Shown: piece after piece, positions 1-64,000 of the stretch
How positions within the stretch are numbered: position 1 is the first letter of the stretch
Layout: every line of letters begins with the position of its first letter
Virus record (IMG/VR): IMGVR_UViG_3300015371_000011
Coordinates: 1-64,000 of that record
Length of the DNA stretch: 64,000 bases
Source of the DNA: a virus
Reading direction: 5' to 3' (one strand)
Made by a program: the position numbers and the translations under genes
Notes under the pieces: model-generated
The model's input: only the letters and a program-made list of their open reading frames with translations
What the model was told of the DNA's origin: nothing
The model's database searches: none

Positions 1-720
1 AACTAAATTACCTTCAAGCAGTGCCAGCTTGCGTGTCGCCAATATCAGCTCTTCGCGCATTCCATCCGTGTTTCTAACCAATTCCTTAAAATGAAACGCC
101 ATAAAAAGCATGACTGCGCCGATCTCACTGGTAAAAAATTCGGTAGACGAACAGTCTTGCGACTCCATGATCGCATAGGTTGGCAATGGCGTTGGTGGTG
201 CAAATGCGATTGCGGTACGGAAGGCCCTGCTTACGGCAATCAACTGAAATCGGGCCAGAGCCAAAGCTGCGGCTGTCTCAAAAACGAAGTGTCGTCTGCG
301 CGATTGTTTAAGCAATGGAGAAACGGAGAACTGGACGGCATAACGAGAACGCACGGTTTCTGGGGACAGCCTGAATGGAACTCTTGGAACAGCGCAAAGG
401 GCCGATGCTATAGACCAACCGATATATCGTACAAAGACTACGGTGCCAGAGGCGTCCGCATGTGCAGCCGATGGCGCAATAGTTTTCCTGCCTTTATCGA
501 AGATATGGGGCCAATGCCGCCCCGTCCACCACGATATACCCTCGACCGCAAAGACAATGACGGCCATTATAGCTGCGGCAAGTGCGAAGAATGCGAAACT
601 AATCAATGGCCGATGAATTGCCGCTGGGCCACCTATAAAGAGCAAGCCAATAATCGCAGGAAGCGAAGATACTGGCGCGGTAGACCTGTTAAAGTTAAAG
701 AAACTCATAGGTAATGTCAT
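1..720 (-). CDS. Putative antisense bridge ORF over the HNH gene (at least 240 codons, runs off the window)
   Basis: ATG 720-718 overlaps the TGA (717-719) of the upstream gene. No stop in this frame down to position 1 (read by hand). Confidence 0.45.
   Translation of the reverse strand, partial: MTLPMSFFNFNRSTAPVSSLPAIIGLLFIGGPAAIHRPLISFAFFALAAAIMAVIVFAVEGISWWTGRHWPHIFDKGRKTIAPSAAHADASGTVVFVRYIGWSIASALCAVPRVPFRLSPETVRSRYAVQFSVSPLLKQSRRRHFVFETAAALALARFQLIAVSRAFRTAIAFAPPTPLPTYAIMESQDCSSTEFFTSEIGAVMLFMAFHFKELVRNTDGMREELILATRKLALLEGNLV
91..714 (+). CDS. HNH homing endonuclease with N-terminal Zn-ribbon, antisense to the operon
   Basis: DLTGKKFGR..WWCKCDCG..SCGC, YGARGV, TLDRKDNDGHY..NCRWAT..EQANNRR. 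Confidence 0.88.
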   Translation: MKRHKKHDCADLTGKKFGRRTVLRLHDRIGWQWRWWCKCDCGTEGPAYGNQLKSGQSQSCGCLKNEVSSARLFKQWRNGELDGITRTHGFWGQPEWNSWNSAKGRCYRPTDISYKDYGARGVRMCSRWRNSFPAFIEDMGPMPPRPPRYTLDRKDNDGHYSCGKCEECETNQWPMNCRWATYKEQANNRRKRRYWRGRPVKVKETHR

Positions 721-1022
721 CTAACTGTCTGATCTCGCTCGTAAAGGAAGCGCGGCACGCACTCGAATGTGTCTATCGGCATCCGTTTCCAATCAATCGG
801 TTTATCTATCGGTTGAGTCTGCATATACAGCGTGAGCTTCAGCTGGCACGCAATAACGTCATGTTCCTTGCTCCGTTCGATATGCTCATAAATTGTCAAT
901 CCGCCTAACGCCAGCATCACAATCAGCAGCGCAATACCGAGGGCGTCCTTCCCTGCCATCGAAAGCGTGCCGAGCTTTGTAGCAAGGCTAACCGTGCTCT
1001 TGTCGCCATCGCCGTCCGCCAT
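717..1022 (-). CDS. Small membrane protein (one TM helix)
   Basis: ALGIALLIVMLALGGLTIY; ATG at 1022 overlaps the upstream TAA. Confidence 0.7.
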   Translation of the reverse strand: MADGDGDKSTVSLATKLGTLSMAGKDALGIALLIVMLALGGLTIYEHIERSKEHDVIACQLKLTLYMQTQPIDKPIDWKRMPIDTFECVPRFLYERDQTVR

Positions 1023-1234
1023 TATACATTCACCGTCGCCGCAAAATCTTTTAGCCACTTAGGCTCATGCTTGTCGTGCTTCGCCTTCTGCATCTTCTCG
1101 ATCATTGCCGGGTCGATATTGCGCACCTTGCACACGCACCGCCTGCACAATCCTGTCGCGTTCTCCTCGCCCAGCGCGTGCTTGCACAGGCGGCATTTCA
1201 ACCAGACAGTATGGTGGCAATGCGGACACTTCAT
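1022..1234 (-). CDS. Cys-rich zinc-finger protein
   Basis: MKCPHC..CRLC..CRRC; ATGA overlap at 1231-1234. Confidence 0.65.
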   Translation of the reverse strand: MKCPHCHHTVWLKCRLCKHALGEENATGLCRRCVCKVRNIDPAMIEKMQKAKHDKHEPKWLKDFAATVNV

Positions 1235-1524
1235 TGGCACTTCTTGCCCTTGCCATGACACGACGGCGGTGGCGACGGCAGCGGTATCTGCGCCGTGTTG
1301 CTATAGGCGCTCGTCCCGTCACTGTTAAACGCATTCACACGGTAGCAGTCGCCCGGCTGCGACAAATCGTCCGTCCATGACGTCACGTCCACGCCCACCT
1401 GTAAGACTTCGTAAAAGCCGTCTGTGCAGTTACCCGAAATCGTTTTCTCTATGTTGAAACCCAATTCGTCATAGGAGTTGTCCTGCCATATCAGCGTTAT
1501 CGCCAATAAGAAAATTGCAAACAT
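1231..1524 (-). CDS. Small FN3-like protein with hydrophobic N-terminus
   Basis: LIWQDNSYDELGFNIEK..CYRVNAFNSDGTSAYSN. Confidence 0.75.
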   Translation of the reverse strand: MFAIFLLAITLIWQDNSYDELGFNIEKTISGNCTDGFYEVLQVGVDVTSWTDDLSQPGDCYRVNAFNSDGTSAYSNTAQIPLPSPPPSCHGKGKKCQ

Positions 1525-1526
1525 GG

Positions 1527-3461
1527 CTAATTCCCCCTTTTGCGCAGCGTGGCCGCGCCTATCTTCAACTCCGTGGCAGGCGCCACCTTGATGTAGTTGG
1601 CCGAGCCTGCCGGGGTGTCACGGTCCACGGCAATTTCCGCCGCCGTGCGCGCGCCGCTCCAGATGCGCAGGTCGTCTATCAGGCCAGTGAAGTGCTCATT
1701 ATAGATGCTCGACCCTATAATTATGCTGTCCTCTGCCCCGCTCACTGAGCTGCTGGGTACGGCACTACTCACAAGACTACCGTCGCGATAAAATTTAACA
1801 TCCGTGCCATCATAAGTAACGGCTATATGTGCCCATACATCCTGCGCCAATTGCGAGGTATCGCAGGCATAATAGTTTGGCCCCGCATCGGACGTGAAAC
1901 CGCCCACCGGCTCACTCCCCGCGCATAGATACGTCATCGTGGATGAGAACAGCCAATAACGTCCACTGTTGCCGTGCGACACGATAGAGACGAATGTATC
2001 GTTTGGCGTAATCGTCGGCTTAACCCACGCCTCTATCGTAAACTGAGACAGCGACAATGACGCCGATGCATTCACGGTCAAGCCGCCCGCCCCTGTGAAA
2101 GTCATGCAGTTACCATACTTGCATCCTGACGTGGTATGCGTGATCCCCGTGCCAACAGTAGTAACGTGATTGCCGTTACCGCTGGTATCCTGCGGATTGC
2201 CTGCGGCCTCGTTGAAGCCGTACTGCGCCACTAGCGTTGTGCCCACGGGCGGTGCGGTTCCCAAATACTCATAGGCCCCGATGTCCCATGCACCGCCCAC
2301 GGGCTGCGGCCTCGCGGTGTTGATTATATCGTGACTGTAATTGAAGCCGAGATCGGTGCCCTGATTTACCGCAGGAGAGTTGGACGGAATTTTCAGAAAA
2401 TCCGCGCTGGCTGAATTAGTAGAGATAAAACTCGGATTGCCCCCATACTGACAGCCTGTGCCGACCGACGTGCACAGATTATTAGATGCCGTATAGGATG
2501 GACCGCTCGAAACGACAAAATCCTGACCGCTATTGTTGTATGAAATGTTGTTCTTTATGACTGCGCCAGTGCTCGATTGAATTAAAATGCCCTGGCCGTT
2601 GTTGTAGATCGTATTCTGAACCACGACATTGTTGTTGCTGTTGCTACCCGCATAGCTGATAGCGATGCCACCTGTAGTGTCATAAACCAGGTTGTTATAA
2701 ACGTAGCTTTGTTGCGCGACTCTACCCAGGCCATCAGCATATGCACTTAGAACGATACCGCCGCAGTTGTGCACCCGATTGTTTCTAATGATGTTCCCGG
2801 TTGCATTGCCGTACTGAATTTGAATGCAGTAGCCTGCACTGTCTGTCGGCTTGCTTGCCTGTGAAAATTCGTTATCCTCGATAATCCCGTCCGGCGAACT
2901 CCAGTAAATGCCGTGGTCGTCACCTGCCGCTCCGCAGTCGTGGATATAGTTACCCCGCAAAGCGTTGGCATTGTTTGTTCCTAACGTCGCTTCCGGCCTG
3001 CCGCTATAAACACACGATATGCTGGAACCGGAAATTTCTCCGTTGTTAAACTCGATATGATTCGCGCCATCAACAATATCCACCAGCCCCGGCGTTACCA
3101 CCAAACCATCAAAGATGACGTGGTGGTCGGGGCCGAACACGTACAGATCGCCCGTGATTGTTGCGCCTTTATTGTTCTGTGCCCGAATGGTCGTATATCC
3201 GCCCGCGCTACCGCTAACCCATGTAATATATCCAGGCGAAGCGTAACTCCCATTAGTCAGAATCAGCGTATCACCCGCGGAAAGACAACCCACGCCCTGC
3301 GCAATGGTGCGGCTCGTATTAGCGCTACTCGGTTGACTTGCGCTATTCACGCAGTGCTGATTGCCATCGTTTCCGCTTGGCGATACCCAGTACGTAGCCG
3401 CTTGTGCCCGTACAGTAATCAAGAGAACTAAAATCAACAGTAGCAGCTTAATCTTAGTCAA
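1527..3461 (-). CDS. Signal-peptide protein: right-handed beta-helix (pectin-lyase-like) + choice-of-anchor-Q-like segment + LamG domain
   Basis: MTKIKLLLLILVLLITVRAQA; IIRNNRVHN/YNNLVY/QNTIYNN repeats; SPAVNQG..DIGAYEY; FTIEAWVK..WAHIAVTYDG..GLIDDLRIW. Confidence 0.85.
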   Translation of the reverse strand: MTKIKLLLLILVLLITVRAQAATYWVSPSGNDGNQHCVNSASQPSSANTSRTIAQGVGCLSAGDTLILTNGSYASPGYITWVSGSAGGYTTIRAQNNKGATITGDLYVFGPDHHVIFDGLVVTPGLVDIVDGANHIEFNNGEISGSSISCVYSGRPEATLGTNNANALRGNYIHDCGAAGDDHGIYWSSPDGIIEDNEFSQASKPTDSAGYCIQIQYGNATGNIIRNNRVHNCGGIVLSAYADGLGRVAQQSYVYNNLVYDTTGGIAISYAGSNSNNNVVVQNTIYNNGQGILIQSSTGAVIKNNISYNNSGQDFVVSSGPSYTASNNLCTSVGTGCQYGGNPSFISTNSASADFLKIPSNSPAVNQGTDLGFNYSHDIINTARPQPVGGAWDIGAYEYLGTAPPVGTTLVAQYGFNEAAGNPQDTSGNGNHVTTVGTGITHTTSGCKYGNCMTFTGAGGLTVNASASLSLSQFTIEAWVKPTITPNDTFVSIVSHGNSGRYWLFSSTMTYLCAGSEPVGGFTSDAGPNYYACDTSQLAQDVWAHIAVTYDGTDVKFYRDGSLVSSAVPSSSVSGAEDSIIIGSSIYNEHFTGLIDDLRIWSGARTAAEIAVDRDTPAGSANYIKVAPATELKIGAATLRKRGN

Positions 3462-4095
3462 TGGTCACAACCCTCTTACGTACCACACCCGCTGCCGATG
3501 CGGTTTGAAAGTTGTCGGCTTTGCAATAGTTCAAATCATCGTTCGCGTAGCAGCTGATGCCTATGCGGTTCCCTGAGAGCGGACTGGCGCTGTCGTCGTA
3601 AGTGGCGAGCGAAGTGCTGCCGTTCTTTAACAGCTCGATCACATGTGTCGTGGCGTTGTAGGTGCAAGTGAGAACATCGCCGGCGGCGAACACGTCACTT
3701 CCGTCCACGAGCCGCGTGGGGCTTCCGCTCGCGTATTTCCAGATGCTGGAGTTATCGGTTCGCCCGCGGCAGTAGTAAAACGTCTCAGTGGGTGGGGCAC
3801 CGGCGCTGAGCACGACCGCTGCGGCAGCCTTATTTGTGCCGTCAGTGAGCGCCACAATGTCTATACTCGCCTCCTGGTTGCCGCTGTACGTGGACTGGTT
3901 CCAGGTCACGAAGCAAACGGCGTCTAGTGTAGTGGCTTCAAGCACCGTGCTGCTGGCAATAGCGCAGTCGCTACTGTAGCCAACGCTCCAGTTGCTGCCC
4001 AAACTGGCGCGGTTAAAATCATCCAGCAAAACCGCCGCCCAAACCGCTGAGCACACAGCAAATAGAAACGCTATGACTAGAATCAATCGCCTCAT
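3454..4095 (-). CDS. Signal-peptide protein with lectin/beta-sandwich-like domain
   Basis: MRRLILVIAFLFAVCSAVWA; DDFNRA..ADNF. Confidence 0.75.
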   Translation of the reverse strand: MRRLILVIAFLFAVCSAVWAAVLLDDFNRASLGSNWSVGYSSDCAIASSTVLEATTLDAVCFVTWNQSTYSGNQEASIDIVALTDGTNKAAAAVVLSAGAPPTETFYYCRGRTDNSSIWKYASGSPTRLVDGSDVFAAGDVLTCTYNATTHVIELLKNGSTSLATYDDSASPLSGNRIGISCYANDDLNYCKADNFQTASAAGVVRKRVVTID

Positions 4096-4880
4096 GGCAA
4101 CTCGAACTCCAGGCTCACGACCAGCCCCTTGCTGGCCGTAGTCTGCACGGCCGTCACGTCAAAGCGCAAAATCTGCCCATCGGCCACGTCGTCATTGCTC
4201 GTGTCAATCGCTACCGCCGAAGCCGCATCGCTGCTGCTATTCTCGCCGCTGTCGATGCTCACTACGGTCGTTAACATGGACGCCGTGGTGCCGCTGCAGA
4301 TGTTGCCCGACGTTGCCGCCGCACAGCGCGTAATCTGCACTGAGGTCAAGCCTGTAGTGCCCGCCGTTACGACGTTGCTTTTCACGGCCACGAGGTTCAT
4401 ACCCGCAAGGTTTGAAGGCACCCGAAAATAGGCCTTGCCGTTGCCCGTGGTGACGTCGGTGGTGGCATCCACCAACTCCACCTGCACCACCTTACGCGCG
4501 TTGGGCGACGTGGGTACGTATCCTGTGTGGTTGGGGTAATAGAGAGTCTTGGCGCCGGTAACTGCGGAGAAATCTTCGGTCAGGCAATTCGTAGCGCAGT
4601 TGCCGAAGATTGGTGGCTTGTTGAAGTTTAGGTTGGTCGCGTCTTCGGTGAAGGACGGATACGGCCCGATCCATGCCGTGCCGCTCCAGACATAATAAGC
4701 ACCCTGGAGCAGCGTGCCGCCGCTCCCGGTGTTTAGACACGTCGTCCCGTAGGCGACGCCGTTTAGTGTGGTGCAGTCTGGGCGCTGATAGTAACCGACG
4801 TCAGGTGGGCCTGCGGCAATAACAAACCGTGGACAAAGTATGGCCAGTAAAATAAAGCATACTAGGCTAAGACGTTTCAT
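4092..4880 (-). CDS. Signal-peptide protein with tail-fibre-like C-terminal domain
   Basis: MKRLSLVCFILLAIL; TTGNGKAYFRVP..GQILRFDVTAV..KGLVVSLEF. Confidence 0.72.
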   Translation of the reverse strand: MKRLSLVCFILLAILCPRFVIAAGPPDVGYYQRPDCTTLNGVAYGTTCLNTGSGGTLLQGAYYVWSGTAWIGPYPSFTEDATNLNFNKPPIFGNCATNCLTEDFSAVTGAKTLYYPNHTGYVPTSPNARKVVQVELVDATTDVTTGNGKAYFRVPSNLAGMNLVAVKSNVVTAGTTGLTSVQITRCAAATSGNICSGTTASMLTTVVSIDSGENSSSDAASAVAIDTSNDDVADGQILRFDVTAVQTTASKGLVVSLEFELP

Positions 4881-4901
4881 GTCGCACAAAAACAATCCCG
4901 C

Positions 4902-5261
4902 TCATGTGGACGTGAGGGTTATTGTAAATTCTATGCGATCCGCATTCTGAAGTGCGATGGTCGAAAAATCTCCCTTAATCAGCAGCGTGCCGCTGTTGTT
5001 GTGGTACAGCCCCGCATTGGTCACGCTGTTAGGGCCGCTAGGGCCGCAGGTATTGGTCGCCACCCACTGGCGCGTATTGAATGCGGTGATGCTGTTGGCC
5101 GCTAACTGGCGCGAGCCGGCTTCAGTGAATAGCGTGGTATCGGCTTTAGCCGCGGTTCCTGCGCCGCTGCCCCAGCCTATGAAGAACGTGGTGACAGTTA
5201 TCGTCGCATTCATCAGCTGCGTGAGCCACGCGGTGCCACAATCGCAAAAGACGGTTGCCAT
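4902..5261 (-). CDS. Putative virion structural protein (tail-collar/fibre N-terminal-like)
   Basis: IGWGSGAGTAAKADTTLFTE..VTNAGLY..DRIEFTITL; SD AAAGGAG. Confidence 0.72.
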   Translation of the reverse strand: MATVFCDCGTAWLTQLMNATITVTTFFIGWGSGAGTAAKADTTLFTEAGSRQLAANSITAFNTRQWVATNTCGPSGPNSVTNAGLYHNNSGTLLIKGDFSTIALQNADRIEFTITLTST

Positions 5262-5400
5262 AAATTATTTCTCCTTTATCGTTAACGTCGTACCAGCGGC
5301 CGGTTTTGGCACGGTAGACTCTCATCTTGATTTCTACTGCGGCTTTGCTTTCTCCTGGGTCCATGCTTAATCTCTTTTTAATCGTGTAGATTGTGGCCAT
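5146..5400 (-). CDS. Hypothetical protein
   Basis: ATG just after the GT stop; overlaps the next gene by 116 nt. Confidence 0.45.
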   Translation of the reverse strand: MATIYTIKKRLSMDPGESKAAVEIKMRVYRAKTGRWYDVNDKGEIIYGNRLLRLWHRVAHAADECDDNCHHVLHRLGQRRRNRG

Positions 5401-5401
5401 C

Positions 5402-8400
5402 TCATGCCACGTACGGTCCCTCAAACGGCTGAAACTTCGCCTTCAATAACTTGCTTATCAGTCTGTTCGCCTCGGCCTCATCGGTCGCCCGAAATCTCTG
5501 CGTGCCGTTTAGCTGTGCGCCTTGCGGCCGCACATCGAGCGAGCAGCACACCTCTAAGCCGATGCCCAGAAACGCCAGCGCCTCGCTATAATAGTTAAGC
5601 GCGTCCTGCGTTAAGAATGGATAATCGTCCGACATGAAAAACTTGCGAAATGTCTCTACGACTATAGTCAAGTGCTTGCGCACCTCTGGCGTCACACGTT
5701 GGCCGTTTTGCTCAAGCGCATATTTGGCCAGATGCATGTTGTCACGTATCTCATAAAGGAATATGCCGAGCGTGCGGTCGGGATATGCGAGCCTGTCGCA
5801 TTCAAGCAGCTTGAAGTTGCGCCAGAAGCGGGCACGGCGGATTGTCTCGGTTAAGTATCCGTCGTGGTGAATATGAATATCGGGTATCAGCATGCAACCG
5901 ATGCCGACGCCTTTGTTGATGCCTAGCTCAGCGTGCTCATGCACCTTGCCATAGAACGAAATGCCTGCGCGGTTTCTAAAGAGCCGCACGGGTATGTCCT
6001 CTTTCAGTATCCCCGCTGGATCGACGGCAATATGATGCTGTCTCACCGCGTAGCCGAGCATCATGTTAGGACGCAGGTACTTCCACAGATTGCGCCATTC
6101 GAGCAATTGCTCGTCGCTATCAATCCACAGAATCCAATCGGCCCAGGTATTCTCGATTGACTCATTGCGCGGCGTCTCGAATCCCGCCATGTCGCATGTA
6201 CCCGGTATAATCTGATCGGGCGAATGTTGCCCTAGATGTGCATAACAGAAAAATGGACTAGTGCCCGCGCGCACATCCTCGGTGTACTCGGCCGCCACAT
6301 CCACGGTGCGGTCAGTTGACGGCCCGTTGTCCAATACTACAATTTGGTCGGCAATCTTGTGGATGCTCCGCATGCTACGGTGCAGCACGTCCTCAACGTT
6401 ATTGGCGATATAGCAAACGGCCAACGTCTCGCGCGGCGCCTGTAAGAAAAACTTGCGCTCCCAATCAATCTGCCCTACCTGCTGCCCGTCGTTCCGATAC
6501 ATCACCATGTGCCAGCCGTAAAACGTGCGGTCCAATTCAAGCTCGCGGCAATCCGAGATAGTCGTGATTTCAAAGTCCTTGCGATGCCCCAGAATGTCGC
6601 GCAAGTCGTGCATATCGAACGCGCGCACATGCACGGGCGGAATGCCCTTCATGACAAATTCGCTGCGCTCGTTATGCCCGACAGGCACGGTTAGAATCAT
6701 CCAGCCGCCCGGCTTACAGTGGCGCTCCAGTTTGGCAATGACTTCTTCGCTGTTAGGCAAATGCTCAAGCAATTCCATGCACACTACGGCATCGAATTGC
6801 TGCACTTCACCCTTATAGTTGGCAATCGGCGCATCCTCATCGCCTACCACAAACTCCACATTCTCAGGGTGCAGAAATGCAGGCGAGCCGTCGGGCATGT
6901 GCGATGCCTTCAACTCATTGCAGCAGCGAATCAAACTGGGAGATACGTCCAAACCAACCACGGTAGCAGCAGGTAAGTGATTGGACAGAGAACGGACGTA
7001 TCCCCCATGCGCGCAGCCGAAGTCCAGTATGCTTTTAATATCTGGATGCTGGTCAATAAACTCCAGCGCCGCCTTTAGCCGTGGCTCGGTATCGGCCCAG
7101 AATGCCGTACGGTAATCAGCCGCTTCACCGCCTGAACGCTCTTCGTAGAAACGCACAATGGCCTGATGCTGCTCGTCAGCGTCCTTTATCCGCATGAACG
7201 GCATGAATCGGTCGCAGTATTTGTCCACTGCCTTATTCAGCACTGGGTCGTTATGTTTCTCGGCATACTTCTGCGCGGCCACCACGTCGCTGTTAAAGAT
7301 AAAGTGCTTCATCATGCGCTTGGTGTCGCTGGACTTCTTGCCGATAATATCGTGAAACAAATCCGTCCACTCTTCGGCCACAGGCCGCCACTGCCATTGC
7401 TCTGCACGATTGCGCGCCTGTTTGCTTAGCGCCTCCCAACGCTGATCGTTGTGCATCAAGTCAATTGTTTGGTCCACAAATGCTTTCACGAATTGCGGTG
7501 TGACAGGCTTGAAGCCAGGATCTATCGGGTCACCTACAGCGCCGAGTGATCCGTCATCGCGTATCAGTACATGAGCGCCCGCGCACGTTTCAGGGCATGC
7601 TGCCTTCCACGGCCCAATCATTACCGTGCCGCAGCCGGCCAACTCCATTGACGATATGTGCGATATTTCTTCGAAGACGCTGCTATACAGAAACAACCGC
7701 GATTGTTTGTAGTGGCGATACAAATCCTTTTTGCCTAAGTTGCCAAGATTGACAATCGTGTTGCCGTACTGTGCGGCGACAGCATTCAATTCCTCATATA
7801 GCGGTAGTGTGGTCGGGTCCGAATAACGCGACACGTAGAGGCGGGCGCGCGGCTCGCGCTTGAGGATCTCAGGCCATACCTGCGTTAAAAGTATGTCCAG
7901 CCCTCGCTCAGGCCGCGCGGTGTATAGCAGTTTAAAGCGGTCCCTCGGCTGCTCTGGCACACTGTCAATCAAGTCCAAGTCAATGCCGTTGCGCGTTAAA
8001 TGGTAAAGTGAGTCAGGGCCACCGTGTACCTGCTGGTACTGGCGCTTCATGAATTGCGACAATAAAAAGATGCGGTCGATATTCCACGCCACACCGCCAA
8101 ATTGGCTAGGGCCTGTCTTAGTGGCCAAATCGTGCTGCCAGAGAATGTTGCATTTGGACGGGTAGTCGAATTGAAACAGCATGGGCTGGCGCTGAATCAA
8201 CATAACGTCGCAAGGCGTAGCGCGCGCGTAATCAAAAAAGCCTTTAGGAAATTGTGCCTGCTGGCCTGCCGGCCCTGGCACCCAGCCCATCGGCTTGAAT
8301 ACCACGTCGTCTACTTCGTGCTCGGCTTCGGTATTACAGAATAGATTGACGTTATGGCCCAGGCGGGCCAATTCGCGGGCGGCTTGGAGTGCAGCGGTTT

Positions 8401-8491
8401 CGCTACCGCCGATTGCCTCCCCGCTGGATATAGTGCGGCCCGACATCGGCATGCCAAGGCAGCAAAGCGTAATGTCTAGGTTGTATCTCAC
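5402..8491 (-). CDS. Trifunctional GT4-like glycosyltransferase + class I SAM methyltransferase + GT2-like glycosyltransferase
   Basis: GGSETAA..RNGID..RPERGLD..FEEISHIS (GT-B); ILDFGCAHG..ELLEHL..KPGG (MTase); LDNGPSTDRT..WIDSDE..VHE (GT-A). Start uncertain (GTG 8491 or 8497). Confidence 0.9.
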   Translation of the reverse strand: MRYNLDITLCCLGMPMSGRTISSGEAIGGSETAALQAARELARLGHNVNLFCNTEAEHEVDDVVFKPMGWVPGPAGQQAQFPKGFFDYARATPCDVMLIQRQPMLFQFDYPSKCNILWQHDLATKTGPSQFGGVAWNIDRIFLLSQFMKRQYQQVHGGPDSLYHLTRNGIDLDLIDSVPEQPRDRFKLLYTARPERGLDILLTQVWPEILKREPRARLYVSRYSDPTTLPLYEELNAVAAQYGNTIVNLGNLGKKDLYRHYKQSRLFLYSSVFEEISHISSMELAGCGTVMIGPWKAACPETCAGAHVLIRDDGSLGAVGDPIDPGFKPVTPQFVKAFVDQTIDLMHNDQRWEALSKQARNRAEQWQWRPVAEEWTDLFHDIIGKKSSDTKRMMKHFIFNSDVVAAQKYAEKHNDPVLNKAVDKYCDRFMPFMRIKDADEQHQAIVRFYEERSGGEAADYRTAFWADTEPRLKAALEFIDQHPDIKSILDFGCAHGGYVRSLSNHLPAATVVGLDVSPSLIRCCNELKASHMPDGSPAFLHPENVEFVVGDEDAPIANYKGEVQQFDAVVCMELLEHLPNSEEVIAKLERHCKPGGWMILTVPVGHNERSEFVMKGIPPVHVRAFDMHDLRDILGHRKDFEITTISDCRELELDRTFYGWHMVMYRNDGQQVGQIDWERKFFLQAPRETLAVCYIANNVEDVLHRSMRSIHKIADQIVVLDNGPSTDRTVDVAAEYTEDVRAGTSPFFCYAHLGQHSPDQIIPGTCDMAGFETPRNESIENTWADWILWIDSDEQLLEWRNLWKYLRPNMMLGYAVRQHHIAVDPAGILKEDIPVRLFRNRAGISFYGKVHEHAELGINKGVGIGCMLIPDIHIHHDGYLTETIRRARFWRNFKLLECDRLAYPDRTLGIFLYEIRDNMHLAKYALEQNGQRVTPEVRKHLTIVVETFRKFFMSDDYPFLTQDALNYYSEALAFLGIGLEVCCSLDVRPQGAQLNGTQRFRATDEAEANRLISKLLKAKFQPFEGPYVA

Positions 8492-8525
8492 AAACACTTC
8501 TCTCTGTTTTTTTCTGCAAACACAC

Positions 8526-8855
8526 TTAGAAACCCCGCGGCGCAGTGTCACCTATCAATACGGCCGTGGCTGCGCCTTGGCTTGAGCACGGCGTGAGTGC
8601 TACCTCCACAACCGGGCCGAATAACAATGAATCAAAATTGTTGCCGCCTGAACTGATCGCACTTGTAGACGAAACCGCATAGACACCAGACGTTGCGCCC
8701 GTGCGCACTCTTAGCGTCGCACTGCCAATGACTGAGACAAAACCTGTAAGGCGGGAATAACCTGCTACGGGAAAGACACCGAGGACTACACCATCGCTGC
8801 CCACCACCGAGACTGCGGTGTTATTGAGTAAGGTTCTACGGCGTGCGCGGGCCAC
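8526..8855 (-). CDS. Small beta-rich virion/decoration protein
   Basis: G/S/V/T-rich, downstream of MCP, AAGGA SD. Confidence 0.65.
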   Translation of the reverse strand: MARARRRTLLNNTAVSVVGSDGVVLGVFPVAGYSRLTGFVSVIGSATLRVRTGATSGVYAVSSTSAISSGGNNFDSLLFGPVVEVALTPCSSQGAATAVLIGDTAPRGF

Positions 8856-8864
8856 ATTGTGTCC

Positions 8865-9164
8865 TTATGGGCGCGAGACGACTACCCAGCCAACCGGCAA
8901 ATTGGCTGCTGGTGCTACCGAGCCAGCCATCGAAATGTTGAAACCGCCAGCGCGTATACTCGAAACCATTACACCCTTAACGCTATCGGTTAACGTGCTC
9001 GCATACATTTGCGGCGTTAAGATAACCACGCTGCCACTTTTAACCGATGCCGCGCCGACTGACACGGTTGTCGTGCCTGAGCCGACGGTAGCAACGCCGG
9101 CCATGCCCGCAAGGCCAACCAGGCGCCCAGCCCGTGTGCTTAGAAATCGCTCTTTTCTACGCAT
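8865..9164 (-). CDS. Small beta-rich virion protein
   Basis: GVATVGSGTTTVSV..VGWVVV; resembles 60690..60914. Confidence 0.65.
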   Translation of the reverse strand: MRRKERFLSTRAGRLVGLAGMAGVATVGSGTTTVSVGAASVKSGSVVILTPQMYASTLTDSVKGVMVSSIRAGGFNISMAGSVAPAANLPVGWVVVSRP

Positions 9165-9510
9165 CTTTTTTCTCCTGCCTTAGCGAGACAGACGGCGTTC
9201 CGCCCGCCTTGCGCACATCGCGGTCAAGCCTGCGTACCATGTCCTCTAACTCGCCTATGCGCTTGGCCTGCTCATCACATAGAAGTTTCAACTTGCCGTA
9301 GGCTTGCTTCATGTCACTGGTATTGTGGACGCCAATGACTTTAAGAAATGAATCAGGGTCGCGGAAATCAACCTGCGCCATGCAGTCATTGCCGTACTTC
9401 GACTTGGCGTACTTGCGCCCAAGGCTAGATGAGTGGCGGTCCAATAACGGCTCGCCCGGCATGACGTGAAAGCGCTCAGTCTTGATTTCTTTCGCGTAGA
9501 CCCACTTCAT
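9157..9510 (-). CDS. Hypothetical protein downstream of MCP
   Basis: Coupled ORF with coiled-coil C-terminus. Confidence 0.65.
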   Translation of the reverse strand: MKWVYAKEIKTERFHVMPGEPLLDRHSSSLGRKYAKSKYGNDCMAQVDFRDPDSFLKVIGVHNTSDMKQAYGKLKLLCDEQAKRIGELEDMVRRLDRDVRKAGGTPSVSLRQEKKDA

Positions 9511-9511
9511 A

Positions 9512-10510
9512 TCAAGCACAACCTACGATCAGATAACCCAAGTCAGGACCGACCGTCTTTTCGTCCTGAAACATATGGACTTCAACGGATTCGGTTTTCG
9601 GCCTGCGGTTGTCGTATCGCTCCGCGGCCAGTGCGCCAGGGAATCCTGCTGGGGTCCATCTAAAAGTGTAGCCGTGCGATGGCTCAAGCAAACCAGGTGT
9701 CGGGTTGACATACAGCATGACGCAGCTCGTGCTCCAGATGTCGGCATATGTAGCAGTGCCCGCGCCTTCAGCCGTTGTGGTCTTTTGTCCGCGCCCAACT
9801 AGGATGCGGTCAAAGCCGAATACATTGGCCACCTGCGATTCAGTCACGCCGCCGCCGCCCACGTTGTCACCCTTGCCGCGAATGAAGTCGATCACGTCAG
9901 GGTGCTTCATGAAGTTGATCCATGACGGATGCGAGAAAATCACCACATTGGGCATGTAGCCCGATGCGCGTCTGATAGCATTCACGCCTGTGTAAATATC
10001 ATCGACAGGCGTTGAGTTGTCGGCGTCACCCCATGTGGCGGATAGTGCGGTGCTCGACGTCATATTCGTGGTGGTCGTGAGCGTTACCGCTTCACGGTCT
10101 TCCCACGCTAGATTGAGTCCGCTCACTACGCGCCGGGTTGCCGATTCACGGATATTCAAGGATGCGTCGGCGTTTTCCAGGTCTTCGTAGGGTATGTCCA
10201 TTGCGAGGGCGTAATTGCGAATCGAGTATGTGTCACTCGACACATCCATTGCGATTCGGTTCGCCTCCATGCCGCGTGCACGGACAGCGTTATGCACCCT
10301 CATATTTTCCGCTTTAGACCAGACGTAGTAAACGCCCGTCTCTTTATCCACGTTTACCACTGGATAAATGAGCGGTGCGATTAGTCCTTGCGGCTCGTAG
10401 TTGATTGAGATGTTGCTCAGCGGGACGTCGATATGTAAATCACGGCCCGTAGCACCCGCATACGCTCTGGCATCGCCGCGAGATACGTTGCTTGGTAGTA
10501 TTCCGTCCAT
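9512..10510 (-). CDS. Major capsid protein (lambda gpE-like family)
   Basis: HIDVPLSNISINY..IAPLIYPVVNVDK..PSHGYTFRW..GYLI; follows the protease and decoration genes; SD GGAGG. Confidence 0.88.
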   Translation of the reverse strand: MDGILPSNVSRGDARAYAGATGRDLHIDVPLSNISINYEPQGLIAPLIYPVVNVDKETGVYYVWSKAENMRVHNAVRARGMEANRIAMDVSSDTYSIRNYALAMDIPYEDLENADASLNIRESATRRVVSGLNLAWEDREAVTLTTTTNMTSSTALSATWGDADNSTPVDDIYTGVNAIRRASGYMPNVVIFSHPSWINFMKHPDVIDFIRGKGDNVGGGGVTESQVANVFGFDRILVGRGQKTTTAEGAGTATYADIWSTSCVMLYVNPTPGLLEPSHGYTFRWTPAGFPGALAAERYDNRRPKTESVEVHMFQDEKTVGPDLGYLIVGCA

Positions 10511-10539
10511 TGGATTCCTCCGTTTAGCTAATTCGCTAA

Positions 10540-10917
10540 TTAAGCTCCGCCCGCGCGATACGGGTTAATAAACGCTTCGGCAATTAGTCCGCTATCCGCG
10601 CCCGTCACCAGATAGCCATACTTCCACTGCCCACTATTGGTCGCCGTAATGCCCCATCCGCCAGAGCCAGCCGCGATCTCGGTGCCCGCACCCAGCGATG
10701 ACGAAATGTAAAGCTTGGTGTTGCCTTGGTTGACAACAGCCGCATGCTCGGTGTGCTTGGGCTTATTCTGCAACACGCCTTCAGCCTGTCCGCCGCTGGC
10801 AGGTAGGTAAACGTGTATGCCATCGGGTGACTTCGCAACAAACTTGAACTGCAGGCCGGATAAATCGCCGCTGGCCACGCAGCTAATACCGTCTCTTGGT
10901 CCTCTGACTACAGCCAT
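10540..10917 (-). CDS. Capsid decoration/cement protein (DUF2190-like)
   Basis: ASGDLSGLQFKFV..GVLQNKP; between scaffold and MCP; SD AGGAGG. Confidence 0.8.
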   Translation of the reverse strand: MAVVRGPRDGISCVASGDLSGLQFKFVAKSPDGIHVYLPASGGQAEGVLQNKPKHTEHAAVVNQGNTKLYISSSLGAGTEIAAGSGGWGITATNSGQWKYGYLVTGADSGLIAEAFINPYRAGGA

Positions 10918-10948
10918 AGTAGCCTCCTGTTATAAGTTTAACGGCGGT

Positions 10949-11563
10949 TTAATTCCGTGTCGTGTTGTACTTTTGCGCCAATACGGGATTTTTGCGCTGT
11001 GTCTGCCTGAATGCATCGCTGTAAGAAATCGTCTTGCCGTTGGCGGACTGCTCTTCCTGATATTTCTTGGCAAGGCGGTCCAACTCCGCGCCTGGATCGT
11101 CCAGCGGCTCCTCGCGTGACTCTGGATCTTCGCCGCCCTTGCTGAATGTCTTGAATATCGAGTTGCGACTTTCAAATAGCGACTCGAAGATTTTAGCCGG
11201 CGAGTCCTCTGACTCACGCACCTTACCGCTGCCGCTCTCGTACACTTTCACCTTATCGGCCTCGTCGGGTATCCACTCGCGCAGCGCCCGCACGCGACCC
11301 TCTTCGGCCGGGCTGATCTTGCCCGCCTCTTTCATATTTGAAAGCCAGTTCTGGATCTGCTCGCTGCGTTTCTCCAGTGCCAGCTTTCTCACTTCGGCCC
11401 GCAAGGCTTCGGCCTCTTTTTCCTTTTCAAGCTTACCCTCTTCGCGCGCCTTGATGACGCGGTACTCGTACTCTTTCTCTTTTTCCGCCGTCATGGCGTC
11501 CACGCGTTGCTTGATAAGCTCGTCAAGCTCTTCCTGACTCACAGTGATATTCTTGTCGGCCAT
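10949..11563 (-). CDS. Internally initiated in-frame scaffold protein (Mu Z-like)
   Basis: Strong SD AAGGGAGG before the in-frame ATG of MADKNITV. Confidence 0.65.
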   Translation of the reverse strand: MADKNITVSQEELDELIKQRVDAMTAEKEKEYEYRVIKAREEGKLEKEKEAEALRAEVRKLALEKRSEQIQNWLSNMKEAGKISPAEEGRVRALREWIPDEADKVKVYESGSGKVRESEDSPAKIFESLFESRNSIFKTFSKGGEDPESREEPLDDPGAELDRLAKKYQEEQSANGKTISYSDAFRQTQRKNPVLAQKYNTTRN

Positions 11564-12523
11564 ACTGCCTCCCTTGGGGCTATAAGATTTCGATTTTTGT
11601 TTATTAGCTGACTCCGCGGTAGATGACCCGTGACACTCGATCTTGAGGGCATTACAGAACGCACCTGGATCGACACCCTTGCCTTCCATGTGGCCCATGC
11701 AGCGGGTGCGAAACCCACTCGCCTCGCCAAACTTGTCGCACATGCCCTTGATGGTGTTCTCAGGCATGTTCATGGCGAAATGAAACTCGCCCGCCTTGTC
11801 GTAAAACCCGACCTTGACTTCGCTAAGGTTGGCAAACTCCATCCTTTTGGCGCACGACTCGCAAACCTCGCTCATCTCGGCGTGCGTCAGCCACAGTTCG
11901 TCTTTGGGATGATTATGAAAAACGAGACGCTTGCTCCTATCCCAACTAAACACCTCATCATCGGTGCGGGAGACAGTTGGAGGTAGAGTCGCTGGCTTCG
12001 GCTCTATCTCCAACTGGGCAAGGCGTATCTCATTGTTGTTTTCGTCGTAGCGCAAATACGCGCCGCCTTCAGATCGAGAATACAGCAATTCTATTTCTTT
12101 AAGATTGGTGAGTGCGGGAATGTCGGCGCCGAGAAAGGCAATGGACTTGAGCACGCGCGGATATTTCGTGCCGGCGTCGGCGTAGTTCCAGTATATTTCT
12201 GACGATACGCGGCTATAAGCGCCCTTCTTAATCAGGTCAGCAAATCGCCTTGGCACCTTGGTCAGATCGGCTAAGAGTTTCTTGCCGCTACGGTAAATCT
12301 TGGTGGCGTAGCCTAGTGCTGGTGCACCGAATACCTTGCGTGCCTGGTCGGCTAACTCCTGCCCGTCCGCATGGCCTGCCTTGACCGTTGGCTTGAACCC
12401 CACCTGATCAAAAGCAGACACCATAGCGTCAAGGTCGGCTTCGCTGTAAACATCATTGTTGAATGTGCCCGCAGCAAAGATTTCAAGTCCGTTGATGTCT
12501 ATGGTTGGTGTTTCTTCAGGCAT
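10949..12523 (-). CDS. Mu I-like prohead protease/scaffold
   Basis: EIFAAGTFN..VKAGH..PALG..YSRVSSEIY..IAFLGADIPA; coiled-coil C-terminus. Confidence 0.88.
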   Translation of the reverse strand: MPEETPTIDINGLEIFAAGTFNNDVYSEADLDAMVSAFDQVGFKPTVKAGHADGQELADQARKVFGAPALGYATKIYRSGKKLLADLTKVPRRFADLIKKGAYSRVSSEIYWNYADAGTKYPRVLKSIAFLGADIPALTNLKEIELLYSRSEGGAYLRYDENNNEIRLAQLEIEPKPATLPPTVSRTDDEVFSWDRSKRLVFHNHPKDELWLTHAEMSEVCESCAKRMEFANLSEVKVGFYDKAGEFHFAMNMPENTIKGMCDKFGEASGFRTRCMGHMEGKGVDPGAFCNALKIECHGSSTAESANKQKSKSYSPKGGSMADKNITVSQEELDELIKQRVDAMTAEKEKEYEYRVIKAREEGKLEKEKEAEALRAEVRKLALEKRSEQIQNWLSNMKEAGKISPAEEGRVRALREWIPDEADKVKVYESGSGKVRESEDSPAKIFESLFESRNSIFKTFSKGGEDPESREEPLDDPGAELDRLAKKYQEEQSANGKTISYSDAFRQTQRKNPVLAQKYNTTRN

Positions 12524-12526
12524 TAC

Positions 12527-12571
12527 ATAAAACAAAAGGGCGACGGAGAATTAAAATCTCACATCGCCCTT
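12527..12571 (-). terminator. Intrinsic terminator-like hairpin just upstream of the protease gene
   Basis: Minus strand AAGGGCGATG-TGAGA-ttttaat-TCTC-CGTCGCCCTT followed by TTGTTTT. Confidence 0.7.
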
Positions 12572-12665
12572 GCTTTCGACTGATCGCGCCCGCTAAGGCG
12601 GCCAGGATGTAATCGGGTCGTTTTAAGTTATGTGATTGTTACGCCTTAGCAATGCGTTTTGCAAG
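12572..12665 (-). promoter_or_regulatory. Sigma70-like promoter plus structured leader
   Basis: TTGCTA-16-TAACTT (or TTGCAA-18-AACAAT); CGAC..GATT/GATC..GTCG stem enclosing CCGC-CTTA-GCGG. Confidence 0.45.
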
Positions 12666-12671
12666 CACTTT

Positions 12672-13166
12672 CTATCTCCGCTCCAAAAGCGCCCACCCCT
12701 GCCCGCTTTCGCGCGTGACAAAATCATCCACATTCACCTGATCCCGCACCGCATACACAAATATTTTCTCAGCCGCGTTCAAGTCACCATTCACCAGCGG
12801 CAGCACGTCACCGCGCACCACAGCCAAGTCATAGGCGCCTATGCCGTTTTTGTCCGTGCCATAATCGTAGACCTGCGCCACGTCGGCTAGCTTGTGCGTC
12901 TTATAGGCACGCTCGAAATATAAGGCGGCATTTTGTGGCGCGGTATCCCAGCGGCAAATCACTTTAACCTTGCCGTCCAGATTGCGCGCGACCGTGGCCA
13001 GCAAAACTGTGCTGCGGCCGCCTTCGGGCCAGTTGTCCAAGAATGTCGCGCCCTGCCGGCATTGCATGGCTATTGTGTAGAGTTTTAGCGCGGCGTCGGT
13101 GGTGAGAAAGCCAGGATGATTGCCCAACTTGCCGTAGACTATAGGAAAATCAACGAATTTCGCCAT
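12672..13166 (-). CDS. Methyltransferase-like protein (degenerate class I SAM fold)
   Basis: GFLTTDAALKLY..GGRSTVLLA. Confidence 0.55.
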   Translation of the reverse strand: MAKFVDFPIVYGKLGNHPGFLTTDAALKLYTIAMQCRQGATFLDNWPEGGRSTVLLATVARNLDGKVKVICRWDTAPQNAALYFERAYKTHKLADVAQVYDYGTDKNGIGAYDLAVVRGDVLPLVNGDLNAAEKIFVYAVRDQVNVDDFVTRESGQGWALLERR

Positions 13167-13380
13167 CTTCGCTCTTCCCGCCGTAGCGCTGCCTGAGCAA
13201 CTCGTTTCGCGCCATGTCCAGCTTATTCACCTGCGCGTTGAAGCGCCTTAGCGCGCCCGCATCCCAGTTTGGACTCGGCGAGCCAAGGCAATCGTCATAA
13301 TATTCTTTGCAGATGATCGACAATTGCGTGCGGTAACTCTCCTCGATTGCCGCCTTCAGCCGCCCGTCGTCGTAGCTCAT
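13150..13380 (-). CDS. Hypothetical protein
   Basis: Coupled ORF. Confidence 0.6.
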   Translation of the reverse strand: MSYDDGRLKAAIEESYRTQLSIICKEYYDDCLGSPSPNWDAGALRRFNAQVNKLDMARNELLRQRYGGKSEDGEIR

Positions 13381-13631
13381 CGGTTTGGTATGGCGCGCAG
13401 TTTATCGGCTATCTCATTGGCCAGCCACAATTCTGCGGTGTTAATACATGCCTGTTTCATCTCTTCCCGTGCCCGCCTCACCATATCCGCCACCTTGTCA
13501 TCGTCGTAATACACGGCGGTTATCTCATAGGCTATTTCGTCGGCTGATCTCACTTTACACCTGTGATTTGGATTGCACGTCTGATCTATGATTTGCCCAC
13601 AACCTAGACATTTTACTAATAGGCAACTCAT
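13377..13631 (-). CDS. Hypothetical protein
   Basis: ATGA overlaps at both ends. Confidence 0.6.
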   Translation of the reverse strand: MSCLLVKCLGCGQIIDQTCNPNHRCKVRSADEIAYEITAVYYDDDKVADMVRRAREEMKQACINTAELWLANEIADKLRAIPNR

Positions 13632-14272
13632 TTTGATGTCGTCGTACAGCGTGAGTCGCTAAACCCGCCGTTAAACGTGCCGATCTTGGCCCGCACCTCT
13701 ATGCAGTACGCGGTATATCTTTTGCGATTTATCCAGTCATACGTCACCGTGTCCGCTGGCAAGGATGCCACGAGTGCATATTTCTGATTGCCTCTAGCAG
13801 TACGGCCCCACAACTCAAAACCCGTTTCGTCAGGTGTGTCGTCGTAAGTAACCCGTATGCTTGACGATGAGATGGCCGCCAACGTGAGTCCTTGTGGTAC
13901 GGCAACCTGGGGCGGTGCCAGTGCAGGCGAGGTCCAGCACTGCTGCACTGACGGCGTACTTGAGGCAGCGCCGCCCGCCGTACCAATTATGTCCCAACAA
14001 TGATTCACATTGCCCGCATCGGTAAATGTGTTCTGCATCGTGACAGTGGGCGCATTGACCGTGCCGATCACAATTTTGGTCCCGCTCGCGTCGCTGCGCC
14101 TCACCTGAAAGCCCGTGGCGGCCACAATGTTCGTACTAGGTACGCCTGCCGTCCAGCTGAGTGTCACCACGCAGTTCTGTGAGACACCCTGCGTCACTGG
14201 CGTGCAGACCTTCTGCGCCGATGCCACACTCGCCCACATGATGAAGGCTAGCACGAATAGAAGTCGTTTCAT
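13628..14272 (-). CDS. Signal-peptide protein with two FN3-like domains
   Basis: MKRLLFVLAFIMWASVASA; VTLSWT..GFQVRR; PQGLTLAAISSSSIRVTY..YCIEVRA. Confidence 0.8.
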   Translation of the reverse strand: MKRLLFVLAFIMWASVASAQKVCTPVTQGVSQNCVVTLSWTAGVPSTNIVAATGFQVRRSDASGTKIVIGTVNAPTVTMQNTFTDAGNVNHCWDIIGTAGGAASSTPSVQQCWTSPALAPPQVAVPQGLTLAAISSSSIRVTYDDTPDETGFELWGRTARGNQKYALVASLPADTVTYDWINRKRYTAYCIEVRAKIGTFNGGFSDSRCTTTSK

Positions 14273-14281
14273 GGTTGATCC

Positions 14282-14488
14282 CTATGCCGTCTCGATCTTA
14301 ATGGTGCTCACCACTTTGACAATCACATAGCCATCAGACGGCTTGGTGAATATCTGCTGGCGGCAATTGCTATCCGTGCCGCACGATGTGAGCGCACGCC
14401 TGAATTGGCGCTCGATATTGACGCATTGCTCAAGTACGGACGGCCCCGCCTTGGCCTGCGTCTCGTAGTCTAGGCGCACGTTGAGCAT
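14282..14488 (-). CDS. Hypothetical protein
   Basis: ORF abutting the upstream stop. Confidence 0.55.
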   Translation of the reverse strand: MLNVRLDYETQAKAGPSVLEQCVNIERQFRRALTSCGTDSNCRQQIFTKPSDGYVIVKVVSTIKIETA

Positions 14489-14674
14489 CTAGCGGAGTCT
14501 TATCACTGGACCAAACCCGCCGATCATCTGCAGCAGCCACAAAAGCACAAACACAACCACTACGATGTAGCAAATATTCTTAATCCTCGCGTCAATCGGC
14601 AAAAGATTCAGCACGTATAATATGAGACCGATCAATATCAAGAAAACCAAGATACCGACTAGGCTAATCTCCAT
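14489..14674 (-). CDS. Small two-TM membrane protein (Thivi_2564-like; holin candidate)
   Basis: LIGLILYVLNLLPIDARIKNICYIVVVVFVLLWLLQ; SD AAGGAG. Confidence 0.75.
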   Translation of the reverse strand: MEISLVGILVFLILIGLILYVLNLLPIDARIKNICYIVVVVFVLLWLLQMIGGFGPVIRLR

Positions 14675-14675
14675 G

Positions 14676-14900
14676 CTATTCTCCTTGGTAAAGATAGACA
14701 GTACCGCCGCTAAATCTCACCGTGTAATCCTCGCCCTCACGCTCCGCATGATACCGAAACACACCGCCGTCTAATTGCCTGTCGTTATAGAACCCGCATA
14801 CCCACACGCGCGTATGCACCACTTCTTCCTGCGCGAATTGGTTGCGCAAGAATGGCGGTATCCAGCGGCGCGGAAATATCGGGTCTATTTCACTAGGCAT
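14676..14900 (-). CDS. Hypothetical protein
   Basis: ORF in operon. Confidence 0.55.
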   Translation of the reverse strand: MPSEIDPIFPRRWIPPFLRNQFAQEEVVHTRVWVCGFYNDRQLDGGVFRYHAEREGEDYTVRFSGGTVYLYQGE

Positions 14901-14999
14901 TTATAACCGTAATCCTCAGGGTCAGGCTCAATGAATCGGCCACGATAAATACGCCACAATAAATAGGCTATCCAGTACGATTTCTGCAATGACTTGTTC

Positions 15000-15716
15000 T
15001 TAGGATTTGGCACCGTTTATCAGCGGGAGCGCTGTGAGTTTCTTTTCGACGGCAGCCGCGACTTCGCCATCTTCCAATATAAGCCGCTCCAAGTCCTTAA
15101 ATCCTATGTAGCACTCGCCGCTCAATCCCCAGCTATCGGACCAAGAATTGCTGAGTTTGGCCAAGGCACGCTTGGTATCCGCGCCGCGCCATAACAAGCA
15201 GTGCCCACCGACTACCCGCGCACGTGGCGTGATTGAAATGATGCCTTCTTTATCGGGATACGTCATGGACGAGTACCAAGTCACACCAATTACCGTTGGA
15301 CCCATAGTCAGCACCCACTCTACGGCAGGCTGCAACGTGAACGCCCAGACATAGGATTTCAGCCGGCCCATGCCCATGACAGCCTCGGCACCAGCACGCA
15401 CAGACGTACCTAACTGGCGATCCACGTCGGTATCGTTATCTGGCCATTCGTCCAGCAATATGGCCTTATCATAAATCTGCTCCGCCGTCTGAATCGTGGC
15501 CGTGGTCTGAATTGGCGCGCATCTTAAGAAATTGGCCCAGCCCGCACCGACACAAATTCCTTCATTGCCCTGGTCCAGATTCCTAGCCGCAATCTTCCAC
15601 GTCTTGCTCGTAGGCAGCACGACCTTGGCCGGCGATGGTAACAGGCGCCTCATCAGAAAGCCCTTGTCGCGCTCGTCCTTGCTGACGCGCCGTCCGAATG
15701 ATGGTGCTTTAGCCAT
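15000..15716 (-). CDS. Papain-like (C1) cysteine peptidase
   Basis: LDQGNEGICVG..GGHC..NSWSDSWGLSG; TAATG coupling at 15716. Confidence 0.85.
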   Translation of the reverse strand: MAKAPSFGRRVSKDERDKGFLMRRLLPSPAKVVLPTSKTWKIAARNLDQGNEGICVGAGWANFLRCAPIQTTATIQTAEQIYDKAILLDEWPDNDTDVDRQLGTSVRAGAEAVMGMGRLKSYVWAFTLQPAVEWVLTMGPTVIGVTWYSSMTYPDKEGIISITPRARVVGGHCLLWRGADTKRALAKLSNSWSDSWGLSGECYIGFKDLERLILEDGEVAAAVEKKLTALPLINGAKS

Positions 15717-15988
15717 TACGATAATCCGATCTGTTTGCGCCACTCTAATGGGCGCCGTTCGTTGACCCAAAAACTAACCTTGTTATGGACGGTCATTGCA
15801 CACACATTGAATTCATCGGCAATCTTATTCAGGACGTCTTGTTTACGCATAGAGGGAAGGGCGCGGCGCAACTCTAAATAGCGTATTGCGATGTCAATAT
15901 CCCGCATTAGAAGCCGATAGTGAGCATTCTTCGCTTCTGCTTTAGCCGCCGCCTTATATGGACTGAATGGATGTTTTTCACGGCCCAT
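15716..15988 (-). CDS. Small HTH-like protein
   Basis: KIADEFNVCAMTVHNKV. Confidence 0.55.
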   Translation of the reverse strand: MGREKHPFSPYKAAAKAEAKNAHYRLLMRDIDIAIRYLELRRALPSMRKQDVLNKIADEFNVCAMTVHNKVSFWVNERRPLEWRKQIGLS

Positions 15989-15992
15989 ATTT

Positions 15993-16133
15993 CTATTCGA
16001 TTCGCGCCAACATCATTTCTAACTGGCTCTTGCGCCGTGCCAAACCTGCTAGCTTTGCGCTCAAGTCGGCGACCTGCTTGTTTAGCGCGGCCAACTCTTT
16101 CTCCAACTGCTTGCGCTGGTCGCTCTTGGCGAT
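15993..16133 (-). CDS. Coiled-coil protein, apparent ATC start
   Basis: AGGAG-caggt-ATC GCC AAG; heptad pattern. Confidence 0.45.
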   Translation of the reverse strand: MAKSDQRKQLEKELAALNKQVADLSAKLAGLARRKSQLEMMLARIE

Positions 16134-16161
16134 ACCTGCTCCTATACCGAGAAAGCCGCCG

Positions 16162-16371
16162 CTACTTCTTCGCTTTCTTGATCGCATCAAGCCGCGCCTG
16201 CTGCCCTTGCAGCCGCTCAATCTTGGCCAGCATGTCGTCTATCGTGGTCATCAATGCCGCGGCAGTCGCCTCGTCTGGCGGCGGGTCGGCGGCCAGCTGC
16301 TCCTGACAGTGCAGAATCTGCTCCTCCGCCTTGGCAATCATCTTGTTTAGTTGATCTGTTTTTGGTGCCAT
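16162..16371 (-). CDS. Small helical-hairpin protein
   Basis: SD AAGGAG; MAPKTD..TIDDMLAKIERL. Confidence 0.65.
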   Translation of the reverse strand: MAPKTDQLNKMIAKAEEQILHCQEQLAADPPPDEATAAALMTTIDDMLAKIERLQGQQARLDAIKKAKK

Positions 16372-16446
16372 ATACATCTCCTTGTTTGAGTTGATAATTT
16401 CTATCCTGTGCTTGTCGAACCAGAAATAAAAGTCACCCGCCGTCAT

Positions 16447-18963
16447 TCATTTAAACTCTGGCTGGATAAGCCTGACAACGGCGTCCAAATCCTCTTCGCT
16501 TGTCCACTCCACATCGTCATCAGAGGTGACGAAAGTGTCGATGCTACGGCAATTAAAATGCAATGGCGGCGTCAACTTAATGGCCCTTGGGTCATCTTTC
16601 TTGAATGTAATACCATCGGCTAACTGGCACACCTCGGTCGTGCGGTCATCCAGTATGCTCGAATGCTCGAAGCCCACAACGAAATCGGCTGCGGCATCAG
16701 CTACCGCCGCGCGCCCCTGTGCTATGGCCGTGGTGCTCTCTGTGCGTATGATGTTTTCTAATCGGTAAGGTTTCAGCACGTCGGCTTCGGTCTGGCTTAT
16801 GCCCGACGGCTCAATCTTGGTCGGGTCGCCAATCCACGGCTCGAATATTGAGCGCAAATCGCCCATCGCCTCATTCATGGTGCGCCCGCCCTTGAGCGTT
16901 TCAAAGATTGAAAACTTGGCGTCGCGGGTTAGCTCGTCATCAACAATGCCCTTGATAAGCAATGCGCGGTTGTGAAAATAGTTGCCCGCTATGTCGGGAC
17001 GGAAGGCGACGGCGTAGGATTTTAGGTTTTCAAGTTTGGCCACAGGCAATGGCAAATAAACTACAATGTAATCGTCAATTTGCTCGTGAATCTTAATCTC
17101 TCTTATGGGTTTTAGCATGTCAGTCGTAGACGCGAGTTTCATGAAATCACCTTCGCGCCTACTATAGACTTGCGCTTTCACCAACCATTCAGGTTTAATT
17201 TGCGCAACAGTCCAACTCCCAGGGGTACGTTTATCATTTGCAATAGTTTCTGATTTAGGGATATGGACTTCAACAATAGCAAATTCAGGCTCACCCTTAA
17301 CTTGCGCGGCCAACTCGCCAAACTTATACGCTGTTGCTGGATTTTGTGCGATGAAAACCTCATGCTCTAATTCGCCAATTCTTGTGTAGCCTTCCCAATT
17401 CTTGAATTTGCCGGTAACTACGCCTTCCTTAATAATATCGGGTAAGCGACTCGCTAACGTACCATGCCAGCCTGTGAGATATGGCTTGCTGCTACTGCCA
17501 CCTTCGCCCCTTGGCTGACTCCCACCAACTTGCCCTGGCCTGCCTTCATGGTCAGGAAATGAATACCGCTTCATGCCCTGCAACTTGACACGCAATTTTT
17601 CTGGCAACTCGGCTATGGCCGCGTCACGGTTACGCCGCCACACGTCCATCAAGTACGCCTCCACGGCATTCTGAAACTCGTGGCCCGTATTGACGCGTAC
17701 CGATTGCGCAAACTCGGCGCTGAGCGGCCCTTGCTGCGCCTGTCTTTCTACGAGTTGCGTGAGCGCATCGCGCGCCGCCGTGATGTAGGTACGCAGCGCT
17801 ATGCTCAGGCGCACGGCGTCCTTGTTGTAGATGTCCTTGATTTGCTGGAAGTCGGTGCGGGATTCGGCGGCGGAGAATTGTTGTTTAGAATGCCGCGGCG
17901 GTGCTTTGATTCGTGGCTGCGGGTCATAGCCCCATTCATGGATTGAATCGCCGTTTGTAAATATGTCACGCGCACTAACGCGCTTCATCAAGATTCTATA
18001 CTTGCCATCAAACTGCGAATCTCCATGCTCCTTGGCGTACTCCCTATTGATCGTCACCCAATCGCCAGGATTGATAGCTATTTTCTGTTTCTCCTGTATC
18101 GGCAATGCCTTGAGCCTGTCCATTTCTTTAGAGATAAAATCGTAGTGTGCGCTGCTATTCTTACCGACTTGCTGCACGCCTGGCGGCACCTTGCCATGCT
18201 TCAGGATATACGCCTTTTGCTTTTCGTAGTCCGTTATCAATTCTTCATTGGTTAGATTTTTCGGCACGGCGCGATAAATGGCTACCGTGGCGTTAGGCTT
18301 GCCATGCATGCTCTGGATAATCGCAATGGATTGTCTATCCATCGGATTACCGCCGCCGTAGTGGCCGTAATATTCAGCGGCCTTTGGCCCATAAATATCT
18401 TCAGGATATGTGTTGGCTAAATCGTGCAGCGGCGAGCCACTATCGCGCATTGGCGCGGTATGTAACCCGCGATAATCTTCGCCTTCTTTACCTTTGCCCG
18501 GCTCGCCCGTTGGTGAGCATGAATTGTCTATGCCACCACCCTCGCCCGTCGGGCAAAACGCATAGCCCTTAACTTCGCGGTACTTGTCATACAACCTCAG
18601 CCCCACGCTGCCCGGCGTCATGTCCAGCGCGCCTAGCCACGGGTCGAGGGCGTCCATGTACGCCTTGCCTTGATTGTGCGCCGCAAACTCCCAGCTGTGC
18701 TCAAGCCGCATGGCCTCGCTGTAAGCCGTCTGTGCATCCACGCCCTGTTGCTCCAGCCACCACTGAAACTTGCGCCGCTTCTCTTCTAGGTTCGTGAAGT
18801 CAAAGCCCATCAGCGCCATGCGGTAGCCGTAGCCCTTGGCCGCGGTGGCGTAGGCGAAGCGCTCAGGCTTCTTCGGCACCGCACGCAGTGGACGCTCCCG
18901 CTCAAGGCGCAACTGGCTAAGCTGAATCAGGCGGCTTAGAAATTGATTGCTGTCAGTCTGCAC
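16447..18963 (-). CDS. MuF (SPP1 gp7-like) head morphogenesis protein with two inserted ADP-ribosyltransferase-like domains
   Basis: RLENIIRTE..LDDRTTEVC..PPLHFNCRS; inserts IYRAVP..GDWVT..EWGY and WHGT..EG..VF. Confidence 0.85.
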   Translation of the reverse strand: MQTDSNQFLSRLIQLSQLRLERERPLRAVPKKPERFAYATAAKGYGYRMALMGFDFTNLEEKRRKFQWWLEQQGVDAQTAYSEAMRLEHSWEFAAHNQGKAYMDALDPWLGALDMTPGSVGLRLYDKYREVKGYAFCPTGEGGGIDNSCSPTGEPGKGKEGEDYRGLHTAPMRDSGSPLHDLANTYPEDIYGPKAAEYYGHYGGGNPMDRQSIAIIQSMHGKPNATVAIYRAVPKNLTNEELITDYEKQKAYILKHGKVPPGVQQVGKNSSAHYDFISKEMDRLKALPIQEKQKIAINPGDWVTINREYAKEHGDSQFDGKYRILMKRVSARDIFTNGDSIHEWGYDPQPRIKAPPRHSKQQFSAAESRTDFQQIKDIYNKDAVRLSIALRTYITAARDALTQLVERQAQQGPLSAEFAQSVRVNTGHEFQNAVEAYLMDVWRRNRDAAIAELPEKLRVKLQGMKRYSFPDHEGRPGQVGGSQPRGEGGSSSKPYLTGWHGTLASRLPDIIKEGVVTGKFKNWEGYTRIGELEHEVFIAQNPATAYKFGELAAQVKGEPEFAIVEVHIPKSETIANDKRTPGSWTVAQIKPEWLVKAQVYSRREGDFMKLASTTDMLKPIREIKIHEQIDDYIVVYLPLPVAKLENLKSYAVAFRPDIAGNYFHNRALLIKGIVDDELTRDAKFSIFETLKGGRTMNEAMGDLRSIFEPWIGDPTKIEPSGISQTEADVLKPYRLENIIRTESTTAIAQGRAAVADAAADFVVGFEHSSILDDRTTEVCQLADGITFKKDDPRAIKLTPPLHFNCRSIDTFVTSDDDVEWTSEEDLDAVVRLIQPEFK

Positions 18964-19165
18964 GTTTACTGAATTCTTCTTGCGGTATGATTTCCCGATA
19001 GCCTGCTATCGCCTGCTCATCATCATCTCTCAGCCATACCCTATCATGTCCTTCATCAAATCCGTGATAGGCGGGAAATACGCCAAACGTCACACCAGAC
19101 CAATAATCGTCAGGGTCAAATGTCACACGCACAAAACACTTGCACGTGTGACAAATAACCAGCAT
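18953..19165 (-). CDS. Hypothetical protein
   Basis: CxxC; coupled. Confidence 0.55.
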   Translation of the reverse strand: MLVICHTCKCFVRVTFDPDDYWSGVTFGVFPAYHGFDEGHDRVWLRDDDEQAIAGYREIIPQEEFSKRAD

Positions 19166-19166
19166 G

Positions 19167-19390
19167 TCACGCCGTGGGCGTCACGTTGTGCTTATCGCTT
19201 AGCCGCTGCAGATTGGCCGTCATGTCGGCGATTGTCTGCGTGGCGTCGGCCTTCTCCTCGTCCGTGCTGGCCGGGTCGTCCAGTACCGCCTGAGCCGAGA
19301 CTATAACAGCCTGAAAATGATTAGCCTGTTTTTGCCACTGCGCCCCTGCCTTACCGTGTCCTGCTGGTCATCCATGTCATACGGGTTCAC
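19167..19390 (-). pseudogene. Frameshifted small helical protein, paralog of 16162..16371
   Basis: GTGA-coupled start; 224 nt (1 nt short); a -1 shift at CAG GGG gives ..TIADMTANLQRL.. Confidence 0.6.
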
Positions 19391-19566
19391 GGTTTAATCG
19401 TCGTCGAAGTCCCAATCACCTTTGCCGCTTTTCTTGCCGCTGCTCTTCTTATCGCTCTTGGACGAAGGCTTCTCTCGCCTTTCTTCTTTCTCCTCATCTT
19501 CTTCTTCCTCTCGTCGGGGTGTTGTGCCATAAAATCCTCCGGGTTAATGGTTATTATTCTGCGCAT
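19387..19566 (-). CDS. Highly basic small protein
   Basis: RKKKMRRKKKG..RRAAARKAAK. Confidence 0.55.
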   Translation of the reverse strand: MRRIITINPEDFMAQHPDERKKKMRRKKKGERSLRPRAIRRAAARKAAKVIGTSTTIKP

Positions 19567-19570
19567 CACG

Positions 19571-19870
19571 CTACCACCCATGCTTTTCTATTTTCTCTTT
19601 TACTTCCAATGCCGTGCCTTCAATGATGATCGGTTTGCCCTTATCCACGGTAATCGTGAGTTTTACGCGGTCGGTATGCCAAATTGGCGGAACTAAATCA
19701 TGCGGTGCCACTTGAAACACCGTACCCGAATACGGCGATGTATACGTCTTGCCCTTTATTTTGTAAGTGGACCACACTTCGCGTGACGGCCAATATTCCG
19801 CACGCATCTTTGTCTTGTGCTGCGGCGTGACTTGCACAATCTGCGACACAAGCCGTTTCGGTTTAGCCAC
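19571..19870 (-). CDS. Hypothetical protein
   Basis: Coupled to the portal stop. Confidence 0.6.
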   Translation of the reverse strand: MAKPKRLVSQIVQVTPQHKTKMRAEYWPSREVWSTYKIKGKTYTSPYSGTVFQVAPHDLVPPIWHTDRVKLTITVDKGKPIIIEGTALEVKEKIEKHGW

Positions 19871-21425
19871 GCAAACTCTCCACGTACTCTATCAACTGCG
19901 CCTCTTGCTCCGCACTAAATGATTGCTTATCCGCCGTGGGCTTAGGCGGCTGATTGCCGTTGCCATTGCCGCTAGCCTTGGGCACCTGTGGCCCTGCACC
20001 ATTACCATTAGCCGTGGGCTGTCCGAGTGCCATTGGCCCGCCAGCCTTGGCCATCTCTAACTCGTTGTCCATGTTGGCCTGGTCTATCTCTGCCTGCTGG
20101 TCGGTAATCTCTTGCGGTAGCGGCTCGAAATTAATCAAATCGCGCAGCTTGCCCTCGTCCTCTGGGCCCTTGGTGAGCGCGCCGGCCGATAGGCCCATCA
20201 AGAATAACTCGAATTGGCGCTGGCGTGCCTCTTCTGTGACTTCCTTGAATTTAAACAGCGGGTACATGCCGTGCTCAATGTCATAATTGAAATCGAGTAG
20301 CGGCTTGACTAGCTGCTCGTTGATGACGGTCTCTATATCACGCCGCAGTTGATTCAAGATCCACAGAAACGCGTCAAACTCCTTTACCGCACGCGCGAAA
20401 CTACCCGTCTGTTGCTCGCCGCTTAAACCCATCAATCCAGGCATCATTATGGCCACGCGTATGAGCTGGTCATAATAGTCCAGCGCGGGCATGAAGGCTT
20501 CGCCCGCACGCTGTGGCGGTTGTAATAGCTGCAGCACTATGGCTTCGGGCAGGATGATGCCGCTACGCGTTTGCAAGTTTTTCAAGAATTGCTCCAGGTC
20601 GTAGCGCTGATCGTCGTCAATTATGCCTTTGTATGTGGCTGTGGCTATCGGCTCGGCGTAGCGCTCTAATGCAATCGGCAGCATGCGCATCACGTTATCC
20701 TTGCACCAGTAGGCGCGGTATGCGGCCCTTAAGTCTGATTCGCCGTAATAATTGCCAAATGTGCCGTTATGACTGTAGATGATAAACTTCCAGGCCGGCA
20801 TCTTAACCATGTTTTGCCAGACGCCGTTTTGGGTCAGGTCGCCTGCGCTATCCATCTCGAATTCAATGTCGTCAGGCGGACGCGTCTTTAGATCCTTAAC
20901 GCCCCACATACCCTCAAACGGGCCATAGTCTATCTTCCAATAGACTTGCTCCGTGACCGAGTAGCCGTAGACCATAGCCGTCATGATGTCTAATAGCTTC
21001 GATTCGAAACTACCCTTCATCTCATTAAGGTTGAATTCGGCAAAGTCGGTATATTCATCCACCGCCTTGTCAGTCTCCTGGTCAGGCAACTCAGGCTTGC
21101 GTATCTCATAGCCCGTGCTTAGCACCGCATATTTCTTGGCGTTGAGCGCGGCTTTGACCTGCTCATCTTCAAGGTACATTTTGCGATATATGCGGATGCC
21201 CTTGCGGTTGGCCAGCTCATCGGGATTGTACGGCGTGGGCGTGAAACTGTTGCGCATGCCGCCGAGCACCGACACGCCGAAGTAACTCCCCGCGCTCGAT
21301 ACCACGCCCGCCTTGGGCACCGCAGGCTGTGTTGACTGGTACGTGGCTGGCACAGGCGGCGATTTTTGCCGTTTTTGGCCTGATTTTGCTATTACTTTAG
21401 GCTTTGGTTTAGCTCTTTTTGCCAT
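19863..21425 (-). CDS. Portal protein (Mu gp29/DUF935-like)
   Basis: AMVYGYSVTEQVY..YGESDLRAAY..LERYAEP..GSFARA..INEQLVKPL..PLFKF. Confidence 0.9.
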   Translation of the reverse strand: MAKRAKPKPKVIAKSGQKRQKSPPVPATYQSTQPAVPKAGVVSSAGSYFGVSVLGGMRNSFTPTPYNPDELANRKGIRIYRKMYLEDEQVKAALNAKKYAVLSTGYEIRKPELPDQETDKAVDEYTDFAEFNLNEMKGSFESKLLDIMTAMVYGYSVTEQVYWKIDYGPFEGMWGVKDLKTRPPDDIEFEMDSAGDLTQNGVWQNMVKMPAWKFIIYSHNGTFGNYYGESDLRAAYRAYWCKDNVMRMLPIALERYAEPIATATYKGIIDDDQRYDLEQFLKNLQTRSGIILPEAIVLQLLQPPQRAGEAFMPALDYYDQLIRVAIMMPGLMGLSGEQQTGSFARAVKEFDAFLWILNQLRRDIETVINEQLVKPLLDFNYDIEHGMYPLFKFKEVTEEARQRQFELFLMGLSAGALTKGPEDEGKLRDLINFEPLPQEITDQQAEIDQANMDNELEMAKAGGPMALGQPTANGNGAGPQVPKASGNGNGNQPPKPTADKQSFSAEQEAQLIEYVESLRG

Positions 21426-21442
21426 TTGCGGCTATTTACCTA

Positions 21443-21478
21443 TTGAAACGTGACTTTTGGGTTGTGTATAAGTATAAA
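21443..21478 (+). promoter_or_regulatory. Sigma70-like promoter on the plus strand
   Basis: TTGAAA-18-TATAAG with extended TG; alternatively GTGACT-17-TATAAA. Confidence 0.45.
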
Positions 21479-21481
21479 TTA

Positions 21482-21590
21482 GGGTTGCGAACCCAAGGCG
21501 GAGCGGTCAGCGGGAGACAGGGGCCGGGCGAACGATAAGCGCCGATTAAATACAGGCCGTCTCATAGGACACTTTGGCCGCTCCGCCTTT
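21482..21590 (+). ncRNA. Candidate structured small RNA
   Basis: 16-bp closing stem 21495-21510/21574-21589 (two G-U pairs), nested GAGAC/GTCTC, GGCC/GGCC and GGCG/CGCC stems. Confidence 0.5.
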
Positions 21591-21793
21591 CACATCCACT
21601 TCTCCTGCCTTTGCATGAACGCATCCTCACTGCCGCATAGCATGATATACTCATCCGCCTCTTGTGAAAACATGAATTTTGCCACCTGCTTGTCCACGCC
21701 GTAGATATTGCCGTTCTCGTCGGGCATCGTGCGGTCAATATAGTCCAGCGCGGATTCAATAAAGCGAAATGAAAAACAGGATCGGGTCAGCAT
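21590..21793 (-). CDS. Hypothetical protein
   Basis: Coupled ORF. Confidence 0.55.
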   Translation of the reverse strand: MLTRSCFSFRFIESALDYIDRTMPDENGNIYGVDKQVAKFMFSQEADEYIMLCGSEDAFMQRQEKWM

Positions 21794-22110
21794 GGCAATC
21801 CTCTACTCACAAGCCACTGCCGTGCTTCGGTGTGCCGTTTCAACTGCACATCTTTATAACGCTTAGGTGCACACGCATTTAGCATCTCATATGCTTGCCT
21901 AACGACCTCGCGCTCGATTATTTCAAACTCGCTGCCATTAAAGTATTTGGCCAATTCATTACGGTCACGAAACCGATAGAGCATCTTTTGTGCTAGTTGC
22001 CGTATGCGTTCGCTTGTTACGCCGAATTGCTGCCCCACTTCGTCCAGACCGTGACCTTCTAAATAAACCATGCGTAAAATGACTAAGCTGCGAGCAAAGA
22101 ATAAATCCAC
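21787..22110 (-). CDS. Sigma70 region-4-like HTH protein
   Basis: LDEVGQQFGVTSERIRQL. Confidence 0.75.
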   Translation of the reverse strand: MDLFFARSLVILRMVYLEGHGLDEVGQQFGVTSERIRQLAQKMLYRFRDRNELAKYFNGSEFEIIEREVVRQAYEMLNACAPKRYKDVQLKRHTEARQWLVSRGLPC

Positions 22111-22114
22111 CTGA

Positions 22115-24580
22115 TTACCAATCCGGCCGTAGCCGCTCGCCTACCATGAATATGGCCTTAGTGTTTATTGGCGGCACGCCAGTCAGCTCGTTGAAGGCGC
22201 CCGTGCAGGCGTCTACGATGTCGTCATGGCCGCCGCCTGGAAATAACTGAAACTCATCCAGCGCGTCTTTATTCCAGTGCGCAGCGAGCATATGGACATT
22301 GCCCGCTTCCGCCTGTGACGCTAGTGCGTTGGCTCTGATCTCTTTCGGCCCTGTCACCTTATCACCCTTGAAATCGTAGCCGGCGAGAAATGACGTATAG
22401 TCCGCAATCACCTTAACGCCGCTGTTATGGACAGCAAAATCTTTAACGGTAAAACTATGGCCACCGTCCACCGTTAAACATCGACACGGAAGCGTTTCTC
22501 CCTGTTTAACGATTTCAATGATCGGATCGGCTATATGATTCTCAAAAAATCGCTCCCTAGTTTGTGCATGATCCAATAGCAATCCAGCCTTCTTGCCGTA
22601 AACAGGGATTTGTTCGCAGAATCGAGCCTGCCCATCATTGCTCTTTCGTATTTCTAAGCGGTACATCGTCTGACGACGTTCTCTAAATTGTTTGTCTCGA
22701 TAAACCCGCTCTCGAATCACAGATGGAATCCCAAATCTCAACAACAAATGACGGACACCGTGAAGCAATGCATAGCTTGTCCCATAAAACTCAATGCTCA
22801 GCCCATTGCCATAATAAATTGAGCCATCGGTAGCGAAATATGCTCCTAAAAAATGCGCTACTAAATCATTCGGCGCATTGAACACCCATTGCGGGACGAC
22901 CTTTGTTTCTGTGCGCTTGCCAGCTAAGTCTACATTGCGCAACCAATCACGCACTCCACCTGATAACTTGCAATGCCAATGTTGTGAGCCAGCCCATCTT
23001 GTTTTAAACCCAAGCACTTCAGCACAATGATTTATGTCTTCTTTAAGAATCATATCTGAGCAGGTAATCATCGCGTGAATAGATGAGCCGTCAGCTACAT
23101 AAGTGCAGCATCCGTCGCCAACAAAATATCCAGCTAAGCGAAACTCCTCGGCGATACGAGATGATACACCCTGAATTTCTGGCCGTGACGTTAATCCAAG
23201 ACTCTGTCCGACTTTTAACAATCCCGCTTTGATCCAGCCGGTTGGCGTAAGAAATGGATGCTCCAATGCTGCCGTCACCGAGCGACCACTTTCTGTCTTA
23301 ATGGTGACAACAGTTAATTCGCCCTGTTCATGCACTTTGGAGACAATTCGCCTCTGACCGTACCCATCAATGATAGAATCATTAACGCGAATTTCTTTTA
23401 ACGGCTTGATTGAGCCGTCCGCCATTAAAACTTCCTCTTCTTCCCAAATAGGCGAACCCGGTTCTTGCTCCATGCGGATAGCCACATTACCGTAATTCTG
23501 TCGGTCAGTCTGCGCCGTCTGCATAATGAGTTGATCGACTTTATGCGGGCTGATTCTTTGGCGCTGAATGTCGGCTATGAAATACTCCCTGCCATACTGG
23601 CCCACAAGCGCACCCACGGTATAGTCAGGGTCGTTACCTTCTTTCGGCTCCGTTGCGGCACAATCCCAATACCGTACGAATCGCACGCCTTGGACGGGCA
23701 GCACCTGCGCAATCTTAAACCAATGGCGCATAAACTTACCCGCCGCCTGTGCCTCCCAGTCGCCATTCATCACTTGCGCACGCAGTATCGGGTCAAGGTG
23801 GCTCAGGCTGGATTCATACTCTGCAACATTAGCGGTGGGATTGTCGCGGATGCTGGCGGGAATAAATACTGGCGCGTTAGGATCGCCACGACGGTACGGA
23901 TCAACGAAATGCTCTTTGGTCCACAGCCGTCCTTCGCCTATTGGGTTTGATGCCGAGCGCACACGGAGCGGTAGCGGATTGCCTTCGCTTTTACGTAGCC
24001 AACCAAACGGGAATTCATATTGCTGCTTTTTGAACTGAGTAACCTCATCAAACGCTACGTATGTCCAGTTGACGCCCGTATACTGATATTTGTCTCTATC
24101 AGTATCCATAAAACCAAACGTCACCGTGGCACCACTGGGAAACTCATAGCGATTCTTTTCATCTTTCCACTTGGCGTCGGTATCGCTCAGCCACTTATGT
24201 GCAAGGTCCAGTATGGCTTCAGGCTTATTTAACTCCTTGAATGTGCGCCGAATGATAAGCGCGTTGTAATTCGGCTGGTCAGCAAACTGTAACGCAGCCG
24301 CGAGCAGCGCCCAGCTTTTGCCCCCGAATCCTGCCCCGCCATAGAAGGCTTCCTTACAATCGAGCTTTAGAAACTCTTCCTGCTTAGGAAACGGCGTCAT
24401 CTTGATGTACTTATTCAACCGCGGCTTCAGTTGGCCATCTGCCGTCAATATGCACGTCGGCGGGATGAGCGGCAGCCATGGCTCTAGCACCGCCTTCTTG
24501 GCATCCTCTGCGCTCTTGAAGCGTGCAGCAAAGTCGCGGCTTACTGCGGCCCAGTCTATTTGCTCAGCGGTCAAACCCAT
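22115..24580 (-). CDS. terL: Terminase large subunit containing an intein
   Basis: YGGAGFGGKS, FDEVTQF, RSASNP, RYWDCAAT, HDDIVDA. Confidence 0.93.
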   Translation of the reverse strand: MGLTAEQIDWAAVSRDFAARFKSAEDAKKAVLEPWLPLIPPTCILTADGQLKPRLNKYIKMTPFPKQEEFLKLDCKEAFYGGAGFGGKSWALLAAALQFADQPNYNALIIRRTFKELNKPEAILDLAHKWLSDTDAKWKDEKNRYEFPSGATVTFGFMDTDRDKYQYTGVNWTYVAFDEVTQFKKQQYEFPFGWLRKSEGNPLPLRVRSASNPIGEGRLWTKEHFVDPYRRGDPNAPVFIPASIRDNPTANVAEYESSLSHLDPILRAQVMNGDWEAQAAGKFMRHWFKIAQVLPVQGVRFVRYWDCAATEPKEGNDPDYTVGALVGQYGREYFIADIQRQRISPHKVDQLIMQTAQTDRQNYGNVAIRMEQEPGSPIWEEEEVLMADGSIKPLKEIRVNDSIIDGYGQRRIVSKVHEQGELTVVTIKTESGRSVTAALEHPFLTPTGWIKAGLLKVGQSLGLTSRPEIQGVSSRIAEEFRLAGYFVGDGCCTYVADGSSIHAMITCSDMILKEDINHCAEVLGFKTRWAGSQHWHCKLSGGVRDWLRNVDLAGKRTETKVVPQWVFNAPNDLVAHFLGAYFATDGSIYYGNGLSIEFYGTSYALLHGVRHLLLRFGIPSVIRERVYRDKQFRERRQTMYRLEIRKSNDGQARFCEQIPVYGKKAGLLLDHAQTRERFFENHIADPIIEIVKQGETLPCRCLTVDGGHSFTVKDFAVHNSGVKVIADYTSFLAGYDFKGDKVTGPKEIRANALASQAEAGNVHMLAAHWNKDALDEFQLFPGGGHDDIVDACTGAFNELTGVPPINTKAIFMVGERLRPDW
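22424..23452 (-). mobile_element. Intein (343 aa) with LAGLIDADG endonuclease, Pro at position 1
   Basis: EQEPGS|PIWEEEEVLMADGS..EHPFL..W..LAGYFVGDG..FLGAYFATDG..CRCLTV..AVHN|SGVK. Confidence 0.88.
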
Positions 24581-24961
24581 GCGCACAACTCAAATACTGC
24601 AATAGATCAGCAATGTTATGCTTGCCTGACTCGCAAAAATGACAGGATACCTGCGCTTCCAAGTCATCTGATAACGTCAAAATCTTACCATCCTTAACCG
24701 AGCCCTCTTTATTGACCTCACCAAAAATCAACCCTACACCCTTGAAATCACCCGTACACCGACACGCCTCATATGCACGCATACCGTTATAAGCCACTCT
24801 CATGTGTCCTAACTCTTTGCCGAAACATTGCGTTACGGTCCAGAAAATACCATCGCGCCCGCCGTCCGGCTTCCAAAACTGAAACAATGTATTTCGTGGA
24901 GCGATGTGCTGGTTTTTAATCGCAGCATCTAAAATCCCACCATTTATTTGCTCAGCGGTCA
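24557..24961. repeat. 17-bp direct repeat TATTTGCTCAGCGGTCA at 24557-24573 and 24945-24961
   Basis: Exact match read from the sequence. Confidence 0.85.
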
Positions 24962-24968
24962 GAGTCAT
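24564..24968 (-). CDS. Hypothetical protein flanked by 17-bp direct repeats
   Basis: TGATG coupling; begins MTLTAEQI like TerL. Confidence 0.6.
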   Translation of the reverse strand: MTLTAEQINGGILDAAIKNQHIAPRNTLFQFWKPDGGRDGIFWTVTQCFGKELGHMRVAYNGMRAYEACRCTGDFKGVGLIFGEVNKEGSVKDGKILTLSDDLEAQVSCHFCESGKHNIADLLQYLSCAHGFDR

Positions 24969-26314
24969 CAGTCGGCCCATGCTAATAGCGGCGCATCGTC
25001 ATAGCAGCGTTTGTAAGCCATCTGGCAATACTCGATTTTAAGTTCTAGCCCAATACCAAACCGCCCCAGCTTATCCGCTACTAGCGCCGTGGTGCCCGCG
25101 CCGGAGAATGGGTCGAGCACTATGCAGGGCGTTATTGGCGCGTCGTGCGTGCATGTGGGCTGCCAGCCGAGGGTCGTGGATTGATATGCAATATTTCTTT
25201 GCATGTCTGAATAATTCCCATGTGCCGACCCGTTAGGATTAAACGGCGTAGTAGAACGCCGGCCGTCATATGTTGTCTGTTGACGCTCCGTCACCCTCTC
25301 CCACGGCGCACCGCACACGCTACACGCGCCCTTCTCGCTCGTGCCCGCCTTGATGCAGCGCTCGGCTATGGCCTCGGGAAATGTGGCAAAGTGCGCTTCG
25401 GGATAGGGCTGCGTGGCTATTTCCCAGACGGTTCTAATATTTCTGCCTGCTTCATTCGGTAACGGATAAGGACCACGATGGTTATTACCTTGATGTATTC
25501 GGCGGGCTTCTGATTCTGCGTGATTTATATTTGCCATCGTGCCGCCATTATTTTCGTCCCACAACCTAGCATGCGGCTCCCGTACCGCATCCTGATCGAA
25601 GTAATATCTTTCATTTTTAGTGAGCAGGAAAATGTATTCGTGCGCCTTGGTGGGCCTGTCCGTCACGCTCTCCGGCATGGGATTGGGCTTTGACCAGATA
25701 ATATCGCTGCGCAGATACCATCCATCGGCTTGCAGGGCGAAGGCAACGCGCCAGGGGATGCCAACGAGATCCTTGGGCTTGAGGCTCCAATTTTCAAATG
25801 ATTGCTGTACCACCGTATTGCCAATGTGAGATTTGCGGCTTTCTAATTTAGTACCGACGAAGCCGTTATGTGGCTGCGTGACATTACGCGGTTTTCCTTG
25901 TCGGGTAAAATGATGTGTCGCCATTGAATCGCCTAGGTTGCACCACACCGTACCATCGTCGCGCAGCACACGCTTCACTTCCCGAAATACCGCCACCATG
26001 CGCTCGACGTATTCTTCAGGCGATTTTTCCAATCCCAACTGGCGGTCGATGCGCGTTGCGCCGCATGAACAAACAGCCGCTGGTAAATCCCTTGGGAAAG
26101 CGTTCTCAGTTTGCTTGCCGGGTGCACCTGATCCACCGCGCCCATTACGATGGGCAACGCGGTCGTGCGCGTGAGTTTCATCGCCGCCCGACCATGACGC
26201 CGTACCGTAATCCCTCAGCCCCCAGTACGGCGGGCTCGTCACCACGCACTGAACGCTGTTGTCCTTGAGCGGTAGCGGATTAGTGACATCAGCCTGTAAT
26301 ATTTGCCAACTCAT
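24968..26314 (-). CDS. DNA methyltransferase (N4-mC/N6-mA, beta class)
   Basis: VTSPPY..HFATFP..LDPFSGAGTT. Confidence 0.92.
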   Translation of the reverse strand: MSWQILQADVTNPLPLKDNSVQCVVTSPPYWGLRDYGTASWSGGDETHAHDRVAHRNGRGGSGAPGKQTENAFPRDLPAAVCSCGATRIDRQLGLEKSPEEYVERMVAVFREVKRVLRDDGTVWCNLGDSMATHHFTRQGKPRNVTQPHNGFVGTKLESRKSHIGNTVVQQSFENWSLKPKDLVGIPWRVAFALQADGWYLRSDIIWSKPNPMPESVTDRPTKAHEYIFLLTKNERYYFDQDAVREPHARLWDENNGGTMANINHAESEARRIHQGNNHRGPYPLPNEAGRNIRTVWEIATQPYPEAHFATFPEAIAERCIKAGTSEKGACSVCGAPWERVTERQQTTYDGRRSTTPFNPNGSAHGNYSDMQRNIAYQSTTLGWQPTCTHDAPITPCIVLDPFSGAGTTALVADKLGRFGIGLELKIEYCQMAYKRCYDDAPLLAWAD

Positions 26315-26811
26315 TCGTCATCGTCCTCAACCACATGCCCATTACCCTGCGTCACTGCGTATTGCTGAAACATCTCGGCAGGCACGATGCCCGCTGCTAC
26401 CATCGCCTTGAATGCCGTCACAACCTGCTCGTAGTTTGTCGGCTCGTTTTGCTGCACCACGGTTTGCTGATTGACAATGACTTGCGGCATGTCATTCATG
26501 GACACAGGACGGCCGCAGGTATACTCCAAGGCTAACTTCACATACTCAGGCTCGCCGCGTAGCGCCCGTGCCCATATCATGCCCGCCAGCGTGCGCTCGT
26601 TAGTCCACCCTGCACTGTAGCCAACCATTTGTATCAGCCACTTGCGCTCTTTCGGCTCCAGCCCCTTAGTCTTATTCTCACCTATATCCTTGAGCCATGT
26701 GCGTACCGAGAATTCTTTACGCGGACGTCCAGCAGGGTTAGGTGACTGTCCGCCCTTAATCCATGCTGGATTACCGCCCTTGTTGACAACTTGTTTTTCA
26801 AACCCGTCCAT
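26311..26811 (-). CDS. Probable terminase small subunit (DUF5681-like)
   Basis: GQSPNPAGRP motif upstream of TerL. Confidence 0.7.
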   Translation of the reverse strand: MDGFEKQVVNKGGNPAWIKGGQSPNPAGRPRKEFSVRTWLKDIGENKTKGLEPKERKWLIQMVGYSAGWTNERTLAGMIWARALRGEPEYVKLALEYTCGRPVSMNDMPQVIVNQQTVVQQNEPTNYEQVVTAFKAMVAAGIVPAEMFQQYAVTQGNGHVVEDDDE

Positions 26812-26816
26812 CGCCG

Positions 26817-27155
26817 CTATATTAATCCCTTAGCCTTGATTTCCCGCATACTTACCTGCTTGGGCTTTACCGCCTTGTAAACTTCAACCAACGGTTTATC
26901 TAAATCCTTGCTAGTTATCTTTTTGTCTACCAATCCAATAAATACTAAATCCTGGGTCCGTCGCACTAAAGCATTGAGCCAACTGACACCATCATCTCTG
27001 GTACAATCCACATCGGTAGCCCACCTGCGCTTTCTATCCATCACGATTTCAATCGTCTCGACTCCCAATTGATCGTTGTAGCTATACCGCTCGACGTATC
27101 CACGCTTGATACCCCAAGACTGCATAATGGCGGTAAGCGGTATGTCTTTTCTCAT
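26817..27155 (-). CDS. Hypothetical protein
   Basis: ATGA coupling. Confidence 0.6.
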   Translation of the reverse strand: MRKDIPLTAIMQSWGIKRGYVERYSYNDQLGVETIEIVMDRKRRWATDVDCTRDDGVSWLNALVRRTQDLVFIGLVDKKITSKDLDKPLVEVYKAVKPKQVSMREIKAKGLI

Positions 27156-27379
27156 ATGTTGGGATCCCATACTGGCGGCGGGGGAGCTGGAGGCGGCGGC
27201 TTACGCTGTACTACTTCGCCGTCTACGGTAAGAGCTAATGTGTGATTATCGCAGTATATCTGATCGCCAAGCATCACCCAGCCATCGGGCACGCTCGGCG
27301 TATGCCTATACCATTGGCGCTTGAAACCGCACTTGTCGCAGATATAAGTCGAGCCTGGCTGAAACCCCATTTGCGCCAC
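27152..27379 (-). CDS. Zn-ribbon protein
   Basis: CDKCG..YCDNH. Confidence 0.6.
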   Translation of the reverse strand: MAQMGFQPGSTYICDKCGFKRQWYRHTPSVPDGWVMLGDQIYCDNHTLALTVDGEVVQRKPPPPAPPPPVWDPNI

Positions 27380-28888
27380 TCATATCACGTTTGCACTAGT
27401 AATAGTATTCTCCAACAACCGCCTCTTCAAATCGTGGCCGAGCATAAAGCCAATCTCCATGATTGCCCGCGGCCCAAACTTGCCTAACACATAGGCGCGA
27501 TACGACTCGTCACTAAAATACCGCTTGAATGCATAATCCCTAAACGCCAGTACTTCTTCTGGCAGCAGGTACTTGGTCCCTAACGGCTCGTGCTCGTAAC
27601 TGTGAAACGACCAGGCCAGCCAGTCTTTCGGTGGTGTCCAGCCTTGCTTGATTTTGTCATTCCAGAGTTGGCTACCAGGGAAGGCCACGGTGCAATACAT
27701 ATTCACGTATTCTGTCTTTAATTCGAGCGCAAGCTGCAGCGTGTCATTCATGGATTCTAGTGTGTCGTTAGGCAGGCCAAACATATAATTGGCAATGATA
27801 TTTATGCCGTGCTGCTTAATGCGATTCACGGTGTCGATAATATCGTCACGACCATAGTCGCCCTTGTCTACACCGTCGCGTACCTCATCGGACACGGATT
27901 CAATTCCCAGACACAGCCACTTGAATCCGGCTTGCCGCATTTTATCCAGGAATCTGTCTTTGGTCTGATCAACACGGCCGTAACACCACAGGTTGAGCCT
28001 GTCACCGTAACGCTCTCTAATCCCGTCGCAAATGGATTCCACATGGTGCGGTTGCAGCACGAACATCTCATCATTAATTCGTATATTGGTAACGCCATAA
28101 GTCTCCACCAGTATGTCTAGCTCACGCATGACGGACGGCGCCGACCACATGCGATACATATTCACGCCGTCACGCCTAGTCGCTAGCTTGTTGCCTTCGC
28201 TAAATGGCGAATTAATCATGCAAAATGAGCACGCAAACGGGCAGCCGAGTGACGTGTAGATCGATGCGTATGGCGTGCGCTCGAAGTTATTCGTCCAGGC
28301 GTGGTGCGCGTAGGAGCGATAGCGGGCCATCGGCAGCAAATCCCAGCAATCGCCGGGCATGTCGTGGTCGAGGTCTTGGACGTTAGGAGCGTGTTGCGGT
28401 GATTCACTCGGCACCACGCCGCGCACCGTACCTGCCAAACCTTTCAGCTTGCACACCATATCAAACACGCTAATCGGCCCTTCGCCCGTACAAACATAAT
28501 CCGCACCCGTTTCACGCAAACTTTGATAAGGCAATGCCGCTGGATGACCGCCTATCAGCATTATAGGCATATCTGGCATGACAGCCTTAAGCGCTTTAAC
28601 CGTGGCCGCAGCCGCTGGCATTTTCTGCGTGCTGGCCGATGGCTGTGTACCGTGCACTATCACGCATACGAGCTTCGGTTGGAGGTGGCTTGCTAGCCTA
28701 GCCACAGTCTCGGCGTCATAGCCCATCGCCTCGGCGTCCAATATCATCACACTGATGTTTTTACGGCGCAGATATGACGCGATCAGGCGGCAGTGGATAG
28801 GCGGCTCGATGGCCGTTAAGCCTGCGCCCGTCAAGCCTTGAAAGACTTTATGCGGCTCGCCTGGATTGATGAGGATAACGTCAGCCAT
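27380..28888 (-). CDS. B12-binding radical SAM enzyme (class B methyltransferase-like)
   Basis: IGGHPAALP..GEG; TSLGCPFACSFC; LGIES; FGLPNDT. Confidence 0.92.
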   Translation of the reverse strand: MADVILINPGEPHKVFQGLTGAGLTAIEPPIHCRLIASYLRRKNISVMILDAEAMGYDAETVARLASHLQPKLVCVIVHGTQPSASTQKMPAAAATVKALKAVMPDMPIMLIGGHPAALPYQSLRETGADYVCTGEGPISVFDMVCKLKGLAGTVRGVVPSESPQHAPNVQDLDHDMPGDCWDLLPMARYRSYAHHAWTNNFERTPYASIYTSLGCPFACSFCMINSPFSEGNKLATRRDGVNMYRMWSAPSVMRELDILVETYGVTNIRINDEMFVLQPHHVESICDGIRERYGDRLNLWCYGRVDQTKDRFLDKMRQAGFKWLCLGIESVSDEVRDGVDKGDYGRDDIIDTVNRIKQHGINIIANYMFGLPNDTLESMNDTLQLALELKTEYVNMYCTVAFPGSQLWNDKIKQGWTPPKDWLAWSFHSYEHEPLGTKYLLPEEVLAFRDYAFKRYFSDESYRAYVLGKFGPRAIMEIGFMLGHDLKRRLLENTITSANVI

Positions 28889-29786
28889 GCCGCTCTGCCC
28901 ATTTCAGAAAATAGCCCGTCGGGTCACGAAAGAATTTCTGCACCACATTGACAAAATACTGCCGCGCATTGCGTGAATCACTAGTCGGCTCAATGTGCAA
29001 TATGCGCTCAAACTCGTTATGCATCTCCCAATCCGTCGCCCTAGTTGATACCTGATAGATAAAGTCCAACGGCTCGTCATCTTCGGCCAATATCGGCGAG
29101 TCCGCAATCACAATCGGCACACGGCCAAACGCGCACGCCTCATACAGCCGTGCCGTATGGTGGCCCGCACCACCTGGACACAGGCAAAACGCGTTATCAA
29201 GCATGCCCTGAATGTAACTTGCCGCAATCTCGTGCTGCGGCGGCACCACCGCGCCCCAGAATTGATTCGTCTTGATCTCGGCAGGCAGCCCCTTACATGC
29301 GTCAATCATACGCTGGCGCAGGCCGTTCGGCTCAGGCTGGCCATTGAAATACAGGCGCCTGAGTGGCGGCGATGTCCATTCGGGTGCGCCATCGTCTACG
29401 AGTTGCATGAGTAGTCGGCTACACGGCGGACGTGCCATAAAGCGCCAGCCTTGCTGCACTTTCCCTGCGCGGCTGTAGGCATTCATGACGATGAGCGTTG
29501 CAGGCTTCAGCCATTCGGGCCATTCAATGCACCACCAATCACCCTCTAAATCAAAAATGTGCTTGCGCTCACGACCTTTATAGTGCTCAAAACGATTCGG
29601 GTGCAGCAAGAACGCCACGTTATTGTGGTAGCGGCCGCACCAAAACCAATCCGCGGCGCCAGGGTCGGTTGTCACGGCAAAGTGCGCGTCCACGTCGGCC
29701 TGATTAGCAAATGGCCAGCGCTCGAATCCCTGCGTGGGATACTTGTCAACGAGGGCGTCAGGGTAAATGAATAGCTTAGGCTTCAA
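28881..29786 (-). CDS. Exostosin-family (GT47-like) glycosyltransferase
   Basis: FCLCPGGAG..RLYEACAFGRVPIVIAD. Confidence 0.8.
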   Translation of the reverse strand: MKPKLFIYPDALVDKYPTQGFERWPFANQADVDAHFAVTTDPGAADWFWCGRYHNNVAFLLHPNRFEHYKGRERKHIFDLEGDWWCIEWPEWLKPATLIVMNAYSRAGKVQQGWRFMARPPCSRLLMQLVDDGAPEWTSPPLRRLYFNGQPEPNGLRQRMIDACKGLPAEIKTNQFWGAVVPPQHEIAASYIQGMLDNAFCLCPGGAGHHTARLYEACAFGRVPIVIADSPILAEDDEPLDFIYQVSTRATDWEMHNEFERILHIEPTSDSRNARQYFVNVVQKFFRDPTGYFLKWAERHG

Positions 29787-29974
29787 TTTTTACGTCGCCA
29801 CGTTTCTCCACACACATTACAGCGCCAGTATTCAGCGTGGTTAGGATCGCCTATGTCCTTTAACAAAGCTACCAAACAACTTGTAAATGCATCGCACTTT
29901 GGACAGAACTGCTCTTCAGGTAAACCAAATGGATTGTCACGCTCTGCCTTTAGGGCTTCACTTTTCTTTCTCAT
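29783..29974 (-). CDS. Zn-ribbon protein
   Basis: CPKC..CNVCG. Confidence 0.6.
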   Translation of the reverse strand: MRKKSEALKAERDNPFGLPEEQFCPKCDAFTSCLVALLKDIGDPNHAEYWRCNVCGETWRRKN

Positions 29975-30173
29975 ACGGCGCCAGCGCCCGCTCCGACATC
30001 ACTTCTTCTATAAACTCGCCATCACGCAGCGCTTTGATTGCGCACAGATAACAGGCATACACCATATTACGCGCATCACGGTAACGGATACGCCAGCACG
30101 CGGGTTTGGCCCCGCATATTTCACAGACAAGACGCGTGTCACCTCCACTATAAGAAAACGCTGCGGTATTCAT
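29958..30173 (-). CDS. Zn-finger protein
   Basis: CEICG..CYLC. Confidence 0.55.
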   Translation of the reverse strand: MNTAAFSYSGGDTRLVCEICGAKPACWRIRYRDARNMVYACYLCAIKALRDGEFIEEVMSERALAPYEKEK

Positions 30174-30182
30174 TCATCCCTT

Positions 30183-31061
30183 TCATTCCCATGCCCCCCA
30201 CGGCGACGGCGTGCGCACCGATTCACGCCCCTCTCGTATTGCCGCTATGCGCTCCACAAACATGCGGTGGTTATCCTCGGCGCTTCGCTGCCACGGCTTG
30301 ACAATCGAGTGCGCCAACCGCGGCAGGCCATAAACGCCAATCTTGTAGTTGCACGTCGGCAACAAGCAAAATTTCCAACCTACCATCTCCGCCCTGATAC
30401 CAATATGAATATCCTGTGACGCATAGCCGCCGTCAAATCTCTCATCCCAGCCATTGATTTCCTTCAGCACGGCTAGCGGTATCGAATCATTAAGGCTCGC
30501 ATACCATTTATCGCCCGGCATGCGAAACATTTCAGTCTCGCCTATGCGCTCGCCCTGCATGCCGCCTTTGCGCTCGCGATAAACAGGCTCGACACAATCA
30601 AAGTAATGCCGCGCACGCTCGGCGGTAAACTCATCGGTAAACGACGTCCACCAGACATCTTCAATCTCTTTCGAGTCATTCATCGCCGGCCACGGATAGC
30701 GGTCCAAATAACCGCTGGCCGAGTAACCAGACAGATTCTTGTAGATATTCCAATGATCACGCAGGTAATACGGGTAGGCCCAGATATAATCGTTGAGAAA
30801 ACAAATCAGCTCGCCCTCGGCATGGCGCAGGCCAGTATTCCAGCCTGCACAGTGGTCTATGTAATCGTGTGGCGTTGGCGGGACGTGCCTAAATGCAGGA
30901 ATGAAATAATCATCTACAAACCTTTTGCGCGCTTCATGCCATTCATCGACATAAATCACTTCGAACTGTGGCGCATCTACCTGTGCTTTCATCGAATTGA
31001 TAAGCATGTCCAAGCCGCCGAGCGAGATTGTGGTGGTGATGACAGAGATGCTCATTGCCAA
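30183..31061 (-). CDS. GT2-family glycosyltransferase
   Basis: ISVITTT..FEVIYVDE..NTGLRHAEGELICFLND..INGWDERF. Confidence 0.85.
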   Translation of the reverse strand: MAMSISVITTTISLGGLDMLINSMKAQVDAPQFEVIYVDEWHEARKRFVDDYFIPAFRHVPPTPHDYIDHCAGWNTGLRHAEGELICFLNDYIWAYPYYLRDHWNIYKNLSGYSASGYLDRYPWPAMNDSKEIEDVWWTSFTDEFTAERARHYFDCVEPVYRERKGGMQGERIGETEMFRMPGDKWYASLNDSIPLAVLKEINGWDERFDGGYASQDIHIGIRAEMVGWKFCLLPTCNYKIGVYGLPRLAHSIVKPWQRSAEDNHRMFVERIAAIREGRESVRTPSPWGAWE

Positions 31062-32023
31062 TCTTCGCCTAGATAATCCTTGATGCGCTTCACCACGCCA
31101 TCAACGGTAAGTCCGTACTTTTTGTGCGCCTCGTCCCTACCCCACGGCTCAAAGTGATACACGTCAGGTATGCCGACGCGCAGTAACGAATTAAGGTTGT
31201 CGGCATCATGCAGGACTTCGCTCACAATCGAGCCAAGGCCACCGCTCAAGAAATGTTCTTCTAGTGTGATGATATTTTTCTGGCCTACGTGCGCTAGAAA
31301 TTCATCTTTATCAAAAGGCCATACCCGCGCCACATCGACTACGCCAAATTCTAATTTCTCCTTTAGAAAAAATTCGCTCACCTTCAATGCCGTGTGCGTC
31401 ATGATGCCTGACGAGACGATCCATGCATCACACTCGGACTTGCGCCAATTAGGATACAAAAACGTCAACGGCTTAAAGTCGTATTCGTCGGCCTTGTAGA
31501 TATTCGGTATGCCTGCCCGATCAAATCTAATATATTTCGGCGTTAGCCGCTCATAGCTGAGTTTCGCCAATGCAGCGCCACAGACTGAATCGGCTGGCGA
31601 GTATATCTCCAAGCCACAGCATGTGCGCATGATCGAAATGTCGTCCGCCGTATGATGCGACGGACCCATCTCCGCATAAGCATAGCCTGCACCCACACCA
31701 AGAATCGTAATAGGCAATTTCGAAGCACACACATCTAGCTTCACAAACTCATGGACATGACTGGTCGCAAACGGGGCGATGCAGTACGTCCATACGCGTT
31801 TGCCTTCCTGCGCTAATCCAGATGCCATACCAATCATGTTTTGCTCGGCTATGCCTACCTGAATAAACTGGCGTGGCGTCTGCTCGACAAACTGATCGAG
31901 ACTCGGTGCGCCATTGTCGGCGGTTATCAGAATGCAATTCGAGTCAGCTTTGAAAATATCGAATAGCGCATTGAAAAAGGCGTCGCGCTGGCCAATGATT
32001 CGCGGCGTTGCTTCGTAGCTCAT
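31052..32023 (-). CDS. Transketolase-like C-terminal subunit
   Basis: VGIAEQNMIGMASGLA..GPSHH..TLEEH..GGLG. Confidence 0.92.
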   Translation of the reverse strand: MSYEATPRIIGQRDAFFNALFDIFKADSNCILITADNGAPSLDQFVEQTPRQFIQVGIAEQNMIGMASGLAQEGKRVWTYCIAPFATSHVHEFVKLDVCASKLPITILGVGAGYAYAEMGPSHHTADDISIMRTCCGLEIYSPADSVCGAALAKLSYERLTPKYIRFDRAGIPNIYKADEYDFKPLTFLYPNWRKSECDAWIVSSGIMTHTALKVSEFFLKEKLEFGVVDVARVWPFDKDEFLAHVGQKNIITLEEHFLSGGLGSIVSEVLHDADNLNSLLRVGIPDVYHFEPWGRDEAHKKYGLTVDGVVKRIKDYLGEDWQ

Positions 32024-32886
32024 TCCATGCCCAACTCTTTCTTGCTTTGCTCTAAGTCCGCGCCTAGGGGCGCTCTATAATGCCAGAGCCGCACATCTTG
32101 CATTACGCTTGCCCCGTGGCCCTTGTCCGTATGCGCGATAACGCATAGCGGTTTGGTAATCAACGGCCAGTCACGAAAGCCTTCTAGCGACTTGAATATA
32201 TCGTTGAAGTCATGCCCGTCACATTCTCTAATCTCACACCCAAATGCCGCTAGCTTATTTGCCAACGGGTCAAGGCCAGGCCCATCGGACGCATAGAGCA
32301 ATTCATCGTGCATACCGATTGTCGCTTGCTTGTTGTTATCTACAATCAGAATCAGGTGGCCATACGCCCCTACCGCCGACGACTCGTTGTATCGTCCACC
32401 CGCCGTGAATAGCGCCTCCCAATTGCTGCCCTCGTAAAGCTCGCCGTCACCGAGCAAGCAAAATATGAAATGCTTTTTGTTGGCAAGCCGTGCGGCGTGC
32501 GCCATGCCCAGGGCTATCGGCAAGCCATGCCCTAGCGATCCTGTCAGGACTTCAATCCCAGGCACGTTGTATTCAGCATGCACGCCGAGAATGCCACCAG
32601 GGGATGCGAAGCGGTCTATCTCTTCTTCGCTGAAAAAACCCAAATCGGCTAGGATTGGATATAAGCCGAGTCCACCCTGCCCCTTTGAGAGAATGAATCT
32701 GTCACGCCCATCCCATTTCGGATTCTTCGGGTCTACGTTTAGAAGCCCACCGTAATAGAGCGCCACGGTCAACTCCATTTGCGAGAAGGCCGTGCTCACA
32801 TGGCCCGACTCTTTTCTAACCGCCATCTCCAAAACCTGGCGCCGCATCTGGAGCGCCTTGCCTGCCAGAAACTCAACATCAATCAC
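32020..32886 (-). CDS. Transketolase-like N-terminal (TPP-binding) subunit
   Basis: RDRFILSKG..TGSLGHGL..GDGELYEGSNWEA. Confidence 0.92.
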   Translation of the reverse strand: MIDVEFLAGKALQMRRQVLEMAVRKESGHVSTAFSQMELTVALYYGGLLNVDPKNPKWDGRDRFILSKGQGGLGLYPILADLGFFSEEEIDRFASPGGILGVHAEYNVPGIEVLTGSLGHGLPIALGMAHAARLANKKHFIFCLLGDGELYEGSNWEALFTAGGRYNESSAVGAYGHLILIVDNNKQATIGMHDELLYASDGPGLDPLANKLAAFGCEIRECDGHDFNDIFKSLEGFRDWPLITKPLCVIAHTDKGHGASVMQDVRLWHYRAPLGADLEQSKKELGME

Positions 32887-33823
32887 GATTCACCGCCTTT
32901 AATTCATCCACCAGCCATTCAAGGCTTTCAGTCAAACCAATCTTTGCCGTCCAGCCCGTCTCGATGCAAAACTTATCGCAATCGGGCACTGCGTAGAAAA
33001 CATCCGTCGGCCGGCGCAGCGTCTCTTTCTCGTGCCACTCGGCATACACGGGCACAATGCGCCTTAGCTCGTCGGCTATGCGCTGGATGCTGCACGGCTC
33101 CTCGCTACCGATATTGTAAACGCCCGGCCCGCATTTCGTGGCCGCGAGATAGTACGCCTTCACAATATCCCTCACATCACAAAACGTACGCACGGGCGAC
33201 AAATCGCCATGCTCAATCACATCCGTGTCGCCGCGTGAGAACTGCACGAGCTGATAGGCTAGCGACGTAGCCACCAGGTCGGGACGGCGCGGATTGATAT
33301 AACCAAAGGCGCGCGTAATCACCAGCGGGAATCCTGCCATCATCGAATAGCAATTGGCGTAGTGCTCCTGACACGATTTCGTCACCGCATACGGGCTGCA
33401 CGGATTGTGCGGCTGCTCTTCACGAATCGGGTTTTCTATCTGCGGCACATTGCCGTAAATCTCGGATGATGACGCCAACACTACCTTCGGCTTTAACCCG
33501 CTTTCGGCTATGGCGTGAAAGAGGTTAAGAGTACCGCCGACATTATTGGCTAGAAACAATTCAGGCTCAGCGAAACACCGCTTCACGTTGGCAATACCCG
33601 CCAAATGAATAATCACTTCGGGATTAGCGTTTTTTAAAGCACGAGCAATCTTTTCATTATCCGTTGCTAGATTTATTGGATGTGAATAAACGTCAAGATA
33701 CTTCGCCACTTCACCAGCTACAGGCTTGCGGCCGATGCCATACACCGTCTCGCCTGCCTCTTTTAGAAACTTGGCCTGATAGTAGCCAACCGCGCCCGTG
33801 GCGCCGACGATAAGAAACCTCAC
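32879..33823 (-). CDS. NDP-sugar dehydratase/reductase (Gmd/Rmd-like extended SDR)
   Basis: GATGAVG..SSSEIYG..SPYAVTK..RTFCDVRD. Confidence 0.88.
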   Translation of the reverse strand: MRFLIVGATGAVGYYQAKFLKEAGETVYGIGRKPVAGEVAKYLDVYSHPINLATDNEKIARALKNANPEVIIHLAGIANVKRCFAEPELFLANNVGGTLNLFHAIAESGLKPKVVLASSSEIYGNVPQIENPIREEQPHNPCSPYAVTKSCQEHYANCYSMMAGFPLVITRAFGYINPRRPDLVATSLAYQLVQFSRGDTDVIEHGDLSPVRTFCDVRDIVKAYYLAATKCGPGVYNIGSEEPCSIQRIADELRRIVPVYAEWHEKETLRRPTDVFYAVPDCDKFCIETGWTAKIGLTESLEWLVDELKAVNRD

Positions 33824-34791
33824 TTGCGCGCCACTCCCTGATTCTTTCTATACCAATCCACCGTCAACTTGAGTCCGTGATGCAGGCTGGTGCGCGCCTC
33901 GAATCCCATATCACGCTTTGCCTTGCTCACGTCGAAACACCGCCGCGCCTGCCCGTTAGGCATGGTGTGGTCCCATGTAATGCGGCCCTTAAAGCCTGTG
34001 ATTTTCGCCAGCATCTTCACCACTTCGGCTATACTGTGCTCCTTGCCGCTCGATAGATTCACAATCTGCGGCTCGTCATAGACTTCGGCAGCTTTCAATA
34101 TCCCTTCGCAGACATCAGGCGCATAAATAAAATCGCGCGTAGCCGTGCCGTGGCCCCATAGGCTTAATACATCGGCGTTATTGTCCACAGCCTCAACGAA
34201 TCGACGCACCAATGCGGGTATGACGTGGCCCTGCTCCAGGTTAAACCAGTCGTGCGGCCCTTACAGATTGCCAGGTATCACCACCACGCTAGGCAGACCG
34301 TACTGCGTATAAACGGCCTTGGCCTGCACGATTTGCATCCTTTTGGCTAACGAATACGGCGCGCTCTCTGGCTGCGGCAAGCCATTCCAGTAATCCTCTT
34401 CTTTGGTCGGTATAGGCGCATGCTCAGGATAGCCGCAGCCCGCCGATACTAGCACGGCTTTCTTGATGCCGTAGTCGTGCGCGTAATAGAGCAGGTGGGC
34501 GCTCATGGTCAGATTATCGTAAAAGAAATCCGCTGGCCGCTGCATGTTAGCGTTGATGCCGCCTACCAGGCCCGCCATGTGCACGAGCACCGTCGGCACC
34601 CGCTTAGTGTGGTGGTTGATATACAATTCTTCAACCTGATTCGCGTCTCTCAAGTCGTAAGCCTCGTGGCTAGGCCCAACGATATACGCTTTGCGGTGCA
34701 GGCAGCGCATGGTGCGCTGAAAGTTTCTTCCAAGAAACCCTGCGGACCCTGTTAATAAAGTTTGGTGCTCGTCCCAGTTAAACATGGCCAC
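33820..34791 (-). pseudogene. fcl: GDP-L-fucose synthase-like epimerase/reductase interrupted by an in-frame TAA at 34261-34263
   Basis: AGLVGGINAN..YSLAKR..GNL*GPHD..HVIPALVRRF..WGHGTATRDF. Confidence 0.85.
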
Positions 34792-34826
34792 CTAACCGAA
34801 ACGGCGCGCCTTCGACGCCGACGCGC

Positions 34827-35015
34827 CTAGCCTCGGTGAATTTTCTCGGCTTCCTCCTTTGTGTTTATTTTCTTCTCTGACACACCCGACATCTGAGCGC
34901 GTAGCCAATTGTCGTAGACTTCAAGCAGCATCACCTCGACGCCATTCGGCCATATCCCCTTTTGCGCACAGTGCTCCAGAAAGGCTTGCAGGCGGTCGCT
35001 AAAGCGTTGGCTCAT
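34827..35015 (-). CDS. Hypothetical protein
   Basis: ORF in operon. Confidence 0.55.
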   Translation of the reverse strand: MSQRFSDRLQAFLEHCAQKGIWPNGVEVMLLEVYDNWLRAQMSGVSEKKINTKEEAEKIHRG

Positions 35016-35017
35016 GA

Positions 35018-35395
35018 TTAAAACCTCTTGCCGCCTGCAAAGTTTAAAGGGATTTTGTGCTTAACGCTTTTCCATGCAACCAAGCGGTCGGGTGCCCATG
35101 AGTACCAGATATAAACTTCAAGAATGTTATTCTGCTCAAGCAAGTCGAAAGTCCGCGCCTGATTCGGAGAAACGCTATCGTTTGGTCCTTTGACTTCAAC
35201 GCCAATCGTCTTGCCGTTAAACCGCACTAAAAAATCAGGCCAGCTAGGACGATGGACCACCGTCCAATTATGGATATGCGCACGCTTGACAAAATCTTGC
35301 TCAGCAGGCACTAGCCGTTCAGGTATAACTTTAAAATTCTTTGCCTTTTTGATTTCCTTAGCGATGAATTTTCGCAAGCTAGGACTCAGGCTCAT
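35018..35395 (-). CDS. VRR-NUC-like nuclease
   Basis: WPDFLV..GVEVKG..SPNQ. Confidence 0.75.
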   Translation of the reverse strand: MSLSPSLRKFIAKEIKKAKNFKVIPERLVPAEQDFVKRAHIHNWTVVHRPSWPDFLVRFNGKTIGVEVKGPNDSVSPNQARTFDLLEQNNILEVYIWYSWAPDRLVAWKSVKHKIPLNFAGGKRF

Positions 35396-35628
35396 TGATT
35401 CTCTCCGTTCTTAACAAGCCGCCCCATTACGCGATGAAACTCAAGACTCCACTTGCCATATTCTTTTACCCGCGAATAAACCTCGTCCGCTAGTTTCTCG
35501 GCACGCGGTATTAGGCTATTGCGCCAGTCGATATAGTCACAGTTATGGACGTGCAAATCATTGCGCAGAACGGGTTGACCGTTGCGATATTCAATCTTGC
35601 CCTCGGCACAGCTACAAAACACAGTCAT
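35392..35628 (-). CDS. Hypothetical protein
   Basis: Coupled ORF. Confidence 0.6.
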   Translation of the reverse strand: MTVFCSCAEGKIEYRNGQPVLRNDLHVHNCDYIDWRNSLIPRAEKLADEVYSRVKEYGKWSLEFHRVMGRLVKNGENQ

Positions 35629-36613
35629 TGGTAATAGCTTTCTCCGTCATCACAATCCTTGTCCCCTCTTTATGCACATCCCAGCGGTTAAACCGCATGC
35701 CATAGTGAAAATGATCGACATACGGTATCTCGTATTGCGGCGGCGACTCCACGCGTATCGACAGGCCAGCCGTGTACTGATCCTTGATCATAGCCCGTAT
35801 CCCGCTGTTGTCGCCCACGTATGGCGGGCCGTAATCGCCGTCAGCCAGAATGAATGCCATATCGCGCCTATCGGCATCGTCAAACTTGACGCTGCGCTCA
35901 TTGAGCACCTTATAGCCCGCCGCCTTTAATAGCGTGGACATCGACTCCCACGTAAAATTGCACTTATGCGCGAAATAGAAGGCGTCGCTCCAGTTTATAA
36001 TTTGAAACGCGTGCGGCACCTCTAGGTAAACAATACCCTTCGGCTTCAGTATGGACTTCAAGCCGCGCATGACGGCGAGCGGGTCGCGGCAATGCTCTAG
36101 GACGTGCGACATGACGACTAGGTTGAAATCCAGCAGCCGCTCTTCACATAACTGCTCGATAGTTGTGCCATCGCCCATCGGCTCCACGCCGCACACGTCC
36201 AGATAGCCCGCCTCCTTAAACGCGTCCACGCCCTCATAGCTAGCCGCGCCAACGTCAAGAATATGGGCATTATGCTTCACGTATGGTGCCACCATCTCGG
36301 CGCGTTTACGGTAGGCGGCAAACCTAGCCGCGCTATACGGCCGCTTATACGGCGGCTGCAATTCGGCCATGCGGGTAAACCAATCGTCGGTAGGCGATAA
36401 CGCGCGCCAGCTAAACGTGCATTGCTTGCAAATCACCGTCTGGTGCACGCATAAACGGCCGATATAGACACTTGCCGCCTCATCGAAGGCACTCACACCG
36501 CATATCGCGCACGAGCCGCGAAACACCAAATCGGCGTGCGCAATCGGATAGCGCGTTACTGGCTCGGCGGCGATGGCGGCTAAGCGGGCATCTTTGAAGT
36601 CGTGGGTTAACAT
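35612..36613 (-). CDS. Class I SAM methyltransferase with N-terminal Zn-ribbon
   Basis: CAICG..CKQC; ILDVGA; SHVLEH..LKPKG..LEVP. Confidence 0.88.
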   Translation of the reverse strand: MLTHDFKDARLAAIAAEPVTRYPIAHADLVFRGSCAICGVSAFDEAASVYIGRLCVHQTVICKQCTFSWRALSPTDDWFTRMAELQPPYKRPYSAARFAAYRKRAEMVAPYVKHNAHILDVGAASYEGVDAFKEAGYLDVCGVEPMGDGTTIEQLCEERLLDFNLVVMSHVLEHCRDPLAVMRGLKSILKPKGIVYLEVPHAFQIINWSDAFYFAHKCNFTWESMSTLLKAAGYKVLNERSVKFDDADRRDMAFILADGDYGPPYVGDNSGIRAMIKDQYTAGLSIRVESPPQYEIPYVDHFHYGMRFNRWDVHKEGTRIVMTEKAITNDCVL

Positions 36614-36747
36614 TTTTTCATATACACGAATCGGCTGGCCTTGGAGCAGTAGCCTTTATAGCCGCGCTTGGTCATAAAACTTCTATCCACACGGCGGCGC
36701 ATATCACGCCTGATTATCTCGCCGCACTTTGGACACAATAACTTCAC
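36607..36747 (-). CDS. Small Zn-ribbon protein (46 aa)
   Basis: GTGA-coupled start MKLLCPKCG; fills the gap exactly. Confidence 0.55.
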   Translation of the reverse strand: MKLLCPKCGEIIRRDMRRRVDRSFMTKRGYKGYCSKASRFVYMKKC

Positions 36748-37727
36748 GCCAACCCCGCAATCCGAAACATGCCCTTCCAGAATTGCCGCCCGTCAAATAT
36801 CTCTTTGGCCTTTTTCGCGCCTGCCTCGGCTATCCTTGCCGCCTCATTTTGCCCTGGCCCTAAATAGTATTTGAGTCTATCCACCAGCGTTGATGCGCCC
36901 TCGAAGCCAATGGCACCATTAGCCAGCAAGTGAAACGGCTCGCTGAATTTTACGTAATGCTTGAATTCATCTAATAGGCGCGGCGTCTCGTCGTTCGCGC
37001 TCTCCATCAACATTGCGCCGCATAAAGTCGCCTCAGACGTCCTGCCATTTAGGTGCTGAAACGTGACGGCACTGGTGAAATTTAGCGTAATCTTGGATCG
37101 GCGCAGCAACCACGCATAGGCGTCGATGCTATCCACTTTCTGCCCGACGATGCCGCCGCCGCGAGTCACGGCTATGCCCATACCATCAAGCCAGCCGAGA
37201 TTGAGCGCACGGTCGAGACGGCCCGACGTACTGCCGATAAAGCTCAGCGGTATGTCGCGCTCGCCAAACGGCGCAGAATAGAATATGCGCGGGTCTTTCG
37301 GCTCAGGCAGCCAAAACGTCTTGTCGGCAAACGACGTGAATTGTTTCCAGTGCTCGGCGGTATCGACAAACACATTGGCCGTGACGTGTGGCGCATACAT
37401 ATCGGCGTGCAGCACCACATTCGGCGCGCTCTCTAGCCACAGGCCAATGACGGGTATCTTGTAGCGGTCGCGCAGAAAGCGAAACAACTCAGGCTCGATA
37501 TTGCCCGCAAAATTCACTAGCGGCGTTGCCACAATCAAGTCTGGATTCCAACCGCTGGCATACGCGGCCAGCGCCTTGTGGCCGTCCTCACTCACGTCAA
37601 ACCAGTAGCGCTTAATATCAAATCCCAGCGCCTCGGCTGCACCGATTGAGCAATACTCGTGCGGTGATTGGCGTAAGTCGCTCTCATAGCCGTGCATCGT
37701 TTTGTGCGTGGCGAATAGGATTTTCAT
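36744..37727 (-). CDS. GT-B glycosyltransferase (CgeB/YkvP-like)
   Basis: DIPLSFIG..LRRSKITLNF..GRTSEATLCGAMLM. Confidence 0.82.
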   Translation of the reverse strand: MKILFATHKTMHGYESDLRQSPHEYCSIGAAEALGFDIKRYWFDVSEDGHKALAAYASGWNPDLIVATPLVNFAGNIEPELFRFLRDRYKIPVIGLWLESAPNVVLHADMYAPHVTANVFVDTAEHWKQFTSFADKTFWLPEPKDPRIFYSAPFGERDIPLSFIGSTSGRLDRALNLGWLDGMGIAVTRGGGIVGQKVDSIDAYAWLLRRSKITLNFTSAVTFQHLNGRTSEATLCGAMLMESANDETPRLLDEFKHYVKFSEPFHLLANGAIGFEGASTLVDRLKYYLGPGQNEAARIAEAGAKKAKEIFDGRQFWKGMFRIAGLA

Positions 37728-38374
37728 GCGAATTTTAGGACTTCTTGCGCCATGCGTTTGGCAGCTATCTCGCAATATTTCTCTTCTATCTCGATACCAA
37801 TAGCCTTGCGGCCCAAGTCCTTAGCGGCTCGCAATGTGGTTCCGCTGCCCATGAAGGGGTCAAGAATGGTTTCATCCTGCTGACAATAATTCGTCAAACA
37901 CCAATTCATCAATTTTAATGGCTTCTGCGTCGGATGGTCTCGTAGTGTCTCTTTGCCTAACAAACCATTCCATTCAATTGTTATTTTTTTTACAGACTTA
38001 CGATTGAATGAAGTCCAAGCTAATTCACAATCGCCAAAAGTTGGCATGGTGTTTAATTTATCCCAACTAATCCAATGGGTAGAGCGTGGCAACAAATCAG
38101 CAAAAAAATTACCGCCCCAAATAATAGCGTTTGATGCCATGTCTAAAATCATCAAAAAAATCTCTTGGCTAGGCCGTTCTGCGTCCCACGCATCAATGTA
38201 CTGGCGTCGCCTAATAGGCGTGCCAAAGCCGCCAAAGCCGTCAAAGCCGTGTGACATACTCACACCATACGGCGGATCAGTCAGCACTAAATCCACCGGC
38301 TCAAGCTGCAGCAGTATTTCTCTACAATCCCCATGAAATATCGTCACCGCATCGTCCTGGTAATAGGGTTTCAT
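37724..38374 (-). CDS. DNA methyltransferase (N6-mA, beta class)
   Basis: LTDPPY..HPTQKP..LDPFMGSGTT. Confidence 0.92.
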   Translation of the reverse strand: MKPYYQDDAVTIFHGDCREILLQLEPVDLVLTDPPYGVSMSHGFDGFGGFGTPIRRRQYIDAWDAERPSQEIFLMILDMASNAIIWGGNFFADLLPRSTHWISWDKLNTMPTFGDCELAWTSFNRKSVKKITIEWNGLLGKETLRDHPTQKPLKLMNWCLTNYCQQDETILDPFMGSGTTLRAAKDLGRKAIGIEIEEKYCEIAAKRMAQEVLKFA

Positions 38375-41355
38375 AGCAATAATATCTGCCCCGACTTGCG
38401 CCCGTAGAGCACGACTTCACGCGCAAACTTCTTCTTATCGCCGCCGTAATGCCACGGCGTGGGTATGCGCCACATCTGGTTTTCAATCACAGTGTCGTCG
38501 TACAGAAGCCCGCCCGTCTCGTCGTAGAATCCCGCCAAGTCATCGGCTGCCCTGAAAAATGTGGCCTCCTCTGGCCCCCAGTAAACCTCGCCGTACTCAG
38601 GCATGAGCGCCGCTATCGGCTCGCCACGCTCAAGCACGCCGTCAAGAATCTTATTGTACTCGGCCATCTCGTTGCGCCAGAAAGCGCCGTTGCTGTACAT
38701 AATCGCTTCGATGAATGTGCTCGGCATAATACCCTTGGTAAGCAAGTCCTGCAGGATAAAAATACCCAACTTTAGCCCGTGCAGCGCCATAAAAATCCAT
38801 GAAAAAATATTCATGCGCCGCCACTTGACTATGTCCATACTGCTCGTCTCGACAACCAAATCCTCATACTCGGCCAGATAACCATCGGCCCGTACCGTGC
38901 CGTGAATCTCGGCTAACTCTATACGCCGTGTGCGGATACCAAACTGCGCCTGATAGTCGGGCCGGCCCATCTCGGTATTAGGCAAGGCCATCAGCGGGTA
39001 GATAAACACCTGCCCACTCATGCCAGCCGCCACGATCTCGTCCAGCCCCTGCTTCCACGTCTCGTATGTCTCACCCGGCAGCCCGACAATAAATTCGCTA
39101 TATGTCGGCACGCCTTCGGCGTTGAAACGCTCCTGCAGCTTCTCGTAGGTAGACATTTTGATATTGCTGCGCTTGATATTCTGCAGCACCGTGGCGTTGT
39201 TGCTTTGGCGTGCGAGCGTGACGCTTTTAGACATGCCTGCGTCGGCTAGCATCTTGCCTACGGCGTAAACCTTGTCGTCGGTGTTCTTGCCGTAATTGAC
39301 GCGAAACCGCTGCGGATAGCCGTATTTCTCTTTGGTGGCTATCAGGTACTCGGCTATTTCACGGTCGCGTGCGAGCATGCCAAAATTCGACGCGCTCCCA
39401 AGTGCATACGGGATTTTATTACGCCCCAACCATTCAATCTCCGCAAATACTCGGTCTAGTCCATAGTAGCTCATCTTGTGTTGCCCAAGTCCATATTCGC
39501 AGAATGAACAATTTTCACAGAGCAACCCGTTAGCAAAAAAATTATGATTCGGCGTAGCTTCAACAATATCATAAACTCGCCGATGCTCGCTTGGCGAAAT
39601 CTCTTCTACTGCACACCAAGAAACCTTTGCAGTCGTTGCACCATCGCTTCGTTCAACTTGTCGTCGTTCCAAATCACAAAAATCTCCCAACCGAAATATT
39701 GATAATCTGCCGCTTCCATTTCCACGTCCTTTTCCTCTTGGTGCCAATAACGACCATGAGCGAGAATCGCTTTTCTTACTCCCTTTTTGCAGTGGATAAA
39801 ATCTGGATTGCGACAACCTCCCGATACTCCCGGCCCCAACCAAAATGTCCTGTCGCCAGTATATTTGAATGGCAGTTGATACTGTTGAAAAAATTTTATC
39901 AGCTTGCTCTCGAAACCATTCGGCGGCTCGCCAGCCTTTAAAAAATGAGCGGCATGCCATTGCGGATCGTTCCAATATTGCCGCATCTTTTGCTTCCACG
40001 ATTCGATCATTTGCTTGTGCTTGATTGGATCTAACCGTCGCATCGGATTGTTGTCGCCAGTTTGCCATGCGTAACCGAGCCTCTTGCTTGTTTCCACCCC
40101 TTTCCTCGCATGTGCTAGTCGTTGTTCTCGACTCATTCGCCGCATTGGACTGTTGTCGCCAGTGAATTTCAGGTAGTGCCCCATTGCTCGTTGCGTTGCT
40201 ACCACCTTCGCTACGTGTTCTGGCGATTTCTTTATTCCCTTGTTCATACCCGGATGTCTGTAGAGACCCGCTGCTGCTGCCCTCTTTATCCCCTCTATTC
40301 GCCGCTCTTCGCCTCCGCTTTGCTTCCGACTTGCTGCAGCTTTGATTCCCCGGAGTCTTTGCACTTCCAACGGAGTCGTTAATACTCTCTGTCTCAAGTG
40401 CGGCAGATAGCACCCCATCGAACAATACATCCTCTCTTTTGGCCGATGATCTATCGACGTTCCACAACCCTTGCAAAATCTTGTCGCCGACTTTAAGGTC
40501 GCCTGCTGTAACCCATCCCCTGTCGGTGTAAAAAGGATGATCTCTAGTTGCTCCAATTTCAGAACCTCCCGCTACTATCTTGATGGTTTCCTTAATGCCG
40601 CTACAAATCGAAAATGCGACTCTATTCCACGCAAGGCATTCGTCTTTCTCATTCCAACCTAAAATATAATCACCGGACTGCACTGCTTCTATATTTTTTT
40701 GCCCTGTTTGAGTAACTACCACCGTTCCTTCCGCGAGACACATAAATGGGCATCCGCGATCCTGCTCCAAGACGTAGCTATACTCTATTGGCTCTGGATG
40801 CTGCTCCAATAACCCGTCAAATAAGCCGGTCAACGCGGGCGACGGCAATTCATTCAACTCTTTCTGAAACGGATAATCCTGAGCGCAGTAGTGCACATCA
40901 TTGTCTCGATACGTTATCTGCGGGATACCTTCAAAGTCCGTGCTGTGAGTTTCCGCCCAACGCTTTAATACGGCAGTAAACGCCTGCTCACCCGCGCGTC
41001 TGACAGCTACGTCGATAAATGGATGCTTGGATAAATACTCAATGGCGTTATCGGGCACCTGCAATCCACCAAACACAATCAGGCACTCAGGCCAACGGCG
41101 TTTCACTTCGGCGGCTACTGCCAGGTTTAATTGCTCATTCCACACCGCCACAGAGAAAGCCGCCACGTCCACACGGTTGTCATAGTGCTTGAGAATATTG
41201 GCCGGCTTATCCACGCAGTAAAGAAAATCGCCAAACTCGTAATTGGCCTTGATGTCGTCATTCTGCTCGGCATAGGCGCGCAGCAATCCCGTAGCCAGCG
41301 GCAAGTAGCAGTTGCGGCCGAGCCTGATGTTATATTCGTTTAGGACTACGCGCAT
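38371..41355 (-). CDS. B12-binding radical SAM enzyme with an intein inside the CxxxCxxC motif
   Basis: RGCPFM|intein|CSFC; IVGLPGETYETW. Confidence 0.88.
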   Translation of the reverse strand: MRVVLNEYNIRLGRNCYLPLATGLLRAYAEQNDDIKANYEFGDFLYCVDKPANILKHYDNRVDVAAFSVAVWNEQLNLAVAAEVKRRWPECLIVFGGLQVPDNAIEYLSKHPFIDVAVRRAGEQAFTAVLKRWAETHSTDFEGIPQITYRDNDVHYCAQDYPFQKELNELPSPALTGLFDGLLEQHPEPIEYSYVLEQDRGCPFMCLAEGTVVVTQTGQKNIEAVQSGDYILGWNEKDECLAWNRVAFSICSGIKETIKIVAGGSEIGATRDHPFYTDRGWVTAGDLKVGDKILQGLWNVDRSSAKREDVLFDGVLSAALETESINDSVGSAKTPGNQSCSKSEAKRRRRAANRGDKEGSSSGSLQTSGYEQGNKEIARTRSEGGSNATSNGALPEIHWRQQSNAANESRTTTSTCEERGGNKQEARLRMANWRQQSDATVRSNQAQANDRIVEAKDAAILERSAMACRSFFKGWRAAEWFREQADKIFSTVSTAIQIYWRQDILVGAGSIGRLSQSRFYPLQKGSKKSDSRSWSLLAPRGKGRGNGSGRLSIFRLGDFCDLERRQVERSDGATTAKVSWCAVEEISPSEHRRVYDIVEATPNHNFFANGLLCENCSFCEYGLGQHKMSYYGLDRVFAEIEWLGRNKIPYALGSASNFGMLARDREIAEYLIATKEKYGYPQRFRVNYGKNTDDKVYAVGKMLADAGMSKSVTLARQSNNATVLQNIKRSNIKMSTYEKLQERFNAEGVPTYSEFIVGLPGETYETWKQGLDEIVAAGMSGQVFIYPLMALPNTEMGRPDYQAQFGIRTRRIELAEIHGTVRADGYLAEYEDLVVETSSMDIVKWRRMNIFSWIFMALHGLKLGIFILQDLLTKGIMPSTFIEAIMYSNGAFWRNEMAEYNKILDGVLERGEPIAALMPEYGEVYWGPEEATFFRAADDLAGFYDETGGLLYDDTVIENQMWRIPTPWHYGGDKKKFAREVVLYGRKSGQILLL
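39511..40740 (-). mobile_element. Intein (410 aa)
   Basis: CLAEGTVV..TRDHPFY..GW..LKVGD..VYDI..HNFFANGLLCEN|C. Confidence 0.88.
39606..40556 (-). CDS. Out-of-frame endonuclease nested in the intein (Zn-finger, NUMOD3-like repeats, Vsr/DUF559-like nuclease); true start uncertain
   Basis: CKGCG..YCSMGC; NKGIKKSPEH; TGDNSPMRR/TGDNNPMRR; PNGFE..FKYTG..NPDFI..HGRYWH..IWNDD. Confidence 0.8.
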   Translation of the reverse strand: MEQLEIILFTPTGDGLQQATLKSATRFCKGCGTSIDHRPKERMYCSMGCYLPHLRQRVLTTPLEVQRLRGIKAAASRKQSGGEERRIEGIKRAAAAGLYRHPGMNKGIKKSPEHVAKVVATQRAMGHYLKFTGDNSPMRRMSREQRLAHARKGVETSKRLGYAWQTGDNNPMRRLDPIKHKQMIESWKQKMRQYWNDPQWHAAHFLKAGEPPNGFESKLIKFFQQYQLPFKYTGDRTFWLGPGVSGGCRNPDFIHCKKGVRKAILAHGRYWHQEEKDVEMEAADYQYFGWEIFVIWNDDKLNEAMVQRLQRFLGVQ

Positions 41356-42713
41356 GACGACACACCCGTTATCATTGCATCCATCTGTACTCGCACAATC
41401 CGCGACACAGGCTTGACCGCCTTCTTCAGCACTTCGAAAATATACCGCATGTGCTCTTCGTTAAGCCCAGGATGCACGCCAACGAAAAAGCCGCCATGCA
41501 TGATTCTGTCCGTATTTGCCAAGGTGCCGTGCACACGGTGCGTAATGCCGCTAAACGCGGGTTGGCGTAGCAGGTTGCCCGCGAATATCGGCCGCGTCTC
41601 AATCTTAGCGGCCTCTAACGCCGCTATGATTTCACGCGTAGGCACGCCGCTGTTATTGATTAGCGGGTAAGCATACGGCGACGGGTCGGCGCGTGAATCC
41701 CACTTTGACAATATGAAATAGTCAGCCAACTCGGCGCGGCACATGGCGTGCAGCGTGTTGAAGTTTTCTTGCCGCTTGCCGATGATCGTGCCTAGTTTAT
41801 CAAACTGAGCACACAGCACCGCCGCCTGCATATCGGTTGCCTGCATATTGTAGCCGATATTTGAATACTGATATTTGTGATCGGTCCCTGGCGGCAATCC
41901 TGGCGTGTCCCATTCAAACCGCTTGCCGCAGGTATTTTCTTTGCCTGGCGCGCAGTAGCACGACCGACCCCATTGCGAGATTGAGCGTGCTGCTATTTTC
42001 AATTTAGGGTTATTGACGATGACGCTGCCCGCCTCGCCGCAAGTCGTATGGTGCGCAGGGTAGTGGCTCAGAGATGCCATGTCGCCGAAGGTGCCAGTCA
42101 GCATGCCGTCAAACCTAGAGCCTAGCGCATCGCAATTGTCCTCTAAGAACAACAAGCCATTCTTGGCACAGAAATATTTCACCGCGGCGCAATCAAACGG
42201 CAGGCCCATCGGGTGCGGTAGCATGACGGCGCGCGTCCTTGGCCCAACTGCACTAACAATGTCCGTGAATGTCGGGTTATAGGTGCCAAGACCCACGTCC
42301 ACGAATACAGGCACAAGCCGATTTTGAATAATCGGCGCTAGCGTAGTCGGGAATCCCGCCGCCACGGTTATAACTTCATCGCCATCCTGCAGCGGCCTAA
42401 GTCCGTATTGCGCAATGTCCTTGCTGCATACCGTGGCAAGCATGAGCAGGTTGGCCGATGAGCCGCTATTGACGAGCAAGACGTCGCGCGCGCCAAAATA
42501 CTTGATCATGGACGTCTCGAATTGCTCCGTCCACTTGCCCGCCGTCATCCATTGCGACAATGCCACGTCTATCAGGTTGAGCGTTTCCTGTTCGTCAAAG
42601 AAATGCTTGCTGTAGTGGATCTTTGTCTGGCCTGGGATGAAGTCCTGCGGCGTGTGCAACGCCTGCACGAATTTCTTAGCCAAGTCCCAGATCAACTCAA
42701 CGGTGGCGTCCAT
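41346..42713 (-). CDS. rfbH: CDP-4-keto-6-deoxyglucose 3-dehydratase (E1, RfbH/DdhC-like)
   Basis: VNSGSSANL; EDNCDALG; YPAHH (His in place of Lys); GRSCYC..NTC Fe-S motif; DHKY. Confidence 0.85.
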   Translation of the reverse strand: MDATVELIWDLAKKFVQALHTPQDFIPGQTKIHYSKHFFDEQETLNLIDVALSQWMTAGKWTEQFETSMIKYFGARDVLLVNSGSSANLLMLATVCSKDIAQYGLRPLQDGDEVITVAAGFPTTLAPIIQNRLVPVFVDVGLGTYNPTFTDIVSAVGPRTRAVMLPHPMGLPFDCAAVKYFCAKNGLLFLEDNCDALGSRFDGMLTGTFGDMASLSHYPAHHTTCGEAGSVIVNNPKLKIAARSISQWGRSCYCAPGKENTCGKRFEWDTPGLPPGTDHKYQYSNIGYNMQATDMQAAVLCAQFDKLGTIIGKRQENFNTLHAMCRAELADYFILSKWDSRADPSPYAYPLINNSGVPTREIIAALEAAKIETRPIFAGNLLRQPAFSGITHRVHGTLANTDRIMHGGFFVGVHPGLNEEHMRYIFEVLKKAVKPVSRIVRVQMDAMITGVSSCA

Positions 42714-42738
42714 TATCGCCGCCCGCCCATGACCTTGC

Positions 42739-42981
42739 TCATTTACCAACCTCATTGAGCCATTCGGTCGCTTTTTCGAGCACGGTGAGGAATCCACCTT
42801 CATAAACTCGGTCGCCATATTTAACGGTGCAGGACGGTGATAGATCAGCAAATGTGCGCACCGTTATATTCACCGCTAACGGCCATTTATAACCCTTACC
42901 CGAAAGTGCGCTGTCAGATTGCCGTGTCGTCACAACACATAGCGCCGCCAAGAATTCATCGACAACCTTACTCATTTTCAA
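42739..42981 (-). CDS. Hypothetical protein
   Basis: Coupled start. Confidence 0.5.
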   Translation of the reverse strand: MKMSKVVDEFLAALCVVTTRQSDSALSGKGYKWPLAVNITVRTFADLSPSCTVKYGDRVYEGGFLTVLEKATEWLNEVGK

Positions 42982-44009
42982 TCCTTCTCATTACAATAAT
43001 ACTCGTACGTCCGTCGCAGCCCATCATCCAGCGACACGGCTGGCGGCGGCGCTAACTTCAATATCTTGCTGGTATCGGGCCGCCTGCGGCTCGGCGCATC
43101 GCTTAACCGCTCCTGATTGTCCACATGCTTCATTTCGAGTTTCGGGAATAGCGCCTGCGCCGTCCAGCCAAAGGCGTTGATCGACACCTCGCTATTGCCG
43201 TCGCCCACGTTATAGGCTTCACCATTCTCACCGTCGAGCAGCACGGCCATGAATTGCAGCACGGCATCGCTGATATAAACGAATGAGCGCGTAGCACGGC
43301 CGTCGCCGTAAATGGTTAGCGGCGTCTCCGTCATTAGCGCCTGCATGAGCTGAGGCACTAGGCGACCATCGTCTACGGCTTCGCCCGGCCCGTAGATATT
43401 AAACGGTCGCACCACCTTTACGGGCACGCCATGCATCTTGTGGTAAATCTGGCATAGTGTCTCGCTTAACCGCTTGCTTTCGTCATACGGGCTTGATGGC
43501 CCCGTAAACGAGCAATTGCCCCAATACGTTTCTGGCGTGGGTATAAACAGCGCAAACGGATCGCCGTAAACCTGCACGCTTGAAAAATGCAGCACCGCCT
43601 TGGAGCGTGACTCCAGCGCCAACCCCAGAATCACCTTAGTCAAGTCCACGTTAGCTTCAATCGTCTCTAACGGCTTTTCTAAGTACATTTTGGCCGACGC
43701 TATGGACGCTAGGTGAATGTAATAATCGGCCCCCGCCGCGCCCATATAGGCCAGCGGCGCCTCACACTGGAGCAGCTTGACGTCCGTACCCCGCACGACG
43801 CGACTAGGGGCAATCATCGTGTCATAGCCCGTAACCTTGACGGACTTCTTGAAATATGTCTCGTTGGCGTAGGCAACCAGGCCCATCAGGTAGCTGCCGA
43901 CAAACCCCGCGGCGCCAGTAATAAATACCTTGGCCCCCGCTAAATCCTTGAAAGTAGGCGTGATGGCATCGAGGATGCTGTCATAGTCGGATTGTAAGAC
44001 GGGATTCAT
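42978..44009 (-). CDS. NAD-dependent epimerase/dehydratase (UDP-glucuronate decarboxylase-like)
   Basis: TGAAGFVG..YDESKR..RPFNIYGP..GDGRATRSFVY. Confidence 0.9.
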   Translation of the reverse strand: MNPVLQSDYDSILDAITPTFKDLAGAKVFITGAAGFVGSYLMGLVAYANETYFKKSVKVTGYDTMIAPSRVVRGTDVKLLQCEAPLAYMGAAGADYYIHLASIASAKMYLEKPLETIEANVDLTKVILGLALESRSKAVLHFSSVQVYGDPFALFIPTPETYWGNCSFTGPSSPYDESKRLSETLCQIYHKMHGVPVKVVRPFNIYGPGEAVDDGRLVPQLMQALMTETPLTIYGDGRATRSFVYISDAVLQFMAVLLDGENGEAYNVGDGNSEVSINAFGWTAQALFPKLEMKHVDNQERLSDAPSRRRPDTSKILKLAPPPAVSLDDGLRRTYEYYCNEKD

Positions 44010-44116
44010 TCACCATCCAAATATAACTGAAAACACCGCAGACCAGACCACAGCTATAATAAATGCCAAAATCAACCATCTCATGTCTTTATCACGCTTC
44101 AGCTTGCTTGTGTGAC

Positions 44117-44458
44117 TTATTTTAGGGCTGTTTTGCCCTCTCTGGCTGGACGAGTCATAATCGCCCACAGCATGTCAAAGTTGGATGGCCTGATGGTAAA
44201 CACGTAAACCTCAGCATCGGTGTAGTGAAACACCTTGCGCCACGCGTGCAGCCATTCATGCTGTTTTTCGCTCACTTTGCCCTTTTCGCTTTTAAGCTCG
44301 CACACTATCATCCTGTGCTTTTCTGGATGGATCATTACGCAATCGGGGAAACCTTCAGGCGAGCGGTAAGCGTTAAAGGTGTGGTAATACAAGTAACCGT
44401 TTAGCAACGCGGCTTGACGCACCTTCTCCTGCAATAGCTTCTCGGTAATAACGGGCAT
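44117..44458 (-). CDS. VRR-NUC nuclease (resolvase-like)
   Basis: GFPDCV..ELKSEKGKVSEKQHEW. Confidence 0.82.
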   Translation of the reverse strand: MPVITEKLLQEKVRQAALLNGYLYYHTFNAYRSPEGFPDCVMIHPEKHRMIVCELKSEKGKVSEKQHEWLHAWRKVFHYTDAEVYVFTIRPSNFDMLWAIMTRPAREGKTALK

Positions 44459-44483
44459 GCCGTCCTTGCCAACGGCTCTAGCC

Positions 44484-44693
44484 CTATAATTTCTCATTGC
44501 GTGCGTCCTGGGGCATTTCTACGGGGTTTAAACGGCATTCTGGGCGGGATCGCCAATGCAGGTTGTGACACTGGCAGCATATGTAGCAATCCGAGGTGCC
44601 CGTCCCGACCGACAACTCGCGACAGTCGGCGCACTCGGCGTGCCTAGCCTTGCACGTTTTCTTGACTGGCATAGGCTCCTGACGCTTGATCAT
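44484..44693 (-). CDS. Cys-rich hypothetical protein
   Basis: Coupled ORF. Confidence 0.5.
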   Translation of the reverse strand: MIKRQEPMPVKKTCKARHAECADCRELSVGTGTSDCYICCQCHNLHWRSRPECRLNPVEMPQDARNEKL

Positions 44694-44926
44694 GCCTTTT
44701 CTCTATACAAAGCGCACACCTGCGCCCAGTGTCGCTCGTACTCATCCATTGTCATCTTGCCTTCATACACGGCCAGCACCAGCCGCATGCCTTCGCGCTG
44801 AAGCTCGCGGTTTCTAACGATTTTGCCGTGTGTCCTTTCGTATTTCTCGTCCGCCAAACGTAGATCTTGCAAACTCGGCTTCGGCTTCTTTTCTGGCGTT
44901 GTGCTCGGCTTCCGACGTGCGGGCAT
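44690..44926 (-). CDS. Hypothetical protein
   Basis: GGAGG/AAGGAG SD; overlaps the upstream ORF by 113 nt. Confidence 0.5.
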   Translation of the reverse strand: MPARRKPSTTPEKKPKPSLQDLRLADEKYERTHGKIVRNRELQREGMRLVLAVYEGKMTMDEYERHWAQVCALYREKA

Positions 44927-45143
44927 TGCTCCTTGCCTCCACTTTGTCCAGTATTCTGTCCAGGTAGGGCCACCAGTCATTTGACACCTCGCGGGCCAAT
45001 GGCTCAAACGCTTTTAGCGTGGCCACTATGATTTCAGGTTTGTAAGTGCGCTCGGCGGCAGTTATCCACCTAACAAGCCGTCGAAATTTCGCCTTATCTA
45101 TGGCGTAGATACGATCACTGACAATTTTTATTGCGGGATTCAT
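44814..45143 (-). CDS. Hypothetical protein, possibly replication-related
   Basis: Helical, WWPYLDRIL. Confidence 0.55.
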   Translation of the reverse strand: MNPAIKIVSDRIYAIDKAKFRRLVRWITAAERTYKPEIIVATLKAFEPLAREVSNDWWPYLDRILDKVEARSNARTSEAEHNARKEAEAEFARSTFGGREIRKDTRQNR

Positions 45144-45153
45144 AAGATTTAAC

Positions 45154-45356
45154 TTGACACGTCATTTTTGGATGACATATATAAATGCTTCAATAACCCG
45201 CCACTGTTAAAGGGTGACTCTCCGAAATACCTTTCGTAAGAAAGGTGCAACCTTCTTAGGTTGCGGCGCTTCGCCGATCTTAATTTCAACGTAAGCATTA
45301 TAAGTTTCTTCTCATGTCTGCCGCCTCATGTTTAGAAGCGGCAGAGTGAAAAGAAA
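45154..45356 (+). other. Hairpin-rich intergenic region with a plus-strand TTGACA promoter candidate (sRNA or origin)
   Basis: ACCTTTC-GTAA-GAAAGGT, GCAACCT-TCTT-AGGTTGC and GGCG-CTT-CGCC abut; long stem 45305-45356. Confidence 0.5.
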
Positions 45357-45363
45357 TTCCCAT

Positions 45364-45903
45364 TTACCCGACAGCTTCCTCTTTCAAACCCACTAGCACG
45401 CGTTTTGCTTTACGCGCTAGATATGCAAAATCGTCGGCAAGCTCCTCCATCCTAGCCCTGTGTTTTACTGAGCGCTCATTATTCGCACAAGCAGTCCATG
45501 CCGCCGAGCTGTTTTGCGATTGCTGTAAAACACGCTGTACGGTTGATACACTACCGTTGCGAGCATTATCACGATTCTCGCTCGTGAGAACATAACTGCC
45601 ATCTTTCTCTGTGGTCACAGCGAAAAACCGATGGCTGTCCTCGGCTCCGGGCCGCCCCGTTTTCACCAACGGGACGGTCCAGCCATACTCCGCGCAATGC
45701 TTCCGCAAGTGGTACAAAGCCTGAACGACACTGGCAACGCTCACGTTCTTGTTCTCATGGCGCACCTTGCGGAGCAATTTGGTTATGTCCACAGTAGTCC
45801 GACACCCGCCATTATCGACAAGCACGTCAAACAAGTCATCAAGAAGAATGTCCACTCTGGGGCGTTTCTTTGATGGCTTCTCGAATGAAATTACCTTACC
45901 CAT
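45364..45903 (-). CDS. Hypothetical protein
   Basis: SD AAGGAGG before MGKVISF. Confidence 0.7.
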   Translation of the reverse strand: MGKVISFEKPSKKRPRVDILLDDLFDVLVDNGGCRTTVDITKLLRKVRHENKNVSVASVVQALYHLRKHCAEYGWTVPLVKTGRPGAEDSHRFFAVTTEKDGSYVLTSENRDNARNGSVSTVQRVLQQSQNSSAAWTACANNERSVKHRARMEELADDFAYLARKAKRVLVGLKEEAVG

Positions 45904-45922
45904 GATTTTTTTCCCTCCTTCC

Positions 45923-46747
45923 TTATCGCACAACCGACAAGCGGTCGCGTTTCTTGGTTCCACCGGCTATCTCGATTGCTTCGTGAACCGCGTTGGAAAC
46001 CTCCAGTAAATCCTCTGTCACGGAATCTAACGTCTTTTCGGACATTAGATGGCGGTGCGTCTTTAACTCCTTAAGACACTTCTGCATTTGAGAATTTGCA
46101 TCAGCGGCATAGGCGGCTACTTGGAGACCGACAACCAACGAATCCGCCTCATCATCATTCGGGACTTCTCGCTTCTTTGGCGGCACTCGTTTTATGACTG
46201 CTTCAGCCTCTGTTCTTTGTTCGCGGGCTTCTTCGAGCGCCTTTTCCGCCGCCTTGCGCGAGCGTTCATCTTCGGCATCCTTGAGCCTCATCTTGGCTTC
46301 GCGTTCCTTTGCAGCGGCTTTCTCCATATCAACGCGAGCACGCGCTTGTGCTTTTTCACGCTCGATTTCCTGTTCGCGTCGGAATTGACTCATAAAGTCT
46401 TCGGCCCAAATCTGCGAGAACGATTTGCCTTTAGCTGCCTTCAGCATCGTGGCAAGCATTTCTGGAGTACGAGCTACTTTATGGACGCCCCACGCTACGG
46501 ACTTGCCCCGCGTTCGCGGGGGAAAATTGTAAGCAATTTTACGCAGTTCCGCTAAGTGACCTGTTGAATACTCCTGCCCATTCTCAAACAAATATTCAGC
46601 CGCCCGTTCAATTTCCGCGTAACTCCCGTCTTTAACTTCCGATGGGTCTCCGACTTCGGCAAGCAACGCATCGCCGATTTCCCACTGTGACCCGTCCCGC
46701 CTTTGCGCTGCCGCAAGTGTACGGGGAAACGTCTTTCTTGTAGTCAT
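45923..46747 (-). CDS. Hypothetical coiled-coil protein
   Basis: SD AGGAGG; QWEIGDALL. Confidence 0.7.
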   Translation of the reverse strand: MTTRKTFPRTLAAAQRRDGSQWEIGDALLAEVGDPSEVKDGSYAEIERAAEYLFENGQEYSTGHLAELRKIAYNFPPRTRGKSVAWGVHKVARTPEMLATMLKAAKGKSFSQIWAEDFMSQFRREQEIEREKAQARARVDMEKAAAKEREAKMRLKDAEDERSRKAAEKALEEAREQRTEAEAVIKRVPPKKREVPNDDEADSLVVGLQVAAYAADANSQMQKCLKELKTHRHLMSEKTLDSVTEDLLEVSNAVHEAIEIAGGTKKRDRLSVVR

Positions 46748-46782
46748 TGCAATCCTCCTATAATTGAATTTAAGGTCCGGCT

Positions 46783-47004
46783 TCATTCCGGGTTAGGCTT
46801 TGACGTCAAATGCCACCATCCACAATTCGGACACTGATAAACTTGTTGCTCACGCCGATAGAAATTCCCTAATTCCCGACCTTTCATTGCCTCTCGAAGT
46901 CTGTCTCGTGCCGCACGCTGGGAAAACTTGACTTTGCGGCATGGCTCATTTCTAACCGTCAATCCGTCGGGAAATCTCAGTGGGTTGAAAATCATTGGTT
47001 CCAT
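46783..47004 (-). CDS. Zn-ribbon protein
   Basis: VYQCPNCGWWHLTS. Confidence 0.7.
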   Translation of the reverse strand: MEPMIFNPLRFPDGLTVRNEPCRKVKFSQRAARDRLREAMKGRELGNFYRREQQVYQCPNCGWWHLTSKPNPE

Positions 47005-47041
47005 ATCTGTAACCTAGTGCTGCCACGTAAAACAAATTTTT

Positions 47042-47212
47042 TTAGGCTCCGTCCGTTATGTGCTCCACCGCCAGCGCTATAGCTTTCGGTATCTTCTTGG
47101 CCCCTGTCTCGTAGCGGGTCATCGTTACGCGGTGGACCCCTAGCCGTTTAGCCAATTCGCCCTGGGTCATTCCTGCCCGTTCCCGCCTGCGCTTCAATTC
47201 TTCCTTTGTCAT
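47042..47212 (-). CDS. XRE/Cro-like HTH regulator (56 aa)
   Basis: RRERAGMTQGELAKRLGVHRVTMTRYETG. Confidence 0.85.
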   Translation of the reverse strand: MTKEELKRRRERAGMTQGELAKRLGVHRVTMTRYETGAKKIPKAIALAVEHITDGA

Positions 47213-47220
47213 ACGCGCCT

Positions 47221-47249
47221 AATGTAGTAATCGGCTACTACCGTGTCAA
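47221..47249 (-). promoter_or_regulatory. Sigma70 promoter with palindromic operator, near-leaderless
   Basis: TTGACA-17-TACATT; GTAGTA-gccgat-TACTAC; ATG 8 nt after the -10. Confidence 0.7.
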
Positions 47250-47578
47250 GTCCTAACTATTAGCTGATACTCAAACAGCCCATTTTCACGCTCACCACGA
47301 GCGCGGCGCTGCACTTCGTAGCCGCCAAACTTCTCCTTGCGCAAATCGCGTAGCCGCGCCGATATGCTCGCCTGCGGGTCGCCCGTGGCGGCCTCAATCT
47401 CGGCCAGTGTGCGCCAGCGGCCATCGGACATGGCGGTAAACACGCGCAGGCATTGGCCGGTGAGCCGCGCCTTGTCGTGTGCGCGCTCGTAGGTGGCGCC
47501 GTCGAAGTCGGGCTTACGCTGCTCTAGGTGCGCGGCGAAATCGAAATAGAGGTCTTGCTCTGGTCTATTCATTGCCAT
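47246..47578 (-). CDS. Winged-helix protein
   Basis: WRTLAEI..ASISARLRDLRK. Confidence 0.75.
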   Translation of the reverse strand: MAMNRPEQDLYFDFAAHLEQRKPDFDGATYERAHDKARLTGQCLRVFTAMSDGRWRTLAEIEAATGDPQASISARLRDLRKEKFGGYEVQRRARGERENGLFEYQLIVRT

Positions 47579-48261
47579 ATTCCAGCCCTTTCAAGCTGTT
47601 TTTTATACTTGGCCATTGGTTTTTCCATAATCCACAGAAACGAATGATTCTTGCGGGCATGAAACTGTGTTTTCCACCGCTTGTGGCTTGTCTGCGATGA
47701 CGGCACGAGAATGAATAAATCCCGCGCAAATAAACCCTGAGACAATGCCGCATCGTAAATCTCGATATGTGACCACCGCTGCACACCGCTCTCCACTTCG
47801 TCTTTGCATTTGATCCACAACTGCCCGCCCTCTGGCTTTAGCACTCGGCCTGCCTCTTTCATTCCTAGTTTGTACAACTCAATAATGTCTCGGTGATACA
47901 TGCCCTTAATGGTGCGCGATAGACGGTAACGATTGTCGGTGACATGCTCGCCAGGATTGTGCGTATATGGTGGATCAAATACGACAATATCCATGCACTC
48001 GTCTTTGTAAGGCAATGCGCAAAAGTCGGCTTTAACCATCATACCGTGCTTGGGAGAAAAGAAATCGGCATTTTTATCAGGCGGTATCGTATGCAGGTCG
48101 GTCATAAATAAGTTGATATGACTACAGTTAATCTTTCGCCAGAAAACACCCAAGCCATAAGTCATATCCAGCACGTTGCTGTCTTTCGGTAGGTATAATC
48201 TTGCGACGGCTGCCAAAAGGTCGGCATTATTGCCAGCATGAGTTGTAACAACAGCCGTCAT
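47569..48261 (-). CDS. DNA methyltransferase-like protein
   Basis: LDMTYGLGVFW..VFDPPY..RVLKP. Confidence 0.8.
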   Translation of the reverse strand: MTAVVTTHAGNNADLLAAVARLYLPKDSNVLDMTYGLGVFWRKINCSHINLFMTDLHTIPPDKNADFFSPKHGMMVKADFCALPYKDECMDIVVFDPPYTHNPGEHVTDNRYRLSRTIKGMYHRDIIELYKLGMKEAGRVLKPEGGQLWIKCKDEVESGVQRWSHIEIYDAALSQGLFARDLFILVPSSQTSHKRWKTQFHARKNHSFLWIMEKPMAKYKKQLERAGIWQ

Positions 48262-48767
48262 TGCATCGCTGCTAGCGAGTACGGCATATGACGTGCCGTT
48301 CCTTTTAGGTATTTGACTAATCCATTTGCTAAAACATTCATGGTGTCAGGTACTGAGGGTGAGGCAAAAAAATCAAAGGCCGATTGCTTGTGGATCAATG
48401 CCAAAAATCTATTGATAGTTGCCGCACTGGCGTCATCTTTTTCTTGTCTCGTAAACTCAATCCATAGGCACGATGGAAACCATTGTTTAAAAATTCTCGC
48501 ATCACGATCATCTACTTTCCAGCGTTCCCGTAATGACCGTTTGCTGCCTCCACAAACAACCATCAATCCATCATTTCTGCGAATAACGTGGTCCGGCTTT
48601 ATAGACACGGTGCCACTGCAAAACTTTTGCGCATTTTCAATATGAAACATATTGTCTAATGAATGGCGTTCTAAACAAGTCACTAACCATAAATGCATAT
48701 CTTTTTGAAATCTGGTGCCACCTTTACTTTTATCACTTTGTCCCTCTCTGTTAGTTCTAGGCGGCAT
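48258..48767 (-). CDS. Putative type II restriction endonuclease (PD-(D/E)XK)
   Basis: IKPDHVI..SKRSLRERWK; sits between two MTases. Confidence 0.6.
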   Translation of the reverse strand: MPPRTNREGQSDKSKGGTRFQKDMHLWLVTCLERHSLDNMFHIENAQKFCSGTVSIKPDHVIRRNDGLMVVCGGSKRSLRERWKVDDRDARIFKQWFPSCLWIEFTRQEKDDASAATINRFLALIHKQSAFDFFASPSVPDTMNVLANGLVKYLKGTARHMPYSLAAMQ

Positions 48768-49515
48768 CTTGCTCTAATCCTTTTTCTAATCCCATACGCC
48801 AGTATTTTTTCTGAATCTCTGCTCCAACAAATTGTCGGTCTAGTTCTCGCGCTGCTATGCCCGCTGTTCCACTACCAGCATAAGGGTCACATACTAATTC
48901 GCCCGGTTTGGACCATGCCAAAATAACTCCTTTAGCCAGCTCAATCGGGAATGGGCAAGCATGGCCATTGCCTCTATGCCGAGTAATGGCCCAAACATCT
49001 GAGCGATAAGGCAATGCCTTTGTATTCTGAAAGCGATATTTGCCATCGGTACGGCGAAACACATAAAGGCGCTCGGTATGTGGCCAGATAACCCTGTCGC
49101 CGTGGTTATGAGTTGACTTGCGGTCCCAGATAATTTCTTCCATTAGGGTCAAGCGGCTTCGCACTTCGGGCCGTAAAAACCATTCTGCCGGATGAATCAT
49201 CGCTCCATTACGACGGCGTGGTTTATGGTTGTAAACAACCGTGCCGTTTACAGTCAAATGATCGGCGGCCCAAACCAGAAATTTTGCCTGCTGGTCCTGA
49301 TATTCGGTTTCGGGCAAGCTGTCTGGATAGTCACGGATGGCACCATAGGATTTAGGGTCGTATGTACCTAGCCGACGATTACGAAGGCCAGTCTTTGCGG
49401 GTGATTCGCTACCAATATTGTATGGCGGTGATGTGAAAATTAAATCCGCCTTTACCGAATTCAACACATCGGCATAATTACCGTGATGTATAATTATTTT
49501 TCTGTTCTCGTTCAT
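48757..49515 (-). CDS. DNA methyltransferase (N4-mC-like, beta class)
   Basis: FTSPPYN..HACPFP..DPYAGSGT. Confidence 0.9.
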   Translation of the reverse strand: MNENRKIIIHHGNYADVLNSVKADLIFTSPPYNIGSESPAKTGLRNRRLGTYDPKSYGAIRDYPDSLPETEYQDQQAKFLVWAADHLTVNGTVVYNHKPRRRNGAMIHPAEWFLRPEVRSRLTLMEEIIWDRKSTHNHGDRVIWPHTERLYVFRRTDGKYRFQNTKALPYRSDVWAITRHRGNGHACPFPIELAKGVILAWSKPGELVCDPYAGSGTAGIAARELDRQFVGAEIQKKYWRMGLEKGLEQDAA

Positions 49516-49667
49516 TTCGCCCCTCTAATCCCCCACACAGCCCGCTCCAGCTCCAGCTTGAGCGACGCGTTATCAAGCATGCTCAAGTCCTTTGTCACGC
49601 CGTAAATGCGTAGCAGGCGCACAATCATCTCGCGCATTGCCTGCTGGTGCGCGTAATCAATCTTCAT
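49512..49667 (-). CDS. Hypothetical protein (51 aa)
   Basis: ATGA-coupled at both ends. Confidence 0.55.
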   Translation of the reverse strand: MKIDYAHQQAMREMIVRLLRIYGVTKDLSMLDNASLKLELERAVWGIRGAK

Positions 49668-49909
49668 GGCTCCACGTCGTTACTAAGCCTGACAATCTCA
49701 GCCTTGAGCCTGTTTATTTCCAATGCCGCCTGTAGTGCCAGTTCGTCTCTCTCGGCCTGACAGAGTTCGCTGTGACGCGCCTGGGCCTCCCGCAGCGCGG
49801 CGGCAATACGCTCGGTTAAAGCATGATGGTAACTGCTACCGATCAGGCTCAATGGCAAACAAAGCGCCACAATCTCCTCGGCTTGATTCTCCGCATCGTC
49901 ATCGCTCAT
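49664..49909 (-). CDS. Hypothetical protein, paralog of 49906..50172
   Basis: MSDDDAE..IAAALRE. Confidence 0.6.
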   Translation of the reverse strand: MSDDDAENQAEEIVALCLPLSLIGSSYHHALTERIAAALREAQARHSELCQAERDELALQAALEINRLKAEIVRLSNDVEP

Positions 49910-50172
49910 TTCTTCCCCTCGGCTTGGGCGACTATGGCCTCTACACGCTTTTGAAAATGTTTAGCAACGCAATCATCCTCAGTGCAATCCCTATGGTCCG
50001 GTAAAAAAAACAACGCTTCTCGAAGCACCGTGGTGAGTTCCCGCAGCGCGGCGGCAATGGCGTTGACGCTCGCCTCATAGTCGGCCTTACACTCAGGCCT
50101 CCAATCGGGCATCGAGCAGTAACGGCAATGATCGGCCAACTCACGCGCCTTTTTTTCCGCATCATCGCTCAT
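49906..50172 (-). CDS. Hypothetical protein
   Basis: MSDDAE..IAAALRE. Confidence 0.6.
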   Translation of the reverse strand: MSDDAEKKARELADHCRYCSMPDWRPECKADYEASVNAIAAALRELTTVLREALFFLPDHRDCTEDDCVAKHFQKRVEAIVAQAEGKK

Positions 50173-50378
50173 AATCCCGCCTTGGCCGGCGTATCGGCCA
50201 GCTCCGCGTCCACGGCGGCATCCACTTCGTCAATAATGCGCATGGCATGGGCAATAGCAGCTGCATCGCTCCAAACTGGGGTGCCACCTATAAGTGCTGC
50301 CGCCAGCTGCGCTACTTTGGTCTTGTACGCCGCGATGTCAGGTGAGTCGGTTTTGAGTTTTTTCATGTCATTAACCAC
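50169..50378 (-). CDS. Hypothetical protein
   Basis: Coupled ORF. Confidence 0.55.
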   Translation of the reverse strand: MVNDMKKLKTDSPDIAAYKTKVAQLAAALIGGTPVWSDAAAIAHAMRIIDEVDAAVDAELADTPAKAGL

Positions 50379-50430
50379 AATACCGTCATAAAAAAACCCA
50401 CGCCGAGCGCAAAACTGAGCACTATATTTC

Positions 50431-51126
50431 TCACGGCACCCTCCCGTCGTGCATCAGCTCGCCGCTAGGTAGCCAATGGCCCGTGTCGTCGCTGAAATAC
50501 CAACCATCCACAAATTTTCTCTCCGTCAATTCTGGGTCGTTATAATAACCCTCGGCCATATAAGGCGACTTGACAACGATCTGTTTAGCTACGAGCGATA
50601 CCTCAACACCCGCAACCGGCTGACCCACCGGCAAGCGACCCTCTCCTATCGGCTGATCGCCTGTCACGATCTTGCGGCAAATTATATTCGCTTCACTGCA
50701 CGCATAGCGATTAACGAACACCGCATTGGGGCACACACGCCGGCCTAGCTCCACGTCGCCCCAGTCAACCATCTCACCGCCCACTTCCAAGACCTCGACG
50801 CTAGGGTATTGGTAAATGCCCTGCGCCACCCACCTAAACGTCGTAGCCAATAGACTCAAATGCGTGATCTGCTCCTGATTGATCCATGTGCGGAGACTTA
50901 TTGTCTCGTGCCCCGGATAGATCGCCAGACGCGCACCCGACGCACGTGCCCAATACAGTTTTCTAAACCCGCCCATGCTCCAGCGATCGATGTTGATGAT
51001 TGATTTGTGGTTGATATTGAGGTCGGCGGCGTCCACCTTGCCCATTTCGATGAACGCCGCCTCACTGCATAGGACACGCTTCGGTTTCCCGGTCGTGCCC
51101 GAAGTCTCGAAGATAAAGTCAATCAT
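50431..51126 (-). CDS. Truncated AMP-binding (ANL-superfamily adenylation) enzyme
   Basis: TSGTTGKPK, GGE, YACSE, VGQP, GYYNDPELT..W..DDTG. Confidence 0.82.
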   Translation of the reverse strand: MIDFIFETSGTTGKPKRVLCSEAAFIEMGKVDAADLNINHKSIINIDRWSMGGFRKLYWARASGARLAIYPGHETISLRTWINQEQITHLSLLATTFRWVAQGIYQYPSVEVLEVGGEMVDWGDVELGRRVCPNAVFVNRYACSEANIICRKIVTGDQPIGEGRLPVGQPVAGVEVSLVAKQIVVKSPYMAEGYYNDPELTERKFVDGWYFSDDTGHWLPSGELMHDGRVP

Positions 51127-51458
51127 CTCATTAACGGATCGTCGGTGCCGGCCACGCCCACCTTGAATTTATCGTAAGCGGGATTCTGCAATATCCGCTT
51201 ATCCACAGCATCATTGACGGCCACCTTTGCCTTAGCCGCGTCCTCCGACGTACCGCTGGCAAGCGCCCTAGCCGCAATGCCACGGATCTCGCTCCATGTT
51301 AGCGCGAACGCCTCCTGCTCCTGCGCCGTGCCCTCAAGCCGCAGATTGTGGCTAATCATAGTTGCCTGTGCGAGCTTGACGGCCTGCAAGATCGCAAACA
51401 GATAATCGTTGGCCGCAGCAATCTCCTGACTCGGCGGTGGACTCGCTATATAACCCAT
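51123..51458 (-). CDS. Hypothetical protein
   Basis: SD AAGGAGG. Confidence 0.65.
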   Translation of the reverse strand: MGYIASPPPSQEIAAANDYLFAILQAVKLAQATMISHNLRLEGTAQEQEAFALTWSEIRGIAARALASGTSEDAAKAKVAVNDAVDKRILQNPAYDKFKVGVAGTDDPLMR

Positions 51459-51488
51459 CGGATACCTCCTTGTTAATGGTTGATAATT

Positions 51489-51520
51489 TGGCGGGTCGGG
51501 TGTTGACGCACTCGGCCCGT
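51489..51520. other. 13-bp GC-rich hairpin (terminator-like)
   Basis: GGCGGGTCGGGTG-ttgacg-CACTCGGCCCGTC; three G-U pairs form only on the plus strand. Confidence 0.5.
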
Positions 51521-51524
51521 CGGC

Positions 51525-52274
51525 TTATTTAGCTAGCTTCAATTCCTTTAACCGCTTGTATGCCTCAAACGCACCGAGAAACCCACTAAAATCCTTATCC
51601 AAGTCGCCAAACTCTTGCGGCTCAAATACTCCGTCATCCTTACCAAGCCGCACAATCCAACGCGTATATTGCAAACCGCTTTCTTCGCGCCTAGCCGCTT
51701 CGTATGCGGCCGTCTGAAACCGCATCTCAGGATATATAGCGTTACCTGTCTTGAAGTCGATAATAGCCAGTTTGCCGTCAACCAAACCCTCGGCGTCCAG
51801 CGTGCCTGCGTACCGATACCGCCTTGAATAAATCTTGCGCTCCGATTCGGTAAACTTGACGTCATGCTCTTTAACCCAATTCAGAAAGGCGTCGGTGCCA
51901 TTACGCATCTTTTTATTCACAGGCGGCGGCGGATTCTTGCCCTTGATATGATCTTCACACCAAGCATGGATAAGTGTACCAATGTCAGCTGCTGCGTCTC
52001 GTTTAATGTTGTGTGCGCGTTTAGCCTGTGCGAGCAAATCTTTAAGCTGGATTTCATCAAGAGCTACACCAGGCTTTAACTGCTCAGTCATAAACGCCAC
52101 GCACATATTAACGCCCCATTGCAGAAGCGCGGGCTTATTGAGTACGCCGAGTATGCCCGTGCAGCCGTCCACCTGCCCTAGCGATTCACGCCGACTGTCA
52201 TAGACGAAATACTGGTGCTTTGTCGGGTTAAACTGTAATTCAATCTCGCCGTTATAAAGCAGATAGGTTTCCAT
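51525..52274 (-). CDS. PD-(D/E)XK exonuclease (phage recombination, Cas4-like)
   Basis: GTLIHAW..YAGTLD..IIDFKTG..QTAAY. Confidence 0.85.
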   Translation of the reverse strand: METYLLYNGEIELQFNPTKHQYFVYDSRRESLGQVDGCTGILGVLNKPALLQWGVNMCVAFMTEQLKPGVALDEIQLKDLLAQAKRAHNIKRDAAADIGTLIHAWCEDHIKGKNPPPPVNKKMRNGTDAFLNWVKEHDVKFTESERKIYSRRYRYAGTLDAEGLVDGKLAIIDFKTGNAIYPEMRFQTAAYEAARREESGLQYTRWIVRLGKDDGVFEPQEFGDLDKDFSGFLGAFEAYKRLKELKLAK

Positions 52275-52711
52275 CAGAATGGGATTTTTAAATCTTCAAT
52301 TAGAATCTTGGAGTCCTTACCAAATACCGCAATCATCGCGGTATTAACCAAGGCCGCCCGTGCACGGCTACGGTCAATGGCAACAATATTATGCTCCACG
52401 TCTGCAACCGTATCAGGCTCCAACTCCTCAGCCACCTTGTGAGCCATCTTCATATAACTCTCATAAATCGACCAGTTGATAATCAGCTTTGGATCTTCGT
52501 CTAATCCATTGCCTTTATTGTCTGGCTGAGTCTCTAGCAATCGTGCATCGTACCAGCCTTGATACTTGGATGGCTTAATCTCCACTTTTTTATTTGCATA
52601 CTCAGGATGGTGCTCAAAAATGTTATGCCAGACGCCATTGGCGTATAAGCCAGTTTTAGGTTTCCCGTTTTTGGTTTCCCCGACATTGACTCTCTCGACA
52701 AAGATTTCCAT
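52274..52711 (-). CDS. Putative ssDNA-binding protein
   Basis: Next to the exonuclease; C-terminal IPF. Confidence 0.55.
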   Translation of the reverse strand: MEIFVERVNVGETKNGKPKTGLYANGVWHNIFEHHPEYANKKVEIKPSKYQGWYDARLLETQPDNKGNGLDEDPKLIINWSIYESYMKMAHKVAEELEPDTVADVEHNIVAIDRSRARAALVNTAMIAVFGKDSKILIEDLKIPF

Positions 52712-52720
52712 TTTTCCCCC

Positions 52721-53068
52721 TTAGTCCAATAATCGCTTAACACGGTCAATCGCACGCTCAAGCCATTTGCGATAAAAAGATTCGAAGTCCTCTGGCTCGC
52801 CCTGTTGCTTCCACCAGACATAGAGCGTTGCGCGCAGTCGCTGCGATGGTGTTTTCTGCTCGTCGGTAGGCGCATCTTCTTCTGGTACGTCGCTTTGCTT
52901 GAATTGGTTTTCAGAAAATAAAATCCATCCAAATTTCTGATGAAAACCCATTGCGGTGACTTTCTCCTCGGTCGTTAATTCATTGGTGTGAAAGTTGAGC
53001 CGCAATCCACCGTCGGCGGTACTGCCCACGCTAGTCAATGTAGCTGGCGCTTGAAAAACTTTTGTCAT
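52721..53068 (-). CDS. Conserved phage protein
   Basis: KTPSQRLRATLYVWW..FESFY. Confidence 0.7.
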   Translation of the reverse strand: MTKVFQAPATLTSVGSTADGGLRLNFHTNELTTEEKVTAMGFHQKFGWILFSENQFKQSDVPEEDAPTDEQKTPSQRLRATLYVWWKQQGEPEDFESFYRKWLERAIDRVKRLLD

Positions 53069-53262
53069 TACCTACCGCAATCGCTACAACGCTCTAAATC
53101 ACCGATACGCTCAAACCTGTCGCTCCCGCATTCAGGACACAATTGCCCCGCACAATACACGCAGTCATCCCCACAATCGCCGTCCTTGTGCCGCTGTATC
53201 TCGGCGTCAAGGCGCTTCTCGTTTTCATCGGCAAACTGAGACCAATAATCGTCTCTACTCAT
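53068..53262 (-). CDS. Zn-ribbon protein
   Basis: CPECGS..CSDCG. Confidence 0.6.
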   Translation of the reverse strand: MSRDDYWSQFADENEKRLDAEIQRHKDGDCGDDCVYCAGQLCPECGSDRFERIGDLERCSDCGR

Positions 53263-53273
53263 AATTGTCCCCT

Positions 53274-53480
53274 TCAAAACAACTGTGTGTGACAAAACGG
53301 GCATTTTTTATGACGTATGCTGACACTCTCATTGAACGCCGTGTGACACTTGACGCATGACAATTTCAGCCATCCTTCAACTTTGTCATATTGTCCTAAA
53401 TTTGGTGGTTCTATGCGCTCACGTTTTTCTGCGTCTTTAATTCTTCTGTAGTCATCTTTTATATAAAGGTATCTGGGCAT
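53274..53480 (-). CDS. Zn-ribbon protein
   Basis: CVKC..CPFC. Confidence 0.55.
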   Translation of the reverse strand: MPRYLYIKDDYRRIKDAEKRERIEPPNLGQYDKVEGWLKLSCVKCHTAFNESVSIRHKKCPFCHTQLF

Positions 53481-53487
53481 GACTTTT

Positions 53488-53745
53488 TTATTGCAGCACC
53501 AAGGTTGTCGGCCCCAAAAACACATCGGCCACAACACTACCAAAGTTAGGCGAGCGGCGATCAATCTCCTCGATAAAATGCGCCGCGCCTTTGGGATACT
53601 TTTCGCGGCACTCGTAGCAGTAGCAGGCTATCTTCCAGCATGTGAGCAAGTCGCGCTCCTCGTGGCCGTTACCGATGCCATGCTCGTCACTGTAGCGGGC
53701 ATTGGTTAACTTGACGTAGAATTCTAAAAGGCTGATTGATTTCAT
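53488..53745 (-). CDS. Hypothetical protein
   Basis: Coupled ORF. Confidence 0.55.
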   Translation of the reverse strand: MKSISLLEFYVKLTNARYSDEHGIGNGHEERDLLTCWKIACYCYECREKYPKGAAHFIEEIDRRSPNFGSVVADVFLGPTTLVLQ

Positions 53746-53885
53746 TTGCCTTCACCTCTTAGCCAATCTTCGATGGCGTCCTGAATCACCTGCGCCAACT
53801 CGTCAATCGCGGTTTCGGGTATCGGGTCGTAATGGTCGTCCAGAAACTCTATCGCTAAGTCGCGGCATTTGCGGTCGTAGCTCAT
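53742..53885 (-). CDS. Small acidic protein
   Basis: SD GGAGG; DELAQVIQDAIEDWL. Confidence 0.65.
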   Translation of the reverse strand: MSYDRKCRDLAIEFLDDHYDPIPETAIDELAQVIQDAIEDWLRGEGK

Positions 53886-53988
53886 TTCGCCCTCCGTATC
53901 TCCAATAGGATTTTGGATTTGCGTGGCCACTCGGCCCACAGTTTTTTCATCGGGAATAGCCAGGAGAGTATGCGCTGGATGATTTTCA

Positions 53989-54234
53989 TCACTTCACTTC
54001 CATCCTGACGTAACCCTTGCTCTCCATGCATTGGTGCTCAATCATGTCCGACGCTATCGACGCACTGATGCTGCCGACGTTGCGGCTAGCCTGCTGAAAG
54101 TGATTATCGGCGTCACGCTTACACTCGTAAATATCTTTGGCATAAGTGCCTTGAGCGCCCTGTGTCTTGACGTATTGGTACGTAGAGCATCCTGAAAGCA
54201 GGATGGCGAGAATTATGGCGTGTGTGGTTTTCAT
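53989..54234 (-). CDS. Small lipoprotein
   Basis: Lipobox LLSGC; DIYEC..QCMESKGY. Confidence 0.75.
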   Translation of the reverse strand: MKTTHAIILAILLSGCSTYQYVKTQGAQGTYAKDIYECKRDADNHFQQASRNVGSISASIASDMIEHQCMESKGYVRMEVK

Positions 54235-54455
54235 TGGACCCTCTGAATAAAATCCCATGCCCAATGCGTCGGGATAGGATTGATTTGATATTGAATCACG
54301 TCACCGTTAAACCAGATTCGCGCATGCACTGAACGGCCTTCTCTCCATACTTCGCGATGCATATAGCCTTCACCGATAATCCAAGTTCCATACTCACCCT
54401 TGGCGGCAAGCAGGGTATAAGGCCGCTTTTGATGAAATGCTGTTTGTGGTTTCAT
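54231..54455 (-). CDS. Hypothetical protein
   Basis: SD AAGGAGG; coupled. Confidence 0.6.
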   Translation of the reverse strand: MKPQTAFHQKRPYTLLAAKGEYGTWIIGEGYMHREVWREGRSVHARIWFNGDVIQYQINPIPTHWAWDFIQRVQ

Positions 54456-54778
54456 AACCGTGCCTCCTTTGGCTTGCGCTTGGCCTCGGCCAAGGCGTCT
54501 AGAGTTTTATAGGCCGGTCCTCGCAATGTGTTGCACCGTATACAAACCGGCTCGACTTTTAATGGCTCAAAATAATCTCGATGGTCGTAGCTTTCCGCTT
54601 CTTCTCCGCAGTCAACACATTTCGGAATCTCGTGTTTTTCCAGACATGCGTTAGCATTCCGACCAAGGCGAAATAATATGCCCTGTGAAAAGGCACGCAT
54701 TAATTGTCTCGCCGCTAACCTCTGCATGGTTCTATATTCGTCTACTACAGCGCTGTCGTATTGAATCAATAACTTCAT
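54452..54778 (-). CDS. HNH-like Zn-finger nuclease
   Basis: CVDCG..YDHRDY..VEPVCIRCN. Confidence 0.7.
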   Translation of the reverse strand: MKLLIQYDSAVVDEYRTMQRLAARQLMRAFSQGILFRLGRNANACLEKHEIPKCVDCGEEAESYDHRDYFEPLKVEPVCIRCNTLRGPAYKTLDALAEAKRKPKEARL

Positions 54779-54954
54779 GACCGCGCCTCGTGTTGCGGCG
54801 GTTTCTTTGGCATCTGCGCTAGTGCGCGCCTAATAAGAAAAAGCGCTTGTTTGCCAATGGAACGATTTTCATCGGCTGCCTGTCTTTCCACTTCCTGTTT
54901 GATGGACAACGGTAGCCGAATAAGGATGGTGGACGTTTTTGATTTCGATTGCAT
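54775..54954 (-). CDS. Arc-like ribbon-helix-helix regulator
   Basis: ILIRLPLSIKQEVERQAADENRSI. Confidence 0.8.
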   Translation of the reverse strand: MQSKSKTSTILIRLPLSIKQEVERQAADENRSIGKQALFLIRRALAQMPKKPPQHEARS

Positions 54955-54960
54955 GACATA

Positions 54961-54989
54961 CTTATACACACGGTATCAAAGTGTGTCAA
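54961..54989 (-). promoter_or_regulatory. Sigma70 early promoter with palindromic operator, leaderless
   Basis: TTGACA-17-TATAAG with TG extension; ACACAC..GTGTGT; ATG 6 nt after the -10. Confidence 0.8.
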
Positions 54990-55037
54990 CGCTATTTATC
55001 GGGCAAACGTGATTTATTATATGGCGAAAATGCCCGA

Positions 55038-58000
55038 CTAGCGGGAATAGATGGTGGCGTTGTAGTGAAGGTTGACGAGGTTGACGCTGGTAACGGTATT
55101 GCCGAATTCGGTAAAATATATGGTCATCGGCGCATAGGTCGTCACTAGGGTCTTGGCAAGCGTATAGCTCTTTTTCTGTGCGTTTCCTACGGATATGGAA
55201 TCCATAAAAAGGCGGTTGGTGTAGTCCGTTAGATAATCTCCCCACAGTAGGCCAAATCCCGCTGGAGAGTTTATGACGCTCAGGCTATTGGCAATAAATA
55301 CAGGTTCCAGTGCGAGCTGTGGGCCACCGTTACGGGCAAAATCCATAGTGGCTTGCAGAAATACGGTTGCGCCTGATTTGTTAATTGTGATTGCCGCATA
55401 ACTGTGCGGGTATAATCCAGGCGATACAAACGATGGCTCTAATAGCTGCATTGAATCCGCATGCTCGTAAAACAGATAATCAACGGTCTGCCCTGTTGAT
55501 ACGAATGTACCGCTGAAACTGATCGTGACTTCCCAATCGCCCAAATAATTACGCACGCCGCGCGTGTTAAAGGGCACGACTTTGTACTGCATGTCGGCCT
55601 GTAGCGAGTCGATCATTACCGTTTCTTCGTAGTGCGTGCCTAAGATAGGCGCGACAAAGCTATAATCCGCCGACGCCTCAATAGTGCGTCGATACAGATC
55701 AAACCCATCAAAGAAGCCGCCGCGGTGTAGCAGCGTATAACGGTCGCCTGAGTTTGGTGGATACGGTGGAAAGCCCACAATGGCAGACTGAAATCCAGGC
55801 GCGTAAAAGGCTTGGTGATCCGAGCCTGTCCAATAATTAATGGTACGGACTGCGCCTTCATTGCCCTTTGCACCTGGCCCAGGGCCGGCCGAGCCGGTAT
55901 TCATGCGAAACATATCGCCGTTGAGCGAATAACGCACAGGGCAATGCGAACCGCTGAGCACTACGTAGGATGACGCCACGGTGCCGAGCTGCCCGCCTTC
56001 TTCTAGCGGTGCCGGCACGACGTCTACATTGAGCAGCGCCGCCACGGTGCCATCCGCCGCTATATTATAAGTAATGCCGCCCTTGACACTTAACGGCTGC
56101 GCTGGCGGTGCGTTCATATCCCAGAATGTAATCGTGCTCACCAGCGTCGGCGTGATCGGCACAGTGGGCACGTACTCCTGCACGACTAATGAATGCTTAG
56201 CCGTTTGCGGGTCGAAATTGATTCGCTTGACGAAACACGTTCTGAGGTCTTCTGACGTGATACCGATGGCCCAGCGGTCGCCGTTTTGCGGTTGAATATT
56301 GAATGGATTGCTAGGGCTAACGGTAATCGTGATAATGCTCGGCGCGCCCGCTGGAGGTGTCGTCGCCACGGTGCGTACTTCGGGCGAGTCGCTTTGGGTG
56401 TGCCATAAATAAAACTCATAAGTGTAGCCGCTATTAACCGTTACCTCGCGGTCGAGCACGACATTGAATAGATCGCCCTCAAGCACGCGCCCACCATAAC
56501 CCATCTCAAAGCCAGTAGTGACGATACCCACTTTGCACATATCGCCAGGCTCAACGGCTAGCGCCTCGATGCCCGTGGCGAATTGCATCTCGCGTACACT
56601 TTGACGGCGCCGTTGCAATTGATAATAGCCCTCGCGTACGGCCTCGGACTCGCGCGTGACGCCGATCAAACTTAAGTCCACATCCTTGATCGGCTCGTTG
56701 CGGCCATAGATGCTGGCCGAGTCCTGCACGAAAATCGTGTCCATGTTGAAATCGGCCATGCGGTTGGGGAATGACAGATTGACTTGATTCGGCGGTGTGG
56801 GATCGGTGGCGCCTATCGTCAATTGAAACGTGCCGGGTAGAATATTGCCCGCATGAAAAATCTGTCGCACGGGCAAGTCGCCGCGGTCGGTTATGATCTT
56901 AAATTTACCTTGACTATAAATAAGCGCTGATCGGTAAAGCCCCAGCATGTCGTTTACCCACTGGATATGCGGCTTCTTCTTGTCCATCACAATGTCTAAA
57001 CAGTGCTGCGGCTCCAAACCGCCTGCGCCGTTGGAGACTTGCGAATCGCATAGCGTGGCAAAATCAATAAAGGACTGAATATTTATGGCCGACGTCGGGA
57101 TAAACGGCCCCATGCCGTAGACCGAATTCGTCATGTAATCCAGAATGCCCCAGGCTGGATTTCTCGTCCATGTGGTCACATAGGTTGTCGTATTGTAGTA
57201 CGCGCGCACGTTACGCCCGCGCAGGACGGCGCTAATCGTAGGTGGTCCGCCCTGAAGTTGATTGGTTGCGATAGCCTTGACGGACAGAAGCGCCGTGCCT
57301 GAATACGTCTCCACCTGCGCATCTGACATTTCGGTAACATTGCGCAGCCAGATATGAGCAAAATCGGCATCGCCTTTGGCTAGGTCGCTGCGCTCATGCT
57401 GAGCTTCGCCTATCCACGTAAGACGAAAATCCCATGCGGCACGACTGGGAAGATTGTAAACTGGCGCATCCCATATCTCGCCCTTGTCCGCACCTGAAAA
57501 TGCACGGTCTTCAGCCGTCGTATAGGTGCCAGCCCCCTGCGGACTATACTCAACGCGATAATAGACAGTCTGCGTCTGCATGCGCGGATTAGTGCCACCA
57601 CGAAAAATCCCCAATCCTTGCAGCGCTGCCACCTGCAACTGCACTCGACTAACCTGATTGCCCTGTGTCGGATAGGTAATGGCCAGACTTGAAATCTCAC
57701 GGCCATCGGCAAATGTGTTGCGCGATAATTCAAAGCCAGGTATGGCCGATTGACTCGAAGCGCCTGTGCGCCAGTCCCATGAGATGTTGAGCGGGTCGTT
57801 CGTGCATAACTCGGAATGCCATATCGCTCCCTCATATTGCCCATATGAAAGATAATGGTCGTAGGCACCCGCAGGCGAAGAGCCGTACCACGGGTCAGCC
57901 GCTACGTCGGGACGGTCGATCCAATATCTATCGGCCGCTGCCTGGCAGATAGCGGACTGCGGTAGTGGATTATTGAAATTAGAAAAGGAGATCCCATTGA

Positions 58001-58538
58001 CCTTGATGCAGTCCACATTGGTAATGGTGCCGCAGCCCTCGCCTAATAGCATGCTTAAAACCTGCTGATTGGGATTGGCCGGGTTGACGTCAATGGCAAG
58101 GCTTAGCAGTTGTCCGCCTGAGGCATGCTCGCCGTACACTACAGGTATCGGCCCGCCCGGTGCATAACTCGTTTTTAATCCGTCCCAACTGTATGTCGTT
58201 GTCTCTTTCGGTGTTTCGAGTTTCGTCGGCTTGGGCCGCATGACCATGCTGACGATGGTGCTGATAAGAGAAATGACGAGCATAATGACTTGGATAACTG
58301 CCAACACAGGGCCGCGTGGCGCAATGTCTATCTCCACCGAGTCGGTCTGCCGTAAAGTCGTGGCTTGCCATTGATCAATTTTAATGCTGTTGACCTTTAC
58401 CTGTGCGACGCACGGCTTGATGCGCTTTAATTCTTCGCGCTGATCGAATAGATAGCCTAGCGTAATGTCGGCAGGCGGTGCTTGCGTGTGCGCAATGTGT
58501 ACCTTGCCGTCGATAATATCGCGCACTTCAATAATCAC
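55038..58538 (-). CDS. Tail tip/host-specificity protein (lambda J-like, with N-terminal gpI-like part)
   Basis: PIPVVYGE..YSGTALL..WTRNPAWGILDYMTN..YGMG..VEPGD. Confidence 0.9.
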   Translation of the reverse strand: MIIEVRDIIDGKVHIAHTQAPPADITLGYLFDQREELKRIKPCVAQVKVNSIKIDQWQATTLRQTDSVEIDIAPRGPVLAVIQVIMLVISLISTIVSMVMRPKPTKLETPKETTTYSWDGLKTSYAPGGPIPVVYGEHASGGQLLSLAIDVNPANPNQQVLSMLLGEGCGTITNVDCIKVNGISFSNFNNPLPQSAICQAAADRYWIDRPDVAADPWYGSSPAGAYDHYLSYGQYEGAIWHSELCTNDPLNISWDWRTGASSQSAIPGFELSRNTFADGREISSLAITYPTQGNQVSRVQLQVAALQGLGIFRGGTNPRMQTQTVYYRVEYSPQGAGTYTTAEDRAFSGADKGEIWDAPVYNLPSRAAWDFRLTWIGEAQHERSDLAKGDADFAHIWLRNVTEMSDAQVETYSGTALLSVKAIATNQLQGGPPTISAVLRGRNVRAYYNTTTYVTTWTRNPAWGILDYMTNSVYGMGPFIPTSAINIQSFIDFATLCDSQVSNGAGGLEPQHCLDIVMDKKKPHIQWVNDMLGLYRSALIYSQGKFKIITDRGDLPVRQIFHAGNILPGTFQLTIGATDPTPPNQVNLSFPNRMADFNMDTIFVQDSASIYGRNEPIKDVDLSLIGVTRESEAVREGYYQLQRRRQSVREMQFATGIEALAVEPGDMCKVGIVTTGFEMGYGGRVLEGDLFNVVLDREVTVNSGYTYEFYLWHTQSDSPEVRTVATTPPAGAPSIITITVSPSNPFNIQPQNGDRWAIGITSEDLRTCFVKRINFDPQTAKHSLVVQEYVPTVPITPTLVSTITFWDMNAPPAQPLSVKGGITYNIAADGTVAALLNVDVVPAPLEEGGQLGTVASSYVVLSGSHCPVRYSLNGDMFRMNTGSAGPGPGAKGNEGAVRTINYWTGSDHQAFYAPGFQSAIVGFPPYPPNSGDRYTLLHRGGFFDGFDLYRRTIEASADYSFVAPILGTHYEETVMIDSLQADMQYKVVPFNTRGVRNYLGDWEVTISFSGTFVSTGQTVDYLFYEHADSMQLLEPSFVSPGLYPHSYAAITINKSGATVFLQATMDFARNGGPQLALEPVFIANSLSVINSPAGFGLLWGDYLTDYTNRLFMDSISVGNAQKKSYTLAKTLVTTYAPMTIYFTEFGNTVTSVNLVNLHYNATIYSR

Positions 58539-58894
58539 AGTGGACGCCCCACGCCGACAATCCTGTGCTCGTATTTGATTAACGGCTCACAAACCACGCC
58601 GCCAAACATCGCACCGCAGTGAAGAAAGTCAGAACCGTTGTTACAAACGATGCCAATATGATTGATGATACCCGGCAGGATTTCGGCAAACATAACAACA
58701 TCGTAAGGCTCAAGTTTGGCTGGCGGCGGTTTGTAGATTTTCACATAGCGCGGCCACGCGATGGCCGATGGCGGCGACTCTGGCAGATCCATACCGCGTT
58801 CTTTGTTGAGCACATAGCGTACAAGTGAATAGCAGTCGAAAGATTGCGGCCCGATGGCTTTCTCTGCGTATGGCGTGCCGACGAGTTCAAGCAT
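58535..58894 (-). CDS. NlpC/P60 tail assembly protein (lambda K-like)
   Basis: GTPY..FDCYSLV..HIGIV..FLH. Confidence 0.88.
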   Translation of the reverse strand: MLELVGTPYAEKAIGPQSFDCYSLVRYVLNKERGMDLPESPPSAIAWPRYVKIYKPPPAKLEPYDVVMFAEILPGIINHIGIVCNNGSDFLHCGAMFGGVVCEPLIKYEHRIVGVGRPL

Positions 58895-59391
58895 TAGAAG
58901 ACAAAGAATTTTGAAGCATTGTACGGAATGGAAGGAAAGTCTTTTCTATTATAATTTCTGCGGGGTCCCTCGCTGTCATAATCAAAATTAAATCCTAGAT
59001 TGAACCTCGCCACTTCGTCAGTGAACACCACGTTTTTTACCTGCATCCTTATTAAGTCTTCCTGCCCCGATGTTGTGAGCGACGGATTCACGAGCCGTAT
59101 CGTCACGTCGTTAAGCGCTAAGTCATTGTCCTTGGCGAAGCGCAGCGCCATGCCTTGAAAGTTAGACACGTCCACCGTCATCTGCGGCAGCGAGCCGTCG
59201 CCGCTTTGCTCTGAGACGCCGACGAGAAAAGGCACTGCAGCGTAAATCTGGCCATTAAAAGTGAGTGTGTCGGGTAGGTTAGTAAACCGCGCAGTGGTGT
59301 TTGGGTTAATTGTTAAGTCTACACAATGGCACCAAGTTGTCTCTTCCATGGCGTTCTTCAATGCGATCAGGGAACTCGAAAATGACTTCAA
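58894..59391 (-). CDS. Minor tail protein (lambda L/DUF1833-like)
   Basis: RFTN..LTFNGQIYAAVPF..LPQMTVDVSN; TTG start, SD AAAGGA. Confidence 0.8.
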   Translation of the reverse strand: MKSFSSSLIALKNAMEETTWCHCVDLTINPNTTARFTNLPDTLTFNGQIYAAVPFLVGVSEQSGDGSLPQMTVDVSNFQGMALRFAKDNDLALNDVTIRLVNPSLTTSGQEDLIRMQVKNVVFTDEVARFNLGFNFDYDSEGPRRNYNRKDFPSIPYNASKFFVF

Positions 59392-59435
59392 TTGAATAAT
59401 CCTTTGACTAAATAATCGTTGTTATATAAATTCAC
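59388..59435 (-). CDS. 15-aa coupling mini-ORF
   Basis: GTG overlaps the TGA at 59432; its own TGA overlaps the TTG start at 59391. Confidence 0.4.
   Translation of the reverse strand: MNLYNNDYLVKGLFN
59404..59432 (+). promoter_or_regulatory. Sigma70-like promoter for the HNH gene, near-leaderless
   Basis: TTGACT-17-TAAATT; ATG 8 nt downstream. Confidence 0.55.
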
Positions 59436-60133
59436 CCCATATGCCATTTGCTAAAGGTCTTTACCGCACACCCATAGAAGAACGATTCAAACGTTTCTGG
59501 GATAAGATGGAAAAACCTGATGATGGCTGTTGGATTTGGCCTGGAAGCAAAGCTGCTGGCTACGGTACTATTTTTGTTGAATATAGAACTAAACATGCCA
59601 CGATGATGAAGGCACACAGATTGTCTTACATGATTCATGTCGGAGCGATTCCACCCGATAAAGAAATTTGCCACAGTTGCGATACCCCACCATGCATACG
59701 TCCTTCCCATCTTTTTCTTGGTACTCATCAAGACAATATTGCGGATGCCAAGCGGAAAGGTCGCATGGCTCATATCGGTCAAAATTCTCCACGTGGCGAG
59801 AATCATCCAACGAGCAAATTGACACAAAATGCCATCAAAGAAATTCGTGCTACTTATGCCGCTGGTGATACTAGCATGAGTACTCTCGGTCAACGATTTG
59901 GTGTTTCCGCTTCTCTTATTTATCACATTGTACGAAACCATCGTTGGAAAGATGTTATCGCTACCGATGCGAGAATGGTTAATCGCGCTAGAAGAACCTC
60001 CGTAGATATAATGAAAGAAATTCAAGAAAGATATTTGGCTGGCGAAACACCTACCCAATTGGGTAAGATTTATAACCTTACTCGTGGCCGTGTTTGGGGT
60101 ATTGGGCATGGCAGATTTAAAAGTTAGCTTCAT
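59432..60133 (-). CDS. Putative antisense bridge ORF (233 aa) over the HNH gene
   Basis: ATGA overlap with the upstream tail gene; codon-aligned with the HNH gene and stop-free. Confidence 0.45.
   Translation of the reverse strand: MKLTFKSAMPNTPNTATSKVINLTQLGRCFASQISFLNFFHYIYGGSSSAINHSRIGSDNIFPTMVSYNVINKRSGNTKSLTESTHASITSGISSTNFFDGILCQFARWMILATWRILTDMSHATFPLGIRNIVLMSTKKKMGRTYAWWGIATVANFFIGWNRSDMNHVRQSVCLHHRGMFSSIFNKNSTVASSFASRPNPTAIIRFFHLIPETFESFFYGCAVKTFSKWHMG
59441..60127 (+). CDS. HNH homing endonuclease with C-terminal HTH domains, antisense to the operon
   Basis: CWIWPG..GYG..AHRLSY..CHSCDTPPCIRPSHLFLGTHQDN..KLTQ; AT-rich. Confidence 0.92.
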   Translation: MPFAKGLYRTPIEERFKRFWDKMEKPDDGCWIWPGSKAAGYGTIFVEYRTKHATMMKAHRLSYMIHVGAIPPDKEICHSCDTPPCIRPSHLFLGTHQDNIADAKRKGRMAHIGQNSPRGENHPTSKLTQNAIKEIRATYAAGDTSMSTLGQRFGVSASLIYHIVRNHRWKDVIATDARMVNRARRTSVDIMKEIQERYLAGETPTQLGKIYNLTRGRVWGIGHGRFKS

Positions 60134-60693
60134 GGCACCAGCGCATTCTCCGTCAACGTGAATTGCGTCTTGTAAACATTACGCGCAATTTGCTCCATCT
60201 TCAGTCCATTCGGATCAAAATTGACAAGATAATTGCACGCCCACTTGGCATATATCTCCTGCCCCGATGACGGTGCCGTACCGAAATCCACCTGCCCCCA
60301 GGTGCGCAGCGTATAGTCGGTGGTAATGGATGTGACGCCCGTATCGGTTGTGAGCATGCGTGCCGAGAAAGAGCTGGCATTCAGGTTTCTATTCGGTAGG
60401 TAGTATGCCGTTGAGCGGCCATCGGCCACGCCAATCAGGCAGTAATTCTCTACCGCGCCAAACTCGCCGCCGTTCCAGTAAAATGGCGTTGCGCCTTGAT
60501 GATAGGCATGCAGCCCTTGCAACTCCTGCATGTGGCTGCGGCTAATGGCGTCGTAGGTAAGCGTGAATCTATACATCGGCCTGCGTGCGCGATTACTGAG
60601 TTGAAACGCCGTCACGTAGTCGGTAAGCACCGAGAATGTCATGGCTTCGCGCGTAAGCGCGTTTGGCGTGAATGAAAGCGTGAGCGGTATCAT
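60130..60693 (-). CDS. Distal tail protein-like (DUF2460-like), paralog 3
   Basis: RPMYRFTLTY..HQGATPFYWNGG..ADG..YYLPNRN..FGTAPSSG. Confidence 0.75.
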   Translation of the reverse strand: MIPLTLSFTPNALTREAMTFSVLTDYVTAFQLSNRARRPMYRFTLTYDAISRSHMQELQGLHAYHQGATPFYWNGGEFGAVENYCLIGVADGRSTAYYLPNRNLNASSFSARMLTTDTGVTSITTDYTLRTWGQVDFGTAPSSGQEIYAKWACNYLVNFDPNGLKMEQIARNVYKTQFTLTENALVP

Positions 60694-60914
60694 GGAGCGT
60701 CCACCCGCCAATCATAGCGGCCGCCGCCGCTGTCAATCTGTGTGCTGAATCGTATCGTCACGGCATTTGTTGACTTGCTGTACACCCATACCGTCGTATT
60801 CCAGCTAGGCGAAATGCCCGTCACGGCCACGCTGTTAGACGCCAGCGCGTGCGAGAATGAGCTGATGCTGGTGCCACTGCCGCAGCTTACCGTGCCGAAT
60901 ACCGTGGTTGTCAT
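60690..60914 (-). CDS. Small beta-rich tail-associated protein
   Basis: Resembles the C-terminus of 60911..62068 (WNTT.W..SK..F.T..GG..DW). Confidence 0.65.
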   Translation of the reverse strand: MTTTVFGTVSCGSGTSISSFSHALASNSVAVTGISPSWNTTVWVYSKSTNAVTIRFSTQIDSGGGRYDWRVDAP

Positions 60915-62068
60915 GACCCCACGATGCTCCAGTCAAAGTAACTGCCGCCGCTATTGGCAGGCGTGGCGAATGTCACCACGTTGAGCGATGCGCTGCGGCT
61001 ACTGATCCACCATGTCGTATTCCAATACGGGACGCCGGTTATAAATTGGCTTGTTGTCGTCATGTTAACCGTGGTCGTGCTGGCCGAGCCTGCCACCACG
61101 TTTGTACCAAAGGACGTTACGCCCGTGACTGCGGACGATGTAATAACGCGGCTTATCCCTGGCACTGCGCGTGTCCGTGCGGCTAGTGTCTTGTGCCATA
61201 GCGGTACGTGCTCGGTGATGCTCGGCGTCTCTTTGGCTTGCGCACGCAAGGCCATGCGCTGTATTGGCGCATGCGCGGTCAGTTGCAGTGCGGTGCGCAA
61301 TCCTACCGCCATGCTTACCCGCACTGTGGTAGCTGGCAAGGTTATAAATGGACTGACATTGGAGACTTCCGCAACATGCGCCCTTAGTGCCATGCGCTGA
61401 ATCGGTGCGTGCTCCGTCATGCGTGCCGAGATTTGCGCCCCTGCGTTCAAGGTAATTTGATACCAAGTCGGCCGGCCCACCGGGTCCACAATCGCGCCAG
61501 GATTCTCGATTAACTGTATTTGTGCGTTGTAAAGGCCAGGGCGAAATTGATCGAGCTTTAGCCCTTCTGGCGGAAAGAATACGCGATAGCGACAGCAGTA
61601 CGCCGCGCGTATGTGGTCGCCGCTGTAAGGCACGGTATCGAATGTCAGCACGCCGCTGGCCGAGGTGAGCGATGCAATGGCGTGCGTCCATGTAGAGTCG
61701 GTATATGAGCCGCCTGAGTAGCGGCGCGTCTTGACGGTATAGCTGGCCGCGTCGATCCAGCGGTTGGGCAAAAAATAGGTTTTGCGCACACCGTCTGCCT
61801 GCGCGATAAAGCATTCGTCTATGAGTCCATATTGCCCGCCATCCCAGTAAAAGGATCGTCCGCCTTGGACATACGCGAATAGCGCAGACAACGATTCGGC
61901 CTCGTGGCGGAGCAGAGGCCCAATGTCCATACTGAAGCGGTAGCTTGGCCGCGGTGAATAATTGAATGCGTGGAAAAACCCCGGCAGGCCCGCTACCGTC
62001 GTGCGCGTTACAGCTTCGCGTGTGACCGTGGGAGAAGGCGAAAAAGTTAAGGTGCGGGGTAGAGCCAT
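60911..62068 (-). CDS. DUF2460-like tail protein, paralog 2, with repeat-containing extension
   Basis: RPSYRF..QGGRSFYWDGGQYG..ADGVRKTYFLPNR; HAPIQRMALRA twice. Confidence 0.75.
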   Translation of the reverse strand: MALPRTLTFSPSPTVTREAVTRTTVAGLPGFFHAFNYSPRPSYRFSMDIGPLLRHEAESLSALFAYVQGGRSFYWDGGQYGLIDECFIAQADGVRKTYFLPNRWIDAASYTVKTRRYSGGSYTDSTWTHAIASLTSASGVLTFDTVPYSGDHIRAAYCCRYRVFFPPEGLKLDQFRPGLYNAQIQLIENPGAIVDPVGRPTWYQITLNAGAQISARMTEHAPIQRMALRAHVAEVSNVSPFITLPATTVRVSMAVGLRTALQLTAHAPIQRMALRAQAKETPSITEHVPLWHKTLAARTRAVPGISRVITSSAVTGVTSFGTNVVAGSASTTTVNMTTTSQFITGVPYWNTTWWISSRSASLNVVTFATPANSGGSYFDWSIVGS

Positions 62069-62224
62069 TCATTCGGGACTTTTTTGTGTCTGTATGCGCG
62101 TGACAATATTTTCCAATGCCGCTTTTTCTTCCTTTAGCTGCTCCACCTGTGCGGCCAGTGCCATGTTTTCCATCATCAATGCGCCGAGCATCTCGCGCAC
62201 GCGTTCGTCAATACTCTTAGCCAT
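62069..62224 (-). CDS. Small coiled-coil protein (51 aa)
   Basis: MAKSIDERVREMLGALMMEN..; fills the gap. Confidence 0.6.
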   Translation of the reverse strand: MAKSIDERVREMLGALMMENMALAAQVEQLKEEKAALENIVTRIQTQKSPE

Positions 62225-62227
62225 TTT

Positions 62228-63187
62228 TCAATTTGGCACGCGCAACGAACGAAACCCCGTTCCACCCGTATCGGCGCCACCGACAAAAACCTGCTGCGCC
62301 ACAACACCACCACCACCATTGTAAGCTACACGCATGGCTGTATAACCCGACGTCGGGTCAGCCGCATCGACTACGAACACATTGTTAGTCGCCGTCGCAT
62401 TGAAGCACTCAATAAGAGTACCGCTTGGATTGGTGTCCGTCTGACGGTAAATAAAAAGTGTTCGCCCCGTATCAGCCGGTTGTTTCAATTGCAGCACTCC
62501 GTCGCCGTCCAGCTTAAAAGCAGACTGCCCGCCGCTTGTAACAATATTGATATAGTTTCCCCACGGCCCTGTCAGTCTCAATCCATCGGCATTACCGCCC
62601 ACGCCGGCCAGGCGTATTGCATAATAGCCCATTGTAATATTATTAGGCGCGACAACACCTACCTGAACATCTATCTGATCCACTGCGGCGCTTAGTGAAT
62701 TGAATTGCGTGGTAACGCCTTCAAGGATACAGTAAAAATAACTGCTCGGTTGATACCCAGCCACGTTTATATCAAACGCGCTGGCGTCGCCCTTTAATCC
62801 TTGGCGCACGTAGATGTTTCCTGCCGTAACCTGCCCTTCGATGTTGGACGTCTCGTAATTGATTTTCTGCGCTGACAGAAAAAGTGTTGCATCCATTGCA
62901 TTGGGACCATTACTGCCTGAGCCTGTAGCGCGGTGCGTAATGCCTAGTGCCGCACGCGACTGCCAGCCGTGGCTGCCTGGGTCATCAACGCCGCTAAAAT
63001 ACACCCGTGTGACGGTATTGGATGTAGGCGAACCGACGGCATCCATGCTCAAAAGTGAGTCTGTGCGAGTATAGATACTGAGCGGCGATTTAACCGTGCC
63101 GCAGGCTGTAAGAGTTACGCCCAAATAATCATTAAGCACCTCGCCCCAGGTATTACCATCGCCAAAGACGGTCGGTAGTCTACTCAT
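62228..63187 (-). CDS. Tail fibre/receptor-binding-like protein
   Basis: RLPTVFGDGNTWGEVLNDYL; beta-rich; ends GGTGFRSLRVPN. Confidence 0.7.
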   Translation of the reverse strand: MSRLPTVFGDGNTWGEVLNDYLGVTLTACGTVKSPLSIYTRTDSLLSMDAVGSPTSNTVTRVYFSGVDDPGSHGWQSRAALGITHRATGSGSNGPNAMDATLFLSAQKINYETSNIEGQVTAGNIYVRQGLKGDASAFDINVAGYQPSSYFYCILEGVTTQFNSLSAAVDQIDVQVGVVAPNNITMGYYAIRLAGVGGNADGLRLTGPWGNYINIVTSGGQSAFKLDGDGVLQLKQPADTGRTLFIYRQTDTNPSGTLIECFNATATNNVFVVDAADPTSGYTAMRVAYNGGGGVVAQQVFVGGADTGGTGFRSLRVPN

Positions 63188-63966
63188 TTCGAATACAACC
63201 CATCACCAAAGAGTCCGCTGCTATAAGTATCACCGCCGCTAGCTGTAATCGTTGTTATCGTAGGCACCTCGCGCACCGTAGCCCTGAGTGCTATAGGCCA
63301 TAGCGGTCTGCGCTCCACGATACGCGGCCACGCCGCCACCTGGGCCGCCAACACCACCTGATAGAAAGTCGTGCGTGCCGCTTCGCTGGCAACTAGTGTC
63401 GGGTGCTCGGTTAAAACCAGCTGCGCGTTGTATAGCCCTGGCCCGAATTGCTCCAGCTGTATGCCGTTGGTCGGGAATTTGACGCGATACATGCAGCCGT
63501 ACTTGGCGCGCACGAAATCCCCACTGTAAGGCGCACTGCCGAACGTGACCACACCCGACGCGCCGCGCAGCGTGTAGGCGCCTGCCTGCCACGTCGATGC
63601 CGTCTGTGTGGTTGGTCTGTACGTCTGTACCGAGAATGAGCTTTGCCCGATATTGCGGTTGGGTAAAAAGTAATCGCGCCTCACGCCATCGGCCAGCGCC
63701 ACAAAGTCGTAGTCCGTCATGCTGCCGAACTGCGCGCCGTCCCATAGAAATGTCTTGCCGCCCTGATGATAGGCGTGCTGCGCCGATAGGTTCTCCGCTT
63801 CGCCGCGCGTGAGCGGCCCCATATCCAAGGTGAATTGATAGAGCGGCCGATTGGTCGGATTGAATAAGTGCTGAAAGCCCTGCTGCCCCGCGCCCTCGGT
63901 AGCGCTGATATTCTCGCGCACCACCGTAGGCGCTGGGCTGAAACTGATTGTGCGGGAAACGGACAT
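63184..63966 (-). CDS. DUF2460-like tail protein, paralog 1
   Basis: RPLYQF..HQGGKTFLWDG..ADGVRRDYFLPNRN..FGSAPYSGD. Confidence 0.75.
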   Translation of the reverse strand: MSVSRTISFSPAPTVVRENISATEGAGQQGFQHLFNPTNRPLYQFTLDMGPLTRGEAENLSAQHAYHQGGKTFLWDGAQFGSMTDYDFVALADGVRRDYFLPNRNIGQSSFSVQTYRPTTQTASTWQAGAYTLRGASGVVTFGSAPYSGDFVRAKYGCMYRVKFPTNGIQLEQFGPGLYNAQLVLTEHPTLVASEAARTTFYQVVLAAQVAAWPRIVERRPLWPIALRATVREVPTITTITASGGDTYSSGLFGDGLYSK

Positions 63967-64000
63967 TCATGTTTACCTGTTGCGCTTAAGCACGTTGACC

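Follow-up and report, generated by a model that had tools for sequence, protein, structure and literature searches.

How can a gene that points backwards into an operon, and lies inside one of its coding sequences, be accommodated without breaking the translation of the genes around it? The question is raised by an HNH-type endonuclease gene close to the origin of a phage record, where the strand opposite to the endonuclease carries a long open reading frame (ORF) that continues into the sequence of the interrupted host gene. The known refuges of homing endonuclease genes are introns, inteins and the spaces between genes. A group I intron or an intein allows such a gene to sit inside a host gene with the expression of the latter unbroken, and in both cases the insert lies on the same strand as its host and is removed by protein or RNA splicing.

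For T4-type phages, the part of a published account used here states that an invading endonuclease must fit the transcription programme of its host to persist (PMC2988022). The same part describes a stop/start overlap (UAAUGA) at the nrdA/mobE junction and names antisense only as a possible problem (PMC2988022). Purine richness of RNA has been tied to protection from premature termination, as far as the excerpted source goes (PMC13323073).

The virus record comprises 81,479 bp with a 123-bp terminal repeat and thus represents a circle of 81,356 bp; the window, i.e. the whole stretch of 64,000 nucleotides analysed here, corresponds to its bases 1-64000. Minus-strand ORFs cover about 91% of this phage genome. 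The phage originates from rhizosphere (soil) metagenomes. Pieces identical to the window occur in four rhizosphere DNA runs (2012, 2016) and in none of the RNA runs; neither variants nor an insert-free joint were seen in these four DNA runs, and no insert-free form of the phage was present among metagenome contigs. A megablast search of the phage against GenBank phages returned no match, and a tail-fibre-like neighbour gene used as query gave distant matches only.

Results

A backward HNH gene with an open antisense frame

The endonuclease gene (copy 1) occupies positions 91-714 of the plus strand and has 207 codons followed by TAA, with homology to its family beginning at residue 11 (DLTG...). 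It matches phrog_374 ('HNH endonuclease') over residues 11-194 with E = 1.3e-45, and three further HNH or restriction-endonuclease PHROGs, while neither a Pfam match (E <= 0.1) nor a PDB sequence match was obtained. The protein database holds 1787 relatives at E <= 1e-5, the closest being 68% identical; relatives found in the viral and metagenome scans reach 45-52% identity at best. In an alignment of 67 sequences copy 1 keeps all family-invariant residues. Judged by these similarities, copy 1 is a relative of HNH endonucleases.

Copy 1 contains 8 leucine and 11 serine codons, and because TTA, CTA and TCA are absent among them, the codon-aligned frame of the minus strand is open; the remaining two antisense frames have 8 and 7 stops. 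The resulting antisense ORF starts with the ATG at 720-718, fills positions 720-1 of the window on the minus strand and, on the circle, continues across the record origin to a TGA at genome positions 81293-81291, which amounts to 261 codons in all. The third codon of this ORF, TTA, corresponds to the HNH stop read on the opposite strand, which places the two frames in codon alignment. The start overlaps the stop of the upstream gene g1 (TGA, 719-717) in an ATGA junction (717-720). A strong Shine-Dalgarno sequence ahead of this ATG was not found, nor was a clear ribosome-binding site for the HNH gene, and the antisense ORF belongs to no Pfam or PHROG family. Scans of the copy 1 region for promoters revealed no sigma-70-like site and none promoter-like for the HNH gene, and a scan of its minus strand for terminators revealed no terminator-like site.

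A second HNH gene of the same genome (copy 2; 59441-60127, plus strand) is of the HNH_3 type (PF13392, E = 7e-9; phrog_59, E = 3e-29) and unrelated to copy 1. It likewise has no TTA, CTA or TCA, where 5.7 would be expected from its own use of A-ending codons (probability of none, P0 = 1e-4). It is covered by an antisense ORF of 233 codons (59432-60133, minus strand), which begins in an ATGA overlap with the stop of the gene at 60130-60711. Copy 2 is AT-rich (GC at third positions, GC3, 0.33; overall GC 0.43 versus 0.52 for the genome), and its low GC suggests a recent arrival that was already stop-free. For the gene next to copy 2 on its upstream side, no match was obtained in the related loci described below (L201-L203). 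The third reverse-oriented endonuclease gene of the genome (69628-70479, phrog_4645) is not open, having 6 aligned antisense stops, and a cover by an antisense ORF is not clear there.

A preliminary description of the window had already read from its letters that the three codons are missing from 91-714, that the minus frame is open from the ATG at 720 to the window edge, that this ATG overlaps the TGA of the upstream gene, and that the geometry recurs identically at the second HNH gene. Each of these observations is confirmed, the last by the HNH end at 60127, the host TGA at 60132-60130 and the ATG at 60133-60131.

The insert lies inside a host gene

The gene upstream of the junction, g1 (717-1022, minus strand), encodes a complete protein of 101 aa with one hydrophobic stretch, and begins within the stop of the gene before it (TAATG). 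Nine g1 homologues of 97-113 aa are 53-68% identical to it, and all share its C-terminal end. When their alignment was used as query, three related viral loci were recovered (L201, L202 and L203), in which g1 is directly followed by an intact gene, g2, of 101-110 aa, with the HNH gene absent between them. The g1/g2 junction is a four-base overlap in L202 and a 3-nt gap in L201. In these relatives g2 encodes about 105 aa; the C-terminal part of the protein is conserved, and a single membrane segment lies at about residues 36-57.

The last 62 codons of the antisense ORF are homologous to residues ~50-104 of g2, with 58% identity over 57 aa to L201, 47% to L203, 41% to L202 and 58-60% to the database homologues P0156 and P0167, and they carry the conserved C-terminal motif of g2, NTDGM...ATRKLAL.EGN..GR. 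This surviving 3' half of g2 occupies positions 1-123 of the minus strand within the window (ORF residues 200-240), its remaining 21 codons lying at genome positions 81356-81294. For the first ~49 codons of g2, which include most of the membrane segment, none of the reading frames of the region offers a counterpart, and the antisense of the HNH gene takes up this span. As the tail represents the 3' half of g2 and the 5' half is missing, the inverted HNH gene has replaced the latter, and the antisense frame joins the start position of g2 in frame to its 3' half. Two other derivations were tried and rejected: a former extension of g1 into the tail, as every g1 homologue ends where g1 ends, and a homology of the N-terminus of the antisense ORF to that of g2, for which no significant alignment was obtained.

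The junction at 91-123 is used on both strands. The homology to g2 starts at position 123 and that to the HNH family at residue 11 of copy 1; HNH codons 1-11, and with them the ATG, consist of g2-derived sequence (from the end of the membrane segment) in reverse complement. The foreign segment therefore corresponds approximately to the conserved HNH reading frame alone, roughly 124-716.

At its other end the antisense ORF uses the native stop of g2, located 11 nt beyond the TTG that starts the next minus-strand gene, g3; following the ORF beyond the contig edge had been proposed in order to see whether it ends coupled to the next gene. The protein encoded by g3 has a lipobox-like LSSTGC, and the AGGAG ribosome-binding site of g3 sits within the last codons of the antisense ORF. 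The order on the minus strand is accordingly a gene for 79 aa, TAATG, g1, ATGA, g2 and g3, with overlapping junctions at TAATG, at ATGA and where the ORF end runs over the g3 start. Neither g1, g2, g3 nor the tail belongs to a Pfam or PHROG family. By homology, copy 1 is situated inside the host gene g2, a small conserved membrane-protein gene, and the antisense ORF is a chimera of the start position of g2, the antisense of the HNH gene and the conserved 3' half of g2. The earlier view of the open frame as a bridge between genes thus holds in that it is open across the insert; it is not only a bridge, however, the HNH gene lying inside g2.

How probable is copy 1 by chance?

The probability of zero aligned antisense stops was calculated given the amino-acid content of copy 1. 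It is ~0.011 with the genome's own leucine and serine codon use, 0.06 with a pseudocounted estimate based on the flanks, and 0.004 when derived from the A-ending codons of copy 1 in other codon families. With the codon use of the genome, the joint probability that copies 1 and 2 are both fully open is ~5e-5. A random insertion would fit the frame of the tail in about 1 of 3 cases, and that of the ATG likewise in about 1 of 3. The caution that a gene with about 20 leucine and serine codons could be open by chance was therefore justified as to the number of such codons, which is 19, but chance is unlikely at P ~0.004-0.06, depending on the null.

Orientation and open antisense frames across the family

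If the open frame has to do with the host strand, antisense-oriented HNH genes should be depleted of these codons relative to sense-oriented ones, a comparison already suggested for this locus. A hidden Markov model was built from database relatives of copy 1, and all full-length members in 80 viral loci and in additional metagenome loci were taken. Orientation was assigned by the strand of the nearest long ORFs on both sides, as inferred from the longest ORFs and not from curated annotation; clusters at 80% identity served as counting units, and the copy of the window was left out.

In the first sample 13 of 28 backward copies were open, versus 3.48 expected (P = 2e-6), whereas forward copies (4/34; 3.47 expected) and copies at the boundary of transcription units (3/31; 4.45 expected) were not in excess. 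No copy of this sample was open in either of the other two antisense frames, which contain 4-17 stops in the open backward copies. With one copy per phage locus 9/23 were open (P = 7e-4); with two neighbours required on each side, 7/12 backward versus 1/20 forward copies were open; and at GC < 0.56 the fractions were 10/16 versus 1/37. A second sample, seeded on a low-GC forward member and yielding 62 new clusters, pointed in the same direction but gave a weak result (backward 2/11 with 1.37 expected, forward 0/32, boundary 1/15; Fisher 0.09), and the open-frame habit thus appears to belong to a subset of the backward copies.

Both samples combined, 15 of 39 backward copies (38%) are open versus 4.85 expected (P = 1e-5), compared with 4/66 forward (3.94 expected) and 4/44 boundary copies (5.19 expected). 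Over these 149 non-redundant members from other phages, the contrast between backward copies and all others (8/110) has a Fisher probability of 1.9e-5, which bears out the proposed depletion; at GC < 0.56 it is 11/23 backward versus 2/78. At the five loci with open backward copies that were mapped, the inserts are surrounded by long colinear operons. The open copies are mutually 32-54% identical and their nearest kin often have antisense stops, so they do not form one clade. Since these copies make free use of A-ending codons in other codon families, composition does not explain the gap in TTA, CTA and TCA. An antisense start codon within 12 nt of the HNH stop was present in 8 of 13 open backward copies versus 24 of 96 other copies. 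As far as codon counts in these loci can tell, the stop-free antisense habit is real and is limited to a subset of backward copies.

The habit was observed to be commoner among the nearest relatives of copy 1. GenBank phage records with the HNH family of copy 1 number 485; none of the nine inspected has a backward copy inside an operon, and three of the nine have same-strand HNH domains inside polymerase or reductase genes. For the family of copy 2, a scan with the single protein led to one locus, and a survey of PF13392 over 50 viral records found 1 of 3 backward and 1 of 10 forward copies open (the latter at GC 0.67), these being few copies.

Antisense 'proteins' in public sets

A HMMER search of public proteins with the window part of the antisense ORF returned 72 matches, 65 of which were placed by tblastn on HNH genes of the surveyed loci, on the antisense strand and in codon alignment. 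Open antisense frames are thus common enough to have been called genes many times, in a database that only open frames can enter. A word-based search with the antisense ORF found the protein of the window only. Of the present genome, the public set contains part of the antisense ORF (P0133) and not the HNH protein. Gene callers tend toward the longer antisense ORF, by which the endonuclease is left unannotated and antisense 'proteins' enter public sets, amounting to at least 65 clusters for the HNH family of copy 1.

The closest antisense ORFs, P0134 (245 aa) and P0135 (232 aa), are 44-48% identical to that of the window over ~195 residues. They begin with M-T-L and M-I-L, as compared with M-T-L in the window, where L is the antisense of the HNH stop; these starts, known as protein sequence, suggest the geometry of copy 1. 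Neither has a tail related to g2, an indication of other genomic contexts. On this evidence the open-frame trait looks partly heritable in the endonuclease lineage.

Discussion

A frame that would carry ribosomes across the insert

The absence of stops is specific to one codon frame and depends on orientation, from which we infer that the antisense frame is read by ribosomes; its translation may protect the operon from Rho polarity. No 600-nt stretch of the genome is poorer in purines than the minus-strand RNA spanning the insert (purine fraction 0.432, 0.1 percentile), whose C/G ratio is 1.16 (98.6th percentile of the genome). In composition this RNA fits a good Rho substrate, were it left untranslated. 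We propose that a free-standing gene of the homing-endonuclease type was inserted backwards into the 5' half of g2. Ribosomes finishing g1 would restart at the overlapping ATG, read 197 antisense codons and then, in frame, the retained 62-codon 3' half of g2, and would terminate at the TGA of g2 itself, shortly beyond the ribosome-binding site and the TTG start of g3. The benefit would be operon continuity: no long naked, C-rich and purine-poor RNA would be offered to Rho or RNases, and coupling into g3 would be preserved by the read-through. Our preferred reading, with a probability of roughly 0.6, is that the open frame holds ribosomes on the RNA of the operon and brings them to g3. At copy 1 the read-through may bring the additional benefit that the conserved C-terminal domain of g2 is still made. 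If the insertion is recent, however, the conservation of the tail is uninformative on its present function.

Ribosome coverage as the role of the frame had been put forward in the preliminary description. The idea gains from a lack of stops beyond chance, from its dependence on orientation and from the C-rich, purine-poor RNA; it has to be widened insofar as the ORF is more than a bridge.

Other readings of the same locus

The open frame could instead be kept for its product, the chimera of 261 aa being a working g2 in which hydrophobic segments encoded by the antisense strand replace the lost membrane anchor. The tail keeps the most conserved motif of g2 at 58-60% identity, similar to that between g1 and its homologues, the ORF ends at the native stop of g2, and a strong hydrophobic segment (residues 39-57, the antisense of the HNH core motif) is positioned as the membrane segment of g2 in L201. 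We nevertheless regard this reading as unlikely, since the stop-free habit extends to unrelated HNH families and to intergenic inserts, whose antisense product contains nothing of a host protein (copy 2 and others), and the close antisense ORFs P0134 and P0135 lack a g2 tail; moreover, ~140 antisense-coded residues separate the hydrophobic segment of the chimera from its tail, and no family or known fold is assigned to it. The locus might also reflect mere history, i.e. a recent inverted insertion that is stop-free and in frame by luck, with the ATGA as the old start of g2 and the tail as an undecayed remnant. The small number of leucine and serine codons, the P of 0.06 under the flank-based null, the one-in-three odds of an in-frame join to the tail, the four-base g1/g2 overlap in the insert-free relative L202, the third reverse nuclease that is not open and the weak second family sample all agree with such luck. 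It leaves unexplained that two unrelated backward HNH genes of one genome are open (jointly ~5e-5, and 0.004 and 1e-4 from their own composition), that the excess across the HNH family is specific to orientation (P = 1e-5), and that diverged relatives again have the open frame and an M-x-L start, which renders it decidedly unlikely.

Two further explanations shift the emphasis to one strand. Were the HNH gene a dead relic and the minus ORF the sole functional gene, the choice of the gene callers would be explained; the presence of P0133 and absence of the HNH protein in the public set and the lack of a promoter-like site or clear ribosome-binding site for the HNH gene in our scans point this way. 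A relic is hardly expected to retain an intact frame over 207 codons, all family-invariant residues and a match of E = 1e-45 to its family, however, and gene callers simply prefer the longer ORF, so that we consider this overprinting very improbable. The cause could finally lie on the sense side, if an avoidance of rare codons or tRNAs, or strand composition, removed TTA, CTA and TCA, and forward copies do under-use these codons somewhat as well (182 observed versus 221 expected under the null from A-ending codons). Yet forward and boundary copies are open at the chance rate only, the same trinucleotides are common out of frame, and A-ending codons are freely used in other codon families; a sense-side cause is accordingly the least credible of the readings considered, and close to negligible. 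The reading in which ribosomes are carried across the insert to g3 remains the one we prefer.

Comparison with known systems

Like the mob and seg genes of T4-type phages, as described in the portion of the account drawn upon (PMC2988022), copy 1 is a small HNH gene, sporadic among relatives, that lies within a polycistronic unit and seems to have no promoter of its own. The T4 cases covered there integrate into existing host transcription units, whereas copy 1 is oriented backwards and its host-sparing feature is an ORF on the opposite strand. As with Aeh1 mobE in nrdA and T4 mobA in a topoisomerase gene (PMC2988022), it lies inside a host coding region; in those two examples, as far as they are treated in the same portion, the host gene becomes two separately translated pieces, while copy 1 is crossed by a single host-strand frame and the 5' half of its host gene is gone. 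Compared with inteins and introns, copy 1 has no splicing blocks and lies on the opposite strand, and the read-through product would retain the extra residues. An intein it is not, the HNH gene being on the opposite strand and the host-strand translation being without a Pfam or PHROG match.

The locus resembles translationally coupled, Rho-sensitive operons in its overlapping stop/start junctions and in a composition favouring Rho if untranslated, but differs from known coupling in that the partner ORF has no homology of its own and is enabled by the codon choice of a gene on the other strand. Two long, codon-aligned ORFs on opposite strands are likewise typical of overprinted antisense genes, yet conservation of the present antisense ORFs as a protein family does not go further than the HNH sequence dictates. 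The occurrence of the habit in unrelated HNH families suggests a generic role of being translatable and argues against a specific protein.

Conclusions

In a full-text search of the literature, stop-free antisense frames covering endonuclease genes were not encountered. Each component is already known, be it the endonuclease, translational coupling or polarity; the combination is new, i.e. a backward mobile gene crossed by a host frame inside a host gene, and may be a novel means by which mobile genes leave the operon of their host intact. What is added here is the test across the family, the recognition of the public antisense 'proteins' and the placement of copy 1 inside a host gene. More tentatively, and with considerable doubt on our part, some lineages could carry a heritable 'pass-through' antisense frame together with a start directly after their own stop, which would let them settle backwards in host genes, even within them, without breaking operon translation, the product at copy 1 being a working chimeric membrane protein. 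If true, the 'pass-through' frame would add to introns and inteins a third strategy of sparing the host. Should backward copies indeed be kept stop-free for host ribosomes to pass, a selfish gene would be shaped by selection on the strand that does not encode it, and there would be a measurable signature, readable from sequence alone, of translation-dependent operon integrity in phages.

RNA composition and coding potential opposite the HNH genes

The minus-strand RNA of window positions 116-715, over the reversed HNH gene of copy 1 (91-714, plus strand), has the lowest purine content of any 600-nt stretch in the genome (0.432 vs a genomic mean of 0.536), and copy 2, the second and unrelated HNH gene (59441-60127, plus strand), lies at the 2.6th percentile of the genome in this respect. 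The 261-codon antisense ORF over copy 1 encodes a strongly hydrophobic segment of 19 residues (residues 39-57; window 550-606, minus strand; Kyte-Doolittle 2.77), which results from reading the conserved HNH core motif (KDNDGHYSCGKCEEC...) on the opposite strand. Its distance from the N-terminus equals that of the membrane segment in g2, the host gene interrupted by copy 1, as it is found intact in the related phage locus L201.

The genome has a third endonuclease gene in reverse orientation (phrog_4645, E = 2e-32), located outside the window on the plus strand at genome positions 69628-70479 (L234:3629-4480), with minus-strand genes on both sides. Its aligned antisense frame contains 6 stops, and three minus ORFs that overlap one another together span 89% of its length; since 9% of control windows reach the same coverage, this gene is not clearly bridged. 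Within the window, a minus-strand ORF of 994 aa (38371-41355) holds a 316-aa ORF (39606-40556) that is likewise on the minus strand but in a different frame. Several uncultivated phages (L127, L176, L144 and L185) each have, within a single operon, two distinct backward HNH genes of the copy 1 family, and both copies are antisense-open in every case.

Gene neighbourhood

The next gene after the antisense ORF, g3, lies on the minus strand just before the window start (genome 80939-81304; L002:1083-1448) and has a signal peptide and the lipobox-like sequence LSSTGC at its beginning. Within a few genes on the downstream side of g2, the relative L203 carries one gene resembling that of a lipoprotein and one resembling that of a cell-wall hydrolase. 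From these features, the successive host genes g1, g2 and g3 may be part of a lysis or envelope cassette, a reading for which these three genes gave no supporting family match.

Occurrence in metagenomes and public protein sets

Pieces identical to window 1-1300, with no variant letters, are present in runs of rhizosphere metagenomes dated 2012 and 2016, and the phage with its HNH insert is stable in this habitat. At window 1-720, gene callers chose the antisense ORF: the database protein P0133 is identical to its residues 52-261, and the HNH protein of the copy 1 genome is absent from the same database. Antisense translations of the copy 1 HNH family make up at least 65 public protein clusters; these 'proteins' are an annotation artefact that deserves flagging.

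Follow-up and report, generated by a model that had tools for sequence, protein, structure and literature searches.

A probable nucleotide-sugar tailoring and glycan-building system in a complete 81-kb phage genome from plant-root soil

Glycosylation of virions by phage-encoded glycosyltransferases (GTs) is established for mycobacteriophages, and viral GTs able to glycosylate DNA are also known, according to citing literature. For the comparable GT-rich islands of pelagimyophages, the published reading favors modification of the host O-chain. The logic of yersiniose formation is a 3-deoxygenation followed by thiamine-dependent branching. Branching of sugars by a transketolase has a Streptomyces precedent that was proposed in print without in vitro proof, as described in a review (PMC12247030).

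We analyzed a window of 64,000 nucleotides (positions 1 to 64,000 of IMG/VR record IMGVR_UViG_3300015371_000011) from a metagenome assembly of plant-root soil. The full record, a virus genome rated 100% complete, spans 81,479 bp and ends in direct repeats of 123 bp. Its sugar and glycan cluster occupies 27380-44009, where every gene lies on the minus strand and adjoining ORFs are closely packed, with overlaps of mostly 4-17 nt as judged from ORF coordinates. Between the cluster and the large terminase, the row is carried on by small ORFs, a DNA methylase, and a 138-aa ORF. The terminase, portal, MuF, protease, and capsid genes are downstream of the cluster, and the tail genes are further round the genome. 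ORF, Pfam, and NCBIfam evidence recovered all of the gene classes that the initial annotation had listed for this interval, as well as the interleaved phage genes and the coupling to the terminase operon that it had described. The glycan genes are not confined to the interval, however, as a large fusion gene and an FkbM methyltransferase lie outside it. Summed by gene length, sugar and glycan genes make up about 18.5 kb of 81.5 kb, almost a quarter of the genome. The features are:

5402-8551, minus strand, GT4-MT-GT2 fusion of 1049 aa, downstream of the capsid gene in the head operon (Pfam: GT4 47-323, methyltransferase 488-663, GT2 715-818)
9512-10510, minus strand, major capsid protein, candidate acceptor (phrog_1005, E = 3.4e-69)
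22115-24586, minus strand, large terminase containing a LAGLIDADG intein, last in the cluster's gene row on the downstream side (phrog_979, E = 5.5e-92; PF14528 plus intein domains)
24968-26314, DNA methylase in the gene row between cluster and terminase
27380-28888, minus strand, rSAM1, a B12-binding radical SAM enzyme and conserved partner of the transketolase clade (PF02310, 49.8 bits; PF04055, 59.8 bits)
28881-29786, minus strand, GT47/exostosin-like GT (PF03016, 41.5 bits; cut-off 33.4)
30183-31061, minus strand, putative GT2, a weak assignment (PF00535, 19.9 bits against a cut-off of 23.3; NF041875, 18.7 bits)
31052-32023, minus strand, TktC, pyrimidine-binding and C-terminal half of the split transketolase-like enzyme (PF02779, 82.4 bits; PF02780, 59.5 bits; best solved relative 6yaj)
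32020-32886, minus strand, TktN, thiamine-diphosphate-binding half of the same enzyme (PF00456, 95.9 bits; best solved relative 6yak)
32879-33823, minus strand, SDR1, GMD/RMD-family SDR (PF16363, 167 bits)
33820-34791, minus strand, SDR2, GDP-L-fucose-synthase-like 3,5-epimerase/4-reductase
35018-35395, minus strand, VRR-NUC nuclease, a phage gene within the cluster (PF08774, 29 bits)
35612-36613, minus strand, class I SAM-dependent methyltransferase (PF13489, 62.6 bits)
36744-37775, minus strand, CgeB-type (Glyco_trans_1_2) GT (PF13524, 41.1 bits; cut-off 25)
37724-38374, minus strand, N6/N4 DNA methylase, one of the ordinary phage genes within the cluster (PF01555, 97.9 bits)
38371-41355, minus strand, rSAM2, a B12-binding radical SAM enzyme nearest the KedN5 C-methyltransferase family (Pfam HINT/intein, B12-binding, and Radical_SAM)
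41346-42713, minus strand, E1/RfbH-type PMP-dependent NDP-4-keto-6-deoxyhexose 3-dehydratase (ORF listed to 42851)
42739-42981, minus strand, 80-aa ORF between SDR3 and E1, with no Pfam or NCBIfam match
42978-44009, minus strand, SDR3, extended NDP-sugar SDR of reductase/epimerase type (PF01370, 146.8 bits)
44117-44497, second VRR-NUC (Pfam)
67856-68689 of the genome, FkbM methyltransferase in the tail module

The E1-type dehydratase passes the cut-off of its RfbH equivalog model, at 523 bits against the 423 of NF011936. It aligned to PDB 3bcx with E = 1.9e-112, and His220 and all four iron-sulfur cysteines (193, 251, 253, and 261, as E1 positions on the alignment) were kept. Translation probably starts at the ATG at 42713. 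We searched all 81,479 bp of the genome in six frames and found no match at E <= 0.1 to Fer2 or FNR-type NAD_binding_1, the domains of an E3 partner, nor to NTP_transferase or CTP_transf_like for sugar activation; control genomes gave positives in this search. The claim that the phage encodes neither a nucleotidyltransferase nor an E3 thus held for the entire genome.

Both halves of the proposed split transketolase were found, with the G-D-G, Asn, and A-E-Q-N motifs kept. In a TktN tree of 134 rows, a branch with an SH-aLRT of 99 divided 53 rows from 81. The 33 rows with an rSAM1 homologue as a neighbor all fell among the 53, together with the phage, and none fell among the 81. The phage and this rSAM-linked clade have SKGQ, G-V-G-A-G-Y-A-Y-x-x-M-G-P-S/T-H-H, and A-D-N-G-A-P, whereas canonical split transketolases have SKGH, (S/T)-H-x-G...G-E-D-G-x-S-H-Q, and D-A-D-L at the same sites. 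The SKGQ for SKGH change is in TktN, and the replaced His...G-E-D-G stretch is in TktC. Judged from the tree and these residues, the phage enzyme is not a pentose-phosphate enzyme but a member of a separate, non-canonical clade with altered substrate-site residues.

The bacterial neighborhoods of this clade contain a recurrent set of genes. Of 80 genome loci, 12 had an rSAM1 homologue next to Tkt, as did 26 of 80 metagenome loci; the homologues adjoining TktN had 37-53% identity, except for one genome locus at 21%. At the column of E1-His220, the DegT neighbor had His and not Lys in all 16 rSAM-linked loci (21 of 24 loci overall). The 99 neighbor ORFs from 17 bacterial Tkt-rSAM loci included 14 SDR, 10 GHMP kinase, 8 DegT, 7 GT4, 6 NTP_transferase, and 6 Glyco_trans_1_2 genes. 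These Tkt-rSAM-DegT homologues were located in polysaccharide loci with GT4/GT2 genes and methyltransferases. In bacteria, dehydratase-type DegT proteins, B12 radical-SAM enzymes, and transketolases of this clade thus travel together as a triad, which supports a yersiniose-like logic. The proposed yersiniose-type chemistry needs amending in one respect, as the thiamine enzyme of the phage is of the transketolase type and not the YerE type.

Three NDP-sugar SDRs had been annotated and all are present with intact catalytic motifs. SDR1 is nearest to GDP-4-keto-6-deoxymannose reductase, and its closest relative of solved structure is GDP-6-deoxy-D-lyxo-4-hexulose reductase (PDB 2pk3, 124 bits). 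The best solved relative of SDR3 is human UDP-glucuronate decarboxylase (145 bits), but SDR3 has Gln where the decarboxylase motif has Glu (S-S-V-Q-V-Y-G), and it reached no NCBIfam equivalog cut-off. SDR2 occupies one frame that is interrupted once, by an in-frame TAA at 34261-34263; relatives carry the Tyr of N-L-Y-G-P at this position. Its two halves both have NF047922 as their top match (83.1 and 96.9 bits; cut-off 500). The window contains no tRNA, and TAA terminates 26 of the 101 minus-strand ORFs, so it is an ordinary stop codon in this phage. None of the three SDRs could be assigned as a clear, let alone proven, 4,6-dehydratase from its sequence.

Both B12 radical-SAM enzymes were likewise recovered. 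rSAM1 has the CxxxCxxC motif and reached no NCBIfam cut-off (top match HpnJ, 115 bits vs. 577.6). For rSAM2 the annotation requires a correction, in that a 409-aa intein (residues 206-614) sits inside the CxxxCxxC motif. The intein is in frame with normal end residues, and its precise excision restores the motif. The exteins match NF033712 at positions 16-206 and 207-401 (90.7 and 145.3 bits; cut-off 700) and so abut at profile positions 206/207.

The GT47-like and CgeB-type enzymes scored above their cut-offs, and the third annotated GT, the GT2, did not. On contig L109, a homologue of the CgeB-type GT (31% identity) is flanked by homologues of E1 (57%) and TktN (54%). The GT4 part of the head-operon fusion has 23-24% identity to the GT directly after E1 in phages L002 and L003, and its GT2 part shows a weak, sub-threshold likeness to the SunS peptide glycosyltransferase (35.8 bits; cut-off 350). 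The gene order in phage L002 is nucleotidyltransferase, SDR, E1, GT4, GT4, GT2, and then a tail-completion-like gene.

It is very likely that the phage encodes a real sugar-tailoring and transfer system. The best explanation of the locus as a whole, to which we give about an even chance, is a working, phage-owned, and wholly cytoplasmic system for nucleotide-sugar tailoring and glycan building, with the virion as the most likely acceptor. The activated sugar would come from the host, as an NDP-hexose or as an NDP-4-keto-6-deoxyhexose. The E1-type enzyme would take off the 3-hydroxyl with electrons from a host reductase, giving an NDP-4-keto-3,6-dideoxyhexose, and the transketolase-like enzyme would place a two-carbon unit on the 4-keto carbon to form a 4-C-branched sugar. 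This step would resemble yersiniose branching, but with a thiamine enzyme from a different family. The SDRs may then reduce or epimerize the sugar, the two B12 radical-SAM enzymes may modify unactivated carbons by C-methylation or in some other way (rSAM2 only after its intein splices out), and the SAM methyltransferases may add O-methyl groups. A 3-deoxy, C-branched, and methylated sugar is a product that we would neither bet on nor bet against. The three stand-alone GTs and the GT4-MT-GT2 fusion would transfer sugars to a cytoplasmic acceptor, most likely proteins of the phage's own capsid, tail, or fibers. Our assignment of a virion protein as the acceptor is tentative, falling a little short of even. 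Of the three uses that the initial annotation had put forward, virion glycosylation is our best guess among what remains, on the basis of gene position only.

The phage sugar could instead be attached to lipid-linked O-antigen, capsule, or teichoic-acid intermediates at the cytoplasmic face and exported by host transporters, which could, for example, block superinfection or stop re-adsorption of released virions. The nearest Tkt, rSAM, and DegT homologues are in bacterial polysaccharide loci with ABC-2 exporters (present in locus L027), so in those bacteria the sugar ends up on the cell surface. O-chain modification is also what the pelagimyophage authors favored for their islands, and the major capsid protein has no obvious glycosylation tail, lacking the Ser/Thr-rich C-terminal tail of the mycobacteriophage kind. 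Conversion of the host surface is nonetheless weakened by the genome itself. No ORF has more than three predicted membrane segments, so there is no polytopic membrane protein such as a flippase, polymerase, GT-C, or ABC-2 permease, and of the integration enzymes, the two types searched for, tyrosine integrase and serine recombinase, were both absent. In addition, the cluster leads directly into the terminase gene, and more glycan genes lie within the head and tail modules. We consider this use of the sugar unlikely.

The cluster might also be partly decayed or idle, with genes from a bacterium that are under loss and have no defined product. This would fit the in-frame TAA in SDR2, the sub-threshold GT2, the intein interrupting rSAM2, and the missing nucleotidyltransferase, E3, and clear 4,6-dehydratase. 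We find it improbable given that there is a single stop codon in about 14.5 kb of sugar genes and that E1, both rSAMs, Tkt, and the SDRs have intact catalytic motifs. The rSAM2 intein has the features of an in-frame element described above, TktN and E1 have homologues of 79-87% identity, and third codon positions account for 31 of the 40 listed differences in diverged contigs.

DNA hypermodification, in which sugars on phage DNA bases would evade host restriction, is highly improbable. It would draw on known DNA-glycosylating viral GTs and on the DNA-acting genes interspersed with the sugar genes (a DNA methylase and both VRR-NUCs). However, the genome lacks a hydroxymethylase of the thymidylate-synthase type as well as any DNA polymerase of family A or B, and the GT47-like, GT2, CgeB-type, and GT4 proteins did not match Pfam DNA glucosyltransferase models. 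The phage has at least three N6/N4 DNA methylases, which are an ordinary route of protection.

The cluster belongs to the complete phage genome in which it lies and is neither a block captured from a host nor a chimera, in line with its initial description as domesticated. This is supported by the terminal repeats, the structural genes on both sides, the even GC (0.50-0.55 over cluster and flanks), and the intein, nuclease, and methylase genes inside the cluster. We found no long direct repeats around the cluster. An assembly chimera or host contamination, in which LPS DNA of a bacterium would have been fused to a phage contig and the transketolase would be just a pentose-phosphate auxiliary gene, is scarcely credible: the sequence is a metagenome assembly, but the genome is closed by its repeats with phage genes on both sides of and within the block, strand, packing, and GC are uniform, the transketolase is outside the canonical clade, and two contigs (43978-45040 and 43707-44342) bridge the right border. 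Contigs of four rhizosphere runs, the two bridging ones among them, matched with 99-100% identity, and 29-30 of 30 bins had some depth, although these are short, low-depth Logan contigs that may share samples with the record and hence are not independent. The two VRR-NUC genes are not recent duplicates of each other.

Between 27380 and 44009, the initial annotation had placed a phage-borne pathway of about 17 kb for a branched, methylated deoxysugar glycan, with the virion, the host surface or the DNA as its guessed uses. ORF calls and searches against Pfam and NCBIfam recovered every gene class it had listed, packed in a row that continues into the terminase. Because this gene set is present and the row runs into late phage genes, we consider the island confirmed. 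The full IMG/VR virus record is 81,479 bp long, with direct terminal repeats of 123 bp and a completeness rating of 100%, and the minus strand holds 101 of the 111 ORFs in our set. In the direction of transcription, the cluster reads as follows:

42978-44009, minus: SDR3
minus: 80-aa ORF
41346-42713, minus: E1, the RfbH-type 3-dehydratase
38371-41355, minus: rSAM2, a B12-binding radical SAM enzyme with an intein
minus: DNA methylase
minus: CgeB-type glycosyltransferase (GT)
minus: SAM methyltransferase
minus: 78-aa ORF
minus: VRR-NUC nuclease
33820-34791, minus: SDR2
32879-33823, minus: SDR1
32020-32886, minus: TktN, one part of the split transketolase-like enzyme
31052-32023, minus: TktC, the other part
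minus: GT2, weak match
minus: GT47-like GT
27380-28888, minus: rSAM1, a B12-binding radical SAM enzyme

By their ORF coordinates, adjoining genes overlap by a few bases in most cases. Downstream of the cluster, small ORFs and a DNA methylase gene lead to the large terminase, portal, MuF, protease and capsid genes. Scans for promoter-like sites (13, against 18.4 +/- 4.3 in shuffles) and terminator-like sites (28, against 19.2 +/- 4.7) were uninformative.

We found no sign that the region is a chimera of host LPS genes, the event that the initial annotation had named as fatal to its proposal. The GC content of the cluster and its flanks is 0.50-0.55, phage genes lie both around the cluster and within it, no direct repeats of at least 25 nt were found bracketing it, and two contigs bridge its right border. 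Parts of the window were matched in eight rhizosphere-metagenome runs. Short contigs from four runs, which may include the source samples of the record, matched at 99-100% identity and gave some depth in 29-30 of 30 bins, although such contigs are unable to show a coverage step. These runs also contain diverged contigs, and 31 of the 40 differences listed for them fell at third codon positions of the annotated frames, as would be expected of a related strain whose genes are under purifying selection. Separately, 193 bases at 26011-26205 are replaced by the same 40 other letters in contigs of two metagenome runs (X2 and X7). This replacement, which is a population variant, spans the 3' end of a 166-aa DUF5681-like ORF (26311-26811) and the 5' part of a 448-aa DNA methylase gene (24968-26314).

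E1 scored above the RfbH equivalog cut-off (NF011936, 523 bits against 423) and matched PDB 3bcx with E = 1.9e-112. The histidine that takes the place of the Schiff-base lysine (E1-His220) is kept, the phage reading Y-P-A-H-H as in 3bcx, where the H220K mutant 3bb8 reads Y-P-A-K-H. In positions counted by alignment, cysteines stand opposite E1 positions 193, 251, 253 and 261, and the non-ligand Cys257 is replaced by Lys. We take these four cysteines, spaced C-x57-C-x-C-x7-C, to be the [2Fe-2S] ligands of E1. Translation probably starts at the ATG at 42713. The E1 homologues P0124 and P0125 reach 82-87% identity. A search of the whole genome for an E3 partner gave no match to PF00111 (Fer2) or PF00175 (FNR-type); in spinosyn biosynthesis, an E1 homologue is served by general cellular reductases.

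The transketolase-like enzyme keeps its cofactor motifs, L-L-G-D-G-E-L and D-N-N in TktN and G-I-A-E-Q-N in TktC, when aligned to 6yak/6yaj. Both parts nevertheless fall below the canonical transketolase equivalog (NF004559, 185.9 and 137.4 bits against a cut-off of 488), and the nearest database relatives of TktN are split transketolases at 55-65% identity, with one, P0002, at 79%. We compared 80 genome and 80 metagenome loci around TktN-like genes and built a tree of 134 distinct TktN sequences, which one branch (SH-aLRT 99) divides into 53 and 81 rows. On the smaller side are the phage, every row that has an rSAM1 neighbour (33 in all) and 19 rows without an rSAM1 match in the DNA examined; the larger side has no rSAM1 neighbour and is largely Bacillota. 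In the phage and most of the rSAM-linked side S-K-G-H has become S-K-G-Q, a minority of rows keeping S-K-G-H, and D-A-D-L is replaced by A-D-N-G-A-P on that side, phage included. The canonical stretch (S/T)-H-x-G...G-E-D-G-x-S-H-Q has lost its His and its G-E-D-G there; phage TktC has G-V-G-A-G-Y-A-Y-A-E-M-G in place of (S/T)-H-x-G...G-E-D-G, and so do all listed rSAM-linked TktC sequences. In ordinary transketolases, the residues that are changed here presumably bind the sugar phosphate and the hydroxyl of the acceptor. A canonical pentose-phosphate transketolase was rejected on these substrate-site changes, the equivalog score and the tree position. Since the enzyme sits on a separate side of the tree and its active site has changed with the cofactor motifs kept, we predict that this thiamine enzyme acts on another substrate and that its genes are not auxiliary genes of the pentose-phosphate pathway.

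Both radical SAM enzymes are of the B12-binding kind. rSAM1 combines PF02310 and PF04055 and has an intact CxxxCxxC motif (C-P-F-A-C-S-F-C), whereas in rSAM2 the motif forms only when residues 206-614 are removed. These residues are a 409-aa intein (about 39514-40740) that lies inside CxxxCxxC, begins with Cys and ends with Asn, with the second cluster Cys as the +1 residue. The insertion is clean, because the exteins map to abutting positions of the KedN5-family profile (16-206 and 207-401), and rSAM2 is thus predicted to work only after splicing. Neither enzyme reaches the cut-off of a characterised class B radical SAM subfamily: the top NCBIfam match of rSAM1 is HpnJ (115 bits against 577.6), and against the KedN5 family, with its cut-off of 700, the two exteins of rSAM2 reach 90.7 and 145.3 bits. 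A 316-aa ORF at 39606-40556 lies on the same strand as the rSAM2 intein in another frame. The large terminase (22115-24586) also contains an intein, with a LAGLIDADG endonuclease domain, and inteins occur in E1 homologues of other contigs (the proteins P0128, 692 aa, and P0142, 789 aa, the latter with LAGLIDADG). P0142 is 58% identical to E1 and is accompanied by a TktN homologue, P0024, at 57%.

None of the SDRs is a clear 4,6-dehydratase, since the nearest relatives of SDR1 and SDR3 are of reductase or decarboxylase type and the fucose-synthase-like SDR2 is interrupted. SDR1 scored 88.9 bits as a dTDP-glucose dehydratase, 79.4 as a GMD and 65.9 as a CDP-glucose dehydratase, all far below cut-offs, and its nearest solved relative is the GDP-4-keto-6-deoxymannose reductase 2pk3. 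A reading of SDR1 as a 4,6-dehydratase from its S-S-S-E-I-Y-G motif was dropped, as 2pk3, a 4-reductase, has the same motif. SDR3 reached 102.5 bits against a cut-off of 365 and lies nearest to UDP-glucuronate decarboxylase, without that enzyme's Glu. The GDP-fucose-synthase-like frame of SDR2 is broken by a single in-frame TAA (34261-34263) at the Tyr of its relatives' N-L-Y-G-P. TAA is an ordinary stop in the phage genome and we found no tRNA in the 64-kb window that could suppress it, so this copy of SDR2 could be broken (a pseudogene), or the base could be an assembly error or strain variant; such contigs of four runs as cover the site list no differing letter at 34261-34263.

The absence of a nucleotidyltransferase and an E3 reductase, noted at the outset from the sequence by eye, held up in six-frame family searches of the whole genome run with positive controls. 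These found no nucleotidyltransferase, cytidylyltransferase, ferredoxin or FNR-type domain. Every ORF has at most three predicted membrane segments. Because the activation and reductase families are absent and no ORF has more than three membrane segments, the sugar system is predicted to be soluble and to depend on activated sugars and reductants of the host.

The transketolase comparison also revealed a recurring gene neighbourhood. An rSAM1 homologue stands beside the transketolase genes in 12 of 80 genome loci and 26 of 80 metagenome loci (37-53% identity, with one at 21%). The DegT-family neighbours of the transketolase genes have 23-33% identity to E1. They were first read as aminotransferases, a reading overturned by the His, not Lys, at the E1-His220 column, which occurs in each of the 16 loci where rSAM1 is a neighbour too and in 21 of the 24 loci overall. 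Lys appears only in locus L127, from the canonical half of the TktN tree, and in L017/L106 (one contig), where L017 belongs to the rSAM-linked half and its DegT gene lies about 7 kb from TktN. Since His replaces Lys at this column, the DegT neighbours are probably dehydratase-type enzymes of the E1/ColD kind; the DegT proteins of three loci (L113, L031 and L036) have an E1-like cysteine pattern as well.

A census of 99 further ORFs from the 17 rSAM-linked loci that are 9 kb or longer, in which the first 25 of 51 families are listed, gave among those families 14 SDRs, 10 GHMP kinases, 8-9 additional B12 radical SAM enzymes, 8 DegT proteins, 7 GT4s, 6 nucleotidyltransferases, 6 CgeB-type GTs and 3 ABC transporters. 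Followed gene by gene, L027 (Lentisphaerota) and L036 (Margulisiibacteriota) each hold a kinase, nucleotidyltransferase, SDR, DegT, TktN, TktC, radical SAM enzyme and GTs together, with a methyltransferase and an ABC-2 exporter in the former and an RmlC-type epimerase in the latter. On a 3-kb contig (L109), E1 (57% identity), a CgeB-type GT (31%) and TktN (54%) lie side by side. A 3-dehydratase, a transketolase-like enzyme and a B12 radical SAM enzyme were seen as a trio in Lentisphaerota, Planctomycetota, Omnitrophota, Margulisiibacteriota and Lindowbacteria, and in contigs of candidate-phyla-radiation bacteria and Nanoarchaeota/Woesearchaeota (loci L012-L172). On this comparative evidence, the trio is a putative conserved nucleotide-sugar tailoring unit of surface-glycan loci in many uncultured lineages, and it seems to form a separate sugar pathway, so far uncharacterised. 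The phage carries the trio but lacks the activation genes. A word search of the open-access literature found no paper that places a transketolase, a radical SAM enzyme and a GHMP kinase together in a sugar cluster.

The pathway that we propose would begin with 3-deoxygenation of a sugar and addition of a two-carbon branch at C-4, after which an SDR would reduce the branched sugar, the B12 enzymes would C-methylate or rearrange it, and O-methylation would follow. The clues to its nucleotide carrier disagree: E1 is nearest to a CDP enzyme, SDR1 and SDR2 to GDP enzymes and SDR3 to a UDP enzyme. The initial annotation had invoked branching of the yersiniose type. According to PMC12247030, the order of steps is established for yersiniose A of Yersinia pseudotuberculosis, from the E1/E3 dehydratase to YerE, a decarboxylase-family thiamine enzyme that acts on the 4-keto sugar, and then to a reductase. 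The phage set shares the logic of an E1-type 3-dehydratase yielding a 4-keto-3,6-dideoxy sugar, a thiamine-diphosphate enzyme that attaches a carbon branch to this sugar's keto position, and a reduction step. That logic is backed by the conserved pairing of transketolase and dehydratase-type DegT, the best comparative support available. The thiamine enzyme of the phage is of the split transketolase type and not of the YerE type. No YerE-type (decarboxylase-family, flavin-binding) enzyme was found in the cluster, where transketolase is the only thiamine family to appear as a top match of the ORFs. The phage differs from the yersiniose system further in its lack of a nucleotidyltransferase, an E3 and a clear 4,6-dehydratase, in its two additional B12 radical SAM enzymes and in the location of its genes in a phage.

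A precedent for the transketolase comes from miharamycin and amipurimycin, for which section 2.3 of PMC12247030 describes split-gene transketolases proposed to move a hydroxyacetyl unit to a keto sugar. The same text states that transketolase branching was not shown in vitro and counts 13 predicted cases, all from Streptomycetes. Common to both settings is a two-gene transketolase inside a sugar-tailoring cluster. The miharamycin and amipurimycin enzymes belong to Streptomyces nucleoside-antibiotic clusters, whereas the phage clade is tied to B12 radical SAM enzymes and His-type DegT proteins in polysaccharide loci of many uncultured phyla. Sugar branching of the transketolase type may thus be widespread in surface glycans of phyla about which little is known, as this distribution suggests. 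The clade offers a compact, soluble gene set (TktN/TktC, His-type DegT and B12 radical SAM) for testing such branching, so that the cluster makes an open enzymological question directly testable.

A megablast search with the entire cluster as query found nothing among 50,697 phage records. At the protein level, no E1 relative in these records exceeded 33% identity, the value seen in cyanophages, apart from a 42% match on a 2.5-kb 'Salmonella phage' fragment that we took for host DNA. For TktN the highest identity was 37%, the relatives being unannotated fragments and a single genome record of Salmonella enterica, and the only B12 radical SAM relative was in Streptomyces phage SF3 (24%). A portal protein search returned seven IMG/VR contigs at 62-64% identity that, at 4-6 kb, are too short to show the cluster. 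No TktN relatives were found in IMG/VR and no methyltransferase relatives in metagenome contigs. By sequence comparison, then, the gene set resembles nothing among the 50,697 phage records, and a word search of the open-access literature found no paper on a phage with both E1 and a transketolase. The system is genuine and, by the standards of phages, both large and uncommon; its product and acceptor are inferred.

A related arrangement came from IMG/VR phage contigs of 102-112 kb (loci L002-L004), which carry an E1 homologue at 40-44% identity together with an SDR. L002 reads methyltransferase, sulfotransferase, nucleotidyltransferase, SDR, RmlC-like gene, 124-aa ORF, E1, GT4, GT4 and GT2, with a tail-completion-like gene further downstream. 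These loci have their own nucleotidyltransferase (3/3) and no transketolase (0/3), the reverse of the phage described here, and the flanks examined gave no radical SAM match. The GT directly after E1 in L002 and L003 shares 23-24% identity with the GT4 part of a 1049-aa protein of our phage (5402-8551) in which GT4, methyltransferase and GT2 domains are fused. This fusion follows the capsid gene (9512-10510) with two small ORFs between. It was absent from the 50,697 phage records, eight of which gave partial matches, none covering 80% of the query.

Phage particles are usually regarded as bare protein. Virion glycosylation has one established case, the mycobacteriophages, and phage-encoded GTs of Che8 are reported to decorate capsid and tail-tube proteins of its own particle (Freeman et al. 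2023). Like Che8, our phage encodes GTs, one of them in the head operon. It differs in that the deoxysugar-tailoring pathway is also phage-encoded, the capsid protein has no evident C-terminal acceptor tail, the acceptor is putative, and no known phage record is related to it in sequence. Virion proteins are the acceptor that we favor, at a little under an even chance. The phage's own particle is the most economical acceptor given a soluble system that comes without lysogeny genes, continues into the late genes and extends to both the head and the tail module. Set against this are a capsid protein without a Ser/Thr-rich C-terminal tail and bacterial relatives of the trio that serve exported glycans. 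The full proposal, that the phage makes a 4-C-branched, C-methylated 3,6-dideoxy sugar from a host precursor via the uncharacterised trio and coats its own capsid or tail with it, is accordingly a tentative one and on balance improbable as a whole.

Transfer to host envelope intermediates is an unlikely but serious competitor, somewhat behind the virion. The bacterial relatives belong to loci for exported glycans, and the authors of PMC7029224 read the comparable islands of pelagimyophages as changing the host O-chain, which also counts against a virion acceptor. Those authors describe a 'host recognition cluster' of predicted function, GT-rich and LPS-like with radical SAM cassettes. Our phage, also tailed, likewise has a large sugar and GT island with radical SAM enzymes among its structural genes. 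Marine myophage islands of this kind, like phage GTs and virion glycosylation, are already known. The pelagimyophages are marine T4-like phages, and PMC7029224 does not contain the word transketolase. Lysogenic O-antigen conversion of the Gtr type fits poorly, however, as no ORF has more than three membrane segments and six-frame searches of the whole genome, run with positive controls, gave no match to PF00589 (tyrosine integrase) or PF00239 (serine recombinase). Sugar hypermodification of DNA is very improbable, equivalent searches of the whole genome having given no match to PF00303 (thymidylate synthase), PF00476 or PF00136 (family A/B polymerase).

If the full proposal of trio-made sugar and virion coat holds, a soil phage that appears to carry its own rare-sugar workshop would be synthesising a rare sugar for its own particle and would offer the first natural setting in which transketolase sugar branching could be proved. 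A self-made glycan coat would bear on the stability of the phage in soil, on host recognition and on its recognition by antibodies.

Several other genes deserve mention. Three consecutive proteins of 644, 213 and 267 aa (1527-4895) have hydrophobic signal-like starts, which are odd for virion proteins, and a Ser+Thr content of about 20%; beta-helix and concanavalin-like lectin domains were recognised in the largest. All three are possible glycan acceptors or fibre proteins. The tail genes include one for an FkbM-family methyltransferase (genome 67856-68689; L092:5857-6690), and near it a plus-strand ORF has HTH domains and a weak LAGLIDADG match (genome 69628-70479; L092:7629-8480). The window contains three N6/N4 DNA methylase genes (24968-26314, 37724-38374 and 48757-49515) and two VRR-NUC genes that are not recent duplicates of each other. 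For a 231-aa ORF at 50431-51126, the match to an adenylation (AMP-binding) domain is confined to the second half of that domain (TIGR01733, 87 bits, profile positions 128-377), and the ORF may be a split or truncated adenylating enzyme.

Follow-up and report, generated by a model that had tools for sequence, protein, structure and literature searches.

The locus described here raises the question of how an intein and a homing endonuclease can occupy the same DNA in two different reading frames, and whether such an overlap is maintained by selection or is an accident of the sequence. The window, by which we mean the whole stretch of 64,000 nucleotides that was analysed (positions 1 to 64,000 of IMG/VR record IMGVR_UViG_3300015371_000011), carries on its (-) strand, where all features discussed below are located, a gene for a B12-binding radical SAM enzyme that appears in the list of open reading frames as a precursor of 994 aa with the intein (38371..41355). 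The phage that carries this intein-bearing gene is a soil phage. Pfam matches in the host reading frame are B12-binding, Radical_SAM, Intein_splicing and PT-HINT. The N-extein (aa 1-205; 40741..41355) ends in RGCPFM with the first Cys of the CxxxCxxC motif, and the C-extein (38371..39510) starts with CSFCEYG and holds the radical SAM core. The intein of 410 aa (host aa 206-615; 39511..40740) lies between them, with the junctions GCPFM/CLAEG and LLCEN/CSFC, and splits the motif in such a way that it runs from its own Cys1 to Glu-Asn and is followed by a +1 Cys that is the second Cys of CxxxCxxC. Predicted removal of the intein leaves a host protein of 584 aa in which the exteins are joined as ...CCATTTATG/TGTTCATTC...; in intein-free homologues of 630 aa the motif GCPYSCTFC is uninterrupted. 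The coordinates that the first-pass annotation had given for the intein (40740..39511), the nuclease reading frame and its TAG at 39606 all hold.

The two ends of the intein are splicing lobes. In the N-terminal lobe (intein aa 1-94; 40459..40740), block A has the Cys1 nucleophile of class 1 inteins in CLAEGT and block B has its T-x-x-H as T65-R-D-H68; C1, T65, H68, G75 and W76 do not vary across 16 related inteins. The C-terminal lobe (aa 371-410; 39511..39630) contains blocks F and G and ends in NFFANGLLCEN. With Pfam Intein_splicing the intein scores 37.0 bits, where the cut-off is 35.8, and the AF2 pLDDT is 93-97 in the N-terminal and 90-95 in the C-terminal lobe. The whole model has the HINT fold, matching the NpuDnaB mini-intein with a VIA Z of 22.6 and an rmsd of 1.3 A over 134 residues, and the RecA and NrdJ-1 inteins with a VIA Z of 22.0. 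The lobes are thus predicted from the model to fold as a mini-intein. Asn410 and the +1 Cys are present, and the penultimate residue is Glu instead of the usual His; the relatives mostly have His-Asn here, with Ser-Asn in L023 and Lys-Asn in L024. The penultimate Glu might slow Asn cyclisation.

Between the lobes lies a linker (aa 95-370; 39631..40458), which the intein frame obtains by reading the nuclease gene in the -1 phase. The stop-free, S/G/R/A-rich stretch that had been noted between the splicing blocks at the outset is confirmed, since the intein frame over the nuclease has zero stops and 126 of its 286 residues are S, R, A or G. With an AF2 pLDDT of 32-54 the linker is predicted to be disordered. 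In the linker, the base at the second codon position is dictated by the nuclease protein.

The other frame tells of a different protein. As the first reading had also proposed, the +1 frame relative to the intein encodes a Vsr-like nuclease, with an open reading frame of 316 aa (36.6 kDa, pI 9.9; 39606..40556) that is wholly contained within the intein-coding DNA; its 1609 homologues at E<=1e-3 are almost without exception 150-400 aa long. A zinc ribbon CxxC-x14-CxxxC (nuclease aa 28-49; 40410..40475), kept in the homologues, shares its coding DNA with the last strand of the N-splicing lobe, and two G-D-N-x-P-M-R-R repeats (aa 133-140 and 167-174; 40035..40160) form a probable DNA-binding module. 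NUMOD3 (Pfam PF07460) gave no match in the window nuclease at E<=0.1 and was matched in 13 of 62 members of the nuclease family. The Vsr-like catalytic domain (aa ~198-316; 39609..39965; pLDDT 92-98) contains E216, D252 (NPDF), H267-G-x-Y-W-H272 and E281, and the TAG stop (39606..39608) falls within the DNA for the first strand of the C-splicing lobe. A phmmer search of the PDB with the single nuclease sequence returned chance matches only and a family profile was required; the profile identified a Vsr-type fold, with I-Bth0305I (3R3P) at E 7e-9 and Vsr (1CW0) at 9e-5. The best Foldseek matches are 1VSR, 1CW0 and 3R3P (prob 0.99-1.0, TM(target) 0.48-0.59). E216, D252 and H272 align to the Vsr-type catalytic motif (Vsr Glu25, Asp51, His69) and are invariant or nearly so, and the last catalytic position (Vsr Asp97) is Glu281, nine residues past the His, as is the Asp in I-Bth0305I. 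An extra acidic residue at the position of Vsr-Phe62 is absent, this being Leu265 in the window and Leu in all close relatives (A-I-L-A-H-G); I-Bth0305I and distant free-standing loci have Glu or Asp here. Since the nested clade has Leu for this conserved EDxHD acidic residue, cleavage by the nuclease is putative.

Can two such frames remain open by chance? Stops would be expected in the intein frame without selection according to the first-pass annotation, which suggested shuffling of codons as a check. Permutation of the synonymous codons of the nuclease gave a mean of 14.0 intein-frame stops where 0 are observed, and none of 20,000 permutations was free of stops, while the third frame, used as a control, has 20 stops against 17 expected. 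In the reverse shuffle, of the intein frame, 6.3 nuclease-frame stops were expected and 0 of 10,000 shuffles were stop-free. Stop-free dual coding is far beyond chance, and the reading of the locus as a dual-coding intein is upheld. The nuclease gene follows a wobble rule: before codons starting with AA, AG or GA it uses NNC or NNR and never NNT, so that codons ending in T number 0/79 before such codons and 58/211 elsewhere (Fisher p = 1e-9). This shows that the host frame stays open purely through the choice of wobble bases in the nuclease gene.

Viral and metagenome contigs yielded 17 additional complete units of the same organization. Two of them (L031 and L032) are nearly identical, and all have this layout, the +1 phase and zero stops and lie in radical SAM genes. 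In the pooled units, codons ending in T make up 1/1586 before AA, AG or GA and 927/3926 elsewhere (p ~1e-150), a count that also takes in L035, a near-copy of L033; the single stop of L035 is the one T-ending codon. Natural controls behave differently: 56 free-standing relatives have 31.9% against 35.4% T-ending codons and 11-63 stops in the corresponding frame, and the fractured locus L026 has 33/124 against 43/138 and 33 stops, with no avoidance in either. Selection thus holds both frames open in the window as well as in some 17 related elements. Nucleotide changes between loci number 131-142 at nuclease wobble positions against 75-89, a pattern by which the nuclease frame is the conserved frame of the two, and the identities of splicing lobes and nucleases co-vary (Spearman 0.58, Mantel p 2e-4). 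The element was found at at least three adjacent insertion sites and as two copies within one gene, which implies recent mobility. Two proteins, P0018 and P0061, combine a radical SAM N-extein, IntN and the nuclease in one frame; for these, as for P0001-P0007 and P0015, the nested or in-frame status comes from the protein sequence only. Single-sequence scans of viral contigs, a first metagenome scan and tblastn against GenBank phages found nothing, a scan of genome contigs found one distant free-standing relative only, and a search for longer in-frame fused nuclease forms found none, which is weak evidence.

How the nuclease is translated is a separate matter. Its frame is closed by a TAG at 40572-40574, just upstream of a TTG (40554..40556) that is the probable start codon. 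Contrary to the first-pass annotation, which saw no good Shine-Dalgarno sequence here, GGGAGGT (40564..40570, within the intein codons Ala-Gly-Gly) precedes the TTG at a distance of 7-8 nt. Its pairing with the anti-Shine-Dalgarno sequence, at -11.0 kcal/mol, is reached by only 0.08% of the internal start-like triplets in the window. It counts against this reading that the phage's own genes mostly start without a strong Shine-Dalgarno sequence (median -4 kcal/mol). The homologue P0001 has a Met start within one codon of TTG 40556 in the alignment. Folding of the RNA around the Shine-Dalgarno sequence and the TTG gave no structure beyond shuffles (z 0.55), and a promoter scan of the coding strand upstream of the nuclease gave no sigma-70-like site. 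The 17 units together have a modest excess of Shine-Dalgarno-like pairing (Fisher combined p 0.003); roughly a third of the related units have only a weak site or none, and the route of initiation may therefore differ between hosts. Internal initiation at TTG 40556 is the most likely route by which the nuclease is made. The earlier suggestion of a +1 frameshift or weak initiation at this TTG survives in part: internal initiation is favored, the signal is not weak, and the frameshift is unsupported.

One alternative, which we consider improbable, is that ribosomes leave the host frame by a programmed +1 frameshift and so produce a fusion of N-extein, IntN and nuclease. A run of five T (CCT TTT TAC, 40530-40534) permits +1 re-pairing of tRNA-Phe, and P0018 and P0061 are exactly such fusions at the level of protein sequence. 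However, the run is not followed by a stimulator such as a rare codon or a stop, and it is the sole re-pairing site and is not conserved in related loci because block B, in which it lies, differs elsewhere (HRIYT, HPVWT and others). Furthermore, the strong Shine-Dalgarno sequence and TTG lie upstream of the run, P0001 has its Met at the matching place, and host protein would be wasted in the fusion. Another explanation, that the nuclease frame is a decaying and unexpressed relic and that the host frame alone matters, could draw on the missing acidic residue at the Vsr-Phe62 position and on L030, where the reading frame is shortened at the N-terminus. We regard it as very improbable, since the frame is intact in all units where selection on the intein frame alone would leave the 6.3 expected stops; the near-invariant E216, D252 and H272, the clustering of substitutions at nuclease wobble positions, and the multiple insertion sites and double insertion also argue against decay.

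It could also be thought that the linker is a functional domain, folded or regulatory, for example in the control of splicing. The linker is always made as part of the precursor and one long helix is predicted in it (aa 220-267), but the pLDDT is low along its whole length, Pfam and PHROG searches returned no match in it, and its fold matches are generic single helices only. Moreover, its identity between loci is 26-30% where the nucleases are 50-57% identical, and its sequence tracks the nuclease codons, so that we hold this view to be slightly less probable still. Even less probability is assigned to a split intein, that is, a fractured gene whose halves are translated apart and joined in trans, which Dassa et al. 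(2009) described for Vsr-like endonuclease genes and which the relative L026 truly has. In a fractured gene, IntN ends at a stop and IntC begins at a start of its own, whereas here the intein frame contains no stop at all and stop avoidance is strong along the entire stretch up to IntC; such avoidance would be pointless in a split gene and is missing in L026. An assembly or sequencing artefact, in which two compensating indels mask an ordinary in-frame endonuclease domain, has next to no probability. Contig depth is low (3-5x), but Logan contigs from four runs of three years (2012, 2016, 2018), each run having been assembled independently, agree with the window without a single mismatch or gap, and a contig of 1386 nt covers both junctions. 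This answers the check for compensating indels that had been proposed from the start; an accidental frame would, moreover, hold about 14 stops, and the layout is common to the 17 other units.

We therefore return to the reading of the locus as a composite selfish element, in which a class-1 mini-intein and a gene for a Vsr-like homing endonuclease in its +1 frame are inserted together into an Fe-S motif, and we consider this reading highly probable. A free-standing-type Vsr-like gene would occupy the endonuclease slot of the mini-intein. As the host frame is stop-free across the nuclease gene, ribosomes can make one precursor of 994 aa, in which two splicing lobes would be linked by about 275 meaningless, disordered residues. 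The lobes may then dock, excise the 45-kDa intein and restore CPFM-CSFC, and the nuclease would be made separately, by initiation within the gene at TTG 40556 from its own Shine-Dalgarno sequence. The nuclease would cut intein-less alleles at the DNA that codes for CxxxCxxC, and repair would copy the whole unit into them. That the out-of-frame layout uncouples the dose of a toxic nuclease from the splicing of the host protein, as the first-pass annotation proposed, is speculation.

A wider hypothesis is that these units represent a widespread and long-maintained mobile element specialised on the CxxxCxxC codons of radical SAM genes, with a phase dictated by the genetic code and with relatives that form a natural series; to us the case for and against it is evenly balanced. 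The element would insert before Cys1, Cys2 or Cys3 of the motif. A change from NNT to NNC is always synonymous, and only the +1 phase would let all host-frame stops be removed free of cost, which may explain why all related units have this phase. In none of 16 nucleases does an amino-acid pair force a stop in the phase that is used, against 1-7 such pairs for the other phase. The uniform phase could also reflect common descent alone. Together with L026, the in-frame N-terminal forms P0018 and P0061 might represent a series that leads from free-standing endonuclease genes to intein domains.

The units provide a large and internally controlled data set for inteins overprinted by selfish endonuclease genes, of which a handful of cases were available before, and a direct view of how a single wobble rule keeps a second frame of roughly 290 codons open. 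They also offer a reason for the phase that is based on the code, and they mark the radical SAM Fe-S motif as a hot spot in which three insertion sites lie side by side. With fractured, nested and half-fused relatives from a single family available, the Dassa/Gogarten model of how intein endonuclease domains arose can be put to the test. For genome annotation, the consequence is that gene callers annotate just one of the two overlapping proteins. Splicing lobes that tolerate a disordered insert of ~275 residues, as predicted here, could be of use to intein engineering.

Several known systems share parts of this organization. In fractured genes (Dassa et al., 2009; PMC2677866), split inteins flank a free-standing Vsr-like or GIY-YIG endonuclease gene. 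Common to these and the window are NUMOD-type repeats with a Vsr-like nuclease between the intein halves, a phage or metagenome setting and a nuclease 3' end that overlaps the IntC coding region, and the predicted fold of the window intein matches gp41-1 and NrdJ-1 from that study. Fractured genes, however, have an IntN stop, a spacer of 27-51 nt, an IntC with its own Met and splicing in trans, whereas in the window nothing interrupts the intein frame and the start of the nuclease falls among the IntN codons; L026 is a classical fractured radical SAM gene. I-Bth0305I (Taylor et al., 2011; PMC3239194; 3R3P) and E. coli Vsr (1VSR, 1CW0) share with the nuclease the catalytic fold and the series E...PD-F...Y-W-H...acidic, and the N-terminal repeats, probably DNA-binding, give it a bipartite build like that of I-Bth0305I and other EDxHD enzymes. 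I-Bth0305I is located in a group I intron, not in an intein, and the window clade differs from it by the Leu at Vsr-Phe62 and the Glu in place of the last Asp; with a His at the position of Vsr-His64 the clade is closer to Vsr itself. The ShiLan-type HNH endonucleases in phage methylase genes (Arsenault et al., 2025; PMC11855218) are likewise overprinted out of frame on a host frame that is stop-free. They have no intein and the insert is retained in the host protein, whereas the splicing lobes in the window would remove the read-through peptide, and they start at GTG with no detectable ribosome binding site, where the window nuclease has a Shine-Dalgarno sequence.

Close parallels are inteins with endonucleases in another frame or on the other strand, which were reported in 2025 (Gosselin, Arsenault and Gogarten, bioRxiv 10.1101/2025.01.02.630785), so that the novelty implied in the first reading was overstated. 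As in the window, the actinobacteriophage inteins of that study have a contiguous splicing domain, a structureless endonuclease region and a free-standing-type endonuclease in a different frame, and with both frames open the window contains an out-of-frame nested endonuclease in the sense of Gosselin et al. (2025). These authors propose that a free-standing endonuclease gene invaded an intein. Their sense-strand case is an endonuclease VII-like gene in ‘frame 3’, and the Vsr-like gene that they describe is antisense, whereas the Vsr-like gene of the window is in sense orientation and in the +1 frame. Their inteins reside in genes for terminase, polymerase, capsid and thymidylate synthase, in contrast to the radical SAM genes here, and the window type comprises about 18 units, all in one phase and with stop avoidance quantified. 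A cyanobacterial dnaX intein is also reported to encode its homing endonuclease out of frame (bioRxiv 10.64898/2026.09.14.751524), in a host gene and lineage that differ from ours. The out-of-frame intein endonucleases described in 2025-2026 are of other nuclease types and in other phases than the one found here, which makes the window a variant within a kind that was already known.

The intein lies in a phage represented by an 81.5-kb IMG/VR record with terminal repeats, of which the window is a part, and the runs containing the stretch come from rhizosphere metagenomes. The 994-aa host ORF (38371..41355, minus strand) has Pfam B12-binding and Radical_SAM domains and is split by the intein, which is matched by Intein_splicing (37.0 bits, cut-off 35.8) and by PT-HINT. 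The intein covers host residues 206-615 (40740..39511, minus strand), starts with CLAEGT and ends with LLCEN, followed by a Cys. Its excision restores C-P-F-M-C-S-F-C, the radical SAM Fe-S motif, which is contiguous in intein-free phage homologues (630 aa). The intein has the splicing residues Cys1, T65-x-x-H68, Asn410 and the +1 Cys, and the penultimate residue is Glu, not His (39511-39516, minus strand); the C-terminal pair is Ser-Asn and Lys-Asn in the related loci L023 and L024, respectively, and the usual His-Asn in all other relatives. In an AF2 model based on 16 related inteins, the pLDDT is 90-97 for residues 1-92 and 371-410, and 32-54 for residues 95-369. The confident parts of this model fit the NpuDnaB mini-intein at Z 22.6, with an rmsd of 1.3 A over 134 residues, and they also superpose on the RecA, NrdJ-1 and gp41-1 inteins. 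The linker between the two lobes consists of about 286 S/R/A/G-rich residues with zero stops. At the other end of the host gene, a 216-aa DPPY-motif DNA methyltransferase gene (37724-38374, minus strand) starts 4 nt before the radical SAM gene ends, an overlap of frames that makes translational coupling possible.

The DNA of the linker also encodes, in the +1 frame, a 316-aa nuclease (40556..39606, minus strand). It has a zinc ribbon (CxxC-x14-CxxxC) in the N-terminal part, two G-D-N-x-P-M-R-R repeats in the middle and, in the 3' part of the ORF, a C-terminal domain with the motifs NPDF and H-G-R-Y-W-H. At one end, the first CxxC shares its DNA with the final strand of the N lobe; at the other, the TAG falls within the first strand of the C lobe. 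Among 1.84 billion representatives, 1609 homologues were identified at E<=1e-3, nearly all of 150-400 aa. A family profile built from 62 of these matched the catalytic domain of I-Bth0305I (3R3P; E 7e-9) and E. coli Vsr (1CW0; 9e-5), aligning D252 with Vsr Asp51 and Y-W-H272 with Vsr Phe67-Trp68-His69. Likewise, the catalytic domain was modeled by AF2 with a pLDDT of 92-98, and the best Foldseek matches of the model were 1VSR, 1CW0 and 3R3P. Pfam NUMOD3 matched 13 and Pfam Vsr 6 of the 62 relatives, and neither model matched the window nuclease itself. Of the residues in the EDxHD description (PMC3239194), the window nuclease has E216, D252 and H272, and Glu281 is in the place of the last acidic residue. 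The additional acidic residue of the EDxHD type, at the Vsr-Phe62 position, is found in I-Bth0305I and distant free-standing relatives, whereas the nested clade has Leu (Leu265 in the window); at the Vsr-His64 position this clade has His, as in Vsr itself. The clade shares the motif A-I-L-A-H-G-R-Y-W-H (39741-39764, minus strand, in the window; alignment A2 of the relatives).

The first-pass annotation had proposed a dual-coding intein, and had named synonymous-codon shuffling and a search for compensating indels as checks; both upheld it. Two compensating indels could have placed an in-frame nuclease artificially out of frame. However, in four runs (2012, 2016, 2018) the Logan contigs agree with the window without a single mismatch or gap, and one contig of 1386 nt spans both junctions. 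Such indels would also leave an accidental frame full of stops, whereas the intein frame has none. Permutation of synonymous codons in the nuclease core gave a mean of 14.0 intein-frame stops and 0 of 20,000 stop-free permutations; for the third frame, 17 stops were expected and 20 are present. An intein-frame stop arises where a nuclease codon ending in T is followed by a codon starting with AA, AG or GA. T-ending codons precede such codons in 0 of 79 cases, whereas 58 of the other 211 codons end in T (Fisher p = 1e-9), and C-ending codons are enriched at the 79 positions (28/79 versus 18/211). Conversely, shuffling of the intein frame predicted 6.3 nuclease-frame stops (0 of 10,000 shuffles stop-free). 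Neither frame is thus open by chance, which indicates that both have been kept open.

An alignment of close homologues served as the query for pattern scans. These gave 6 viral and 75 metagenome loci, which were classified with small HMMs of the N lobe, C lobe and Vsr domain. Another 17 complete units with a Vsr-like ORF nested in a contiguous intein were identified (L014, L015, L016, which equals L028, L020 with two in one gene, L021, L023, L024, L025, L030, L031, the nearly identical L032, L033, L036, L037, L040 and L044). The phase is +1 in all 17, with 0 intein-frame stops against 6-18 expected, and the contig-truncated L034, L041 and L043 likewise have none. The host is a radical SAM gene in every nested unit. 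The insertion precedes Cys1 of CxxxCxxC in, for example, L015, L016 and L036, Cys2 in the window, L024 and L044, and Cys3 in L014, L023 and L025; there is one further site. L023 (1752-5291) has two inteins (2394-2810 and 2832-3932) seven codons apart in one gene, a nuclease-less mini-intein before Cys1 and a nuclease-bearing one before Cys3 of the same motif (...ILVHN/CPYSCTF/CLVGD...). The 1427-aa ORF of L020 (426-4706) contains two inteins (1062-2258 and 2790-3980), and a Vsr-like ORF is nested in +1 in each of them; the second intein lies outside the Fe-S motif (...INIYT/C...HN/CEVLPN).

When the 17 units are pooled with the window and L035, only 1 of the 1586 nuclease codons that precede AA/AG/GA has a final T, whereas 927 of 3926 have one elsewhere (p about 1e-150). 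The exception comes from L035, which is nearly a copy of L033 (98.6% identical); a single C-to-T change at a nuclease-frame wobble position (L035:603 versus L033:2609) creates the only stop in any nested intein frame, either by a fresh inactivation or split, or else by a read error. In 56 relatives without flanking intein lobes, the corresponding frame has 11-63 stops and T avoidance is absent (31.9% versus 35.4%). L026 (1929-4399), a classical fractured radical SAM gene of the same family, is a natural negative control: a stop ends IntN, the free-standing nuclease has its own ATG, and IntC and the C-extein are in another frame. Here, the IntN frame has 33 stops and wobble-T avoidance is absent (33/124 versus 43/138). 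Taken together, a real and conserved dual-coding intein is strongly supported.

The nuclease frame is the conserved one. Nucleases of L015 and L016 are 50% identical and their linker-frame peptides 26%, with corresponding values of 56-57% and 28-30% for L030/L033 versus L040, where 131-142 changes fall at nuclease wobble sites and 75-89 at positions 1 and 2. The linker, then, is a passenger whose sole requirement is an open frame. Lobe and nuclease identities co-vary across 16 units, which are not phylogenetically independent (Spearman 0.58, Mantel p 2e-4), a pattern that fits co-inheritance as one element. With the nuclease in +1, every host-frame stop would take its T from the third position of a nuclease codon, and a change from NNT to NNC is synonymous in every case. 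No residue pair in the 16 nuclease proteins forces a host-frame stop in the observed phase, whereas the other phase has 1-7 such pairs (Met with certain residues after it). We infer that the phase may be owed to this cost-free removal of stops. Common descent would explain the uniform phase equally well, and a "frame 3" case is on record for another nuclease (bioRxiv 10.1101/2025.01.02.630785).

For translation of the nuclease, the first-pass annotation had proposed a +1 frameshift or weak internal initiation at TTG 40556, with no good SD-ATG ahead of the Zn-finger. The frameshift found no support, as a conserved slippery site is absent and the sole candidate in the window, a T5 run at 40530-40534, is not conserved. 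Since a TAG at 40572-40574 closes the nuclease frame, translation must start downstream of it. Contrary to the annotation, GGGAGGT lies 7-8 nt ahead of TTG 40556, with an anti-SD pairing of -11.0 kcal/mol; of the 2544 internal start-like triplets in the window, 0.08% pair this strongly (p = 0.003 versus matched control windows). Gene starts of this phage mostly lack strong SD pairing, with a median best value of -4 kcal/mol and 9% at -8 or below (all long ORFs, starts crudely assigned), so that the nuclease site is conspicuous even when compared with real genes. In the homologue P0001, which is 48% identical, a Met start is one codon away from the TTG position. Several homologues share an N-terminal ...T-P-x-x-D-G... 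stretch, the +1 reading of the conserved intein block B (H-P-F-x-T-x-x-G-W), which suggests that they may have the same overlap. Over the 17 units, early start codons show a modest enrichment of SD-like pairing ahead of them (Fisher combined p 0.003), and this pairing is weak in about a third. The database proteins P0018 (588 aa) and P0061 (600 aa) join a radical SAM N-extein, IntN and a Zn-ribbon/Vsr-like nuclease in a single frame and end right after the nuclease, with the insertion before Cys2, as in the window; they may represent half-fused intermediates of natural origin, or else result from indel errors.

The principle of an out-of-frame intein endonuclease is already published. Vsr-like endonuclease genes that lie between the halves of split inteins, and overlap by 6-69 bp at the 3' end, were described together with proposed routes from fractured genes to contiguous inteins (Dassa et al., 2009; PMC2677866). 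Actinophage inteins with endonucleases in a separate frame or strand include antisense LAGLIDADG, antisense Vsr-like and sense "frame 3" endonuclease VII-like cases; according to the authors, all other known Vsr-like endonucleases were associated with split inteins (Gosselin, Arsenault and Gogarten, 2025 preprint; bioRxiv 10.1101/2025.01.02.630785). Furthermore, out-of-frame HNH genes occur in intein-free phage methylases (Arsenault et al., 2025; PMC11855218), and the title of a September 2026 preprint (bioRxiv 10.64898/2026.09.14.751524) reports a cyanobacterial dnaX intein with an out-of-frame endonuclease. To these, our findings add the sense-strand +1 Vsr-like form of radical SAM genes and how broadly it occurs, together with the wobble rule and the natural controls.
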